Positions 1 to 64,000 of a DNA stretch of 64,000 nt are shown piece after piece. A program made the position numbers and the translations under genes. The DNA is taken from the NCBI RefSeq assembly GCF_963921235.1, contig NC_086108.1, forward strand, positions 75,766,001 to 75,830,000. The letters are read 5' to 3'. How positions within the stretch are numbered: position 1 is the first letter of the stretch; each line of letters opens with the position of its first letter. Source of the DNA: Mobula hypostoma. Taxonomy: Eukaryota. The notes beneath the pieces were generated by a model, which was not told the origin of the DNA, did not search any database, and was given only the letters and a program-made list of their open reading frames with translations.

Positions 1-32
1 GTACAGTTTGTGGTATTTAGTTGAGTAGCGAT

Positions 33-66
33 GGAGAGAGTGAGAGAGAGAGAGAGCGATAGAGAG
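33..66 (+). repeat. Imperfect (GA)n microsatellite
   Basis: gagagagtgagagagagagagagcgatagagag. Confidence 0.8.
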
Positions 67-754
67 TGTTGAGTCTTCAGGTGAGCTGATACCATCAATC
101 TTCTCGTCGTCCTCCAAAATCCTTCACAAGTCACCGACTGTGACTTTAACCAGGGGAGCCAGTCTTCCTGTGGTGGAGCTATCACCCAGGTGAGGGTGGA
201 CACATAGACAACTCCCCACCAGTTAACCCCTTCTCCTTCAAACTGGAATAGCAATTTGGATCGATCCGCCTGACTGATCCTCCAAAATCCACTTTCTCTG
301 CGGGCATAACAATGCTCATTCGGTGTCCAGATCATGTGTCCTGAGGTCTGTATCATCTGACCTCCCATTTATTTCTCTGTGCTGAGCATCACCTGTCATT
401 CAAAGAGTCGCTCCCTCCTTTGTCTGTAAAGGAGTACAAGCAGGCAACAAGTCCTTGGAAGTAACATCATCAACCTGCTGAAAATCATAACATTGAGTGT
501 CCACCGCCTTCGGTCACCATAGCAACTTACGAGCTGCTTGGTGCTGTCTCCAACTCCAAACTCAGTAAAAATCCAGTTACTCCCAATGCCTTAAAGTGAC
601 AGTCCAACTGTTAAATCTTCGTCTCTCTCTCTCTCTTCAAAAGCAACATATCGGTGGTAAATAACTGTCTCTCTCTCCTTTCCAAAAAAACCATCAATGA
701 TAAATGTCTCTCTCCAAACAGTTAATAGGGGTACTCCAGGATCCCCTCACACTG

Positions 755-975
755 TGTAGAACCTACTCTTTCCTTGGCATTACAGGGCTGCAAAGAGCCA
801 GAAGCTGCTGTACGAGCCTCCAGATGGCTATGGATCAAGAGGTGCGACCCATGGACCAATGCTGCTGGGACACAAGCCAGGGCCTGATCAACCCTGGCTG
901 GGTTACCTGAGTGAGGGCATCTGAGTGAAAGATCTGAAACACCCAATGGCCCCAGGTTACATCACTGATGTGACC
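755..975 (+). mobile_element. 3' fragment of an R2/Hero-like non-LTR retrotransposon
   Basis: Encodes EAAVRASRWLWIKR followed by the tail GGCCTGATCA...GAAACACCCAATG...ACATCACTGATG; homologous to the inverted copy at 53335-53515. Confidence 0.6.
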
Positions 976-1489
976 AATACATCCTAGGATGCATCTCATC
1001 CAAGTATAATTCTGTTCACAATTGCACACAATAGCTGGAGATTCATCAAACAGCAACACTCTCAGAAGCTGCAATTTTTACCAGCTGAGAGAAAAAGGAA
1101 ACAAAGCATACAACCTGCCAAGGAATAATAAATGCTGATTCCATTCCTTTATCTGGAGTCATAGAAAGAAAAAGGAGGCAATGCAAAAGATTCCCTTCCT
1201 TGACATTAAAAAGGTTTTTAAATGATAATTTGATAGTTTGTACTGATTACTAATTTTATTAATCTAAATTTAAATTCCACAGCTGTCACATGGTGGAATT
1301 TGAATCACCAATCCAGATCCAAGTGCTGCACAACCATTACAATAATACTGAACTATACAATGTACCAGAATCTACAGCGAAGTATATTGCATCGTCACTG
1401 TAATAACGTTGGGCAAACAGGCCAATAATTTCATACCTAGCAAGCTCCCACAAACTACATTATAACCGAAAAACAGTATTCTGAGACTT

Positions 1490-2280
1490 GAGAACAGACC
1501 AATACAGCACAGTACAGGGTCTTTGGCCCATAATGCTGTGCCGACCTTTTAACCTACTCCGAAAATCAGTCTAATCCTTCCTTTTACAGAGCTGTCAATT
1601 GTCCTTTTATCTATGTGCCCAAGTGTCTTTTAAATGGCCCTAATGTATCTGCCTCTACCACCATCCCTGGCAGAGCATTTCTCACACTTACTATTCTGTA
1701 TAAGAAAATCCTCTCTGATACCCCTCTTCCCCCATGCACCCCCCCCCACATACTTTTCAACAATTATCCTCAAATGACGTCCTTGCATATTAGCCATTGC
1801 CACACGAGGGAAACAGGTGCTGGCTGTCCACTCTGTCTATGCCTCTTATCATATACACCTTAATCAAGTCACCTCTCATCCACCTTCACTCTAAAAAGAA
1901 AAACTCTGGCACATGCAACCTTTCCTCACAAGCCATGTTCTCTATTCCAGGCAGCATCCTGATAAATTATCTCTGCATCCTCTCTAAAGCTTACACATCC
2001 TTTCTGCAATGATGCCACCAGAATTGAACACAATACTCCAAGCGTGGTCTAACCAGCGTTTTACTGAGCTACAATGCGACCTTGCAGCTCTTGAACTCAA
2101 TCCCCCAACTAAAAACTCAGCCATTAACCTTGTACTCTGGTCTCAAGTTTTTCCTTCCAAAATGTATCACTTCACACATTTCTAGCTTGAACTCCATCTG
2201 TCACTTCTCAGCCCAGTTCTGCATCCTACTGTGCTGTCGTAATGTACAGTATGAATTCCTACACTATTCATAACATCACC
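1490..2280 (-). mobile_element. Degraded CR1 LINE 3' fragment
   Basis: Reverse complement of the CR1 RT C-terminal motif (LEYCVQFW) and of the CR1 3' tail. Confidence 0.7.
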
Positions 2281-3632
2281 AACATGAGCTGAAAGACTGG
2301 CCAAGACATCATTCTCTCTCCTAGCTCGTTTCTAATACTGCCATGGGATCTTTTACACTCAGCTCCAAGAAAAGGGCTTGATTTGAAATCTGAGAGATGG
2401 AACCTCCAATAATGGCCCTCTCAACTTTGCTAATATGCATTGCTATGCAAATTTCTTAGATGGGGCACAAACAAAATCTCCTAGTTTCTCTACAGTTGAG
2501 AGTCAGTAAAAATAGAAACTAAAATATAAACCAGAAATGAAGATTTTGGGGAAATTGACCAAATCCTTATTTCATACAATCATTTGGAACTCCTCATGAA
2601 GATAAACCATGCTACTCCTGTTTCAAATAGACTAGAGCCAAGGGAAAAAAAATCAAATTATTTCAGGTGATTTCTAATAAATAGTTCGTAATTTTTTTTC
2701 CTGAAAACAGAGGAAATGTAAGACCTGTTTCATGAATTATTTGAACACAACCTTTATAAGAAATTACTGTGCATGAAAGAGGCAATTTTAGTCCAGAACC
2801 AAAATGGGTAATCCATATTAAACAGCAAAAAAGCTTCTACTCAGTTCATAATTTTTTTAGTTAGGAGGCGTGCAGGGTGGAGGTGCAGGATTTGAAGGGT
2901 CAATCCCAGTGCTCTGCACTTATTGAGCATTACTTACTACAGTTGCTGTAACAGTGAATGCAAAGCCATAAGAGTTATATAATACTGAAACAAGCCTTTT
3001 GGCCTATATTGGCCATACCAATATGCTCATTTAAATTGGTTGTTTGCCCACACTATGCCCACAACTTTCCCCTTTCACCTTAAATTCTAGATATTTGGTT
3101 TACTTTTCCTGAGAGGAAAAAAAGACTTGTAAGGTGGTAACAGCACATCCAAGCAATTTCCTCATTGCAAAGCAAAATTTTAAACTGTTATTGACACAAC
3201 ATGGATTTTTTTTAAAAAGAAAATGAAGGATAAAGAAACTGAAACAAAAGCAATACATAAATTCCAGTCACAGCAAAAAAAATGAATAGCCAAAGGAAAT
3301 ACGAAAAGGTAAAGCAACAGTTGCTCAAGTGACAAAGGAATTACAAAATTAAATTTGGAATTTCGAAAAGAAAAAAAACCAGGATGAGAAAGGGCTGTGA
3401 TCTACGGCTTACAATGAACTCCCTGGGCGCTACAGCCAAATATTGTAATTATAATTGTTTCATCTTTGACTTTTATTAATAGCCCAAGTAAACAAGAACT
3501 AGCTTTAAATATAAAAGCAGAATGAGAGACAATTTATGAACCACTCAAATATACATAATATTGTCCTGGATCTTAGTGGTTCATATTCATTCATGTTAAT
3601 AGCTCGGAAACAGAAAAACAGAGTCACTACTC

Positions 3633-5418
3633 TGGATCTTTTCAATGATTTCAAGTTCCCTGGCCCCTGTCATCTTATTTTTACTATGTGAGTCGAGCCC
3701 CTGTACACCTCCATCCCCCATGGGAAGGCCTCAAAGCTCTACGTTTCTTTCGGGACACCAGAGTCAACCAGTTCCCCTCCGTCTAGCAGAACTTGGCCTC
3801 ACGCTTAATAATTTCTCCTCCGAAGGAAGTGGGAGGAGCCAAACAAAAGGTATAGCCACAGGCACTCACATGGGTCCCAGCTATGCCTGCCTGTTTGTTG
3901 ACTATGTAGAACAGTCTGTGTCCCAAGCCTACACTGGTGGCTACCCTGCCTCTTTTCCTACACTACATCAACGACTGCATTGGTGCTGCTTCATGCACCC
4001 ATGCAAAGCTCGTCGATATCATCAACTTTGCCTCCAACTTCCACCCTGCCCTCAAATTTGCCTGCTCCATTTCCAATACCTCCCTCCCCTTTCTCGATCT
4101 GTCTATCTTTGGAGACAGCTTATCTACTGGCGTCTATTATAAATTCATGGAATCTCATAGCAACCTGGACCATACTTCTTCCCAGCCTGTTAACCTGTAA
4201 AATCGCTATCCCCTTCTCTCAATTTCTCCGTCTCCACCGCATCTGCTCTCAGGATGAGGCTTTTCATTCCAGAACTAAGGAAATGTCCTACTCCTTCAAA
4301 GAAAGGGACTTCCCTTCCTCCGTCAACACTGACGTAAACCGCCATCTCTTCCATTTCACGCATGTCTGCTCTCACCCCATCCTCCTGCCAACATACCAGG
4401 AATAGAGTTCCCCTTGTCCTCACCTACCACCCCACCAACCTCCACATCCAACACATAATTCCCCGCAACTTCTGCCATCTCCAACAAGATCCCACCACCA
4501 ACCGCATTTCCCTCTCCCCCACCCGCCCAACACCTTCTGCTTTCTGCAGGGATTGCTCCCTACACGAGTGACTCCCTTGTCCATTCATCCTTCCCCACTG
4601 ATCTCCCTCCTGGCACTTATCCTTGCAAGCAGAACAAGTGCTACACCTGCCCCTACACCCTCTCCCTCACTACCATTCAAGGGCCCAAACAGTCCTTCCA
4701 GGTGAAGCGACACTTCACCTACGAGTCTGCTGGGGTCGTATACTGTGTCCGGTGCTCCCAGTGTGGCCTCCTGCATAATCGATGAGACACGGCGCAGACT
4801 GGAAGACCACTTCACCGAGTACCTACCACCAGAAAAAGTGGGATCTCCCAGTGGCCACTCATTTTAATTCCACTTCCCATTCTCATTCCATGTCTATCCA
4901 ACAGCCTCCTCTACTGTCACAATGAGGCCACACTCAGGTTGAAGGAACAACAACTTATATTCTGTCTGGGTAGCCTCCAATCTGATGGCATGAACATTGG
5001 TCTTTCGAACTTCCAGTAATGGCCCCACCCCTGTCCTTCACCATTCCCCATCCCCTTGTCCCTCTCTCACCTTATCTCCTTGCCTGCCCATACTCCACCC
5101 GCTTCTTTCTTCCATGGCCTTCTGTCCTCTCCTATTAGATTCCCCCTTCTCCAGCCCTGTATCTCTTTCACCAATCAACTTCCCAGCTCTTTAATTCATC
5201 CTTCCCCCTCCCGGTTACACCTATCACCTTGTGTTTCTCTCTCCCCTCCCCATCCTTTTAACTCTACTCATCTTTTTTTCCCTCTAGTCCTGCTGAAGTG
5301 TCTCAGCTCAAAACATCGACTGTATTCTCTTCCATAGATGCTGCCTGGCCTAATTAGATTTTCCAGTATTTTGTGTTTGTTGTTTGGATTTCCAGCATCT
5401 GAAGACTTTCTCTTGTTT
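3633..5418 (+). mobile_element. 5'-truncated Penelope-like element (RT + GIY-YIG endonuclease remnants + 3' tail)
   Basis: Frameshifted PLE motifs QTKGIATGTHMGPSYACLF, LFLHYINDCIG, IPFSQFLRLHRICS, RVPLVLTYHP and the GIY-YIG region. Flanked by 10-bp TSD GTCACTACTC (3623-3632 / 5419-5428). Confidence 0.9.
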
Positions 5419-6209
5419 GTCACTACTCAGATTAGCATTATCACGCCATTGGAGTGCCAAACCCATTGTGATTCCCATATTTTAAAAAAAGGGCAATACA
5501 ACAGTCCAGGACACAATCTTAGTGACAGGTAACGGAACACCCCCTCTAAGATGCAAAAGAAATTCAAGACAAAAAGCACAGAGCAATCACTTAGCTTTAA
5601 AAATGACATGATCAGACATTTTATTGAATTCTTTCAATAACAATGTGTAGGTCAAAAAAATAGGAAATCTGAATTTTTGATTTTTGAAGTTATCTTCCTT
5701 TAGACATTGCTCAGTAGATTCATAGTCATAGGATGAACATACAGAGTCAAGACAACAGAACAGATAACAAGTTAGATTCATAATAGAGGCAGAAGAGAAT
5801 AATTCATGAAAGAATCAGTGTTCCACAAGGATCAGAGCTAAAACTTAAATTTCGTATAAACAATTTGGAGTTGGAATCTGAATGGTAATTTCAAAATTTG
5901 CAGATATCTTTGAAGAGATGAGAGAGAAGATGTAATAGAAATGCAGAAATTTTCTTGCAAGTTATCACTAAATCAGAAGTGAAAACTAAGAACATTTTAG
6001 TACAAGAACAACATCACAAATTTCTTGACATTTTTGAAATAAATTAGGGAAGTGGACATATACACAAATCACTGAAGTAGCAGAGTGGGTAAATATAGCC
6101 ATAATACAATATTCAAACAGACCACTGATCAGTTCTGGGCTCAATATCACAAGGATATAGATCCATTGATTCATTAGGAAAGACTGCTAGAACTCCACTA
6201 AATAATAAA

Positions 6210-7106
6210 TTCTTATTTGGGACAACTCTTAAAGAACAAAAATAAACTGAGAAAATAGGCAGGATTCTCTCCCCACCCCCTTAGTCTGTCATCTCATCTT
6301 TTTCCACCCCAGTCCTAATGAAGGGTCTTGGCCCAAAACATTGATTATTCACTCTTTACCATAGATGCTGCCTGCGAAGTTCCTCTAGCATTTTGGGCAC
6401 GTTGTTTAGATTTCCAGCACCTACAGATTCTCTCATGTCTGAGGATCCCTTCATTTATTTGGGACACTATGCCGCTCAATTGGGGCAGGAGACTATTGCT
6501 GAACATTTTCTAACTAGCACCAGTTGTATGCACATTGTGTAGCCATTAGGCACTACACTATGCTTACAGCCAACAGTTTTAATGTTTTTAAAATAACGTA
6601 ACTTGCAAATTTGTGTTCAGAAAGTAGTTATTTTTGTCACTGGTTGGTGGCGAGGAGTGAAAGTGAAACTATTTCACTACTTCAAAAAGTTAGGGACTAC
6701 GAGGAATTAATGTATTGACAATCATCTTGAAAGTTACAATTAAAATGAAGATTTGGAGGATGCAATCATTGAAAGCATTGTTTGAAGGAAGTCCACTATC
6801 TGCAATAGGTGTTTGCGCTGATTTTGTTCATTTACAGTCAACCAAAATAATGTAGCAGCATACACTGGATGCATTCCTCTGTCGATAACTATTAATAACT
6901 ATTAGGAACTAACACAGTTTTATGGTACTGTAGTAGCTTTGATAGTGTTCTAATTTATGTCGTATTTCAATTAAATGGTAGATTGTCTTTTTTTATCTCC
7001 GCATATAACTTTTTAACTATTTCCATGAAACCAGCTAATTGGGGCATCCACTTAATTAGGCAAAAATATGGGTCCCCAATGTGTCCCAATTAACTGGAAT
7101 CCACTG
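6210..7106. mobile_element. Tigger/pogo-like non-autonomous DNA transposon, interrupted by a PLE tail (about 6268-6441)
   Basis: Right end ...GTGTCCCAATTAACTGGAATCCACTG|TA and repeated subterminal TTGGGACA/TAATTGGGGCA motifs; left end degraded. Confidence 0.55.
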
Positions 7107-7112
7107 TACTTA

Positions 7113-7740
7113 TAAGACCATAAGACAAAGGAAAAGAATTAGGACATTCAGCCCATTGAGTCTGCTCTGCCAGTCCATCATAACTAGTTTATTATCCCCC
7201 TCAACCATATTCTCCTTCCTTCTCCCCAAAACTTTTGACACCCTTACTAATCAAGAACCTGTCAACCTCCACTTTAAATATACCCTATGACTTGGCCTCC
7301 ATTAACATATATGGCAATGAATTCCACAGATTCATCTCCCTCTGGCTAAAGAAATTCTTTCTCATCTCTGTTCTAAAGGGATGTCTTTGGATTCTAAGCC
7401 TGTGCCCTCTGGTCCTAGACATCCTCAATATAGGAAACACCTTATAAATATCCACTATTCAGGCCTTTCAATAATCAAAAGGTATCAATGAAGTCCCCCT
7501 CACCAGTGAGTACAGGCCCAGTCAAACACTCCTCATACATTCACTGTCATTCCTGGGATCACTCCTGTGAACCTCCTCCACCTTCTCCAATGTCAGCACA
7601 TCTTTTCTTAGATAAGGGGCCCAAAACGGTTCTCAATTCTTCAAGTGTGATCTGACCAATGCCTTATAAAGCCTCAATTAGCTCCTTGCTTTTATACTCT
7701 AGCCTTCTCAAAAAAAATGCTAACATTATATCAACATTAT
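7113..7740 (-). mobile_element. CR1 LINE 3' fragment
   Basis: Reverse complement of the CR1 tail and RT C-terminus (RNFFSQR...NLWNSL). Confidence 0.8.
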
Positions 7741-8329
7741 GAAGCTGATGGGAAATTCTGACGAAGTCTTCAAGTGACTGATTGTTGGTGATTCAAGAGA
7801 TCGTTAACATTAAAAAATGTCTACATCTACTCTATTAAACCTTTTCTAGTTATTAAAGAGTGCAGAACTATGGCCCCAAGGTGCCTATTAATAAACCCAA
7901 TAGAAATTTAGTCTCAAAGTGAGAAGTTGCACATTCAAATCAAAGATCAGAGAGACAAGACTCAATTGAATTAGTGCATACAGCACCACGGGGGTTGGGG
8001 GGGGGGTGAAAATCTATGGCTGATTATGAATGATTGAGGCCTAATATTTATTGACTGAAAACAATTAAGCCATTAACTATCTGGCACAATCTATAACAAG
8101 CAGAACAAATAATATTGACAATCTGCCCAAACTCTATTTAACAGAAAATTAAGAACATTACACTTTCTGCAAAACATATTTGTTAATTTGACACATTTTA
8201 TTAACTTGCCTTCTAATTTTCCACATATTTGGCATAAGCACTTATACACAAAGATTTACATCATAGCAGTGGAGCTATAGAAACCAGAAGAAAATTTACC
8301 CAACCCATATATTTTTGGGGGCACAGTTT

Positions 8330-8565
8330 TAAAGTGCTTGGAAGTAGGTACAGAGGAGATGTCAGGGGCAAGTCTTTTTTATAATAAGGGTGGGGAGTGC
8401 ATGGAATGGGCTGCAGGCGATGGTGGTGAACACGGATACGATAGGTACATGGAGCTTAGAAAAATAGAGGGCTGTGGGTAACCCTAGGTAATTTCTAAAA
8501 TAAGTACATGTTCGGCACAACATCGTGGGCTGAAGTGCCTGTATTGTGCTGTAGGTTTTTCTATG
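8330..8565 (+). mobile_element. CR1 LINE 3' tail
   Basis: Ends ...GTATTGTGCTGTAGGTTTTCTATG, like the other CR1 ends in the window. Confidence 0.7.
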
Positions 8566-9139
8566 AATATAAATTTTCAAATATTGGAGCACCAATAGCA
8601 TCTCAAATCCTCTTCAACCGCTTATTTGTAATCCGACCTAATTTTCTCTTACTGCCACACAATTACTGGATTTGGAATTTTATCTCAAAGTATTTTCCCA
8701 CAAAAATAATAAATACAACCAAATCTGAATCTGAGCTCAAATAAGAAAAAAAAATACCATCCATAATTTAAATAAAATGATGAGAGCAAATCTTGCCCTC
8801 TTTCAGCAGGTTCTTTGGAACAGGTTCTTGCATTTATCATATTTCTTCTGAGCTTGTATAGCTTTTCAACATTTCAAAACGAAAACCAAAACTGTGTTAG
8901 AAAATTATGCACGTTAAAACCTCCCTCTGGGCACATCATTTATGTTATGAAGGGATTATCAATGACATGTATTCTATCTCAATTACACCACATTGAGCTA
9001 CGCACAAAATTTCTCAACTATTTAGCTACTCGCCATTCCCACTGAATATCCAAATACCCAACAAGAAAAAAAAACCTGAATGAATAACTGACAGGAATAA
9101 TTTGATTTTTTTCTAGTTTTCTGAGGCATAAACTATTTG

Positions 9140-9410
9140 GCTCAACCATCAGGCTCATGAATCAAATGGGATAACTTCACTCAACTTGCCATCATTGAAA
9201 TGTTCCCACAACCAATAAACTCACTTTCAAGAACTCATCTTGATATTTATTTATATTGTTGCTTCTTTTTGTGTTTGCCTTCTGCACTCTGGTTGAACGT
9301 CCCAGTTGAGAGGTGTTTCATTAATTCTGTTACAGTTATAATTCTGCAGATTTATTGAATATGTGCATGGTGACATATGTACTTTGGTAATAAAATTTAC
9401 TTTGAACTTT
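9140..9410 (+). mobile_element. Rex-Babar-type LINE 3' UTR
   Basis: Ends AATAAAATTTACTTTGAACTTT, the Rex-type tandem tail. Confidence 0.5.
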
Positions 9411-9491
9411 AATTGAAAATAGCAACTCTTTTACAAGCACAACTTTATCAGAAAGGTAATTTTCTTCTGGATTAAAGGCTTCACCATTTAC

Positions 9492-9613
9492 CTGAGAATG
9501 TTGGGATGAGAAAGACGATTCATTAATTGCACTTCCCGCAGCATGTTTGCTCTATTGCTGATCATTTTGTTCATCTTCAGTGCCATTACTTGTCCCGAAG
9601 TTCTGTGACGCAC
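9492..9613 (-). CDS. TESK2: TESK2 second coding exon (122 bp), kinase subdomains II-IV
   Basis: Read manually (not in the ORF track): tttacag|GTG...CTCAG|gtaaat translates [40 protein letters not shown](R), in phase 0 with the previous exon. No further exon found in 1-9491, so the gene probably continues beyond position 1. Confidence 0.95.
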
Positions 9614-10399
9614 CTGTAAAATTTCAGATAGCATAGAAAGTTGCCATTAAACAACATGTGGATTGGAGTAGCCCGAGTTATCTGGCTTTGGGAGACATGG
9701 GCACAACATGTTTTCGAAAATAAAGTTTCCTCATTTCTATTGTGCCTTGGTACATCGCAATATACTTCACAAAGAACAAATTAATTTGGAACTGCAGTTA
9801 ACTTCAAGAGAAGAACAAAATGAAGCCAACTGTATTTTGTGCAAAGGCACAAATGAGGTCTCAAAAGCATCAAATATGATACTGACCATTTGTGATAGAA
9901 ATAAGCACATTAACGGAGCTAGAATAAATTATTCAAGAAACTAGGAGAAGCAATGAACATTGAATTACAAAAGTATCTCTCTTAACTACTAAAAAGAAAC
10001 TTGTGCTTGTCCTATCTGAAGATTTTGCTCATTTAGTCCTTAGTTGCAACTGGAACCCACAATCTTGTGAAGCAGAAGAGCATAATCAATTGAACTATAT
10101 TAGTAGTTGCAAGTGCAAATTATGTGGCTTTGAGAGTGAGTAAAGACATTAAAAAGCAGGAAACAATATGATGCTAGCTGTAGAATAACAAAGAAAACTT
10201 TAAAAATAGGCAGCCCACGAAAATGTAAATCAAAGCTCACTCATTTCAGATTACCTGAATCCCAGTTTGCCAAGTACAGGTGAAAACAATGAAAGTTCCA
10301 GCTATCAACTTCCAATTCTTTAAGTATATTGAGGAAATAGCTGATTAAAGTGAGTACTAACATTAGATCAACACTCCATTAGATTCCAGGAAGAGACAT

Positions 10400-11985
10400 G
10401 TTTGAACAGCGAAGATGGATGAGAGATGACTTGATAGAGGTATACAAGATAAAAGGCACAGATAGAGTCGACACCCAATGTCTTTTTCCCAGGCCGGCAA
10501 TGAAGAAATAACAAGCAAGAAAGACAAAGCCCATGGTATTACAGAAAATATACTATGGATAGAGCATTGGCTGATTGGCAGAAGGCAAAGAGCAAGAATA
10601 AAGGGAGCCTCTTCTGGTTGGCTACCTATGACTAGTTGTGTTCCAGGGGTGTCTGTATTGGGATCGCCTCTTTTTAGGCTATATATCAATGATTTGGATG
10701 AGGAAATTGATGACTTTGTGGCCAAATTTGCGGATGGTACAAAGTTAGGTGGAGGGGTAGGTAGTTTTGAGGAAGTAGAGGGGCTACAAAAGGAATTAGA
10801 GATTAGGAGAATGGACAGAGGTGGCAGAAGGAATATAATGGTGAGAAGTGTACTGTCATGTACTTCTTGTTAGAAGAAATAAAAGTATAGAATATAAGCA
10901 TAGAGAAAAAAGTCAAAAATCCGAGGCGTAAAGGGACTTGGGAGAAGTCCTCATGCAGGATTCCCCAAAGGTTAATTTGCAGGTCGAGTCAGTGGTGAGG
11001 AAGGTAAAAACAATACTAGTATCAATTGCGAGAGGACTGGAAAATAAAAGCAAGAACGCAATGACGACAATTTAAGGTACTGGTGAGGCCTCACTTGGAG
11101 TATTGTGAACAATTTTGGACCCCACATCTAAGAAAGATGTATTGACACTGGAGAGGGTTCAAGAGGATGTTTATGAAAATGATTCCAGGATTGAAAGGTT
11201 TATCATAAATTTCAATGAGATCCCCCTCATTCTTCTGAATTCCAGTGAGTAGAGGCCCAGAGCATTTGATGGCTTTGGGCCTCTACTCACTGGAATTTTG
11301 CAGAATGAGGGGGAATCTCATTGAAATCTATCAAATGTTGAAAGGCCCCAGCAGAACGGATGTTGAGAAGATGTTTCCTATGGTGCGTGAATCCAAGACC
11401 ACAGGACACAGCCTCAGAACAGAGGGACCTCCATTTAGAACGGAAATGGGGAGGAATTTCTTTAGCCAGAGACTGGTGAATCTGTGAAATTTGATGCCAT
11501 AGGCAACTGTGAAGGCCAAGTCATTGGATATATTTAAGCAGAGGTTGTTAGATTTTTGATTAGTCAGGGCATGAAGGGAAGAAGGCAGGAGATTAGGGCC
11601 GAGAGGGAAATAGATCTGCCATGATGAAATTGGTGGAGCAGACTCAAAGAGCCAAATGACCTAATTCTGCTCCTAAATCTTATAGTCCAAAATGAGAGGA
11701 CATACTTTTAAGGTGATTGGAAGCAAGTATAGGGAGATGTCAGAAGTAGTAGTTTTTTTTTTAAAAACTACACATTGTGGCAGGTACATGGAACACTGCT
11801 GGGAGTAGTAGTAGAGGCAGATACATTCTGAATATTTGGGAGACCCAGAGAGCCACATATCTGAAAGAAAAATGGAAGGCTATGTGGGAGGGAAGGGTTA
11901 CATTTGATCTTGGGAGGTTAAAAGACTGGCACATCCTGGGCTCAAGGGCATTTACTGTTCTGTACCATTCTAAGTTGTATGTTCA
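10400..11985 (+). mobile_element. Compound CR1 LINE fragments (RT C-terminal half + 3' tails)
   Basis: SVLGSPLFRLYINDLDEEIDDFVAKFADGTKLGG and LGLYSLEF...RNFFSQRLVNL, with many frameshifts. Confidence 0.9.
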
Positions 11986-12874
11986 AAACAGCTCATTTAA
12001 AAATGTTTACACAGTTATATGGCTTCATCTGTTTTCACTGATTCATGGAACCACCATGAACTGCATCTTTGCAAGTATATAAATTTATATCTATGGTTAT
12101 ACATCTTTATACCAAAACAAAGCTAATTTTGTTTAAAAGGTAGCTTAAAGTACATTTGTGTACAAAACAGGTGCAACGTTTAGGCATAAACACAGCAATC
12201 CTGCTTGTCGACTATTTCAGCAAAGTAGTTAACAGAAGTGACACAAGTTATCAGCACATTTCAAAACATTTACAATAAATCCCATAAAGATGAAAGAGTT
12301 AAAACTCAAATGATGGAACTCAGATGCTTGTCACTTCACTATGGAGATTTGGTAAAGTCACTGATACATTTGTTAACAGTTCAAATGTGCATTCAAGTTT
12401 TCCAGAAATATCTGTACCAATCATTTGTATTACATACCATTATGAAGTTTGGAGTTCACTGAGCAACAAACAAGCTAATATGGTTCGAGTGATTATTAGT
12501 GGGATGTTCTGAATTATGCAATGAATTATGATTGAACAATAGTGATTATAGATTCATTTTCAGACCAATTTTTACAACTCCTACGTGCCCCTAAATTGTA
12601 ATGAATAAGGAACAGAAAAACATGCATAGTTGAAAAAGAAACTTAACAGATCTTTTGTTTAGGTTTACAGAAATAGTTAACACAAAAATATACATCAGCA
12701 AATTGTTTAAGGAAAGCAATTAATTCCTGTCCCTTGATCTATTAAACAACTCCCACAGCATTTTAAGTTTGCAAGGTCAAATTAACAGACCAGTAACTAA
12801 TGAGCGCTGTAAACCAAAGATTGCATACTTCAAGCAAAGGTAACAAAACTAAACCACACACAACAATATTATTA

Positions 12875-13920
12875 ACATGGGATCCAGGGAAACTTGGCTG
12901 TGTGGATTCTGAATTTGCTTGCCCCATAGAAGGCAGAGGGGTGTCGAAGATGAAGTATATTCTGCCTGCAGATCAGTGGAGTTCCAAGGAATCTGTTCTG
13001 GGAACCCTTCTCTTTGTTATTTCTATCAATGAGTTGGATGAGGAAGTAGAAGGGTGGGTTAATAAGTTCACAGCTAATACAAAGGTTGGTGCAATTGTGG
13101 ATAGTGTAAAAAGTTGTCGTAGGTTACGAGACATCGACAGGATGCAGAGCTGGGCTGCAAAGTGGCAAATGGAGCTCAAACTGGAAAAACTTAAGTGATT
13201 CATGGCAGAAGGTGAATTTGAAGGCAGAGTACAAGATTGATGGCAGAATTCTTAGGAGTGTGAAGGAGTCCACATCTATAGATCCCTCAGAGTTGCTGCA
13301 CAAGTTGATAGGATTGTTAATAAGGTGTATGGTATGTTGGCAAGGTAACGTAATAAAAACCTGGTTAGACTACTGTTGGAATATTGTGTTCAGTTCTGGT
13401 CACCTCATTATAGGAAGGATGTGGAAGCTTTAGAGGGTGCAGAAAAGATTTACAAGGACGCTGCCTGGATTAGAGAGCATGTCTTGTGAGGATAGGCTGA
13501 GCAAGCTTGGGCTTTTCTCCTTGGAGCAAAGGTGGATGAGTCATGCCTTAGAGTTGTGCAAGGTAAAAGACAATGGATCAAGTAGATGGCTAGAATCTTG
13601 TTCCCCAAGGTGGAAACGACTGATACGAAAGGCCATAATTTTAAGGTAATTCAAGCAAGGTGGAGGATATGTCAGAGGTATTTTTTTTTAAAAAAAGAGT
13701 GGTGGGTACATGGAAAGCCCTGCCAGGGATGGTGGCAAAGTTAGATACATCAAGGGCATTTTTTAAAAAAAAACTTTGATAGGCACATGAATTATAGAAA
13801 AATGGAGGTCTATGTAGGAGGGAAGGACTAAATGTTTTACATTAGGGTATAAGGATGACACAACATTGTGGGTGAAAGGGTTTGTACTGTACTGTGCTGT
13901 AGTGTTCAATGCTCCATGTA
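12875..13920 (+). mobile_element. CR1 LINE fragment
   Basis: SVLGTLLFVISINELDEEVEGWVNKF and QKRFTRTLPGLESMSCEDRLSKLGLFSLE. Confidence 0.85.
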
Positions 13921-14291
13921 GTAAAGCAATACTGGCTAGATCACAATACAAAGCAGAGGCAAGTAGCAACTCAGAAAAACAAAGGGTACAAGAATTTCCT
14001 CAGTGAATCCACAATAAAATTTTAGTCATACGTTTTAAATTCAAATTGTATTGTTCCAAGTCAGATTTCCAAACTATTTTGCCATTAACAAAGCAAGACA
14101 TCATTTTACTTGAACAAAACATTGCACAGCAAACCACCAGTGAGCATACAAGTGCTCTTTGCATCACCTATTTTCTTTTAGTCAGCTCTGTAAAGTATTG
14201 TAGGGTTACAACAAAAACCAATAAAGCTCAGTTTGAAAATTCACATTTCTGTCACAATATTTTTTAAAACTCTGAATAATCACACACTGAC

Positions 14292-14510
14292 CTTGTAGAC
14301 TTCAGAAAAAAATCCAGATCCAATTTTTTCACAGATAAAGTCATCAAGCCTAGTAAGTCTGGAGACAGCACTACTTAAGGCTCTGTATGATGAAGGAAAC
14401 ACTGTTGTTGATTGACCAATGGCACTACCATCCCTGCCGCCATCAAACTCTTCCAATCGCTCATGTCTTAATGGTAAAACTGCTATTGAATTTCTTTTAT
14501 TTCGATCCAT
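14292..14510 (-). CDS. TESK2: TESK2 (dual-specificity testis-specific protein kinase 2), first coding exon, 73 codons; whole exon 14292-14580 including 5'UTR
   Basis: Translation [25 protein letters not shown]...[35 protein letters not shown] matches the vertebrate TESK2 N-terminus and kinase Gly-loop. ATG at 14510 in strong context (ggaATGG), polypyrimidine+CAG acceptor at 14581-14583, AAG|GTCAGT donor at 14291. Confidence 0.95.
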
Positions 14511-15446
14511 TCCAAAGAATTCAGCCAGTGTGACTTTCACATTTTAGCATCCAGAGCTTCTTTACTTATTTGGACTCACACTGAAGAGAGAAAAAAATTT
14601 TTTAGTAATTCAGAGGGCTACAATTTACTCTCATGTAATAGTCAGAGCACAGCATTTAAGAGTTCTGGATGGCAATTCAAAAATTTAAACAAGGTCTTAT
14701 CTAAAACTGAGGGAACATTTCCGTTTGAGACTAGCAATGTGTGCATAAGGCATTGGAAATCAGTTTGCAAACAGTAGTCCTTTTCTTTAGTTATATTATA
14801 ATTAAGCTCCATAGCCAAGTCAAATGCAATTCTGAACATTGTTGCATTTTCTCAACAACTTAAGAAATCTCCCTATATTTCTAGTTCATAAATATTTTTC
14901 ACAATTGCAGCTGCAGATTCATTTTTCCACTGAATTTTTTTTTTTTAAAAAGGCACAAGTCTACAAAATTCCACTAGAGCTGGTACTGAGCTCCGACATT
15001 TCCCATCAGGAATGGCCAGGATATATCAGTGCCAGAATTGTACAACTGGCAACCAATGTGAAAGCAGCATAAACAGAGCCACGAGAGAATGTTCCTGCTT
15101 TATCAGCAACTGACTGCTTTCCAATTCCAATAGAATATTATCCCTATTCCAACCTACATACTTAAAAGCTAGGCTAGATCTGCCAACGATTAAGACTTTG
15201 AAAGTACGACTAAAAAAAAACAAAAATATACTTGAGTTAAAGAAGTTTCAGTGAGATAAAAACTTTCAATTTCAGGCTCAGTGTAATAATTAACAATTCC
15301 CAATCCAGCATCTTGTCCTGTAGAGCACACTGGTTTCCCCACCCCCACAAGTATAAGTAACCAGAGAATACAGATTCAAGGTAAAAAAAAACAAATAAAT
15401 TTGAGAGCTACAAACTGGAAAGGAGCTGAGCTATTCAGCAACACAA

Positions 15447-16537
15447 TCTATATACTACTAAAACCCTCATGCTCTGTTTGTTTGTGACCTCCAATTAGCG
15501 CAAACGGTGCATTACAGCGGCACTTTTTTTGGGTTAAATCGAATTAAAATGCGCTAACTTTCAGAATGCAGCCACAGTTCAGGGTTATATACTCGTATAA
15601 AATTGCTCATTCACAAAAATCAACAGGCTCCCTTTCAACCCGAAAGCCGATCCGCCATCATGGAAATTGGGACGCAACAGCCCGACGCATGCACACGGCC
15701 AGCCTCAGCAGCGATACCAACCGGAGCAAAAGGGCAGGGCAGCTCTATTTTGAGGGGTCACATTCTGCTAATCACCATCAGCATGTGCAGGATTGGGACA
15801 GATCTAACTGCCACCCATTAATAAGAGATAATTAAATCTCATTATAATGACATACTTCGAGACACCCATAAAACCCTTTGCTGCAGTCAAAGGACAGCGG
15901 TGACTATATCACGTCCATTTAGGAGAGCACCAACCACATCATCAAGAATAATCAGCATCCTTTGGTGTTACTGCTTCGTATCTTCTATCCAGCATTAGGG
16001 TAAAAAAAATGGTAAGCCTAATTACGCTGTGTGGAGGGGGAAAGGGGACATTATGGTCAAGAGATGATGCCAAATGTCATTGAGAAGCAGCAAGGAGAGG
16101 GAGAGAACAAGAATCAGATAGAGCCAGGTCCGCACGACTCCAGGATCAAAGAGTCAGGACAAAAAAAGATGAGAGAAGAAGAGACAGAGGAGGAGAGGCA
16201 TGTGCGTCTCCAGGATCAGAGACAAACAACAAACAGCAGAAGAGATGAAGAGACAAGGGATGAAAAGACTGCACGTCTCCAGAATGACAACAAGAGGCAC
16301 AAGGGTGGCAGATAAACACGAAATGATGCCATCAAAAGTGTCCTTCGTTAAACGAGGAGGAGCTATATTTGTTTTGCTGCATGTCGTTCTTCTTTAATAA
16401 ACTGAGGTTTTCTATTTCAGTGTCCAAAGCAAAGCGATACCAATAGCATTCAGCAAAATTTAATGTTCATTCTGGTCACATCAGACTGCACTACACTTCT
16501 CTCAAAGGGTGCCCCAACAGGTCACCCCGTTGTCTAG
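15447..16537 (+). mobile_element. Non-autonomous Helitron with STPR-like repeat remnant
   Basis: Inserted between host A and T with no TSD. 5' TCTATATACTACTAAAA, 3' imperfect hairpin CAACAGG-TCAC-CCCGTTG followed by CTAG. Internal ORF 16031-16315 has a 23-aa periodic ET..E+..RL repeat. Confidence 0.8.
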
Positions 16538-16909
16538 TGTTTCCCTAAAACTGACTTAAAATATATCTATCAGAAACTTAATTTAGCTGCCTTTATTCCA
16601 TATCCACTAATACTCTTAACCAGCACAAATTTCAAAACCTCAAATCAGTTCAGCATCCGATGACATTCCCTGTCTTAACATTTTGAAATTATGCCCCCTT
16701 GTTCAAAAACTCCCTAACTCCCTTGCAAAGGGAAAATGGAAGCTATTATCAATAACGTTTATGATAAAAATTCTGGAAAATCCCTCCGTGGAATGAAATC
16801 TGCAACTTTTACTATTTTGGCATACATGCATCTTATAATCCAAATGTGAATGGCACAGAAATGCTCTCCGCAATGACCAAAAAGGCATTTAGGGAAAATT
16901 AGCTATTAG

Positions 16910-19900
16910 GGAGTGAGGAGATAATTGATCAGAGTTACAGGGAAATAGTCGCCCCGAAGTTGCAGGAGGCAAGTAACTGGGTGATTGTCAGGAGGAATGG
17001 AAATATAAATAGACAGTTAGAGCAGAGCACACCTGTGGCCATTCCCCTCAAAAATAAGTATACCGCTTTGGATACTTTTGTGGGGGATGACCTCCCAGGG
17101 AATGCCACAACAACCAGGTTACAGGCACTGAGCATGGGTCCATGGTGCAGGAGGGAAAGAGAGAGAAGGGAGTGGTAATGATAGGGGACTCAATAGTGAG
17201 GGGAACAGACAGGAGGTTCTATGGACATGAATATGACACCTGGATGGTATGTTACCTCCCAGGTAACAGGCTCAGGGACATCTTGGATCACGTCCACAAC
17301 ATTTTGGATAAAGAGGGAGAGCAGCTAGATGTCCTGGTACATATTGGTGCCAATGAAATAGGAAGGAAAAGCAGAGAAGTCCTGAAAAGAGACTTTAGAG
17401 CTAGGTAGGAAGCTGAGGAGGAGGACCTCCAGGATAGCAATTTCTGGATTGCTGCCTGTGCCACACGCCAGTGAGGGTAGAAACAGGATGATTTGACAGA
17501 TAAATGTGCGACTGAGAAGCTGGTGCAGTGGGCAGGGCTTCAGATTCTTGTATCATTGGGATGTCTCCTGGGGGAGGTTGTTCAAAAGTGACAGGTTGCA
17601 CCTGAACCTGAGGGGAACCAATATTCTCGCAGGCAAGTTTGTTAGAGCTGTTGGGGAGGGTTTAAACTAATTTGGCAGGGGGTGGGAACCTGAATGATGG
17701 GACTCAGGACAGGATGGATGGTAAGAAAGTAAAGAGAGCGTGCAGTCAGACTGTCAGGAAGGGTAGGCAGATGATGGGACACTGTCTCATCCAACTGATG
17801 GAATGAAGGGATAGGTAAATGGGGGAAAAACAGAGGACAATGATTATAAGTTAATCAATCACCTTGTAAGCGCCTTAGCTTACTGCTTTGGACAAGTCAG
17901 AAAGAAGCTTCACTCTGCAACAGGTGACATACTGGCCATTATTGTCTAAAGATAGGCATAGGGTTAAATAAGGAACTAACTGATGATGCAGAAGCATCTC
18001 AAGGTACAGCTAAATATGGGAGGGATGAGGTAAGAGCTAGAATGTTCTTGAGAAAAGGGGAAGGGGCCCGAATGGGGAACTGATGGGCTAGCTTTGGCTT
18101 AATTATAACTAACTGACCAATGATTATCTTGCAACTAATTGCATCTTAGCATGTGATTGAAATGATTCTAATATTGTCTACACTTGTAATCATAAGGTTT
18201 CCTGCTACCTGATCAATGTTATAAATTGTGGAGAATTGTGTAATTCGGGGGCAGTGCCTGGACTGGCTCTTTTGGGAGATCAGTCTGTAACTTCCCCCAT
18301 AGCATGCTATGAGTAGAGAATAAAGGTTTGAAAAGAATTACGTGTCAGTGTATTCGTGGTACAATTGCTCTTGCATTGGGTCCAATCGAGTACGACACAA
18401 CAGGGTGAGTATCAGTACATTAGGGATGCAAAATCAAAAAGGATAGCAAATACTGTACTTAAGGTGTTGTATCTCAATGCGTGGGGTATAAGAAATAAGG
18501 TGGATGATCTTGTTGCACTATTACAGGTTGTCAGGTATGATGTTGTGGTCATCACGGAATATTGGCTGAAGGATGGTTCTAATTTGGAGCTGAATGTCCA
18601 AAGTTACACGATATATCAGAGGGATAGGAAGGTAAGCAGAGGAGGCATAGCTCTACTAGTAAAGAATGGCATCAAATCAGTAGAAAGATGTGACATGGGA
18701 TTGAAAGATGTTGAATCCTTGTGGATTGAGTTAAGAAACTGCAAGGGTAAAAGGACCCCGATGGCAGTTATATACAAGCCTCCCAACAGTGGCTGGGAGG
18801 TGAGCCACAAATTACAACAGGAAACAGAAAAGGTGTGTCAAAAGGCCAATGCTACGATAGTCATGGCAGAGCAGTTTGTCGTTGAGCCTACTAGGGGATC
18901 AGCTATACTGGTTTGGGTGTTATGTAATGAACCAGAGGTGATTAGGGAGCTAAAGGTAAAAGAACCTTTTGGAACCAGTGATCACAATATGATTGTGTTC
19001 AACTTGAAATCTGACAGGGAGAAAGTAAAGTCTGGCGTAGCAGTATTTCAGTGGAACAAGAGAAATTACAGTGGCATGAGAGGTGAGTTGGTCAAAGTAA
19101 ATTGGAAGGAGCTGCTGGCAGGGATGTCAGCAGAGCAGCAATGGCGTGAGTTTCTGGGGAAAATGAGGACGGTGCAGGACATGGGTATTCCAAAAATAAA
19201 TAAATACCCAAATGGCAAAATAATACAACCATGGCTGACAAGGGAAGTCAAAACGAATGTAAAAACAAAAGAGAGGGCATACAACAAAGCAAAAATTAGT
19301 GGGAAGATAGAGGATTGGGAAGATTTTAAAAACCTACAGAGTACAACTTTAAAAAATCATTAGAAGGGAAAAGATGAAGTATGAAAGCAAGCTCACAAAT
19401 AATATCAAAGTGGATAGTAAAAGCTTTTTCAAGTATGTTAAAAATAGAAGAGATGAGAGTGGATATAGGACCGCTAGAAAATGAGGCTGGAGCAATAATA
19501 ACAGGAGACAAGGAGATGGCTGATGAACTGAGTATTTTCCAACAATCCTCACTGTGGAAGACATCTAGCAGTGTGCCAGATGTTGTAGTGTGTAAAGGAA
19601 GAGAAGTGAGTGCAGTAACTATTACAAGGGAGAAGGTGCTCAAAAAGCTGAAAGACCTAAAAGTACATTTATGTCACCCAACCAGATGAACTGTGCCCTA
19701 GGGTTCTGAAAGAGGTAGCATTAGAGATTGTGGTGGCATTAGAAATGATCTTTCCAAAAATCATTGGACTCTGGCATAGTGCCATAGGACTGGAAAATTG
19801 CAAATGTCACTCCACTTTTTAAAGGAAGGAGGAAGGTAGCAGAAAGGGAATTATAGACCAGTTAGCCTGACCTCAGTGGTTGGGAAGATGTTAGAGTCAA

Positions 19901-21200
19901 TTGTTAAGGATGAGGTGATGGAGTACTTGGTGACACAGGACAAGATAGGACAGAGTCAGCATGGTTTCCTTCAGGGTAAATCTTGCCTGACAAACCTGTT
20001 GGAATTCTTTGAGAAGATTACAAGTAGGATAGATAAAGGGAATGCAATGGATGTTGTATATTTGGACTTTCAGAAGGCTTTTGACAAGGTGCTACAGATG
20101 AGGCTGCTTACCAAATTAAGAGCCCATGATATTACAGGAAAGTTACTAACATGGTTAGAGCAGTGGCTGATCGGAAGAAGGCAGCGAGTGGAAATAAAAT
20201 AATCCTGGTCTGGTTGGCTGCCAGTGACTAGTGGTGTTCGACACAGGGTCAGATTTGGGACCACTTCTATTCATGCTGTATACAAATGATTTAGATGATG
20301 AAATAGATGACTTTGTTGCCAAGTTTGTAGATGATACAAAGATTGGTGGAGGGGCAGGAAGTGTTGAGGAAACAGGGTGGGATGCAGAAGGACTTAAGGC
20401 AGATTAGGAGAATGGGCAAGGAAGCGGCAAATGAAATATAAAGTTGGAAAACGCACGGTCATGCACTTTGGTAGTGGAAATAAATGTGCAGCCTATTTTT
20501 TAAGTGGGGAGAAAATCGAAAACTCTGAGATGCAAAGGGACTTAGGAGTCCTTGTGCAGAACACCCTATAGGTTAACCTGCAGGTTGAGTCGGTGGTGAG
20601 GAAGGCAAATCCAATGTGAGCATTAATTTCAAGAGTTCTAGAATACAAGAACAGGGATGTGATGCTGAGGATTTAAGGCACTGATGAGGTCTCATTTTGA
20701 GTATTGTGCAGAGTTTGGGCCGCTCATCTTAGAAAAGACGTGCTGGCATTGGAAAGGGTCCAGAGGCGGTTCACAAGGATGATTCCAGGGATGAAAGAGT
20801 TATCATACGAGGAACATTTGATGGCTCTGGGTCTGTACTCACTGGAATTTAAGGATGAGGGGGGATCTCATTGCTACCTTTCGAATGTTGAAAGGCCTAG
20901 ACAGAGTAGATATGGTCTAGAACAAGAGGGCACAATTTCAGAATGGGGGGGGGCGTCCATTCAAAACAGATGAGGAAAAAATATATTTAGCCAAAGGATA
21001 GTGAATTTGTGGAATTTGTTGCCATGTGCAGCTGTGGAGGCCAGGTCGATGGGTGTATTTCAGGCAGAGATTGATAGGTTCTTGACTAGACATGGCATCA
21101 AAGGTTACGGGGAGAAGGCTAAGAAATGGGGTTGAGGAGGAGAGGGGAAAAAAAAGTATCAGCCATGATTGGTGGAGCAGACTCGATGGGCCAAATGACT
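16910..21200 (+). mobile_element. Near full-length degraded CR1 LINE (ORF1 SGNH esterase; ORF2 APE endonuclease + RT)
   Basis: VMIGDSIVRG...VHIGANEIG (ORF1), LYLNAWGIRNK...SDHNMI (APE), QHGFLQGKSCLTNLLEFF...VYLDFQKAFDKV (RT). Confidence 0.95.
17783..18397 (+). mobile_element. Probable solo LTR inserted between CR1 ORF1 and ORF2
   Basis: 615-bp non-CR1 block with TGTC...GACA termini, TATAAA near 18220 and AATAAA at 18319; TSD not clean. Confidence 0.6.
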
Positions 21201-22164
21201 TAATGAAGCAGTGTTCAAAAGCTAACCCTGCTCTCCTTGACTAGATGCCATTTGACATTGCTCAAGTTTGCTTTCCTGAAGTAGTTTATTATCAAGTCAA
21301 ATTACAAGTCCCTTTGTCATAAACCATTACTAGGAATTCTATGGCAGCCATTAACCAATAACATGCAAGTGATAATTCCATGCAAGTGAAACTCACACAC
21401 GAAAAATGCCTGTATTCTTCCATACTACTTTATAAATACATTAAAATTACTCATGTACTGTGAATAAGTTGAATGAATTGAAATCACATGCAGAATAGTT
21501 TCATATTCTACAATGTCTAATTTTGAAATCCCTGTATCTTGGTGAAATTTATTACTTTAGCTAAGTTACAATTTCGCTATTTAAATTGCTGTTTTTGTCA
21601 CCAACAGATATAAAAAAAAATCTGGTCATTGCCTTACAGCTTGTCCATACATACAAACATTTGGTGTTTCATGTTGGAGAAACTTAACAGTACATGGACA
21701 CAAAAAGTGCATTCTCCACCACCACCACACCCCCTCCCCACTTCCAACGGCATTGCTTGGGAATCTCAGTTAATTTTCTTCGCAATATCAATCTGCAATA
21801 GCATTCACCAAACAAAATCTAAAATCAATGGTTCACCCCTAAAAAGCTTTCCTTAAGGAAAAAACACTTCCTCATCATGATGTACAATGATGCAAGGCTT
21901 AAGCACACAAGATCATCTTATACATCATGACAATAACGTATCTAAGGCACTGCAGAATCCTGCTGCCTCCACATACAAGAATACTAGTAGGTTATGAATT
22001 CTACTATACAAGTCAGATAGCTCAGTGAGGAGATGAATGCTGTATATTCCAATTACATTTTTTGCAATGGTGCTATAAAAATATTAACACCATGACAATG
22101 CTCTATTTAAAATACAACACGGTCTTATAAATCAAGTGGCACAGAGTAACAGTCAGATAGCCTT

Positions 22165-23734
22165 AAGAAAGCCAAGGTATTCCCCTTCTTTACAGTTTTC
22201 ATTGTTTTACACCATCGAATCACAGTGGATTCAGCTTGTATTTTTTAACACTGATCAACAGAAAAACTCTTTCAAGCCAAAGTGAAAACAGATCTCTACA
22301 AAGTAATCAAACTTAATTCCAAATATAAAACACAATGTAATTGATTAAATAAGTAGTCACTCCCTTCAAGTCAGTTTTTAGTAGAGGCACCTTTGGCAGC
22401 AATTACAGCCTTTGAGTCTGTGTGGATAGGTGTCTATCAGCTGCTCCATCAGGTTGCACGGGGATCATGAGTGAACAGCCTTTTTCTAAGTCCAGCCACA
22501 AGTCCTCAATTGGATTGAAGTCTAGACACTGACTTGGCCACTCCAGGACATTAACTTTGTTGTTTTTAAGTCATTCCTAAGTAGCTTTGGCTTTATGCTT
22601 GGGGGTTATTGTCTGGCTGGAAAACAAATCTTCTCCCAAGTCGCAGTTCTCTTGCACACTGTATCAGGTCTTCCTCCAGGATTTCCCTATATTTTGCTGC
22701 ATTCATTTTATCCTCTGCCCTTTACAAGCCTTCCAGGCTGATGGCCAAAAAGCTCAATTTTGGTTTCATCAGACCATCGAACCTTCTTCCTGCTGACTTC
22801 AGTCTTACATATGCCTTGTGGCAAAAACTAGCCAAGATTTCAAGGTAGTTTTTCTTCCCCCACCTCGCCCCCCAACAGTGGCTTTCTCTTTGCCACTCTC
22901 CCATAAAGCTGCGACTGGTGAAGCACCAAGGCAACAGTTGTATGTGTAGTCTTTCCCATCTCAGCCACTGAAGCTTTTAATTCCTCCAGAATTGTCACAG
23001 ATCTCTTTGTGGCCTCCCTCACTAGTCCCCTTCTTGCACGGTCACTCAATTCTTTGAGGACGGCCTGCTCCAAGCAGATTTACAGCTGTGTCATATTCTT
23101 TCCGTTTCTTGATGATTGACTTAACTGTACTCCAAGGGATATTCAGTGACTTGGAGATTATCTTGCATCCATCTCATGACTTTCCAATTACCTTTTCACA
23201 CAGTTGCTTGGAGTGTTCTTTTGTCTTCATGGTGTAGTTTTTGCCAGGGTACTGACTCACCAGCAGATGTATTTTTTTTCCCCCCATTTGAAACACCTTG
23301 ACCGCACACAGGTGATCTCCATTTAATTAATTATGTGACTTCTAAAACCAATTGGCTGCACCAGTGATGGTGTGATGAGTCATTAAAGGGATGAATACCT
23401 ATGCAATAAGTTTGTCAGTAATTTACATCACTTTGTCAAGATCTGTTTTCACTTTGACATGAAGTCTTTCTGTTGATCACTGCTTTTAAAAAAGCCAAAT
23501 TAAATCTGCAAACACGAGGAAATCTGCAGACGCTGGAATTTCAAGCAACACGCACAAAAATTGCTGGTGAATACAACAGGCCTGACAAAGGGTCTTGGCC
23601 CGAAATGTCGACTATACCTCTTCCTATAGATGCTGCCTGGTCTGCTGCGTTCACCAAATTAAATCCACTGTGATTCAACGTTGTAAAACAATAAGAGATC
23701 TTCCAAGGGGCTGAATTTCTTTTTATAGGCACTG
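22165..23734 (-). mobile_element. Degraded Tc1-family transposon with long TIRs
   Basis: Transposase remnant LVREATKR...LEELKASVAEMG...GLYGRVAKRKPLL-like (QLYGRVAKRKPLL). Right end CACTG|TA; internal inverted matches (CTGATCAACAGAAA / TTTCTGTTGATCA, AAAGTGAAAACAGATCT / AGATCTGTTTTCACTTT). Left terminus eroded. Confidence 0.85.
23507..23653. mobile_element. Short fold-back PLE tail insertion inside a Tc1 TIR
   Basis: 12-bp TSD CCAAATTAAATC (23495-23506 / 23654-23665); minus-strand 3' end joined to a plus-strand segment starting at CCTGACAAAGGG. Confidence 0.85.
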
Positions 23735-24929
23735 TACACAATCCAAATGAATGGCACAACAGGCTCAAGGAGCCAAATAGTTTATTGCTGTTCCCACACA
23801 AGGCAGAATGAATTCAACACTAATTCATCTCATAACCTGAGACGATCTCACATAACAAAAGAGAAGAAACAGGTATTAAATGTCCTATAAAGTACAACCC
23901 ATTCATCATTGTGAAGAGTGAAAAGCAAAAATTTAAGAGCACCGGCAATATGAATCTTGTAGGCAGCACAGTAAGACAGGAATAAAACAAGGAGTACTCA
24001 ATCAGAAAGACATGATAGGAATCAATGTGGCCTCATGGAAAAGCCACATAAGTAACACCTGTTATGGTCTCAATAAAAAAACCTTAGAAATGACTAGCAA
24101 GATTTCTAGTGTCTGATATCAAGATCATTAAAAATTAGTTTCACTTTGAGTTAAGCTTTCAGGGTTTGTATGGATGCAGTCTGACTCCAAATTGTTCCTT
24201 TTCAGATACTCCAACTCAATCTGAAAGCATTATAAAAAAGGAACAAAAATACTTTCCATATTTTCTCACACCAACAAAAAATTGCTGCAGCAGTTAAATT
24301 AACAATTCTGTTCCTGTTTGCCAACATAAACAACCATTGTCAGAGACAATTATTTTGTTTTTCAAAATTCCCTATCTCAAAAATCATTTTGAATGGCAAA
24401 TGAAACTAAAACTACTTGTACTATAAAATGTACAAGCCAAAAATCACAAGTCTAGAAGGATTTAATTTAAATTGAATGAGCTACAATTCCTTGTCTTGCC
24501 CATTTACTTCAATGGTAAAGTAAGTTAAACCAGCAACACTTTATAATACAAACATAAATAAAAGGCTTATTGGGGTGACTGAAGAATGCATGGAGAATGC
24601 CATTTTATATCCCAGTTAAATATGACATCTCTTTTGTTAACTATTTGAGGAAGTTTCATCTTAAAGTAAATGAAGCCCCTCTTTAAAACACAGAGCAGTG
24701 TTACTTAAATAATTTCATATGCACTTTTTTCTGAAACTTGAATTTCCTCTTCACCTTTCCTACTTCTGACAAACTTCTTGCTAAAAATGAGGTGCATGAA
24801 ATGTATTTGCACTTATAAATTGCTTAAAATAACATGCATGTTACAAATTACTAAATTATGCTCAATCCCTTCATTACTGAGTTTATTATCCTAACTCTCA
24901 AATTCCAGTTAAAGCTGTACAAGATAAAA

Positions 24930-26230
24930 ATAGTCCATTTAGACCATTGTATCGATACATCATGTCTGTCTTAACTAATCCTACTTGTCTGCACAAACCC
25001 CTCTATGCCTTACTCACTCAAGCACCTGACAAGATGCCTCAAATGTTACTGTTCCAAACTCCATCACCTCATCTGGCAGCTCAACCTGGAAATCCAACTC
25101 CCCAGTGTGTTTGAAACCCTTTAAACTTCCTCCCTCTAACCTTATATATATGCCTTCTGATTTTAGACTCTCCTACCATGGGAAAGAAACTGACTATCAT
25201 ATTTAAGCCTCTTAATTTTACTATGTTTTATCAAGTCACCTCTCAGTGATGTCATTGCAGCATGGATAAGTGGGCAGAAAGGTCAGTTTCTGTGCTGTAT
25301 GACCTTGACTCGTCTTCCCATCCTCATGAACCTTTACTGCATCCTCTTTGGCTTAATTGTATCCTTCCTGTCGTGTGGTAACCAGAACTGCACACAATAC
25401 TCAGAACAGCTTGACAAGCACTTTCTACAGCAGTAACATGACATCCTGTAACTCTTCTACTCTATGCCTCAGCCAAAGGAGGTAAGCATGTTATATGCTT
25501 TCGCCAATACCATCTACCCAATTTGCCACTTTCAGGAAATTAGGAACTTGTATTTCCAAGTCAATCTTTTTGTTCAACAACACTGCCTAGGACCCTGCCA
25601 CTTACTATGTGCATCCTGCACTGGTTTAACTTCCTAAAATGCATCACTTTGCACTTGTACAAGTTAAAATTTCATCCAACATTCCTCAGCCCACATTTTC
25701 AGTTGAACTATATCATGTTGCAACCTTAGACAACCTTTATCACTGTAACCTTACATAAATTTTTGTATTAGCTGCAAATTTGCTAATCAATCATTAATAT
25801 ACATGACAAAGAACCCAGCACAGCAGTTGTCACAAGCCTCCAATCTGAAAAATCACTTCTATGACCATTCTCTGCCTCCTACCACAAAGTCAATTTTGTA
25901 TCCAAATTGCCTGATCACCCTGGATCCTACAGAGTAGGCAGGAAGGTTAGAACATCATGTGCAACCTTCTCAACGGCCTTACTAAAGAGAACAGCTTCTG
26001 CCCTGGTCTTATCAATGATCTTAATCACCTCTTTAAAAAGCTCAAATTTGAGAAACATTATTTCCTATGCGCAAAGCCATGGTAATCATTCCTAATCAGT
26101 CCTTGATTTTCAAAATGTATACAAACCCTGCCCCTCAGAAACTCACTAACTTTCCAACCAGTGCTGCAAGGCCTACAGGCCTGGTTTCTTTGCTACCCTT
26201 CTTAAATTAAGACAGCATTAGTCTTCCCAG
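24930..26230 (-). mobile_element. Old CR1 LINE fragment
   Basis: Reverse complement of YCVQFWLP (ACCAGAACTGCACACAATACTC) and upstream RT motifs; highly decayed. Confidence 0.7.
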
Positions 26231-26821
26231 TGGAGGTCAATTATTCTTTATACATATCAACATTAATATAGCAAAATTATGAAAAATCATACTGTCTCAC
26301 AGAAAATCTGTGAAAAACAAGCAGAAAAGGAGCAATTTTCAGTTGGTTAAACAGTTGGGTCTTCTAGTAAAAAATATAGGGCAATGTCAAAGTGGCGGGA
26401 GGAAGTCCATGTTATATTGTCTTGTAAGATGAAGATAAAACCTTTAATGATGCTGCAGAACACAAGCTAAAGCAATACATACAGTCTCTTGCCATTCAAT
26501 AAAAGCATTGTTTACCTTTTACTTCAAAAGCACCTTCCCACAGTATGTGCATATTGATTAATTCTAGTAATATCAAAGAATCATTTGTACTACCTTGGGT
26601 ATATCATGGGTCTCTTGGCTAAAGAACTCCAAGAATTCACTCTGCTCAAGCTGAATCAACTTCTCATCTCAGTCTTAAATGTCCAATCTCTGAATCTGAA
26701 GAAATAGCTTCTGGGAGTGAAAATGACTGTCAGAATAGTGTCCCCACATCCACCCTTCAATACCAAATAGAATGTCATTTCAATGTGATGACTTGTTCTA
26801 AAAGCAATACAAGATTGATCT

Positions 26822-27755
26822 AAAACAAGAGAAAATCTGCAGACGCTGGAAATCCAAGCAACACACACAAAACACTGGAGGAACTCAGCAGGCCAGGCAG
26901 CATCTATAGAAAAGGGTACAGTTGATGTTTAGAGACGAGACCCTTCAGCAGGACTGGAGAAAAAAAGACGAGAAATCAGAGTTTAAAGGTGGTGGGAGGG
27001 GAAGGAGGAACACAAAGTGATAGGTGAAACCAGGAGGGGGAGAGGTGAAGAAAAGATCTGGGAAGTTGATAGGTAAAAGAGATACAGGGCTGGAGAAGGG
27101 GGAATCCGATAGGAGAGAGCAGGCAGCCATGGAAGAATGAAAAAGGGGGAGGAGCACCAGAACAAGGTGATGGGCAGGCAAGGAGATAAGGTGAGAGGAG
27201 GGAATGGGGTGGGAAAAGATGGGGGGGAGGGGAAGAACCCATTACCAGAAGCTCAAGAAATCGATGTTCATGCCATCAGGTTGGAGGCTACCCAGATGGA
27301 ATACAAGGTGTCACTCCTCCAACCTGCAAGTGGTCTCATCACGACAGTAGAAGGGACCATGGACTGGCATGTCACAATGGGAATGGGAAGTGGAATTAAA
27401 TCTGGTAGCCACTGGGAGATCCCATTTTTTCCTGACAGAGTGTAGGTGCTCGACAAAGCGGTCTCCTAATCTGTATCAGGTCCCAATGATATACAGCAGA
27501 CCGCACCAATAACAGTAGATGACCCCAACAGACTCACAGGTGAAGTGTCACCTCACCTGGAAGAATTGTTTAGGGCCCTGAATGGCAGGGAGGGAGGTGG
27601 TGTAGGGACAGGTGTAGCATTTGTTCCACTTGCAAGGATAAGTGCCAGGAGGGAGATCAGTGGGGAAGGACGAATGGACAAGGGAGTCACTCGCGTAGGG
27701 AGTGATCCCTGAAGAAAGTGGGGGGGGAGGGGGGGAATGTGCTTGGTGGTGGGAA
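26822..27755 (-). mobile_element. 5'-truncated Penelope-like element (GIY-YIG region + tail)
   Basis: Homologous to 4480-5418 in the opposite orientation. Confidence 0.9.
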
Positions 27756-28806
27756 TTGTAACATTATCTGAGCTTCCGCTCTCCAAGGACAGTGCCTGAT
27801 CCAAGTATTTGCACTGCACTAATGTGCCTTTGGTTTCAGCAACGGCTCCGACAAGCAACTCACAGCTTTTATTTATCCATTCTTTCTCTCAGATGTCCTC
27901 ATTACTTTACCAGCCAGATCTTCAGCATCCATGCCTTTGGTGTGCCACCCTAGACTGTCCCAAACAGAGTGCTTTCCTAAGACCGACGCATCTCTACAAC
28001 TAAAAGCCAACATGTTTTTTTTTCCTCAGTTACCCAATTCTTAAGTTTGTTCTCCCACAGATACTGCCATACTGCTACTTCCTATTTTTTTTATATTAGG
28101 CAAAACTGGTTGGTAAACAAGAGAGCAGCTTGACAGACATTATTCAGTCGAGACTAATTAAGCTGTGCATACCTAACAACAGATATTCATGATACTAAGG
28201 CAAGTATGAGGAACTAGTAGAAAACACTACACTGTGACACAGGTAGACAGGGTGATGAAAATGGTGCTAGGCACACTTGCCTTCAGCAAGGCACTGAGTA
28301 CAAGAGTTGGGACATATAGTTACAGCTGTAAAAGACATTGTTGACACTACACTTAAAGAGTACTGTCTGCAGTTCTGATCACCTAGCTACTATAGAGAAG
28401 TGTCATTAAGCTGGAGAGGGTGCAGATTCTACTCATTTGGAGGTTACAGTGATGCAGTATGGCACCAAAGACACAAATTTCTATAGGCGTGCAGTGGAGA
28501 ACATTCAGACTGGTTGCAGCACAACATTTCAAGAAGCTACAGAAGTTTACAGATACAGCCAGCTCCATCACCATCATCTGCAGATTTTCTCTTGCCTGTG
28601 ATTCCGTCAGCATCAAGGTCTTGAAGAGGTGGTGTTTCAAACCAGTGGCATTCATCATCATTTCACCATCTTGACATGTCCTCTTCTTTATATTACAATC
28701 GGAGAGGTAGTATGGGAGCCTGAAGATTCAATCAATGATTCAGGAACAGCTTCTCCTCTACCATCAGATTTCTGAATGGTCCGAGAAAATTACCTCATTA
28801 CTACTA

Positions 28807-30982
28807 GCAACACACATAAAAGTTGCTGGTGAGTGCAGCAGGCCAGGCAGCATCTCTAGGAAGAGGTGCAGTCGATGTTTCAGGCCGAGACCCTTCGTCA
28901 GGACTAACTGAAGGAAGAGTGAGTAAGGGATTTGAAAGTTGGAGGGGGAGGGGGAGATCCAAAATGATAGGAGGAGGGGGAGGGATGGAGCCAAGAGCTG
29001 GACAGGTGATAGGCAAAAGGGGATACGAGAGGATCATGGGACAGGAGGTCCGGGAAGAAAGACAAGTGGGGGGGGGAACCCAGAGGATGGGCAAGGGGTA
29101 TAGTCAGAGGGACAGAGGAAGAAAAAGGAGAGTGAGAGAAAGAATGTGTGTGTAAAAAATAAATAACGGATGGGGTACGAGGGGGAGGTGGGGCATTAGC
29201 GGAAGTTAGAGAAGTCAATGTTCATGCCATCAGGTTGGAGGTTACCCAGACGGAATACAAGGTGTTGTTCCTCCAATCTGAGTGTGGCTTCACCTTTACA
29301 GTAGAGGAGGCCGTGGATAGACATGTCAGAATGGGAATGGGATGTGGAATTAAAATGTGTGGCCACTGGGAGATCCTGCTTTCTCTAGCGGACAGAGCGT
29401 AGGTGTTCAGCAAAGCGGTCTCCCAGTCTGCGTCGGGTCTCGCCAATATATAAAAGGCCACATCGGGAGCACCGGACGCAGTATATCACCCCAGCCGATT
29501 CACAGGTGAAGTGTTGCCTCACCTGAAAGGACTGTTTGGGGCCCCGAATGGTGGTAAGGGAGGAAGTGTAAGGGAATGTGTAGCACTTGTTCCGGTTACA
29601 CAGATAAGTGCCAGGAGGGAGATCAGTGGGGAGGGATGGGGGGACGGACGAATGGACAAGGGAGTTGCGTAGGGAGCCATCCCTGCGGAATGCAGAGGGG
29701 GGGGAAGGGAAAGATGTGCTTAGTGGTGGGATCCCGTTGGAGGTGGCGGAAGTTACGAAGAATAATATGTTGGACCCGGAGGCTGGTGGGGTGGTAGGTG
29801 AGGACCAGGAGAACCCTATTCCTAGTGGGGTGGTGGGAGGATGGAGTGAGAGCAGATGTACGTGAAATGAGGGAGATGCGTTTAAGAGCAGAGTTGATAG
29901 TGGAGGAAGGGAAGCCCCTTTCTTTAAAAAAAGGAAGACATCTCCCTCGTCCTAGAATGAAAGGCCTCATCCTGAGAGCAGATGCGGTGGAGATGGAGGA
30001 ATTGCGAGAAGGGGATGGCGTTTTTGGCGGAGACAGAGGAATTCCTCCCTCCCCACTGATGTCCCCCCCATCCCTCCCCACTGATGTCCCTACTGGCAGT
30101 CCCCCCCCATCCCTCCCCACTGATCTCCCTCCTGGCAGTCCCCCCCATCCCTCCCCACTGATCTCCCTCCTGGCACTTATCCGTGCCAGCGGAACAAGTG
30201 CTACACATGCCCTTACACTTCCTCCCTTACCACCATTCAGGGCCCCAACCAGTCCTTCCAGGTGAGGCAACACTTCACCTGTGAGTCGGCTGGGGTGATA
30301 CACTGCGTCCGGTGCTCCCAATGTGGCCTTTTATATATTGGCGAGACCCGATGCAGACTGGGAGACTGCTTTGCTGAACACCTACGCTCTGTCCACCAGA
30401 GAAAGCAGGATCTCCCAGTGGCCACTCATTTTAATTCCACATCCCATTCCCATTCTGACATGTCTATCCACGGCCTTCTCTACTGTAAAGATGAAGCCAC
30501 ACTCAGGTTGGAGGAACAACACCTTATATTCCGTCTGGGTAGCCTCCAACCTGATGGCATGAACATTGACTTCTCTAACTTCCGCTAAGGCCCCACCTCC
30601 CCCTCGTACCCCATCTGTTATTTATTTTTATACACATATTCTTTCTCTCACTCTCCTTTTTCTCCCTCTGTCCCTCTGAATATACCCCTTGCCCATCCTC
30701 TGGGATCCCCCCCCTTGTCTTTTTTCCCGAACCTCCTGTCCCATGATCCTTTCGTATCCCTTTTGCCTATCACTTGTCCAGCTCTTGGCTCCATCCCTTC
30801 CCCTCCCCCTCCAACTTTCAAATCCCTTACTCACTCTTCCTTCAGTTAGTCCTGACGAAGGGTCTCGGCTTGAAACGTCGACTGCACCTTTTCCTAGAGA
30901 TGCTGCCTGGCCTGCTGCGTTCACCAGCAGCTTTTATGTGTGTTGCTTGAATTTCCAGCATCTGCAGTATTCCTGTTGTTTG
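28807..30982. mobile_element. Large fold-back (head-to-head) Penelope-like insertion
   Basis: Minus-strand PLE 28807-~30040 joined to plus-strand PLE ~30045-30982 (GIY-YIG GVIHCVRCSQCGLLYIGET). TSD CCTCATT(A/C)CTACTA at 28793-28806 / 30983-30996. Confidence 0.9.
30847..30883 (+). ncRNA. Minimal hammerhead ribozyme motif in PLE tail
   Basis: AGTC-CTGACGA-A-GGGTCTCGGCTT-GAAACGTC-GACT: both core boxes, helix I AGTC/GACT and a GUC site; helix II weakened by G-U pairs. Confidence 0.6.
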
Positions 30983-32261
30983 CCTCATTCCTACTACTTC
31001 TTTTTGCACTATTTCTGTAGTTTATAATAATTTTATATATTTGCACTGTATTGCTGCCACAAAACATTTCACCTTATTTGTCAACGATAATAACCCTGAT
31101 CCTGAGTAATCAAAGGATGTTGGAAGTCACACAAAAGTACATTAAACAAAGAACTTTATACAGAAAAAACTATCAATATAACAGTGCAAGACCAAATTGC
31201 AACACCTGGTTCTTTTAAGCATGTACTTCCACAACTTAATACAAACTGCACTTAATTTTCAATTAACTTGTTTAAATCCCAATTTCCAATGACTTAATAT
31301 TGTCTCTTAATTCTACCTTTAACTAGAAGAAATTATAAGCAAATTTAAGAAATTTATATTACAGTGGGTGCCTCTTCCCAAGAAGACTCTGAAAGCAATA
31401 TTTTTACAACTGTCCATTACACTGTCCTGATGGTCAATAATCCTTTTCTGAAACCGCATATGCTTCCTTTGCAGTTTTAGAACTTACTTGATAAAGAAAA
31501 GTCTACCTTCCTGGCCTGAAAATGAAGCACCATTGGCCGTTAACATTCATTATTCACTTACAACTCTTTGCAAAATGGAACAAAATTAACCACTTTAACC
31601 TACAGGAAGACTAATAAAAGATCCAAGCAAACATCTGCTGAACTGAGAAATTCTGGCCAAAATCAGACATAGATGACAGGAAATCCTCTTGATACAAGTA
31701 TCTTTCAGATAATATCAGCAGAGAACCCATTAATTTGATTAGATTTGGAAAAAAAATCTTTGCTTTCAAATTGCACACATTAAAAAATCCAAGTGTATTA
31801 CTGCATTATGACAAAAACTAAATGGACAAAAAAAAGCTGCGTTAGAAAGCAGCTTGCATGGACACAGTACCAAAAAGAGCTTCTTTTGCAATTTTAGAAC
31901 AGTACCTTTCAAAATATAGAACTTTCTCCAGGATGTTTCATGTAAAATAACCATTTTCAAATGCACTGCTAATTTAATACATCATAGAGATCATCATTTC
32001 CCAAAAGCAAAAACATTACTTTACAAAATATCTTATAAAACAGACTAACTGCATGGCAAATATTACAACCATCAAGATTAAAAGAAACAAGATTGAATAA
32101 AGAGTTAAGGAGAAACCAATGCTAAAAATAAGTCCCATTGGGGGGTTATGGGAGCAGATACGCATCTTTTAGAATCAAGTCATGAACAAACCTTTAACCA
32201 TCAAACATCATTGGACTATCTGAAGTTAGTTGAGCAAGAGCTGTTAATTGGAATCTATTAA

Positions 32262-32935
32262 GATTAGATCAGAATAGATTAGATTCAACTTTATTGTCGT
32301 TGTGCCGAGTACAGATACAAAGCCAATGAAATGCAATTAGCATCTAACCAGAAATGCAAAGAATACTGTTATTTACAAAATAACTGCAAATTAAAAGTAG
32401 GTGCTACAGCACACAAATATAAAAGTACTGAGACAGTACAATATGGGTGCAATGCTGCTTAGTGCTGTGATGTGAGGTTCAGCAGGGTCACAGCCTCAGG
32501 GAAGAAGCTCTTCCTGTGCCTGCTGGTGCGGGAGCAGAGGCTCCTGTAGCGCCTACCGGATGGGAGGAGAGTAAAAAGTCCACGGTTAGGGTGAGATGCA
32601 TCCTTGATAATGCTTTTCTCCCTGCCCAGGCAGCGTTTATGGTAGATATTCTCAATGTTGGGCAATTGGGTGCCGATAATCCGCTGGGCTGTTTTCACCA
32701 CACGCTGGAGTGCTTTGCGGTCCGATACGGGACAATTACCATACTACACCGAGATGCAGTTGGTGAGTATGCTCTCAATGGTACAGCGGTAAAAGTCCGT
32801 CAGTATCCTGGGACAGAGGTGAGCTTTCCTGATGCTCTGCAGGAAATAAAGGCGCTATTGCGCCTTTTTGATCAGGATGGAGGAGTTCAGGGACCAGGTG
32901 AGATCCTCGGAAATATGGACACCAAGGAATTTAGA
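32262..32935 (-). mobile_element. Rex-Babar LINE 3' fragment (relatively young)
   Basis: KFLGVHISEDLTWSLNSSILIKKAQ and VKTAQRIIG...HPNRGLFTLLPSGRRYRS...KSFFPEAV, with a short tandem tail. Confidence 0.85.
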
Positions 32936-33114
32936 GTCTGAATATCTAAACATTTGGCTGCATAAAAGAATTCCGGGGGGGGGGGGGTCCTCCAATCCGT
33001 GTCTTACCTTCACTTGGCTGGAGAGAAGGCTGTAGATATTGTGGTAATGGGAAGTGGAATTAAAATGGCTGGCCACAGAGATCTTGCCTTTTGTCCACCT
33101 TCCAGCTACAATGG

Positions 33115-33280
33115 GCCCTTTCCAGTTCACCTGCCACTCAAACCAGTGCACTGACAACTCCAAAGCCTCACTCCTACACTCAGTCCTGTCCCACCTAGGG
33201 AACAATTCCTCCAACATCAGGATGTTCTTCATCACCTTCAGCCTGACATTTAACACGATCATCCCTCAGAAGTTGGTCTG
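33115..33280 (+). mobile_element. Rex-Babar RT fragment
   Basis: FQFTCHSNQCTD...LHSVLSHL...IRMFFITFSLTFNTIIPQKL resembles the QFAY...RMLFIDFSSAFNTI motif. Confidence 0.7.
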
Positions 33281-35272
33281 TAACCGGATCAATCCGAATC
33301 AGAACTACCCACATGCAGACTATTGCACCTATCAAAATCCTGATAAGAGATGGCTGCAAGGGGATCTAATAAGACTCTTAAATTACATAAAACTTTGCGA
33401 AGAGTAATCATAAAAGATCACATACAAAAAAGGGCATTAGCCAAGAAACCTTGCATCAAGAGACAAAAAAATGAGATTCTGCAGATGAGCGAAATCCAAA
33501 GCCACACACACAAAATGCTGGAGGAACTCAGCAGGACAGGCAGCATCAATGGAAATGAATAAACATTTGATGTTTCGGACCGAGGCCCTTCTTTGGGAGT
33601 GGAAAGGGAGAAGATGCCAGAATAAAAAGGTGGGGGGGCGGGAGAAGAAGAAAGAGAGCTAGGTGATGCACAAAGCCAAGTGGATAGGAGGGCAAAAAGG
33701 CAAAGGTGACAACCTAATGAAATTTGAGAGAATGCTGTGCCCTCAGAATGCTAAAAAGCAAAATAAGAGAATTGAGAGCAGAATTTAACCACATGTTAGC
33801 TACTAAGAGAGAATCAGAAAGATAAACATAAATTGTAAGTTCTCAACTTGTAACAAGTAACCAAATCAGAGAGAAAAAAAATAAACTATCTCCTCGACCA
33901 ATAAGATAAAAAGGAGAGAAAAGAGCAGATGATAATGATGGTGTGCAGCATATCCCTTTATGGAAAGAAGAGAACATCAAAAGGAGAATTGTAAAAAAAT
34001 AAATAGGCAAAATAGAAGTGCCTATTTTACCCAGACAGCACTGAAAACTAGAAATTATCATAGGGATTAGTGGAAACCGAATTCTACAGAAGAATTTTAA
34101 GGAGAAGCTGGATAAACATGAGGGGGAATAACAGAAGATTGTTTTCAAGGGATTAAATGGGAAGAACAGGATCAAATGGCCCAAGCATGCTGAATATAAA
34201 ATCATGTCTCAACCCAAATGTCAACTGTTTATTCATTTCCATAGATGCTGCCTGACCCGCTGAGTTTCTCCAACATTTTGTGGGTTCCTCTGGATTTCCA
34301 TATCTGCAGAATCTCATGAGTATACAAAATGTGCCTTGCAATTCTACAGATTCAATAATTTTGCAGTACTATGAATATAGTAAGTGTTTCAGCTGATGAT
34401 TCACTATAACAACTTGATTTAATGGGTGTGGGTCCAATGATGGCTCAAAGGTTAATTCACTGCACAGTATGAAGAGATACTGAATAAGTAGTTCCAAGTT
34501 CAAGTTTTTCCTCAGATAGGGTGGCTTTAGGAATCTCTCAACAGCCAAGAATATTCCTATATCAGGTTATGTGAGAATCATGCAACACAAGTGGCAGCCT
34601 TTAGCTAATAGTACTGCTTAAAGAAACCTTTTCAATTATTTCTTTTCAAATGCATGTCCAATATCCTGTTGATAATCACAAGCAAATCTACTTCCAAGCA
34701 GTTAACATCACATTGGCCCCAACTGTGCAGTCTTCAGCCAACTGTTCCCTTGAAACTGTTGGTATTCAGCTATTCAAACTGAGGTCTAAAAGCAGAAGTT
34801 CAGGTCTCACTGACGCATTCAGGCAGGGAGATGAATCTTGTTCACCACCTTGTTGGACGCCAGCCATAGAGAACTGTAGCACACCAATAGGCCCAATTGG
34901 TCATCTGGGCTGTGCCAACCTGCTTTTCTGTCTAGTTCCATCTATCCACACCCAGACATAGTCCTCCATAACCCTCACTCATCCATATACCCATCTAAAC
35001 TTCTCTTAAATGTTGCAATTGAACCCACATCCACCACTTCTGCTGGCAGCTCATCTATATTTGCACAAGACTCAAAGAAGCTCCGCTTCAGATTCCTCAT
35101 AAATATTTCACATTTCACCCTAAAGCTACGACCTCAGTTGAAAAAGCTTACCCATATGTACTCCTCAATTTTACACACTTCTATATGATCTCATTCTCCG
35201 AGGGTGCATGGAGTAATGTCCTAACCTATTCAACCTTTCCCTACAACTCAGGCCCTCAATCCTGGAGACATT

Positions 35273-36245
35273 ATAGAAACATAGAAAATAGGTGCAGGAG
35301 TAGGCCATTCGGCCCTTTGAGCCTGCACCGCCATTTATTATGATCATGGCTGATCATCCAACTCAGAACCCCGCCCCAGCCTTCCCTCCATACCCCCTGA
35401 CCCCTGTAGCCACAAGAGCCATATCTAACTCCCTCTTAAACATAGCCAATGAACTGGCCTCAACAGTTTGCTGTGGCAGAGAATTCCACAGATTCACCAC
35501 TCTCTGTGTGAAGAAGTTTTTCCTAATCTCGGTCCTAAAAGGCTTCCCCTCTATCCTCAAACTGTGACCACTCGTTCTGGACTTCCCCAACATCGGGAAC
35601 AATCTTCCTGCATCTAGCCTGTCTAATCCCTTTAGGATCTTATACGTTTCAATCAGATCCCCCTGCAATCTTCTAAATTCCAACGAGTACAAGCCCAGTT
35701 CATCCAGTCTTTCTTCATATGAAAGTCCTGCCATCCCAGGAATCAATCTGGTGAACCTTCTTTGTACTCCCTCTATGGCAAAGATGTCTTTCCTCAGATT
35801 AGGGGACCAAAACTGCACACAATACTCCAGGTGTGGTCTCACCAAGGCCTTGTACAACTGCAGGAGTACCTCCCTGCTTCTGTACTCGAATCCTCTCGCT
35901 ATAAATGCCAGCATACCATTCGCCTTTTTCACCGCCTGCCGTACCTGCATGCCCACTTTCAATGACTGGTGTATAATGACACCCAGGTCTCGTTGCACCT
36001 CCCCTTTTCCTAATCGGCCACCATTCAGATAATAATCTGTTTTCCTATTTTTGCCACCAAAGTGGATAACTTCACATTTATCCACATTAAATTGCATCTG
36101 CCATGAGTTTGCCCACTCACCCAACCTATCCAAGTCACCCTGCATCCTCTTAGCATCCTCCTCACTGCTAACACTGCCACCCAGCTTCGTGTCATCCGCA
36201 AACTTGGAGATGCTGCATTTAATTCCCTCATCCAAGTCATTAATA
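35273..36245 (-). mobile_element. Young 5'-truncated CR1 LINE with uninterrupted 290-aa RT C-terminal ORF, nested in an older CR1 (about 34865-36420)
   Basis: ORF 35363-36235: KFADDTKLGG...RPHLEYCVQFWSP...NFFTQRVVNLWNSLP; tail TTTTCTATGTTTCTAT. Confidence 0.95.
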
Positions 36246-37267
36246 TGAAGGAATTATCATACATTTTCTCTGCACTCTTTCAAGCTTACCAATATCTTTC
36301 CCTATAGGTAGGTGATCAGAATACTACAAATTCAGCCTTGCCAATATCTTGTACAAGTTCATCCTTGCTCCTATACTCATATATGAAGTCCAAAGTAATT
36401 TATGAAGACCAAAGTGGTAAAAGCAGTCAGTGTTCAGAGCTGGCACAGGATCTAAAACTTAATTGATTTCAATGGAATATATGGAAGGCAAGTAAATTTT
36501 TAGTAAATAACATGCTTCCACATATTTCTAAGGGCTTTTGAGTTTATTTTTATCTTCCGTTCCACTGTTCAAGTTTTTAAATGCCTTTTGAAGTCCAAAA
36601 TGCTTAAATTGGTAAATTCATACAAAGCTTGCATTTAAAACAAAGCTCTGCCCCCAGCATTGTCATCTGTCAGAATTGCAAAACAGACTCAATGGGCCAA
36701 ATAGCCCAATTCTGCTCCTGTATGTCTTATATTTCAGGGACAGAGCCTCTGCAAAATACTTTTCATGGCTGGCTGCTGGCCATAGAGGGCAGAGGTACAA
36801 GTAACTTCAGCTGTAAATTGAGACCACAAACAACAGTGCCAGGTTGGGATTTGCTGATCATTCCAATAACACTTAACACTCCATTTTAAAATTTATTCAT
36901 AGGAGTAAGCAGGGCAGGGGTTTGTCAAAGAGAGAATGGCAGTATTACTGAAAACGCCAGCAGCCAAAGTTTCTGGAGTTGGTTATAGAAGTTCCAGTAA
37001 TAGTACCACTACTTACATTTTAATATAAATGTCATTGCTTGACACTTATGTTATGGCATTCATTGGCTTGTTTCAGATGCTACTGAAAGTGGGGACTGGT
37101 TGCTTCATTATCCGTTCAGTAGTGAATGGAAACTGACAGGGCAATTTATTGAATACCGTAGAATCATCAGCAAGCATCCTCATTTGTGTAAAAGACCAGT
37201 TCATTAATATGCAGCTGAAACTGCTAAGATCTATGACACTCTAATTACACTTGGGACTGGGATACCA

Positions 37268-37527
37268 GGGCAGCATGGCAACGTCGTGGTCAGTACAACT
37301 TTACAAAACAGGCGACCTGGGTTCAACTCCCACCGCAGTCTATAAGGAGTATGTACATTCTCCCCGTGACCACATGGATTTCCTCCAGGTGTTCCGGTTT
37401 GTCCCCAGTCCAAAGACGTAGTTACCAATAAAGAACATTGTAAATCGTCCTGTGATTAGGGGGTTGCTGGCCAGTGCGGCTTGAAGAGCCGGAAGGGCTT
37501 ATCCAATGCTGTATCTCAATAAATAAA
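37268..37527 (+). mobile_element. V-SINE (tRNA-derived head, V core, LINE-like tail)
   Basis: B-box-like GGTTCAACTCC, V-domain GGAGTATGTACATTCTCCCCGTG...TTTCCTCCAGGTGTTCCGGTTT...CAGTCCAAAGAC, ends AATAAATAAA. Confidence 0.8.
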
Positions 37528-39299
37528 CTACCGAACAACTACACTATGTGCTGCGATGTTGGCACAATTCTATTAGTGTCTTAATTCTCAGAGTTCTGCA
37601 GAAGAACACAGTGCTGGTCTAGCTCCTTGTTATCTATAAAGGAGAGAACGTGAAATTATTAAGTAAACAGTACAAGACCTCTTAAGCACATCTCTACTAC
37701 AAGGACTGACAGATAGCTACCCCAGAATTAATCCAGAAACAAATTGATGTGGCTCAAATATGAAGAACTTCATGTCGGCTGCAGACCACGACTAACAATG
37801 AAAAGAAGTGTCATTGCATACGAAAAATTATCACAAGAGGGCACCCTTTATAAAAGTGTTTCCAAATGCTATATGCAATTGTCAGAAACACTTATTCCTC
37901 TCAAACATAGAGGCAGTGGAAAAGTTCAACAGTCAAAAGACATAAAACAATGTCCAAAGTCTTAAAAATGTTACAGTCAAGGCCCAAAGTAATGATATAT
38001 TGTATGTTAATTGGTTACTCAAAGTTATTCCTTCAGGTAAATGACTGCAAAACAGTATAAAAAAGGAGAGCACATCACAAGTGTACAGGAAAATCAGAAG
38101 GAGAGGGATAGGCAGATGGGAATGTTTTTCTGTGATCTTGCATGGACCACTTAGATCGATTGACCTTCTCCCTGGTGTTAAAACCAAAAAAACTACCTGG
38201 AATAAGAAATAACAAATTTACTTATAATGATGGCCATTATGTGTGACTTCAAAATGTATAATTGGGGGCTACACACCACACCACTGTGCTTTACATAGTA
38301 GTTTCTGGGACACCCTTCTAAATTTTATAACCTGTGGAATAAGTTGTATGAATTTCAGAAAGGGTATCTTTTCAGTAAACTAACAGCACCAGCAGAACAC
38401 CCAAAACCACCAGTGAGCTCCAAAGAAACAACTAAGTTGAATCCTGCACACCACGTAATACTGAAGACAGTACTGGAATTGCATAGGACTTGTTGAGTCT
38501 TGAATGGACAACAATTTTAACTAATTTCTGACCTAAATTTGGGATAGGCACACTAATAAAAACCATTTCAAACTTCAAAAAAAGCCAACCTTAAAATCTA
38601 TCATGAAACAAATGGCCTAGGTTATATTGATATTTTAATTTCATTGCATTACCCCAGAGAACTATAATGTTACCTGCAATGTACCCCGAGTGGACACCTC
38701 AATAAAATACGGACAAATTAAATGTCGACAAATTTCCTGCTACCGTATTAGCACCACCGTTATTAAATCGGTTGAAATTTCTATTTCCTCTGATAAACCA
38801 CATCCAAGTGCCAAAAGAGCTTTAAAAAAATCTCACTCAAAAATGTAAGCATAATCTGTCACACTGGAAGAATTTTTTCTATGCAAATATTATTCGTAAG
38901 ACTTCACAGAAACGATCGAAAATATGTTAAGACAACACGTAGTGCTCATAAATCACACTAAAAACATCAAGTGTAGAAAGATATTATCTTAGTGTTTAAG
39001 CTAGACAAAATAAGATTCTGTTCAACGTTTCCCCTTGTGCGCCAAACTTAAGTGACAAGTTATAATCTTCACCGATCGTAGAAAATCTCCATCTATACAT
39101 TACCTTTAAATGGAAATTTGCATTAAGGAAGAAGGGGGTCCAAGAAAACAGCTATTTGATTAAACGAACTCGCTTAAATCGCAATTACTACATACCATAA
39201 TGGGACTTCGAAACTGTAATTTTTGTTCAGCAAGTTAGTTGATACATTTCCTGTTTTAAATGTTGCAAGGCGCAGTCATTGTAAACAAACATCGTAATC

Positions 39300-39900
39300 C
39301 TTGAGGTGGAGCTGGCTCTCAACTCACAATTCGGAGATCGAGAAAACTCCGGTCAACATCAACACCACCATTCCAACCCAGTCCTGCCTCCAGTCCTAAT
39401 ACAAATAGGAAACGTGTCACGCCCCTACTCCACCAGTGTTTAACTACGTTGGTCCACGTTAATCGACTAGAGTGCGCGGCCCGGTCCAACAATCGGCCAC
39501 ATTCCCAGGTTCCACACAGTGCATTACAGAAATGACTCCCCCTCAACCAATGCCAGTGACAAGCAGCCCGGACTGACTCACCACCTCCCGTTTAACTGAG
39601 CCGCCAAACTCGCACTTACTGAGTGCTCAGGCGTCCTGGCCGTTCCCCAGTTCCTTTTGTCGCCCAGCTGCCCAACTACGTCGCTCTAGTGGCGCAACGG
39701 AACGACGGTGGAGAGTGACAGCGGGTTTCCACCACTCAGCAGCCGAGTGGGCGGGATTACTCAGCACCGCGTGACGGGGAGCGGCAAACCCCACAGCTGC
39801 CTTGTGCTTCTGCGCATGCTTGTGGCTGCCGGCTCTAACTATGGAAACACCCGCCTAGCCACGGAGCGGCTTTCGTTTATCGATGGTAAACTTGACATTA
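39300..39900 (-). promoter_or_regulatory. CpG-island-like promoter and probable non-coding exon 1 of TESK2
   Basis: Strongest CpG-rich non-repeat segment in the window. Minus-strand donors GTG|GTGAGT (exon end 39582) and TCA|GTAAGT (39620), GC box TGGGCGGGA 39748-39756, NRF1-like TGCGCATGC 39811-39819. The TESK2 start exon has an acceptor, so an upstream exon is required. Confidence 0.6.
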
Positions 39901-41564
39901 TCCAGAGATTTGCTAAGAAGTTACCTCTTTCACCCCGATGACTTGTTTTCGTTCCACTTCAGTTTTAAAATTCTCACCCTTTAACTTTAGTTTCAATTCC
40001 TCCATGGGTCTAAATTCCCCTTTGCCAGCTCAGTTACCCGCTGGTTCTGGGATCTTACTCATCTGTAAGTGTAATGAATTCTTCAAACTGTGCGGATGCC
40101 CGAATCTCGAGAATATTCCCCTTGAGTAGTTATACCTCTACCTTGTTTCCTTCGAACCAGTCTCTTCCTCCGCGCTTTTGGCTAGCTGCCCTGGAGTATC
40201 TTGGCAACTTTATTAGGGTGTATTTATACTAAAAAAAAACTACGTAAACAAGTTGTTATTCAGGTAATAACAATAGTAAAGACATTTTAAAGCGTTTCCC
40301 TGCCACATTCTCAGACAATTTCGCACATACGAAGTAGTGGAATGTTTGTGTACAAAATTGAAGCTCAAACGAAACAGAACCCTTGATTAAACTAAATATT
40401 TTGCTACCCGACACGACAAAAATTATCAAGCTTTGCAGACTTTCACTTCGTCCAACACGGAGAACAGCCACCCATGGATCTATGTGGCTATTTTTAAAAC
40501 TTTTTCGTCAACACTTATCGATTAGCATGTTTGTTTATAAAGAGCCACCAAACCTGGTCCAATCCTAAATGGACAAGCACTACAATTCTTCGTACCAACG
40601 CACGAATTCAACTCCCTCACGGCTCGACAAAATAGCCAAAATCCACGGAAAGACGAAAATGTAATTTAACCAGAGGAACCGCAATGTTTAGGGTAGACTC
40701 ACCATCACCATCTTCAGGGCAACGAGAGACAGGAAACAAACTCTGACTTCGGTCGGACCGTTTCCAATACTTATAACCAACGTACAGGAACATTGCTTTT
40801 TGCTTTGCAAGTTAAAACCCATTGCTGCTTCTTTACCACTTGTCTGCTTCTATTTCTCTTTTTCTTCGCCCTTGACTTTTTTAACCTCTTCTGCTTCGCT
40901 CGTGTATTTATATTACAAGAAGCGTGGTTGGGAAGATTAACTATTGCTTCTTTCTTTATTGTTTTTTTCTGGAGGAAAATATCTCCCATCTCTCATGAAA
41001 TCGCTTATGTAAAATATCAAACAAGATCTGGATGGTCTTCCTTTGTCTGTCTGACTCTTCCTTTGTTTCATATATCAGCAATTAACATGTTTACATTTTC
41101 ATTTACCAAGTAAACCAGTGAGAAAATTGGAAACTTGGTTTCATTCAAAGTTTTTTTTAAATATTAGCCAAAATATGTTTTTGAAATTTTGGAGTATTAT
41201 TTAAAATTCATTTTATACAATGTAGGTTTCATTATGAGACCAGATCTATTACCCATCCCTTATTCTCCTTCAGAAATGATGGTTAGCTACCTTTATTTTA
41301 GCCAGAGGATAGTGAATCTGTGGAATTCATTGCCACAGACAGCTCCAGAGGCTTGGGTATTGGTTGATAGATATTTGAGTAGTAAGGGCATCAAAGGTTA
41401 CAGGGAAAATCAATGAGCCATGATCAAATGATGTCATGGGCTCAATGGGCCAAATAGCCTAATTCTGTTCCAATGTCTTATGACCTGTAGTTTATAGTCA
41501 TTTTATGCTGCAGCAATATTCATAGACTTATTAATCATCATAGGATGTAGATATCACTGACAGT

Positions 41565-42762
41565 TCTATCTATAAGGAGTTTGCACATTCTCCCCATGAC
41601 TGCATGAGTTTCCTCCAACTGACCATAAGATATAGGAACAGAATTAGACCATTTGACTCATTGAGTCTGTTCTACCATTTCATCTTGGCTGATCCATTGC
41701 CCTTTCAGCCCCAATCTCCTGCCTTCACGCCCTGACTAATTAAACCTGTGTGAATTTTCTCCCACAGTCTAAAGATGTTCCAGTTGGTAGGTTAATTGGT
41801 CGTTGTAATTTTTTTATTATTTCAAAATATACTTTATTCAAAAATAAATATGTACAATAAACCATTCAATAACTTTTCATCCTTTACATACGTTTCCATT
41901 ATAGTCAGTACATATCCGTATTTATAGCCACCCACGTGGCACTCCAGTAGTTCAGCTTACCATATCATTGTTGAGGGGTATACTCCCCGCCCACCGACCA
42001 CCCCCCCCCCCACTCCCACGGGTGGAGAAACTCATACTGTGGTCCTTCCCCACCGGGCCCTTGCGGTGGCTGCACCGAGTTTCAGTGCGTCCCTCAGCAC
42101 GTACTCCTGCAGCCGAGAATGTGCCAGTCGGGTGCTGGTAGAGCATCAAGTTTCGGGCCGACCAAAGAGCATCTTTCACCGAGTTGATGATCTGCCAGCA
42201 GCACCGGATGTTGGTCTCCGTATGCGTCCCCGGGAACAGCCCGTAGATCAGAGAGTCCTCTGTTACGCAGCTGCTGGGGATAAAATGTGACACTAGCCCG
42301 TCCATCCTCCTCCACACCCTCTTTGCGAACTGGCAGTGTGCAAAGAGGTGGGTCACAGACTCCTCCTCACTGCAGTCCTCCCGTGAGCAGTGGGGTGCGG
42401 AGACGACGTTCCGGGCGTACAGGAGGGCTCTGACTGGGAGGGCCCCTCTCACCGCCAGCCAGGCGAGGTCTTGGTTCCTGTTGGTGAGATCTGGCGATGA
42501 GGCATTTTGGCAGATGAACTGGACAGTCTGCTCAGGGAACCACCCCACTGTGTCCATCACGTCCTTCTCCTGCAGTGCCTGTAGGACACTACGTGCCGAC
42601 CACTGCCTGATGGCCCTGTGGTCAAAGGCGTTCTCCTGGAAGCACTTTGTAAATTGCCCCGTGATTAGGCTACGGTTAAATCAGGGGTTGCTGGGTGGGT
42701 GTGGCTTGAAGGACCGGAAGGACCTAATCCATGCTCTAGCTCAATAAATAAATAAAAATAAA
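41565..42762 (+). mobile_element. V-SINE split by a CR1 tail (about 41620-41745) and an L1-Tx1 fragment
   Basis: V-domain at 41570-41616 and 41755-41808; tail resumes at 42647 and matches 37440-37527. Confidence 0.75.
41809..42646 (-). mobile_element. 5'-truncated L1/Tx1-clade LINE (C-terminal CCHC zinc knuckle)
   Basis: DLAWLAVRGALPVR...PHCSREDCSEEESVTHLFAHCQFAKRVW, poly(A)-like end (T run on + strand), TSD TTGTAA at 41803-41808 / 42647-42652. Confidence 0.85.
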
Positions 42763-43149
42763 TTTCAGCATTGAATATTAATCTTTAATTGTCCTTGGGA
42801 AGGTAATGATAACCCACCCTCTTGAACTGTTGCAGACTTGTGATAAAGGTATATCCACAGTGTTATTACAGTAATGCAGAACTCCAGAATTTGGAACCAA
42901 TTAAAATAAAGGACTATCTAAATGTACAGGAGTGAAGCTTGCATATAATGATATCATAAGTCCCAAGTGTCCCTCCCCATGGTGCCCATGAAACCTATAG
43001 GATGTCTGTCAAGCCTGCCTTCATATACCATTCAAGGCACTCTGCCTTGTCTTCTTGCCTGCCTGTACGCACAATGCTACCTGTACCAGAGGCCCTGCAA
43101 ACTTGTTTCTAGCCCATGAAGTTCCATGAAGCCCTAAATTTGTGAAATT

Positions 43150-46100
43150 AGCTTTCCAGTCTTAATTCAAGATTACTTAATGTCATTTCCAGTACACAAT
43201 TGTAAAGGAGAATGAAATAATTATTACTCGAGATCTGATGCAGCAAAAAAAGAACAGTAAGATGAACACAGTAATAAAAAATGCAAGAAATATAAATACA
43301 TAAGATAGCTTATATACATAGCTTGATTGCATGTCTACACATGTCTACAAAGTGATGCTAGGCACAAAGTGTCTGTACATAGGTGATTGACAGGAAATGA
43401 TAAAGTGGTGGTGGAGGGGTAGGTTAGTGGGTCGAGGTGTTGATCAACCTTACAATTTGGAGAAAGTCATTGTTTTTGAGTCTGGTGGTTCTGGCTTGGA
43501 TGCAACATAGCCTCACACTTTGTAATGGAAAATAGAAGATAGAAGGTGCTTGTCCCATGGGCCAAGCCCTTCGGTCCACAATGTCATGCTGAAGTAAAAA
43601 ACCAATGAATCCTAATTAATTTAATTTCTTTTCCCCACACATTGACCATATCGCTCCCTTCTCTGCATTGTTATGTACCTAAGTGTCTCTTAAATGCTCC
43701 TGTGCTATCTGCCTCTACCACCACTCCTAGCAACCACTCTCTGTGTACTTCCCGAGCAGGCTAAAGAAATTTGGTATATCTTTATTGACCCTTACCCATT
43801 TTTATCAATGCAGCATAAAAAAGCATTCTACCTGGATGCATAAAAACTTGGTAGGGCAACATGACCGCAAGAAACTGCAAAGTGTTGTGGACTTCATGGA
43901 AACCATCCTCCCCTCTATATCTATTGCCAGCTTGTACTTCTTACCCTCCCCCGCCTTATTATTCTGACTTTCGCTCCCTTCCTTTCCAGTCTTGATGAGG
44001 GGTCTTGGCCCAAAACATCATCTATTTATTCTCCTACATAGCTGCTGTCTGAGTTCAAAGTTACAATTTAATGTCAAAGAAATATATACAATATACATCC
44101 TGAAATTCTTTTTCTTCACAGCTATCCACGAAAACAGAGTGCCCCAATGAATGAATGGCAGTTAAGTGTTAGAACCCTACAGCCCTCCCCAGCTCCCCCC
44201 TCCCACCCATAAGCAGCAGCATTTTGTGTGTTCTTCCCCTCTGTGGACTCTTATCTACACTTCTTGCAGCTTCAGTAAAGCAGCTAGTATAGTCAAAGAC
44301 CCAATCCATCCTGGACGTTCTCTCTTCTCCCCTCTCCCATAGGGCAGAAGACTCAAAAGCCTGAAAGCACATACAACCAGCTCAAGGACTGCTGCTTCTA
44401 TCACACTGTTATTAGACTCCTGAATGGGCCTCTTGTATAATAAAATGGATTCTTGACTTCACAATCTACATTGTTATGATTTTGCACCTTATTGTTTGCA
44501 AATATTGCAATTTCTCTGCAGCTGTTACACTTTATTCTGCATTGTTATTGTTTGATCTGTATGAACAGTATGCATAACAAGCTTATTACTGCATCTTGAT
44601 AAATGTGACAATAATAATCAATATAATTTGCCTAGCACAATTCCTTTCTCCTTCCCCCTTTCACCTTAAAAGCATGCCCTCTTGTACTAGATACTTAAAT
44701 CCTGGGGAAAAGATACTGGCTATCTACCAATGCCTCGCATAATTTTATAAACTTAAATCAATCCCCTCACACTCACTGCTCTAGAGAAAACAGCCCCAGC
44801 TTTTCCAACTTCTCCTCATAGTATGTCTTCTAAAGCAGACACCATCCTGGTAGACCTCCTCTGTATCCTCTCCAAAGCCTCTATATCCTTCCTATAATGA
44901 GGAAACCAGAACTGGATGCCATCTCTAAATGTGACTTAACCAAAGTTTTACAAAGCTGCAACAGAACTTTCTGGCTCTTGAACTCAGTGCCACAACTAAT
45001 GAAGGTAAGCATGCCGTGTTCCTTCTGTCAATCTGTGTGGCCAGTTCTAAGGAGTCATGTACCTGGACCTCAAGATCCCACTGTAAAGGGTTCAATCATG
45101 AACTGTGTACTCTCTCTTTATGTTGGATCTCCTAAAGAGCAATGCCTCATTCTTGTCCAGAGTAAATGCCATAAACCACTTAGCCCATCTCTATGACAGA
45201 TCTCAATCCCAATGTATCTTTTGACAATCTTCTATTCAATCCACAATGCCACCAATATTTCTGTTGTCTTCAAATTTACTCACCTTCCCCCATATTGTCA
45301 TGCAATATAAGGTACCAGTACAGATCCCTGTGGAACACTATTAGTCACAGACCTGCATACATTATATTGTCATTGGACAGAGTCCAGAGGAGGTTAGAGG
45401 CTGATTCCAAGAATGAATGGGTTAACATACGAGGAGTGTTTAGCAGCTTTGGGCCTGTACTCACTGGAATATATAAGAATGTGTTTATAAGATTTCATTG
45501 AAACCTACTGAATGTTAAAGGGACCAGATAGAGTGGGTGTTGGAGAGGATGTTTCCTATTCAGGGGGTATCCAGAACTAGAGGACACAGCCTTAAAATTG
45601 AGGGGCAACCTTTTAGAACAGAGGGAAGGGAGAATTTATCAAGCAGACAGTAGTAAATCTGTGGAATGTTCTGCCACAGACAGCCATGGAGGCCGAGTCC
45701 ATGGGTATATTTAAGGTAGATGTTGAGAGTTTTCTGTTCAGTCATGGCATCAAAGAATATGGCAAGAAGGCAGATGTATAGGGTTGAATGGGATCCAGGA
45801 TCAACCATGAGAGAATGAAGGAGCAGACTAGATGGGCTGACTAGCCTAATTCTGCTCCTATGTCTTATGGTCTTATGCAGAATAAGGCCCATCTCTTCCA
45901 TGGGTAAGCCAATTTTGTTTCCAATCAGCAATGTCACTCTGGATCCCATGATTTCTAATTTTTGATTGAGCCTACCACCATGGGATCTTGTCGAATGCTT
46001 TACTAAAATCTATTTATACAACATCTACTACTTTACCTTCAAATACCTTCATTGCATCCTCAAAAAACTCAACCAGATTAGTCAGGCATAACCTGCAGAG
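43150..46100. mobile_element. Mosaic of Rex-Babar, CR1 and PLE-tail fragments
   Basis: RLKKFGI...FYQCSI (Rex, 43743-43920), PLE tail about 43930-44055, CR1 minus 44640-45350, CR1 plus 45370-45875. Confidence 0.7.
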
Positions 46101-47768
46101 GCATCAAGACTATAAAACTAGGACACAGTATGCAGCTTGCTTTAGAGCCTCCAAAAAGCCCTGAGATCTCTGATTTTTAAATGGACCATTCAAATTAAAA
46201 TCCAGATAACTCAAAAAGGAGCCCAAGGACCTGTGAACAAAATGAAGAAGAACCCAGTGGACAAAATGGTAAGAATGGTGGTCTGTATCCCTTCCAAGCT
46301 GTCTAAAATTATCAATATCAGATTATGCATGAGTTTGGGTTTCTCATGAACCGCCCTCAAAAGTGATTTACATTGTAATTCTAGCCCTCTTTGCAAAAAG
46401 TTAGACACCGCTCTTCAGGGCAGCAGATGTTGTTGGTTTGGATTGATTTTCAGAGGATCTGTGGCAAGTTGATATAGTGCAGTTGTGGATGGCACAGAGT
46501 TTGTTGTGACATTAGTAATGAATTGACAAGACAACGCAGGGTCCCAATCAAGCAGACTTCTTTATTGCAGTTATCAAAGTATTTGTTCATATTCACAACA
46601 GCATGGTGGAAAGGTTTTGGAGGTAATTGAGTCACTTTCAACACAACATTTTGTCTTTGACCTGTTCTCATTGAAACTGTTCATATGGATGATAAGGTTA
46701 AGCTTTGAGTGATGTTAATCCCTCTAATTATCAAAAGAAGGTGTTTAGACTCTTTCTTGCACCTGTGGCATGAATAATGCTGTGTATTACCAACATGTTG
46801 CGTGATAAGATCGTCTGGTGGGATCATTTTTTAAACAAGTGCATACATGCAGGTCTGTACTTCCTTACAAATGGAGAGGATGGAAAATTCAGAAAATAGA
46901 TGACTTTAAGTGTCCCACACAACTGAGTTATAACATTGGCATCAACAAAAAAACTATAAGAGAAAAATGGCTAGATTTTTTTCCATATAAAAAGTATACA
47001 AGGAAAAAAATCGATTTTACTTAAATAGATTGTGACAATATTATCTGAATTTCCCATCTATTGCTATTTTGTATGTCTATCTGTCTAACACATATTTTGT
47101 ATGTTTCCACACTATTACAAATGCATTCCTTTGCTTTTCCGGTACTGGAGACAATATTACAATTGCTGTTAGTCTGTAGCTAAACAAAGATCCAGAATAG
47201 TTCCTTTGTCTTGGGTGCACCGTTGTTTATAAATAATATTCTTTGCTTTAGTGGAAGCTATCTACAATAAACTGAAAAATATGTAGGAAAGAAATCTTTT
47301 CCATGAAATGTAACAGTAAGTTCAGATTTAAGGGATGGCAGGAACATCAAGCGCTGGCATCAAATTGTAATTTTGCTTTGCATTAAATAGGTTACAAGAT
47401 CATAGATGTACAGTTGAAGTCAGAAGATTACATACACCTTAGCCAAATACATTTAAACTTAGTTTTTCACAATTCCTGACATTTAATCCTAGAAAACATT
47501 CCCTGCCTTAGGTTGGTTAGGATCACTACTTTATTTTAAGAATGTGAAATGTCAGAATAATAGTAGAGAGAATGATTTATTTCAGCTTTTATTTCTTTCA
47601 TCGCTTTCCCAGTGGGTCAGAAGTTTACATACATTTTGTTGGTATTTAGTAGCATTGCCTTTAAATTGTTTAATTTAGGTCAAATGTTTTGGGTAGCCTT
47701 CCACAAGCTTCTCACAGTAAGTTGCTGGAATCTTGTTCCATTCCTCCAGACAGAACTGATGTAACTGA

Positions 47769-47974
47769 CATCAAAGTTGCTGGTGAACGCAGCAGGCCAA
47801 GCAGCATCTATAGGAAGAGGCGCAGTCGACGTTTCAGGCCGAGTCCTGACGAAGGGTCTCGGCCTGAAACGTCGACTGCGCCTCTTCCTATAGATGCTGC
47901 TTGGCCTGCTGCGTTCACCAGCAACTTTGATGTATGTTGCTTGAATTTCCAGCATCTGCAGAATTCCTGTTGTT
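47769..47974 (+). mobile_element. Short fold-back PLE tail insertion in the left arm of the Tc1
   Basis: 12-bp TSD TGATGTAACTGA (47757-47768 / 47975-47986); perfect 76-bp inverted repeat 47768-47843 / 47858-47933. Confidence 0.92.
47842..47877 (+). ncRNA. Minimal hammerhead ribozyme motif (best-preserved copy); predicted cleavage after C47873
   Basis: Helix I AGTC/GACT, core CTGACGA 47846-47852, helix II GGGT-CTCG-GCCT, GAAA 47866-47869, palindromic ACGT helix III, GUC triplet. Confidence 0.7.
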
Positions 47975-49954
47975 TGATGTAACTGAGTCAGGTTTCTAGG
48001 CCTCCTTGCTCGTACACACTTTTTCAGTTCTGCCCACAAATTTTCTGTCAGATTCAGGTCAGAAAATGATGTCAACTCTGGTTTATCCTTGGGAGCACTT
48101 TCCAAATGCCTGAAGGTACCACGTTCATCTGTATAATCAATAATACACAAGTATAAACACCATGGGACCACGCAGCTGTCATACCGCTCAGGAAGGAGAC
48201 ACATTCTGTCTCCTAGAGATGAATGTACTTTGGTGCAAAAAGTGCAAACCAATCCCAGAACAACAGCAAAGGACCTTGTGAAGATGCTGGAGGAAACAGG
48301 TAGACAGGTATCTATATCCACAGTAAAACGAGTCCTATATCGACATAACCTGAAAGGCTGCTCAGCAAGGAAGAAGCCACTGCTCCAAAACCACCATAAA
48401 AAACCCAGACGACAGTTTGCAAGTGCACATGGGGACAAAGATCTTACTTTTTGGAGAAATGTCTTCTGGTCTGATGAAACAAAAATTGAATTGTTTGGCC
48501 ATAATGACCATCGTTATGTTCGGAGGAAAAAGGGTGAGGCTTGCAAGCCAAAGAGCACCATCCCAACCATGAAGCATGGGGGTGGCAGCATCATATTGTG
48601 GGGGCTTTGCTGCAGAAGGGTCTGGTGCACTTCACAAAATAGATGGCATCATGAGGAAGGAAAATTATGTGGATATATTGAAGCAACATCTTAAGACATC
48701 AGCCAGGAAGTTAAAGCTCGGTCGCAAATGGGTTTTCCAAACGGACAATGACCCCAAGCATACCTCCAAAGTTGTGACAAAATTGCTTAAGGACAACAAA
48801 GTCAAGGTATTGGAGTGGCCATCACAAAGCCCTGACCTCAATCTGATAGAAAATTTGTGGGCAGAACTGAAAAAGCGTGTGCGAGTAAGGAGGCCTACAA
48901 ACCTGACTCAGTTACACCAGTTCTGTCTGGAGGAATGGAACAAAATTCCAGCAACTTACTGAGAGAAGCTTGTGGAAGACTACCCAAAATGTTTGACCCA
49001 AGTTAAACGATTTAAAGGCAATGCTACCAAATACTAACAAAATGTTTGTAAACTTCTGACCCACTGGGAAAGTGATGAAAGAAATAAAAGCTGAAATAAA
49101 TCATTCTCTCTACTATTATTCTGACAGTTCACATTCTTAAAGTAAAAGTAGTGATCCTAACTGACCTAAGACAGGGAATGTTTTCTAGGATTAAACGTCA
49201 GGAATTGTGAAAAACTGAGTTTAAATGTATTTGGCTAAGGTATATGTAAACTTCTGACTTCAACTGTAGATCTCCAGGAGCAGCTGCTGATTAATTTTCA
49301 AGCCTTTCTTTATTATTTCAAGTGAAGTGTATTTGGGATATTTAGGGAATATCTTGTAATTAGCATTACTCTGTAACGTATCTGGAAGTTCAACTATGTT
49401 TTACATTTTTTTAAACTTTAAAAATGAATGAAGTTTTTCATTTTTCTACTTATCTTTCCATTCAGTGATTACTTTGCTATTTTTCTTTGAATGTAACAAT
49501 GTAGCAAATTCTTAATCTGCACTGCCAAACCTGCCTCATGAATTTTTCTGCAGGTGTGACACCACTTGAATCCAGCTAGTTTTATCAATTAATTGTTGTC
49601 ACTGGAACTTGTTATTTATCTTTAGTCTGAGTATAAAACAACTATGACTTCTCTTATGTCTTTGTTTCTTCTTTGTTTAGGCTTTATACCCCACTCTCGA
49701 CTTCTAAAGAACTTCAGGATCAATATCACTAGATCTAGCATACCTCATAAGACTATTCTCAGTTCCCTAATTTACTCCTTAGAAAACCGACAAATGCATG
49801 GCTAGATTCTGGTTAATTTATTTTTGTAACAATTTGGTTTATGTGCTGTGTGTGATATATGTTTTTATGGGTGCACCGTGGTCTAGAGGAGCATTGTTTC
49901 GTTTGGTTGTATACAGTATATATACAGTCAGTTGACAATAAACTTGAACTTGAA

Positions 49955-51095
49955 ATTCAATCTGTAGAAGAATTTAGACAGATTCGGAAAATGGGCAAAG
50001 AAGGAGGAGGAGTTTAGGAAAGACAATTGTGCCTCATGGCAACTCCTTTGATTGTATCTTCAGAAACAGCTCTATTTCTTCAATATCTCTATTTTTCCCT
50101 TTCAGGGTTCTTTTGAAGACCCTGACCTGGAGTTACACGCTGACTTCGGTTCTTTGCGGGAATGGGACTCGCTCTCAGGGTCTCACAACTGGCTGTTATT
50201 CGATATGCCAAGGACGCGGCCTAGAAGATTAGCTCGCTTTTGGAGTTTCGGGATGTCATGTCTCTGGAGGTGAGCGGACCCGAGGTCGGTGCCTCTGCAG
50301 GAAATCGTTGTGTCAAGGGAGATGGAAGATCGCTGGCTGTGTGCCCAGAGACCCGAGTTCTTTGGGCACAGAGCTCAGAAAAAGCAACACAATGCACTTT
50401 TAACATTGTAAATCAGAAGTTGTTTGTTATGTCTCCCCTCTCTGTGTGTAACAGAGATACCCCTTTTCCCCTTATTAGGGAGAGAGAGAGCCTTTGGTAT
50501 GTCGAATACCAGGTGAACGAGTAGTCTTTGGGGTACTGCAAGTCTGTGTCTTTATTGATGCTTTGCTGCACGCTTGAATGCTCAGTAGGGAGGGCAGATG
50601 CTTTTTTTTGCTGTTGGGGAGGGGAGAACGTTGGCTTGCTGCTGCTTACACGTGGGAGGAGGGAGCTGGGGGGCTTTGGGGTTCTAACATTTAACTGTCA
50701 TCCATTCTTTGGGGCACTTTTCTGTTTTTGCGGATGGTTGCAAAGAAAAAGTATTTCAGGATGTATATTGTATACATTTCTCTGACATTAAATGTACTTT
50801 TGAAACCTTTGAAGTGGCAGACTGAATACAGTGTGGGAAGTGGATGCTTATGCATTCAGAAGAAGGAATAAATGCATGGACTATTTTCTAGACCGTGAGT
50901 AAATTCAGAAATCAGAGGTGTAAAGGAACTTGGGAGCCCTTGTGCAGGAACCCCTAAAGATTAACTTGCAAGTTGAATCAGTGGTAAGGACTCAATGTTA
51001 GCATTCATTTTGAGAGAACTAGAATATAAAAGCCAGGATGTAATCTGAGATTGACGAGAATTATCCTGGGAGTGAAAGGGTTAACATATGAGGAG
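49955..51095 (+). mobile_element. CR1 fragment interrupted by an ~800-bp retroposon with a Rex-type (CTTTGAA)n tail (about 50005-50812)
   Basis: CR1 sequence stops at GGGCAAAGAAG and resumes at GAAGTGGCAG; the insert ends ATTAAATGTACTTTTGAAACCTTTGAA. Confidence 0.6.
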
Positions 51096-52364
51096 ATCAG
51101 TCTTCTATGGTGATTCTTTTAAAGGCAAATCTATACAGTATTACAAAAGATTGCTTCAAAAGTAAAATAAAACCCACAGGAAACATGACATTGAAGAACT
51201 CACAATGCTAAGAGGTGGGTTCTTCTAATAGACACTGAGTTTAATTGTTAATATTGCCATATTTCATATTGTTATATATTGCAATATTTAGCAGAGTTCG
51301 GTTCCTTTTTAGTGCTTTGTTATTGATTATAAGATTTGTGTGTCTCAGTTTTATGTTTTTTTTAACTGTGTCTCATGCAGACAAGGAGGGAAGGCTGGGT
51401 TGGATACTTATTTGAGATACTTCTTCCAAGTTTCAGTGTCCTGTATTAAGTAAATAGAAAAAAATAATTAACTATGTCATTGTCAAAGATTACTAGCAAT
51501 TCAAGGAACTGCAGATACGTATTCTCTATTCTACTTCTCCAAAGGCCAATGAAATACTTATTGAAATACTTTACCCATATCAGAATTAATCTCTCAGCTG
51601 AAAATTTTCCACTATTGTGTCAGAGTTTTTCTGGTTATGATGTCTCATCTCTGAGGTGTCCTTCAGGCTTGAAGAACATTGCCTGCTCATCCTTCAATTG
51701 TAGATGGGATAATAAGCAAATAAATTGGAGAGGTAAGGAAGAAAAATGATTGAGTTAAAGCTAACTCATTGAAATATAACAGCATCTTAAGTTTTCTACT
51801 TTCATTTAGTCACCACTTCATTTTTGATGAAATGAATACTTGGCAATATCTTTATTATTGTATAGATGCATTGTTCTAACCTCTGGTTACTTATCTATTT
51901 AAAAAGAAATTTTTTAAATGGAACTGAAGAAGGGTTGGTTTTATAACATTGCGGTGATTGATTTGTCAATGCAACAAATTTATGTGTTCCCTTGTTCTGA
52001 AAGTTCAGAATTGAATTTCAGTGGTCACCTTCATTGTCAGAGGATTCATGAAGTGTCTCTTTAGGTAATAGAGTACCTCTCATTCAATATGAAACTCACA
52101 GTGGGAAGGATGGTAATCCTAGTTCCCTTAATGTAAATTGCCACAATACACAATACACAAACACTTCTGTTGTTCAGATTATTATCCATTCATTTAGATT
52201 TCTCAATGGGGAAACTCACAAATTATGTAAAATGGGGATTGTAGCTGCCATTTCACAATGGATCTTGATTATTTCTACATTTAAATTGGGCCTAGTCAGC
52301 TTCACCACAACTCTGAGAACGTAATGTGCACATAACAATAAGAAAATTCCACAGTAGTTCATTT

Positions 52365-52770
52365 ATCATCTTCGTTATGTGCCATGTCATGTAACATGGG
52401 TGATCATGGTCTTTTCATGACCATGATTGCTCTTGGTAAAATTTTCTACAGAAGTAGTTTGCTATTGCCTTCTGGGCAGTATCTTTACAAGATGGGTGAC
52501 CCTAGCCATTATCAATACACTTCAGAGATTATCTGCCCGGTCAGTGGTCACATAACCAGGACTTGTGATAAGACCGTAAGACGATATGCACCTACTGCTC
52601 CTACAACCATCCACCCCCTGCTCCCATGGCTTCATGTGACCCTGAATTTTTGGGGGGGGGGGGGTTAAGCAGGTGCTACACTTTGCCCAAGGATAACCTG
52701 CAGGCTAGCAGAGGGAAGGAACGCCTTGCAAATCCTTTGGTACAGATTTTAATCTCCACCCTGCCACCCA
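52365..52770 (-). mobile_element. RTE-associated SINE / non-autonomous RTE element
   Basis: Reverse complement contains AGAAGGCAATAGCAAACTACTTCT, similar to the RTE/BovB-type AAGGCAATGGCAAACCAC motif. Confidence 0.5.
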
Positions 52771-53334
52771 GAGATCATTAGTACAAAAATCAATAACATT
52801 CTCAAAATAAATTCCAAGCATTGTATGTCTGAGAAACAAAAGAAGGTCCTGAAAGATTATCAAGTGATATTAAAGGAAGCTAATTTGGTTACATATATTG
52901 TTATGTTTTCAGCAGGAATAGGACATCATCAAACATTTCTAAGTGTATTGGAGGAATTTCAACAACGCATTTGTCCCAGTAATTGTAAACCAAAAAAAAC
53001 TGCAGATGCTAGAAATCTAAAATAAAGATTAAAAATACTGGAAGTGCTCAGCAGAGCAGACAGCATCCATGAAGAAGGAAAAAAGATTGAAATTTCATAT
53101 GGATGATCCAATCTTGATGGAAGTTTACAACTGATAGTTATTATCGGTTAAATCTATCCTTCTATCTGCAGATTCTGCCTGACCTGCTGAGTACTTGCAG
53201 TGATTTCCATCTTCGTTTGTTGTGGTAAACTTACACAGGTTTACAGCCAAAGGTCTTTATTACTGTGGAATGATACAAGATCTGCTGGATACAGTGAGTT
53301 GATGCTAGCTGTGTACATACATCTATTGATGCTT

Positions 53335-53515
53335 CTGGACACATCTGCAGTGATGTTCCTGGAATTATCGGGTGTTTCGGGTCTTTCAACATCATACAAC
53401 CTCCTCCAGGTGACCCAGCCGGAGCTGATCAGACCCCAGCTTGTGTCCAGATGGCTAGCTACCTATGACTCCATGGCTCCCCTCTCTTGAGCCACAGCCA
53501 TCTTGAGGCCCTCAA
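53335..53515 (-). mobile_element. 3' fragment of an R2/Hero-like retrotransposon
   Basis: Minus strand encodes RASRWLWLKR; tail homologous to 860-975. Confidence 0.6.
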
Positions 53516-54099
53516 AGCCTCAGCACGAAAACTAAATAGAGAATTTGACAGATATCACTTTTGAACAGTTCTCCTACACCTCATGGTGGATGACGCTAGA
53601 ATTACATTAGGACAAATCAAGGAGCAGGAAAGGTGCCAATTAGAAATAAATGAAAATAATCAATTTAAAATGGCAACAAAACATCATTAAGTTCAAATTA
53701 GTGATCTGATCAATCAGCTTTAAGTCATTAACGAACAGTATATTGAATTTCCCTTTGCTGGCTGCTATACACAAAAACATACAAGGAAATAGGAGCAGGA
53801 ATAGGTCATTGTCCTTTGACATGCCACTGACTTCAAAAAGACCTTGGCTAATCTACTTAACAGCATTTTCCTGCTTTGACCCGTGTCCTTTGAATCCTGT
53901 AATAACCAAAAACTTATCAGTCTAACTGAATCACCACATCCCCTGAGTAGTGTATTCCTTTGATTCACCACAAACTGAATGAAAAGAATTCTCCTCAGCT
54001 CAATCCTAAATAGCCAGCTGCTTATTTTGAGATTATGCCCACGTTCTGGACCCTCATATGTGGAACAATATTCCACCTGCATCAGCCAAATGATGTCCC

Positions 54100-57000
54100 G
54101 TAAGTCCCTAAACTGTGGACCCTTTCACTTACCTTCAGTATTCCCAATCAATGTTTCCGGTCAAGATGGCACTGGCATACTATGCTCCCATGGTCGACAT
54201 CTTCCGGATAGACCATGAATCCATATATTTTGCCAATTCTATGTTTGTTTTTGTCTTGAATGTGATTCTGGAATGGTTGGAGCCTGTGATTTGCAGTTTG
54301 GAGATTGTTTGGGTGTTTCAGCGCTCTGCAGTTTCTGAGTGGATTCTGAGATACAGGGGCAGCGTGCATGAAGTTTGTGACTTGAATGCGGGATGGGGTG
54401 CAAGCCAATGTTTGACTCTATTTCGCCGATTAAACCTTCCATTTGATTAAAGCGACGAGGGAGAATGAAACATCGCAGCGAATGCAGAAGGTGAGCGTCA
54501 GCAGCCTGCATTTTGATCGCTGGTGTGATCGCTCTGCTACCGAAGAGGGAAGAGACTGCTGCTGTGCCCAGAGAATGTTACCCAGGTTTTCTGCATCTTA
54601 GGGTACAGTCCATATCTTGGTTTACCACGTCTGAATGGCCATTGAACTGTGGGTGAAACCCAGAGGAATGTCTCACTGTTGCCCCAATCAGTTTGCAAAA
54701 TGCCCTCCAGAAACAGGATGCAAATTGTGGACCACTATCTGACACAATGTCTACCAGAAAACTATGGTTCCAGGAGACCTGCTGCAGGGTAATCTCAGCC
54801 ATCTCTACGACAGATGGAAATCTGTCCAAGGTGATGAACTTGCAGGCCTTTGAAAAAAAAATGATCCACAATTACCATGATAATGGTCTTTCCATTGGAA
54901 GGAGGAAGACCCATGACAAACTCCATGGAGGTGTGAGCCCATGGTCTTTCCAGAACAGGGAGAGGGTGAAAGGGACCTTGAGGTTGGGTGCAGTGCTCCT
55001 TGTTCCGGGCGCACACCTCGTATGCTTGCATGGATTGACGGATATCCCTTGCCATTCCAGGCCACCAATATCTTCTCAGTGAACTCGAGGGTCCTGGCAA
55101 TCTCTGGGAGAGATGTCAATCTCGATGCATGACCCTACTGAAGAACCTGAGACCAGAAGGGACTGGGAACGAATAGCTGACCCAGAGGGCCATTCTGAGG
55201 AATCTTCCCTTGCACCTGGGCCTTACAAACACTTGTGTTGATCCCCCAGTGATTGGCGGATCAAAATGGTTTTAATCAGTTTTGGCTTGGGACAAAATGG
55301 TAGCAGGCTTTTCTCATTCATGTTCATCAAATTGACGAAACAAGGCTTCTGGTTTCTGGTTCTTAGATCCCGGTCGATAGATGAGGGTGAAATTTAAATG
55401 GTTAAAGAAAAGAAATCACCACCCGCCTGGAATTCAGTCTCTTGGCCTCCTGAATATAAGCCAGGTTCTCGTGGTCCGTCCATGCAATAAAAGGGTTCTT
55501 GACCTCCTCAAGCCAGTGACGCAATTCCTTCAGAGCCAATTTGACCATAAGCAGCTCTTTATTTCCAATGTTGTAATTCACCTCTTCCAGGGATAGTTAC
55601 CTGGAAAAGAACACGCACGGGTGCAGTTTATTGTCCAAAGATGTCTGTTGAGACAACACTGCACCCACTCCAATGTCTGAGACAGCCACTTCCACGATGA
55701 AGGGAAGGTCCAGTTTGAGTGCAACCAAAATGGGAGCTGATGTGAATTGCTGTTTGAGCTCTGCGAAAGTAGCCTCCGCCTTGGTAGTCCAAAGAAAAGG
55801 GCCCTTGGATCTCTTGGTTAATGCCATCAGAAGTGCCGCCCCTGAGCTGAAGTTTCTGATAACCTTTTGATAAAAGTTGGCAAATCCCAGAAATCGTTGG
55901 ACTTGCTTCACATTGGATGTTTGTGGCCAATCTTCGACAGCAGGCATCTTACTAGGGTCTATCTTGAAATTGCCATTAGAGATGATGAAGTCCAAAAAAG
56001 AAATGGTGGATATATGAAATTCAGACTTCTCCAGCTTGATGATCATGATCAAGGAAACTCTTTAGGATATCTCTGACGTGAGCAATGTGCTCCTCCATGG
56101 ATTCAAGAAAATTAAGAAGAGCTTATGGAAAGTATCCCAGAACATGTACTTATGGAGAGCATCCCGGATCACGTCATTTATAAAGGCCTGGAAAATTACT
56201 GGTGCATTCACAAGGCCAAAGGGCATGACCAGATACTCATAGTGCCCTGTTGGTGTGTTAAATACCACTTTCCACTTGTCACCCTCCTATATACAAATCA
56301 AGTTGGATGTGCTCCGCAAGTCCAGCTTCAAGAATACTCTTGCCCCTTGGAGAATCTCAAAAGCTGTGTTCATAAGTGGAAGAGAGTAACGATGCTTGAG
56401 CATTTTGCGATTCTACCCCCTATAATCAATGCAAGGCTGCAGACTCCCGTCTTCCTTCTGTACAAAGAAAAAACCAGCTCCAGCTGGAGAGGTGGAGGGT
56501 CAAATCAATCCCAGGCAGAGCCTCCTTAATATACTCTTCCATAGCACTTCTCTCCAGGTCTGAGAGTGTGTATAATCGACCCCTTGGAGGACACATACCT
56601 GGCAGTAGATCTATTGCACAATTGTAGGAATGGTGTGATGGGAGGGTCCCTTACTGAAGACCTCTTCCAAATCCTTGCAGAGGGAAGGGATTTCTACCAG
56701 CTTGGGTGCTGTAGTTACCCCTGAACCTTCCTCTGAGATGACTTCTGAGACTCCATTGGTAGCGGGGGTGCTTCAGCAGACCCAAGTCTCCCCCGTAGCT
56801 GCCCCATTAGCTTTTGTTTTCGGAGAAAACAAAAGCCAAATCACAGTCCAAATCCTTATCTATGTGCTCAGACATCAGCAGCGAGGTGCAACAAATGGTC
56901 CTTATGTTCCTGGAACTAGGTTCCAAGAATCTCCATCTTGAAGCCCCTGAGACGGGACCTGGCAACTGGAGCCCTTTGACTTAGCTGCTAGGTTTCCATA

Positions 57001-59354
57001 CTGCGCGGGCATCTCCTTGGTTTGCTCCTGAACTAGAGATCTCGCTCCAGCGCACCCCTGACTGAACTGTCGGGACTTGCACAGGCCTATTGGCTGGAGC
57101 CGGCTTGTCTTCCCTTGAAGGTAGGGCTGGGTCTCCTGTAGGCTGCAGGATATCCTGAGCAGAAGTCTGTCCCCTCGCTAGCTGCTTGTCTCAGGAGAGT
57201 CTGTGGATTGGAACACCAAGCTGAAAACAAACCCTCTTACACTGGCTGGACCAAGCAGTGATTCTCCCCTCTCTTCAGTCCACAGATGGTTTATGCTGAG
57301 ACAGCCAAGGGTACCTGAGGATCAGGGGTATGAGCGGAGAGTCAATAATGTAGAAACTAATGTCTTCCACATGATCCCCTGTCCTCATCTGCAATTTCAC
57401 AGTCTATTGCTGGATCTGCCCGGTACCTAGTGGGCAGCTGTCCAAGTCAGTTACGAACAAGGACTGTCTCAACTCTCGCATCAGGATGTCAAACTGATGG
57501 GCGGTTCCTCTATCCAGAGAATTACCCACTGCCCCAGAGTCCACAAAAGCCTTCAGCTGCCTCAGGTTCTTACCCCAGGTAAACTCTGCCTTCTGCACAA
57601 AACCAGAATCCGTAGGGTTGGGCATAGTGGCTGCTACCATCACAGTCCTTCCAACGCTGGACAGCCTTAGCAGTTCCTCGGGTGGCTGCAGCTTCAGACA
57701 TTTGGCCTACAGGTGACTTGCTTCCCCAAAGTAAAAGCAGCAACCTTGATGCCCAAATCTGGGACCTCTCCTCGGCGGAGAAACTCAGTTACAGAGAAAG
57801 GTTGAATAGGTTAGGACTTTATTCCCTGGAGCGTAGAAGAATGAGGGGAGATTTGATAGAGGTATATAAAATTATGATGGGTATAGATAGAGTGAATGCA
57901 AGCAGGCTTTTTCCACTGAGGCAAGGGGAGAAAAAAACCAGAGGACATGGGTTAAGGGTGAGGGGGGAAAAGTTTAAAGGGAACATTAGGGGGGGCTTCT
58001 TCACACAGAGAGTGGTGGGAGTATGGAATGAGCTGCCAGACGAGGTGGTAAATGCGGGTTCTTTTTTAACATTTAAGAATAAATCGGACAGATACATGGA
58101 TGGGAGGTGTATGGAAGGATATGGTCCGTGTGCAGGTCAGTGGGATTAGGCAGAAAATGGTTCGGCACAGCCAAGAAGGGCCAAAGGGCCTGTTTCTGTG
58201 CTGTAGTTTCTATGGTTCTATGGAGAGTCTAGTGCAGCCAACCTGCTTGGGTTCAACTGGATCTTGAGTAGGCAATGGGCTGGTCATGGCCCGAGGATGG
58301 GGAGTGGAACAATGATGCGTTGAGTCCAGGCTAGGACGAGCCCACCTCGACATCATAAAGTGGTCCCACCTTTGCTCTGCCAGACAATTATCAAAATGGA
58401 TGGACTGGTCGATGAGAACATTTAAGTCCTCTGCTGGCTCTCCCAAGGCAAGGGAATCCTTCAGTTTATCTTGGAGTCTGTGGCGCTATAGCATGGCCAA
58501 AGCCTTCCCATTCTAACCATTCTCCTGAGCTAGGGTCCGAAATTCGATTGCATAGTCAGCTGCTGACCGTCCCCCTGTTGAACCTTCGTCAGTTGGTCTG
58601 AGGTTTGGCTGGCTCCAGCAGGGTGATGAAACATTTCCCTCATAGCAGCCATGAATTCGTCCAAGTCCAAGCAAATCTCTGACCTGCATTCCAAATGTGC
58701 GATGACACAGGCCAGGGCTCTCCCAATCAAAAGAGAGATAATGAAGGCCACCTTTCCATACTCCAAAAGGGAACTGGGACAACTGGAGCTCAAACACAAA
58801 TGAGCACTGGATGAGGAAGCCGTGGCAAGAACTCGGGTCCCCGTCAAATCTCTCCGCTGTTGCAAGTTGTTCTGGTTCTGAAGCGGGACCAACTGGTTCT
58901 CCCAAGCAACCCTGGCCTCCTCCTTGCAAAAGTTGACTGATGGCTACCTGGAGATCATGTATCTCCAGGCTCTGTTGGGAAATATCTTTGCTGCAGCTGG
59001 TCACCAGTGGACAGTAGACTCTGATGCCCTGCTGGGCCCATACTGACTCAATCGTACTGTGACGAGAGTCCTTGACGAGGATGGCTTGGACCCAAATGCT
59101 GGAGTATCCAAGGTTAGGATCAAGACATAACTTCAAAATGGATCAAGAATCTGAGCACAATTGTGAGTAGGCCTACAACTGAGCACCGAACTTCAATTCA
59201 GGTGCTCCTTAAATGCTCAATCCTTGGCGCCTAAAATATGATTGCCAAGAAGGACTATCCTGAATCTTTAAAAGGGCTGTGCTGGCTATCCATACTCCAG
59301 GGAGTTAGAGCATCTAACTCTCGGAAGCTGACGCAGCTGGGTATGTGTCATAAC
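54100..59354 (-). mobile_element. Degraded Ty3/Gypsy chromovirus-type (Sushi-like) LTR retrotransposon; 5' LTR about 59078-59354, 3' LTR not found
   Basis: Gag ERFDGDPSSCHGFLIQC / KVAFIISLLIGRAL, protease [30 protein letters not shown], RNase H-side VQRFLGFANFY...DIGVGAVLSQ, integrase YWWPGM...IVSDSGPQFAS...SGFHPQFNG; TG...CA block upstream of gag. Confidence 0.92.
57782..58222 (+). mobile_element. Young CR1 3' fragment inserted in the Gypsy gag
   Basis: LSYRERLNRLGLYSLERRRMRGDLIEVYKI...FFTQRVVGVWNELP; tail TTTCTATGGTTCTATGG. Confidence 0.9.
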
Positions 59355-59559
59355 AAATGTGATATTGATCATCCTGATTTCTCTACTTCTCTCTCATGCT
59401 TTAGCCTACTGCCTTCTAAACATGCTGCACTTTATTCACTGAGAAACCAATCTGTGTCATCATCAGATCCATTGATGAGGATGGTACAGTTGTCGTATGT
59501 CAAACTGACCTCTGTCTCACAGAAGCCAGGTATCAGATCTCAGACACCTCATCGTGAGG

Positions 59560-59925
59560 ATCATAATTATCACCCGGGTGACCAAGGACTTCATTTCTTT
59601 GGGAGGTCTTCCCTCCACAGCTTCCAGTTTTATAGAATCTAAGTCCTGTGCAGCCCGCCTCCATCTCCTGCCCAAAATCCACAGGCAGAACTATACTGGC
59701 AGATACTTGTTTCAGCCTGTTCTTACCCTACCGAATTTATTTCTGCCCACCTTGGCTCTATCTTTTCTCCTCTTGTCCACTCCCTTCCTACTCGTATCCA
59801 TAACACCTCTGGTGACCCCATCATTTTACCTTTTCCAGTTCTTTGTCCCAACAGACTCATCTTTACTATGGACATATAATCCCTTTACACCTTCATTCCA
59901 TATCAAGATGGTCTGCTTCTTCCCT
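59560..59925 (+). mobile_element. Old PLE RT fragment
   Basis: ARLHLLPKIHRQNYTGR resembles the PLE RT motif FYLLPKIHK...GRPIVS. Confidence 0.55.
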
Positions 59926-60843
59926 AGGAAGCCTCCTGGACTCATACTGAATTCTACAACTTAAGTTAACTTGATTTCATTGTCTGTATCAGTCATTCAT
60001 CTGTACTGTTGGCTCAGCTTGTTTCTTTTTCTTTGAGAACATAGATCATGATCAGCCTGATCTGTCGATTTGTCCTCCTGTTCTGCATTTCACCATTCCC
60101 ATATTCTTTATTTGACCAGATTCTTTTGACTATATTCTCACTCTCTGTTTCCATTCACTCACTGACCAGATAATCTTGTTGACAGTTTTTCCTCATGGTC
60201 ACCCTGATTGCAATAAATCAAACACACCTTTTCACAGTCTCTGCAGCTACACCAGTTTTCTTTTTGTGTTTTTTTTCTCGTAGTACCAGACCCATCATCC
60301 TGAGAACCAATCTTCTGTCCCTCTATAAGAAAAAATATCCTTTCTCAGGAAAGGAGACCAAAATTGCTTATAATAGTTAAATGTCCTCTCTTAATCTCCT
60401 GTTTAATTGTAATAAGATGTCCTTCCTTTTGTACTCAAACTCCTTTTCAAATGAAGCTAACATAACTTTTGTTGAATTATTGGCTTCTGTACCCACAGGT
60501 TAGCTTTAACTGTCTGGTGTACAAGGACACCCAAATCCCTTTTCTGATTCTCACCATTTAAAAAAACACTTCCTAAATTTTTTTTTTCTTATCGAAGTGG
60601 ATAACTTCATATTTTCTACATTACACTGTCTACCATGGAGTTATACACTCACTTAGCTAGTCTTTATCCCTGTGAATCACCTTGTCATCATATTCCTCCA
60701 TTCACGTTCCCACTTGGCTTGATGTCATTGGCAAATTTAAAAATGTTACATCTGATCTGCTTAGCCAAATTATCGATAAAGGTTGTGAATCAAATCTCAC
60801 TATCACAGCCTGCCTATTGAGAGAACCACTATTAATTCCTTCT

Positions 60844-61333
60844 CAAACACGAGAAAATCTGCAGATGCTGGAAATTCAAGCAACACACACAAAATGCTGG
60901 TGGAACGCAGCAGGCCAGGCAGCATCTATAGGAAGAAGCACAGTCGACATTTCAGGCTGAGACCCTTCGTCAGAGCTAACTGAAAGAAGAGATAGTAAGA
61001 GATTTGAAAGTGGGAGGGGGAGGGGGAGATCTGAAATGATAGGAGAAGACAGGAGGGGGAGGGATAGATCTAGGAGCTGGAAAGTTGATTGGCAAAAGGG
61101 ATACAAGGCTGGAGAAGGGAGAGGATCATGGAACTGGAGGCCTAGGGAGAAAGAAAGGGGGAGGGGAGTGCCAGAGGAAGATGGAGAGAAGGCAAGGAGT
61201 AATTGTGAGAGGGACAGAGAGAGAAAAAAAATGGGGGGGGGGAAATAAATAAATAAGTAAATAAGGGATGGGGTGAGAATGGGAGGAGGGGCACTAACGG
61301 AAGTTAGATAAGTCAATGTTCATGCTATCAGGT
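60844..61333 (-). mobile_element. PLE 3' tail
   Basis: Homologous to 28807-29235, with a degenerate hammerhead motif at 60941-60977. Confidence 0.88.
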
Positions 61334-61399
61334 TGTCTAGGACAAGAGAGTACAGCCTCAGGATAGAGGAGTGTCCATTTAAAACAGAGATGTGGAGCA

Positions 61400-64000
61400 A
61401 GAAGGCTGCGAGTGAAAGGCTGATTTTAGGAGCCAAGGCAGTTTTTACCACTTGGGGTAAAAGAGAGGCAAGACTGCGCAGGCGCGTGACATCAGCCAGT
61501 AGAGTGAGAAAGGTTTGAAAAGAAGACCGCCATATCCAGTGGGCAGCGGAGTGAGAGGCAGCAGAGTGATAGGGCTTTGGCTCTACAGACTTAGGTGGTA
61601 ACGGGATGAGGCGAGGTAGGTTTACTGGTGTTATTTGCTGAAAGGAGGAAATATGTGTGTGAGGTCAGTTTTCTATGCTCGGTGTCAGATGTGGGAGGTC
61701 CTGGAGTCTCCCAGCCTCCCGGATGGCCATATCTGTACCAGGTATGTCGAACTGCAGCTCCTAAGGGACCCAGTTAGGGAACTGGAGATGCAGCTTGATG
61801 ACCTTCGCCTGGTCAGGGAGTGCGAGGAAGTGATAGAAAGGAGTTATAGCCAGATGGTCACACCGAGGCCACGGGAGACAGACAAGTGGATCACAGTCAG
61901 GAGGGGGAAGGGGAAGAGTCAGGTACAAGAGAGTACTCCTGTGGTTGCACCTCCTGACAATAAGTACTCCTGTTTGAGTACTCTCGGGGTGGACAGCCTA
62001 CCTGGGGGAAGCGGCAGTGGTCATGCCTCTGGCACAGAGTCTGGCCCTGTGGCTCAGAAGGGTAGGGAAAGGAAGAGGAAGGCAGTAGTGATAGGGGACT
62101 CTATAGTTAGGGGGTCCGACAGGTGATTCTCTGGACGCAGGAAAGAAACTTGGATGGTAGTTTGCCCCCCAGGTGCCGGGGTCAGGGAAGTTTCACATCA
62201 CATCCAAGATATCCTGTAGTGGGAGGGAGAACAGCCAGAGGTCATGGTACATATTGGTACCAATGACATAGGTAGGAAAAGGGAAGCGGTCCTGAAAAAA
62301 TAATACAAAGAGTTAAGAAGGAAGTTGAGAAGCAGGACTGCAAAGGTAGTAATCTCGGGATTGCTGCCTGTGCCACGCAACAGTGAGAATAGGAATAGAA
62401 TGAGGTGGAGGATAAATGCGTGGCTGAAGGATTGAAGCAGGGGGCAGGGATTCAGATTTCTGGATCATTGGGACCTCTTTTGGGGCAGGTGTGACCTGTA
62501 CAAAAAGGACGGGTTGCACTTGAATCCCAGGGGGACCAATATCCTGGCGGGGAGGTTGGCTAAGGCTACTGGGGAGAGTTTAAACTAGAATTGTAGGGGG
62601 TTGGGAACTGAATTCAAGAGACTGGGGAAAAGGAGGTTGGCTCACAAATAGAGAAAGCTTGTAGACAGTGCGAGAAGGAGGGTAGGCAGGTGATAGAGAA
62701 GGAGAGAAGGGACGCGCTCAGACCAAAGGTTTGAGATGCGTTTATTTTAAAGCAAGGAGTGTTGTGAACAAAGGCGGATGAGCTTAGAGTGTGGATCAGT
62801 ACTTGGAGATACGATGTGCTGGCCATTACAGAGACTTGGATGGCTCAGGGACAGGAATGGTTACTTCATGTGCCGGGTTTTAGATGTTTCAGAAAGGACA
62901 GGGAGGGAGGCAAAAGAGGTGGGGGCATGGCACTGTTGATCAGAGATAGTGTCACGGCTGCAGAAAAGGTGGACGCCATGGAGGGATTGTCTACGGAGTC
63001 TCTGTGGGAGGAGGTTAGGAACAGGAAGGGGTCAATAACTTTACTGGGTGTTTTTTATAGGCCACCCAATAGTAACAGGGATATCCAGGAGCAGATAGGG
63101 AAACAGATCCTGGAAGGGTGTAATAGTAACAGAGTTGCCGTGCTGGGCCATTTTAATTTCATAAATATCAATTAGCATCTCCCTAGAGCAAGGTGTTTAG
63201 ATGGGGTGGGGTTTGTTAGGTGTGTTCAGGAAATTTTCTTGACACAATGTGTAGATAAGCTTACAAGAGGAGAGGCTGTACTTGATTTGGTATTGGGAAA
63301 TGAACCTGGTCAGGTGTCAGATCTCTCAGTGGGAAAGCATTTTGATCATATTGGAGTAAGGGGAATTATGAGACTATCAGGCAGGAACTTGGAAGCATAA
63401 ATTGGAAACAGATATACTCAGGGAAACATACGGAAGAAGTGTGGCAAATGTTCAGGGGATATTTGAGTGGAGTACTGCATAGGTATGTTCCAATGAGACA
63501 GGGAAGTTATGGTAGGGTACAGGAACCATGGTGTACAAAGGCTATAATAGACCTAGTCAAGAAGAAAAGAAAAGCTTACAAAAGGTTCAGAGAGCTAGGT
63601 AATGTTAGAGATCTAGAAGATTATAAGGCTAATAGGAAGGAGTGTAAGAAGGAAATTAGGAGCGCCAGAAGGGGCCATGAGAAGGCCTTGGCGGGCAGGA
63701 TTAAGGAAAACCCCAGTGCATTCGACAAGTATGTGAAGAGCAAGAGGATAAGACGTGAAAGAATAGGACCTATCAGGTGCGACAGTGGGAAATTGTGTAT
63801 GGAACCGGAGGAAATAGCAGAGGTACTTAATGAATACTTTACTTCAGTATTCACTATGGAAAAGGATCTTGGTGATTGTAGTGATGACTTGCAGCAGACT
63901 GAAAAGCTTGAGCATGTAGATATTAAGAAAGAGGATGTGCTGGAGCTTTTAGAAAGCATCAAGTTGGATAAGTCGCCGGGACCGGATGAGATGTACCCCA
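61400..64000 (+). mobile_element. 5' portion of a CR1 LINE (5'UTR, ORF1 Zn-finger/SGNH esterase, ORF2 APE), running off the window
   Basis: CQMWEV...GHICTRYVELQLL, KAVVIGDSIVRGSDR and YDVLAITETW...GVFYRPPNS, with stops and frameshifts. Confidence 0.92.

Follow-up and report, generated by a model that had tools for sequence, protein, structure and literature searches.

Inverted arms in known elements

The combination of an inverted pLTR, a one-sided tail and a TSD is an already known hallmark of Penelope-like elements (PLEs). Pen2a_Av of Adineta vaga is described with an adjacent inverted, 5'-truncated copy, a one-sided tail of 30 to 40 bp and a TSD around the unit; the reported TSDs measure 9 bp for Pen2a and 10 bp in a related copy, and the inverted pLTR has a 15-bp overlap with the direct pLTR and is the shorter of the two by 37 bp (PMC3846280, PMC8557442, PMC2377424). 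For PAc, a Poseidon element of Anolis carolinensis, two adjacent internal RT starts have been located downstream of the hammerhead, one of them in a stem-loop, and the tail corresponds to the stretch between the two start sites; both target strands are cleaved and extended in vitro, ribozyme cleavage is not required and the protein is predicted to be a dimer (PMC11167929). In the twin priming of L1, both target ends prime, the TSD is kept, the cDNAs are joined by microhomology and the 5' segment is inverted (PMC2912911, PMC11702581). Minimal hammerheads of metazoan PLEs have been reported as opposite-strand motif pairs 100 to 700 bp apart (PMC4209133). How the inverted arms and tails arise is described as unresolved in PLE studies (PMC11167929, PMC3846280, PMC8557442).

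The window analyzed here, 64,000 nt of Mobula hypostoma (GCF_963921235.1, NC_086108.1, 75,766,001 to 75,830,000, forward strand), contains three PLE inserts, each with two outward-facing arms, one extending to the family's common end and the other stopping 35 to 59 nt short of it, and each framed by a TSD of 12 to 14 bp, which confirms the initial annotation. We regard them as ordinary insertions of a high-copy EN+ element of the Neptune/Nematis type, for which cDNA synthesis is primed from each of the two target strands and the products are joined via short complementarity, and assign a probability of about 0.6 to this reading as a whole. The geometry of insert 3 is close to the published arrangement of inverted and direct pLTRs in Pen2a_Av, whereas the Mobula inserts differ from that description in lacking a full ORF or a partial tandem between the arms, in the length of their tails and TSDs, and in the barely overlapping arms of insert 1. 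Since the structure is known, three further examples add little, and their value is that they point to a very copy-rich genome.

Anatomy of the three inserts

Element positions are numbered such that e1 is 30848 (the A of AGTCCTGACGA) and e135 is 30982. Insert 1 (23507 to 23653) lies between exact 12-bp repeats at 23495 to 23506 and 23654 to 23665 (both plus strand). In the alignment to the element frame, its tailed arm (23507 to 23582, minus strand) covers about e57/62 to e136; its tail-less arm (23578 to 23656, plus strand) runs from e1 to e79, shares its final three letters with the TSD, ends 56 to 59 nt short of the common end and extends about 56 to 61 nt further 5' than its partner. The turn (23578 to 23582) consists of five letters common to both arms, 4/5 of which match the family's hammerhead start. 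With an overlap of only about 18 to 23 nt, insert 1 is hardly a fold-back. Four mismatches occur in about 18 shared letters, and both arms are equally divergent from the copy at 60844 (65/72 and 69/79 matches).

Insert 2 (28807 to 30982) is flanked by 14-bp TSD copies at 28793 to 28806 and 30983 to 30996 (plus strand), which match at 13/14 positions. The tail-less arm (28807 to 30039, minus strand) comprises the end of the putative RT region, the linker, the GIY-YIG nuclease, the 3' UTR and the hammerhead, and stops at e99, i.e., 35 to 36 nt before the common end. The tailed arm (30140 to 30982, plus strand) contains a nuclease frame ending at 30588, a 3' UTR without a 26-nt family segment, the hammerhead, the stem-loop and the 36-nt tail (30947 to 30982, plus strand), which is present on this arm only. 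Apart from the 26-nt indel, 768/807 aligned columns are identical and the arms agree at 13/14 polymorphic family sites, and the tail-less arm extends about 390 nt further 5'. The turn (30040 to 30175, plus strand) is a complex junction, in which the element restarts in tandem with a 38-nt unit that is present threefold (3.0 copies, 94% matches), next to a repeat with a 25-nt period.

Insert 3 (47769 to 47974) resides in one terminal repeat of a Tc1/mariner element (47411 to 49266, plus strand) and has an exact 12-bp TSD (47757 to 47768 and 47975 to 47986, plus strand), whose left copy lies inside this repeat. The tail-less arm (47769 to 47846, minus strand; e14 to e91/92) is 43 to 44 nt short of the common end, and the tailed arm (47842 to 47974, plus strand) spans e1 to e133/135. 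Both arms are identical at 77/78 positions, the sole difference being located at the turn, and share letters found in no other copy of the window. The right Tc1 repeat supplies a natural empty site: after subtraction of insert 3 and one TSD copy, the left and right repeats match in 412/441 columns, and the target 12-mer occurs once in the right repeat (48908 to 48919, minus strand) with one mismatch.

In all three inserts the TSD adjoins the 3' end of an arm on both sides, and the tail-less ends share only 3, 1 and 1 letters with it (inserts 1, 2 and 3). When up to 200,000 pairs of 18-nt windows were drawn at random, 2 had an exact 12-mer in common. The arms overlap by about 20, 78 and 800 nt (inserts 1, 3 and 2), and microhomology of 4/5 letters is found at the turns of inserts 1 and 3. 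The initial annotation placed the junction at the hammerhead start in two of the three, and indeed one arm begins at e1 in inserts 1 and 3. It is the tail-less arm that reaches e1 in insert 1 but the tailed arm in insert 3, as a symmetric two-primer scheme permits.

The element and its 3' region

The family is very abundant, with 75,311 matching contigs in the public set X1; contig depth inside the element was not equated with copy number. A full-length copy was not present in the 64-kb window. The simple copy at 3633 to 5418 (plus strand), a 5'-truncated member of an older subfamily, carries a GIY-YIG nuclease downstream of motifs in broken frames that we take, by eye, to be those of an RT; a Pfam search of the PLE frames returned no RT match. 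The nuclease scored 20.9 bits (E = 4e-4) in one of six frames, i.e., below the Pfam cut-off of 22.6, and the top Atlas match is a GIY-YIG cluster (score 0.96). The two cysteines of the CCHH motif are present between GIY and YIG as VIYCVRCSRCGLLYIG, with the histidines downstream. CKQNKCYTC in the RT-EN linker of copy 3633 to 5418 (CX4CxxC) conforms to CX2-5CxxC, a trait of Neptune/Nematis that is absent from Penelope/Poseidon, and suggests placement with either of the former two clades. PAc, in contrast, is described as a Poseidon member without this linker motif, and its loop is AC-rich, whereas that of the Mobula element is U/G-rich on the coding strand.

A minimal type-I hammerhead motif with helix I pairing lies at 30848 to 30883 (plus strand), and would be cut between 30879 and 30880. 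Both arms examined retain the core, GAAA and the pairing of helix I, cleavage being a prediction, and the motif resembles the published metazoan PLE hammerheads in its type, short helix I and palindromic helix III (PMC4209133). An Rfam search gave six matches, all below the gathering score and none a hammerhead; those to microRNAs at 47819 to 47883 merely reflect the hairpin. A degenerate hammerhead pattern had no match in either viral or metagenome contigs. In Drosophila virilis Penelope, the 5' end of helix I is reported to be tied to an intron end (PMC4209133), whereas in the Mobula element this is the position where junctions cluster. As an explanation, a splice from the antisense arm to the AG at e1-2 was dropped, with no GT donor after either turn. 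Ribozyme cleavage is likewise rejected as the cause of the turn: the predicted cut falls after e32 and the arms begin at e1, so that the turn is situated some 32 nt upstream of the cut.

Downstream, the positions at which the three tail-less arms end (e76-79, e91-92 and e99-100) span a stem-loop (30913 to 30959, plus strand), with folding z scores of -2.15 in insert 2, -2.36 in insert 3 and -0.86 in the 60844 copy. These ends cover 24 nt; the internal start is not one site. The claim of the initial annotation that the long arm starts at the RNA 3' end finds no support in this form: both PAc start sites reported in vitro are internal to the RNA, and the long end is probably an internal start, too.

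In the public contigs of set X1, depth drops about 500-fold across 30982 to 30985, with mixed AT-rich flanks beyond 30983. Among the junctions listed, 6/12 are at the hammerhead start, and at least two of the listed contigs carry a lone extra G at the e1 junction, a hint at a capped RNA 5' end. The 24 loose ends listed include no heterogeneous peak at 30923 to 30946. A loose-end peak before 30848 (336 contigs, X1) was not taken to prove that truncation is concentrated there, because the end of its consensus resembles what lies upstream in the older-subfamily copies in the window. Contigs were counted as bridging with at least 31 element letters; those over the right junction of insert 2 (X1, X5) have 27.

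Formation of the two arms

According to our preferred reading, the GIY-YIG nuclease would nick both target strands, 12 to 14 nt apart, and both 3' ends would serve as primers for the reverse transcription of element RNA, which would begin at a sharp outer start (e133 to e137) from one of them and at a looser start 35 to 59 nt upstream, around the stem-loop, from the other. The two cDNAs would extend toward each other, often halting at the hammerhead start, which is probably the RNA 5' end, until the 3' end of one pairs with a few complementary letters of the other. Given arm overlaps of up to about 800 nt, the templates would probably be two separate RNAs or two repeat units of a single tandem RNA. 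The anatomy, the TSDs, the empty site, the single-subfamily arms and the microhomology of the turns are observed in the window, and the two starts with extension of both strands are known from the in vitro work on PAc; that both events took place at one site, the number of templates and the RNA 5' end are inferred. The steep drop in contig depth at the outer end and the TSD contrast with the simple copies also speak for this reading. Neither arm of inserts 1 and 2 can be a copy of the other, because the tail-less arm reaches further 5' and the tail is found only on its partner.

The model of Arkhipova et al. 2013 for the same structure invokes self-priming on an antisense template (PMC3846280), and 'EN-mediated resolution' has been proposed as well. 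A hairpin intermediate would form first, and the endonuclease would trim its strands unequally before or during integration, with the tail on one of them. Self-priming agrees with the few complementary letters at the turn, and a single looped hairpin can give inserts 1 and 2, but the tail would have to belong to the template strand in the case of insert 3 and to the newly made strand in the other two inserts. Moreover, the tail reported in vitro is defined by RT start sites without trimming (PMC11167929), and the cap-like G at e1 would indicate a sense RNA template. We consider such a hairpin possible, though unlikely. Of the two target-primed RT events originally postulated, the need for two separately templated strands stands for inserts 1 and 2. 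Insert 3, with its short loop and its short arm nested in a nearly identical long one, would also fit one target-primed cDNA that folds and copies itself. This fails for inserts 1 and 2 because each arm has sequence absent from the other; they need a second template, which excludes self-copying in 2/3 cases unless later deletions are assumed and makes it very improbable.

Separate adjacent insertions or later rearrangements, e.g., of one copy into an older one, come to mind in such an abundant family, whose nucleases, according to the PAc study, can cut their own repeat (PMC11167929), and the overlap in insert 1 is divergent. However, a single TSD frames each whole unit and no inner TSD was seen between the arms of the three inserts, the arms are closer to each other (98.7% and 93%) than to other inserts (about 90 to 91%), and those of insert 1 are equally far from the 60844 copy. 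The arms belong to one subfamily, each insert represents one event as first annotated, and independent insertion is the least credible explanation.

Double priming, as favored here, resembles twin priming in its working without being the process known from L1. The designation as twin-priming-like with overlapping arms is appropriate insofar as a TSD surrounds an inverted two-segment insert, as in L1 (3/3 here), and overlaps are present, small as that of insert 1 is. L1, as described, first primes on poly(A), which is absent from 6/6 tailed ends listed here, it has no fixed second priming site, and the segments, copied from one RNA, overlap or miss each other by 1 to 10 bp, far from the overlaps of the Mobula inserts. 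Against double priming, it can be held that it rests on three inserts, and that in inserts 1 and 2 the tailed arm could have been shortened by deletion after insertion. The absence of a loose-end peak at 30923 to 30946 from the rows listed, the different loop composition and clade of PAc, the mismatches between the arms of insert 1 and the few letters shared at the internal ends also speak against it. In addition, the one-sided tail is unexplained by the in vitro work on PLEs, because no strand difference in the start site is reported there (PMC11167929); that account, in the parts considered here, does not treat the inverted arms, the length of the TSD or the joining of the arms either.

Tentatively, double priming might even be programmed, with a dimeric RT-endonuclease, nicks 12 to 14 nt apart, two RNAs, two built-in starts, run-off at a capped 5' end coinciding with hammerhead helix I and a cap-derived letter that aids annealing. 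If true, this would supersede the models of antisense self-priming and trimming, carry the in vitro result for Poseidon over to elements of the Neptune type and could be examined in a single genome with many thousands of copies. The 5' reach of each arm, the TSD length and the extra G at the hammerhead start could distinguish double priming from a self-primed hairpin.

Further copies in the window

A candidate fourth, very old fold-back at about 52990 to 53220 was rejected, as it lacks a convincing TSD (best 7 of 8 to 9). TSDs were sought and not found for the copies at 26823 to 27754 and 60844 to 61335, so that 1/3 of the simple copies checked has one. This is the copy at 3633 to 5418, in which the simple insertion with a 10-bp TSD recognized from the start was recovered as an exact repeat (3623 to 3632 and 5419 to 5428; 11/12 if one mismatch is allowed). 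A TSD contrast such as that between the two-armed and the simple PLE copies has also been reported for 5'-inverted and truncated copies of L1.

Structure of the fold-back insertions

The three two-armed insertions of a Penelope-like element (PLE) at 23507 to 23653 (insert 1), 28807 to 30982 (insert 2), and 47769 to 47974 (insert 3) are real and were rightly described by the initial annotation, whose coordinates were confirmed on re-examination. They are an instance of the known PLE insertion pattern, to which they add an argument from the reach of the arms and a possible cap signature. Element positions are counted from the start of the hammerhead motif (e1 = 30848; e135 = 30982). In each insert, a tailed arm reaches the outer end common to the family, located at e133 to e137 in six copies examined, and an oppositely oriented tail-less arm stops 56 to 59 nt (insert 1), 35 to 36 nt (insert 2), or 43 to 44 nt (insert 3) from e135. 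All three inserts are flanked by target site duplications (TSDs), as originally claimed, i.e., exact 12-bp repeats for inserts 1 and 3 and a 14-bp repeat with one mismatch between the copies for insert 2. The simple copy at 3633 to 5418 has a 10-bp TSD. In a chance control, 18-nt windows were paired at random, and only 2 of up to 200,000 such pairs had an exact 12-mer in common. The tail-less arm ends share 3, 1, and 1 letters with the TSDs of inserts 1, 2, and 3, respectively.

Insert 3 is hosted by a Tc1 element (Pfam HTH_Tnp_Tc3_2 and DDE_3), within its left terminal repeat. The right repeat contains the target once, with one mismatch, and is a natural empty site. The terminal inverted repeats of this Tc1/mariner element (47411 to 49266) comprise about 430 nt with insert 3 left out and are 93% identical; the left one is long enough to mirror the end of the transposase frame.

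One event per insert

Arms of different subfamilies, which the initial annotation had named as evidence against its proposal, were not found in inserts 2 and 3. The arms of insert 3 are identical at 77 of 78 letters and those of insert 2 at 768 of 807, whereas arms from different inserts are only about 84 to 91% identical. For insert 2, 21 of the 40 variant rows listed (160 further rows exist) were compared, leaving out 7 flank rows and 12 rows below 9% in the public run X1, which may be the window's own sample. Among the rows listed, the arms agree at 13 of 14 polymorphic sites, and at seven sites a private letter occurs in the tailed arm and the common one in the other arm; these private letters are decay after insertion. 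In addition, a 26-nt segment of the family sequence is missing from the tailed arm. The arms of insert 1 overlap by about 18 to 23 nt, with 4 different letters there, and are equally distant from the nearest copy in the window (65/72 and 69/79).

Origin of the two arms

The initial annotation proposed a twin-priming-like process with two target-primed reverse transcription (RT) events on a staggered cut, one starting at the RNA 3' end. Double target priming is indeed the best reading of the inserts, with a probability of roughly 60%; it works like L1 twin priming, yet two features defining the latter are missing, and the start at the RNA 3' end is unsupported. In insert 1, the tailed arm spans about e60 to e136 and the tail-less arm e1 to e79, and in insert 2 the tail-less arm extends about 390 nt further 5' (4199 versus 4586, with the 3633 copy, of an older subfamily, as reference). 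Because each arm contains sequence absent from the other, a single target-primed cDNA copying itself is ruled out for inserts 1 and 2, barring later deletion. The nested arms of insert 3 fit self-copying and double priming alike. The arm reaching e1 is the tailed one in insert 3 and the tail-less one in insert 1. A hairpin made beforehand by self-priming, as considered in the Discussion of PMC3846280, can account for all three inserts but requires trimming in insert 3 opposite to that in inserts 1 and 2. With double target priming, two target ends would prime two cDNAs, and a single rule would cover all three.

Inverted copies and tails are described as standard PLE features (PMC8557442, PMC8969392). 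In the PLE of PMC3846280, the inverted pLTR is 37 bp shorter than the direct one, with an overlap of 15 bp between them, a one-sided tail of 31 bp, and a TSD of 9 bp. According to PMC11167929, both strands are cleaved and extended, ribozyme cleavage is not required, and the tail is bounded by two internal RT starts; the outer end thus probably corresponds to another internal start rather than to the RNA 3' end. Literature listings, with subscription works (e.g., Arkhipova 2006, Evgen'ev and Arkhipova 2005) outside their scope, yielded neither twin priming as a named source of PLE inverted arms nor PLEs of this kind in sharks.

The turn between the arms

At the turn of insert 2, where the arms meet (30040 to 30175), a 38-nt element unit is restarted in tandem three to four times, which suggests repeated re-priming or slippage while joining.

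A flanking stretch is partly present in 13 of 16 listed public runs. Contigs of four runs were aligned to 30670 to 31119 at 80% likeness; the family is abundant in all of them (75,311, 64,407, 12,491, and 5,184 contigs) and ends abruptly at 30982 to 30983, followed by mixed flanks. No internal-end peak occurred among the 24 loose-end rows listed (1,335 further rows exist), which weakly disfavors a single fixed internal site. Six of the 12 joints listed (54 further rows exist) lead to 30835 to 30848 with 1 to 5 letters between, a clustering with a P of about 6e-6 under uniform placement over the element for these preselected rows; their kind is not given, i.e., they may be inversions or tandem restarts. 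Two of the six, both from run X5, land on 30848 with a lone G supplied by neither side. Position e1 agrees with an initiator consensus. A pyrimidine tract with a terminal AG (30815 to 30849) lies immediately before the hammerhead core and resembles a splice acceptor, and the same letters also suit an initiator motif. In L1, an extra G is described as the mark of a reverse-transcribed RNA cap, and in D. virilis an intron end maps to hammerhead helix I (PMC4209133). Taken together, the turn hotspot therefore most likely marks the 5' end of an RNA or a splice boundary and not the ribozyme cut, a lead from two rows. In run X5, two joints depart exactly from 30879, immediately before the predicted hammerhead cut, with restarts at 30835 and 30845; should these be tandem restarts, they could be traces of template jumps to the RNA ends that ribozyme cutting leaves.

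Classification and further repeats

The broken frames, read with X at stop codons, contain RT-like motifs and a CX4CxxC linker, together with a GIY-YIG domain that bears the internal cysteine pair. The Pfam GIY-YIG score is marginally below the cut-off, no Pfam RT model matched these reading frames, and the first Atlas match is a GIY-YIG cluster (score, 0.96). Since PMC8557442 uses the CX2-5CxxC linker to define Neptune/Nematis versus Poseidon, the linker sequence puts the element with the former. The terminal repeat has a minimal type-I hammerhead motif (for the type, see PMC4209133) with a predicted cut after e32. For a stem-loop at about e66 to e112, folding is better than in shuffled sequences for two of the three copies (z = -2.36, -2.15, and -0.86). 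The tail-less ends of the three inserts are located at its 5' stem, its loop, and its 3' stem.

Of 17 profile search matches in the window, 6 are insert arms, 7 are solo copies, 2 belong to an old pair that is doubtful, and 2 are weak. An old, diverged pair of PLE ends lies at 52990 to 53220; one end is tailed on the minus strand and the other tail-less on the plus strand, the tail-less one beginning close to a decayed hammerhead start. This pair could represent a fourth fold-back; a convincing TSD was not found. For two older outward-facing PLE ends about 500 nt apart (33459 to 33700 and 34205 to 34318), both apparently tailed, no TSD was detected. Other retroelement fragments at 18332 to 19363, 35363 to 36253, 41952 to 42680, and 55597 to 56061 carry AP-endonuclease, RT, zf-RVT, and LTR-type RNase H domains, and an imperfect 78-nt hairpin near LINE-like repeats (11229 to 11306) weakly matches mir-939 below the gathering score.

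What the first reader, a model, noticed from the sequence alone, without database searches (positions are those of the whole stretch)
47757..47986. Ribozyme-centred perfect fold-back mini-insertion of a Penelope tail
Seen: a 206-bp insert flanked by an exact 12-bp TSD. The empty site is visible in the opposite Tc1 arm (48905-48925). The insert is a perfect 76-bp inverted repeat, its forward copy starts exactly at the 5' strand of hammerhead helix I, and the inverted copy lacks the last ~41 nt of the element. Known: PLEs carry minimal hammerheads and can produce inverted pLTR structures. Inference: the insert is little more than ribozyme plus 3' recognition tail, either a minimal product of PLE two-strand integration or a mobile non-autonomous ribozyme hairpin.
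Basis: partly seen in the sequence, partly recalled or inferred. Interest (0 to 1): 0.75.

Follow-up and report, generated by a model that had tools for sequence, protein, structure and literature searches.

The report
Mirror-image stub of Penelope retrotransposon
This 206-base hairpin-shaped insert is one of thousands of short mirror-image stubs of a very abundant Penelope-like jumping gene, a layout already known for this class; its fold is remade at each landing rather than spread by a mobile ribozyme hairpin, and it likely sits at the ribozyme's front edge because copying of the element's RNA tends to end there.

Summary
In detail: 206-bp insert (47769-47974), exact 12-bp target duplication, 75-bp perfect inverted repeat (76 with one flank base), 42-nt one-sided tail, forward arm starting at helix I of a minimal hammerhead (2-nt junction overlap). 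It is the 3' end of a Neptune-like Penelope element (34,363 exact tail matches). Of 99 unselected insertions, 54 have an adjacent inverted arm and 34 are mini fold-backs; junctions are heterogeneous, but 58 of 151 arm ends pile up within about 15 nt of helix I. The exact junction recurs 101 times, yet 19 of 30 such copies carry the tail on the other arm, with 14 marker haplotypes: recurrent by-product, not a mobile hairpin. The two arms share variants (211/237 against 50% shuffled) and their lengths are coupled, so both come from one source copy. Ends do not peak at the cleavage site, and the fold-back is predicted to block the ribozyme. The layout is published (Craig 2021, Arkhipova 2013). 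Searches found no paper on the pile-up, which coincides with a conserved splice-acceptor motif; its cause is unresolved. The scan reported the same thing before, in this genome and others.

The parts
47757..47768 (+). Left copy of the 12-bp target site duplication
   Evidence: family duplications are mostly 13-15 bp (64 of 99)
47769..47843 (-). Inverted arm: element positions -40 to -114 (0 = window 47972), lacking the tail and the CUGANGA half of the hammerhead
   Evidence: family inverted arms start at -25 to -42 in 46 of 54
47842..47843 (.). 2-nt overlap (AG) shared by both arms at the junction
   Evidence: 19 of 54 unselected junctions show overlap, 8 are blunt, 27 have inserted bases
47842..47974 (+). 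[quoted passage not shown]
47842..47877 (+). Minimal type I hammerhead motif: helix I 47842-45/47874-77, core 47846-52, extra A 47853, helix II 47854-57/47862-65 (G-U closing pair in this subfamily), GAAA 47866-69, palindromic ACGT, predicted cut after 47873
   Evidence: and sequence inspection against the description in PMC4209133; no Rfam hit; activity untested
47933..47974 (+). One-sided 42-nt tail, the stretch between the two inferred reverse-transcription start sites
   Evidence: interpretation from PMC11167929 and PMC8557442
47975..47986 (+). Right copy of the target site duplication
47411..49266 (+). Host: decayed Tc1 DNA transposon between TA dinucleotides, arms 92-94% complementary
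   Evidence: (HTH_Tnp_Tc3_2, DDE_3)
48908..48919 (-). Empty site in the opposite Tc1 arm (single copy, 11 of 12 bases match the duplicated 12-mer)

Best explanation
The insert is a dead, minimal insertion product of an abundant Neptune-like Penelope element, with a tailed forward copy and a tail-less inverted copy of the same 3' end joined head to head between target duplications, likely made when the element's protein primed DNA synthesis from both ends of a staggered cut at two start sites about 40 nt apart on one source RNA. Shown: the layout, its abundance (34 of 99 insertions are such minis), the pile-up of arm ends at -145 to -116, the shared variants and coupled lengths of the two arms, and the independent recurrence of this junction. 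Inferred: the 12-bp staggered double nick, priming at the tail end (+2) and at the internal site (about -34 to -40), both copies stopping near the hammerhead's 5' edge, and joining through a 2-nt overlap or snap-back of one cDNA. The most likely reason for the stop is that many template RNAs effectively begin there (a start site in the pseudo-LTR, or a splicing branch or acceptor lying at -145 to -128); a local RNA hairpin (-145 to -115) is an alternative. The ribozyme's cut does not set the main junction, and the finished hairpin is predicted to mask the ribozyme.
For: Parent element: L152 encodes RT (RVT_1, E 1.7e-05) and GIY-YIG (E 4.3e-04), both just under the Pfam cut-offs, with a CxxC in the linker; the insert's forward arm is identical to the pseudo-LTR of L225 and L236. 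Unselected sample (first 100 tail matches on contig C1 = 99 insertions): 54 with an adjacent inverted arm, 34 with both arms 160 nt or shorter; one junction seen twice among minis, none equal to the focal one. Arm 5' ends: 58 of 151 in -145..-116 against 8 and 18 in the flanking 30-nt windows (binomial p 2.5e-11); stop rate about 0.2 per 10 nt there against 0.00-0.02 upstream of -160; single-armed copies show the same peak (17 of 43). Arm lengths coupled: 17 long/long, 34 short/short, 2 mixed; Spearman 0.75. Arms share alleles at 211 of 237 polymorphic comparisons, against a shuffled mean of 50% and maximum of 70%. Exact-junction copies: tail on either arm, 14 haplotypes. Pyrimidine tract + AG directly before TCCTGA in 13 of 14 pyrimidine-rich contexts binned as outside the young subfamily, and a TACTAAC branch motif in a subfamily with 8,888 exact matches. 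Literature: inverted 5'-truncated copy plus one-sided 30-40-bp tail (PMC8557442; PMC3846280); two adjacent RT start sites bounding the tail, both strands cut and extended, predicted dimer (PMC11167929); internal promoter and intron in the pseudo-LTR (PMC2377424), the intron ending at the 5' end of helix I in D. virilis (PMC4209133).
Against: No RNA or read data for this organism, so the template's 5' end is not observed. The test for an untemplated cap-derived G gave no support: G before -130 1,518 against A 1,299, and in the loci read the G usually came from the duplication or the other arm. The peak is about 30 nt broad, not a single base. None of 60 arms selected for starting at -130 showed a shared upstream exon by eye (2 proved to be native read-through, 1 a forward join to ORF sequence), so copying of spliced RNA is not shown. 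Coupled arm lengths would also follow from snap-back priming, and shared variants from later gene conversion between arms. Rearranged junctions can be re-copied in long elements (L200 and L215 share one; L222 and L224 share another), so occasional re-copying of a mini is not excluded. The sample comes from the first 8 Mb of one contig and only from copies with an exact 33-nt tail.
Confidence: 0.85

Rival explanations
1. A mobile non-autonomous hairpin family: the 206-bp fold-back is transcribed as a unit and re-inserted by the PLE protein.
For: 101 exact matches to the junction 30-mer; the 40 scored candidates of 908 all span nearly the whole query at 93-100% identity, four of them at 99.5% or more; long rearranged copies can be re-copied (L200/L215).
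Against: 19 of 30 exact-junction copies have the tail on the other arm, with 14 haplotypes; outer ends vary copy by copy like any other insertion; the junction is about 0.3% of hammerhead arms and 0 of 99 unselected insertions; the high identities reflect a young subfamily whose long copies have the same sequence; the RNA is predicted to be a 75-bp duplex that buries the inner start region.
Confidence: 0.05
2. Hammerhead self-cleavage creates the short template and so sets the junctions.
For: Arms starting exactly at the predicted cut (-98) number 445 against 207 and 338 at the next two bases; after removing read-through copies (true ends 27 of 30, 8 of 15, 5 of 15) that is roughly 400 against 110 and 110, about 3.6-fold. 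4 of 54 inverted arms in the unselected sample are compatible with -98.
Against: The focal forward arm and most arms extend about 30 nt past the cut; starts at -130 preceded by G or A alone number 2,817 (different pattern, so a rough comparison). 26 of 27 true -98 starts are joined to an inverted arm and none to plain flank (the 27th follows a short direct repeat), many through helix-I overlap, which points to pairing at the join rather than an RNA end. In vitro, cleavage was not needed for insertion (PMC11167929).
Confidence: 0.07
3. Sub-rival on the joining step only: one cDNA folds back on itself and primes the second arm (self-priming, as proposed for rotifer PLEs), instead of two separately primed cDNAs.
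For: 14 of 53 two-armed insertions have arm ends within 5 nt of each other, some at very long distances (L182, -1898/-1896); PMC3846280 reads junction palindromes as self-priming; a hairpin is predicted at -145..-115 (RNA -10.2, cDNA -3.6 kcal/mol).
Against: The tail-less arm reaches further 5' than the tailed arm in 26 cases against 13, which fold-back from the tailed cDNA alone cannot give; a second primed cDNA is still needed to supply the tail. The peak also occurs in single-armed copies.
Confidence: 0.3
4. Assembly or amplification artefact (chimeric palindrome).
For: Perfect palindromes are a known artefact class (own knowledge); no reads could be laid on the insert.
Against: Exact target duplication and an empty paralogous site; asymmetric structure with a family-typical tail; dozens of other loci with the same layout, their own duplications and arms that have diverged by up to 9 of 75 bases.
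Confidence: 0.02

Closest known systems
Insertion units of endonuclease-bearing Penelope-like elements with an adjacent inverted 5'-truncated copy and a one-sided 30-40-bp tail (Craig et al. 2021, PMC8557442; Arkhipova et al. 2013, PMC3846280; Schostak et al. 2008, PMC2377424)
   Same: Forward 5'-truncated copy, adjacent inverted copy, tail on one end only, target duplication, hammerhead motif in the pseudo-LTR; parent has RT, linker CxxC and C-terminal GIY-YIG as in Neptune.
   Different: Extreme truncation (about 200 bp, no ORF) is the largest single class here; arm ends pile up at the hammerhead's 5' edge; tail 42 nt and duplications mostly 13-15 bp, a little longer than the 8-10 bp reported for rotifer copies.
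Anolis Poseidon PLE in vitro (Frangieh et al. 2024, PMC11167929)
   Same: Two RT start sites bounding the tail, both target strands nicked and extended, hammerhead upstream of the start sites and dispensable for insertion.
   Different: That work does not describe the inverted arm or where cDNAs end; here the hammerhead lies upstream of the ORF start instead of overlapping it.
Minimal hammerheads of metazoan PLEs (Cervera and de la Pena 2014, PMC4209133)
   Same: 4-bp helix I, CUGANGA, one extra base before helix II, no helix III loop, palindromic 15.2-16.2; pairs of motifs on opposite strands 100-700 bp apart were noted there; in D. virilis the intron ends at helix I.
   Different: Here the closing pair 10.1-11.1 is G-U in this subfamily, helix II is 4 bp, and the fold-back keeps only one complete motif, predicted to be masked.
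Non-LTR retrozymes of animals (bioRxiv 10.64898/2026.07.22.740005)
   Same: Short, non-coding, hammerhead-bearing, derived from PLE pseudo-LTRs.
   Different: Retrozymes are head-to-tail tandems with at least two complete ribozymes; this is head-to-head with one.
L1 twin priming (recalled, no call)
   Same: Two primed cDNAs from opposite target strands give an inverted 5' part.
   Different: L1 arms copy non-overlapping parts of the RNA; here both arms copy the same stretch, giving a palindrome.

Membership tests
EN+ Penelope-like element (Neptune-like) insertion | Parent ORF with RT and C-terminal GIY-YIG | tested here: met
   L152: RVT_1 E 1.7e-05 and GIY-YIG E 4.3e-04, both slightly below the curated cut-offs, in that order; insert's forward arm identical to the pseudo-LTR of L225 and L236
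EN+ Penelope-like element (Neptune-like) insertion | Zn-finger-like motif between RT and EN (Neptune/Nematis) and phylogenetic placement | tested here: inconclusive
   CxxC (CYTC) seen before the GIY-YIG part; no tree was built, so the Neptune label rests on this motif and on recall
EN+ Penelope-like element (Neptune-like) insertion | Partial-tandem pseudo-LTR upstream of the ORF | tested here: met
   L225, L228, L235, L236: the 3'-end sequence runs through the tail into the ORF start
EN+ Penelope-like element (Neptune-like) insertion | Adjacent inverted 5'-truncated copy, one-sided tail, target duplication | tested here: met
Minimal hammerhead ribozyme of PLEs | Core bases, short helix I, extra base before helix II, palindromic helix III remnant | tested here: met
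   sequence inspection against PMC4209133; 10.1-11.1 is G-U rather than G-C; no Rfam hit
Minimal hammerhead ribozyme of PLEs | Self-cleavage | not testable with these tools
   predicted masked in the fold-back (helix I pair probability 0.0); genomic hint at -98 is weak and has another reading
Non-LTR retrozyme | Head-to-tail tandem with at least two complete hammerheads | tested here: not met
   single head-to-head unit with one complete motif
Non-autonomous mobile hairpin family (SINE- or MITE-like) | Copies descend from one master: fixed junction, polarity and haplotype | tested here: not met
   tail on either arm (19/10/1 of 30), 14 haplotypes; heterogeneous junctions

The most novel reading that the evidence does not exclude
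These minis are a fossil record of the unsolved PLE integration step: a protein dimer copies one short RNA twice, from two start sites 40 nt apart and from both nicked target strands, and the dominant template is a short pseudo-LTR RNA whose usable 5' limit is a splicing branch point or acceptor fused to hammerhead helix I. On this reading splicing gates the ribozyme (the intron's pyrimidine tract is predicted to pair with the hammerhead core until it is removed) and a splicing intermediate is the template for more than half of all insertions, giving roughly 12,000 hairpin loci in this genome.
Probability: 0.2. Interest if true: 0.65.

Novelty: new member of a known kind. Interest (0 to 1): 0.3.

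Why it matters
The locus itself is ordinary. The family statistics bear on an open question, how PLEs make their inverted repeats: both arms come from one source copy, their lengths are coupled, either arm can carry the tail, and ends pile up just ahead of the hammerhead instead of at its cut. These are constraints that the published in vitro system could test directly. An estimated 9,000-15,000 young hairpin inserts (34 of 99 scaled to 34,363 tail matches; sample from one region) would also be a large potential source of double-stranded RNA where they are transcribed, which is untested.

Tried and rejected
Rfam: nothing at gathering score in the window; only generic miRNA-hairpin and a chance UnaL2 match at the locus. 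Passenger amplification inside Tc1: none of the other 29 loci fetched lies in this Tc1. Read check: the 24 runs found hold under half of the words, and the four laid cover only the Tc1 part, with zero depth on the insert, so they say nothing for or against the assembly. Cap-derived G at -130 or -145: no support; the A-at--146 control turned out to be a native subfamily allele, so the -145 comparison is void. Shared upstream exon at -130: none seen by eye in 60 loci. Inr-like motifs at -158, -145, -134 and -130 were noted, but are expected by chance in a pyrimidine-rich tract and are not counted as evidence. Rows dropped: L201 (same insertion as L200); L123 (complex interior) and L190 (mis-chained) were left out of the arm-end counts, which leaves 54 two-armed and 43 single-armed; L200 was left out of the length and allele comparisons; the allele test used the 50 loci with 25 nt or more of arm overlap. 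Literature searches with no relevant hit.

Full report
Observation. The insert is as described: an exact 12-bp duplication (47757-68, 47975-86) around 206 bp, a perfect inverted repeat of 75 bp inside the insert (76 with one flank base), a 14-nt spacer and a 42-nt unpaired tail. It sits in the left arm of an old Tc1 element (47411-49266; Pfam HTH_Tnp_Tc3_2 and DDE_3; arms 92-94% complementary), whose right arm shows the site once (48908-48919, 11 of 12 bases matching). The forward arm opens with AGTC CTGACGA A ... GAAA CGTC GACT, which fits the minimal hammerhead of PLEs described in PMC4209133 (parts 1 and 2 of 4 of the text read); Rfam has no match. The first two bases (AG) belong to both arms, so the start is fixed only to within 2 nt.

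Parent element. A pattern from the tail has 34,363 exact matches in the 3.48-Gb genome and one from the hammerhead 39,168, with 0 for the reversed controls. Locus L152 holds about 3 kb of the element with RT and GIY-YIG similarity. L225, L228, L235 and L236 show the partial-tandem layout in which the 3' end runs through the tail into the ORF start; the insert's forward arm occurs letter for letter in L225 and L236, 2 of 19 long loci checked. I number positions from window 47972 = 0: helix I starts at -130, the predicted cut lies between -99 and -98, the ORF stops at -427.

Is it a family or a by-product? The first search looked like a family: all 40 scored candidates (of 908) covered nearly the whole 206 bp, and the junction 30-mer has 101 exact matches. 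That search was biased toward the query, so I fetched the first 100 tail matches on contig C1 without regard to structure; they are 99 insertions. 54 have an adjacent inverted arm (one more, L123, has one beyond a complex interior and was set aside); 46 of the 54 start it at -25 to -42; 34 are minis with both arms 160 nt or shorter. Junctions are heterogeneous: one was seen twice among the minis and none equals the focal one; 19 show overlap, 8 are blunt, 27 have inserted bases. Among the first 30 of the 101 exact-junction copies, 10 have the tail on the arm that starts at -130, as here, 19 have it on the other arm, and 1 on neither; they fall into 14 haplotypes at four marker sites and 24 have a detectable duplication of their own (the label '-117' should read -114). 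One master cannot give both polarities in many haplotypes, so the junction forms again and again.

Where arms end. 58 of 151 arm 5' ends fall in -145..-116, against 8 in the 30 nt upstream and 18 in the 30 nt downstream (p 2.5e-11). The stop rate is about 0.2 per 10 nt at -120..-149 and 0.00-0.02 upstream of -160; the mode is -130/-129 (13 ends). Single-armed copies show the same peak (17 of 43), so it is a property of copying and not only of joining. Arm lengths are coupled (17 long/long, 34 short/short, 2 mixed; Spearman 0.75), and the tail-less arm reaches further 5' in 26 cases against 13, with 14 ties. The two arms of an insertion carry the same allele in 211 of 237 comparisons at seven polymorphic sites in 50 loci (139 of 154 without CpG-like sites); shuffling gives 50%, maximum 70%. 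Both arms therefore derive from one source copy; later conversion between arms could add to this.

Is the ribozyme the cause? Starts exactly at the cut number 445, against 207 and 338 at the next two bases; corrected for read-through copies in the loci read (27 of 30, 8 of 15, 5 of 15 true ends) this is about 3.6-fold. But 26 of those 27 are joined to an inverted arm, often through helix-I overlap, and none to plain flank, whereas about 45% of insertions are single-armed. Pairing at the join explains this better than cleaved RNA, though a minor cleaved class is not excluded. The main peak lies 30 nt further 5'. In the finished fold-back, helix I has pair probability 0.0 and the other strand lacks the CUGANGA core. 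What does coincide with the peak is a splice-acceptor-like motif: a pyrimidine tract and AG directly before TCCTGA in 13 of 14 pyrimidine-rich contexts binned as outside the young subfamily (of 27 such contexts among 404; some of the 14 are decayed young-type copies), and TACTAAC plus tract plus CAG in a subfamily with 8,888 exact matches, with the branch A at -145. In D. virilis the intron ends at the 5' end of helix I (PMC4209133) and the pseudo-LTR holds an internal promoter that can fire from the 3' copy (PMC2377424, parts 1-3 of 4 read). A hairpin is also predicted over -145..-115 that pairs the tract with the hammerhead core. My tests did not separate these causes: no cap-derived G, no shared upstream exon in 60 loci, no RNA data.

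Mechanism. Shown in vitro for another PLE (PMC11167929, parts 1-2 of 4 read): both target strands are nicked and extended, RT starts at two internal sites that bound the tail, and ribozyme cleavage is dispensable. Inferred here: a staggered cut of 12 bp; one cDNA primed at +2, the other near -40; both stop near the hammerhead's 5' edge; they are joined by a short overlap or by snap-back of one of them; repair yields the duplication. I put 0.85 on this being a dead by-product of two-ended PLE integration; the cause of the stop is open, with an RNA start or splicing boundary somewhat ahead of a structural pause.

Comparison and novelty. [quoted passage not shown] The insert is not a retrozyme (bioRxiv 10.64898/2026.07.22.740005; part 1 of 5 and passages read; its supplements are closed). 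I found no paper on the pile-up at helix I or on arm coupling in five searches, but the library lacks most subscription papers and repeat databases were not searched; no supplements were read. Earlier scan notes report the same kind of insert in this genome and others; they were seen after my reading was fixed and are not counted as support. Verdict: real, a new member of a known kind, with a modest mechanistic refinement; interest 0.3.

Noticed in passing
window 28806-30983: A long two-armed copy of the same family: inverted arm -31 to -1265, forward arm -877 to +2, with a decayed duplication of about 13 bp. Same layout as the mini, ten times longer.
   Followed up: partly
window 23511-23656: An older, diverged mini fold-back of a related subfamily on the minus strand (tailed arm to -69, other arm -130 to -52).
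   Followed up: no
window 47411-48062 against 48832-49266: The host Tc1's inverted homology runs about 440 bp, well into the transposase C-terminus, so its left end looks replaced by an inverted copy of the right end. Close relatives of this Tc1 are abundant in sequencing runs of other organisms, which may reflect horizontal spread.
   Followed up: no
L200/L201 and L215 (G000:C1 about 397-401 kb and 1824-1827 kb): Two separate long insertions share the identical fold-back junction (-925/-2748); L160 starts at the same point. L222 and L224 share an internal direct duplication. Rearranged masters are therefore re-copied, or these joins recur.
   Followed up: partly
L225, 652 nt upstream of the L152 match: A copy that includes the ORF start has its upstream pseudo-LTR beginning exactly at -130, as expected if a transcript starts there; the four others with an upstream pseudo-LTR begin at -194, -409, -816 and beyond -982.
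   Followed up: partly
L237 and L325: Forward joins that skip part of the element: L237 jumps from -32 into the ORF 5' region; L325 joins the first bases of the ORF region to -145.
   Followed up: no
L271, L277, L281, L283, L289, L290, L299 at the -130 start: 7 of 30 arms with A before -130 are preceded by CGA, which resembles a short re-copy of the hammerhead's own ACGAAG and suggests RT slippage at this boundary.
   Followed up: no
L033 and L034 (G000:C1 101.64 Mb): Two minis with the identical junction and different target duplications lie 8 kb apart.
   Followed up: no
window 47885-47893 (element -87 to -79): A second acceptor-like motif (pyrimidine tract, then AG before ATGCTGC) lies downstream of the hammerhead; the AG is kept across the subfamily variants seen.
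   Followed up: no
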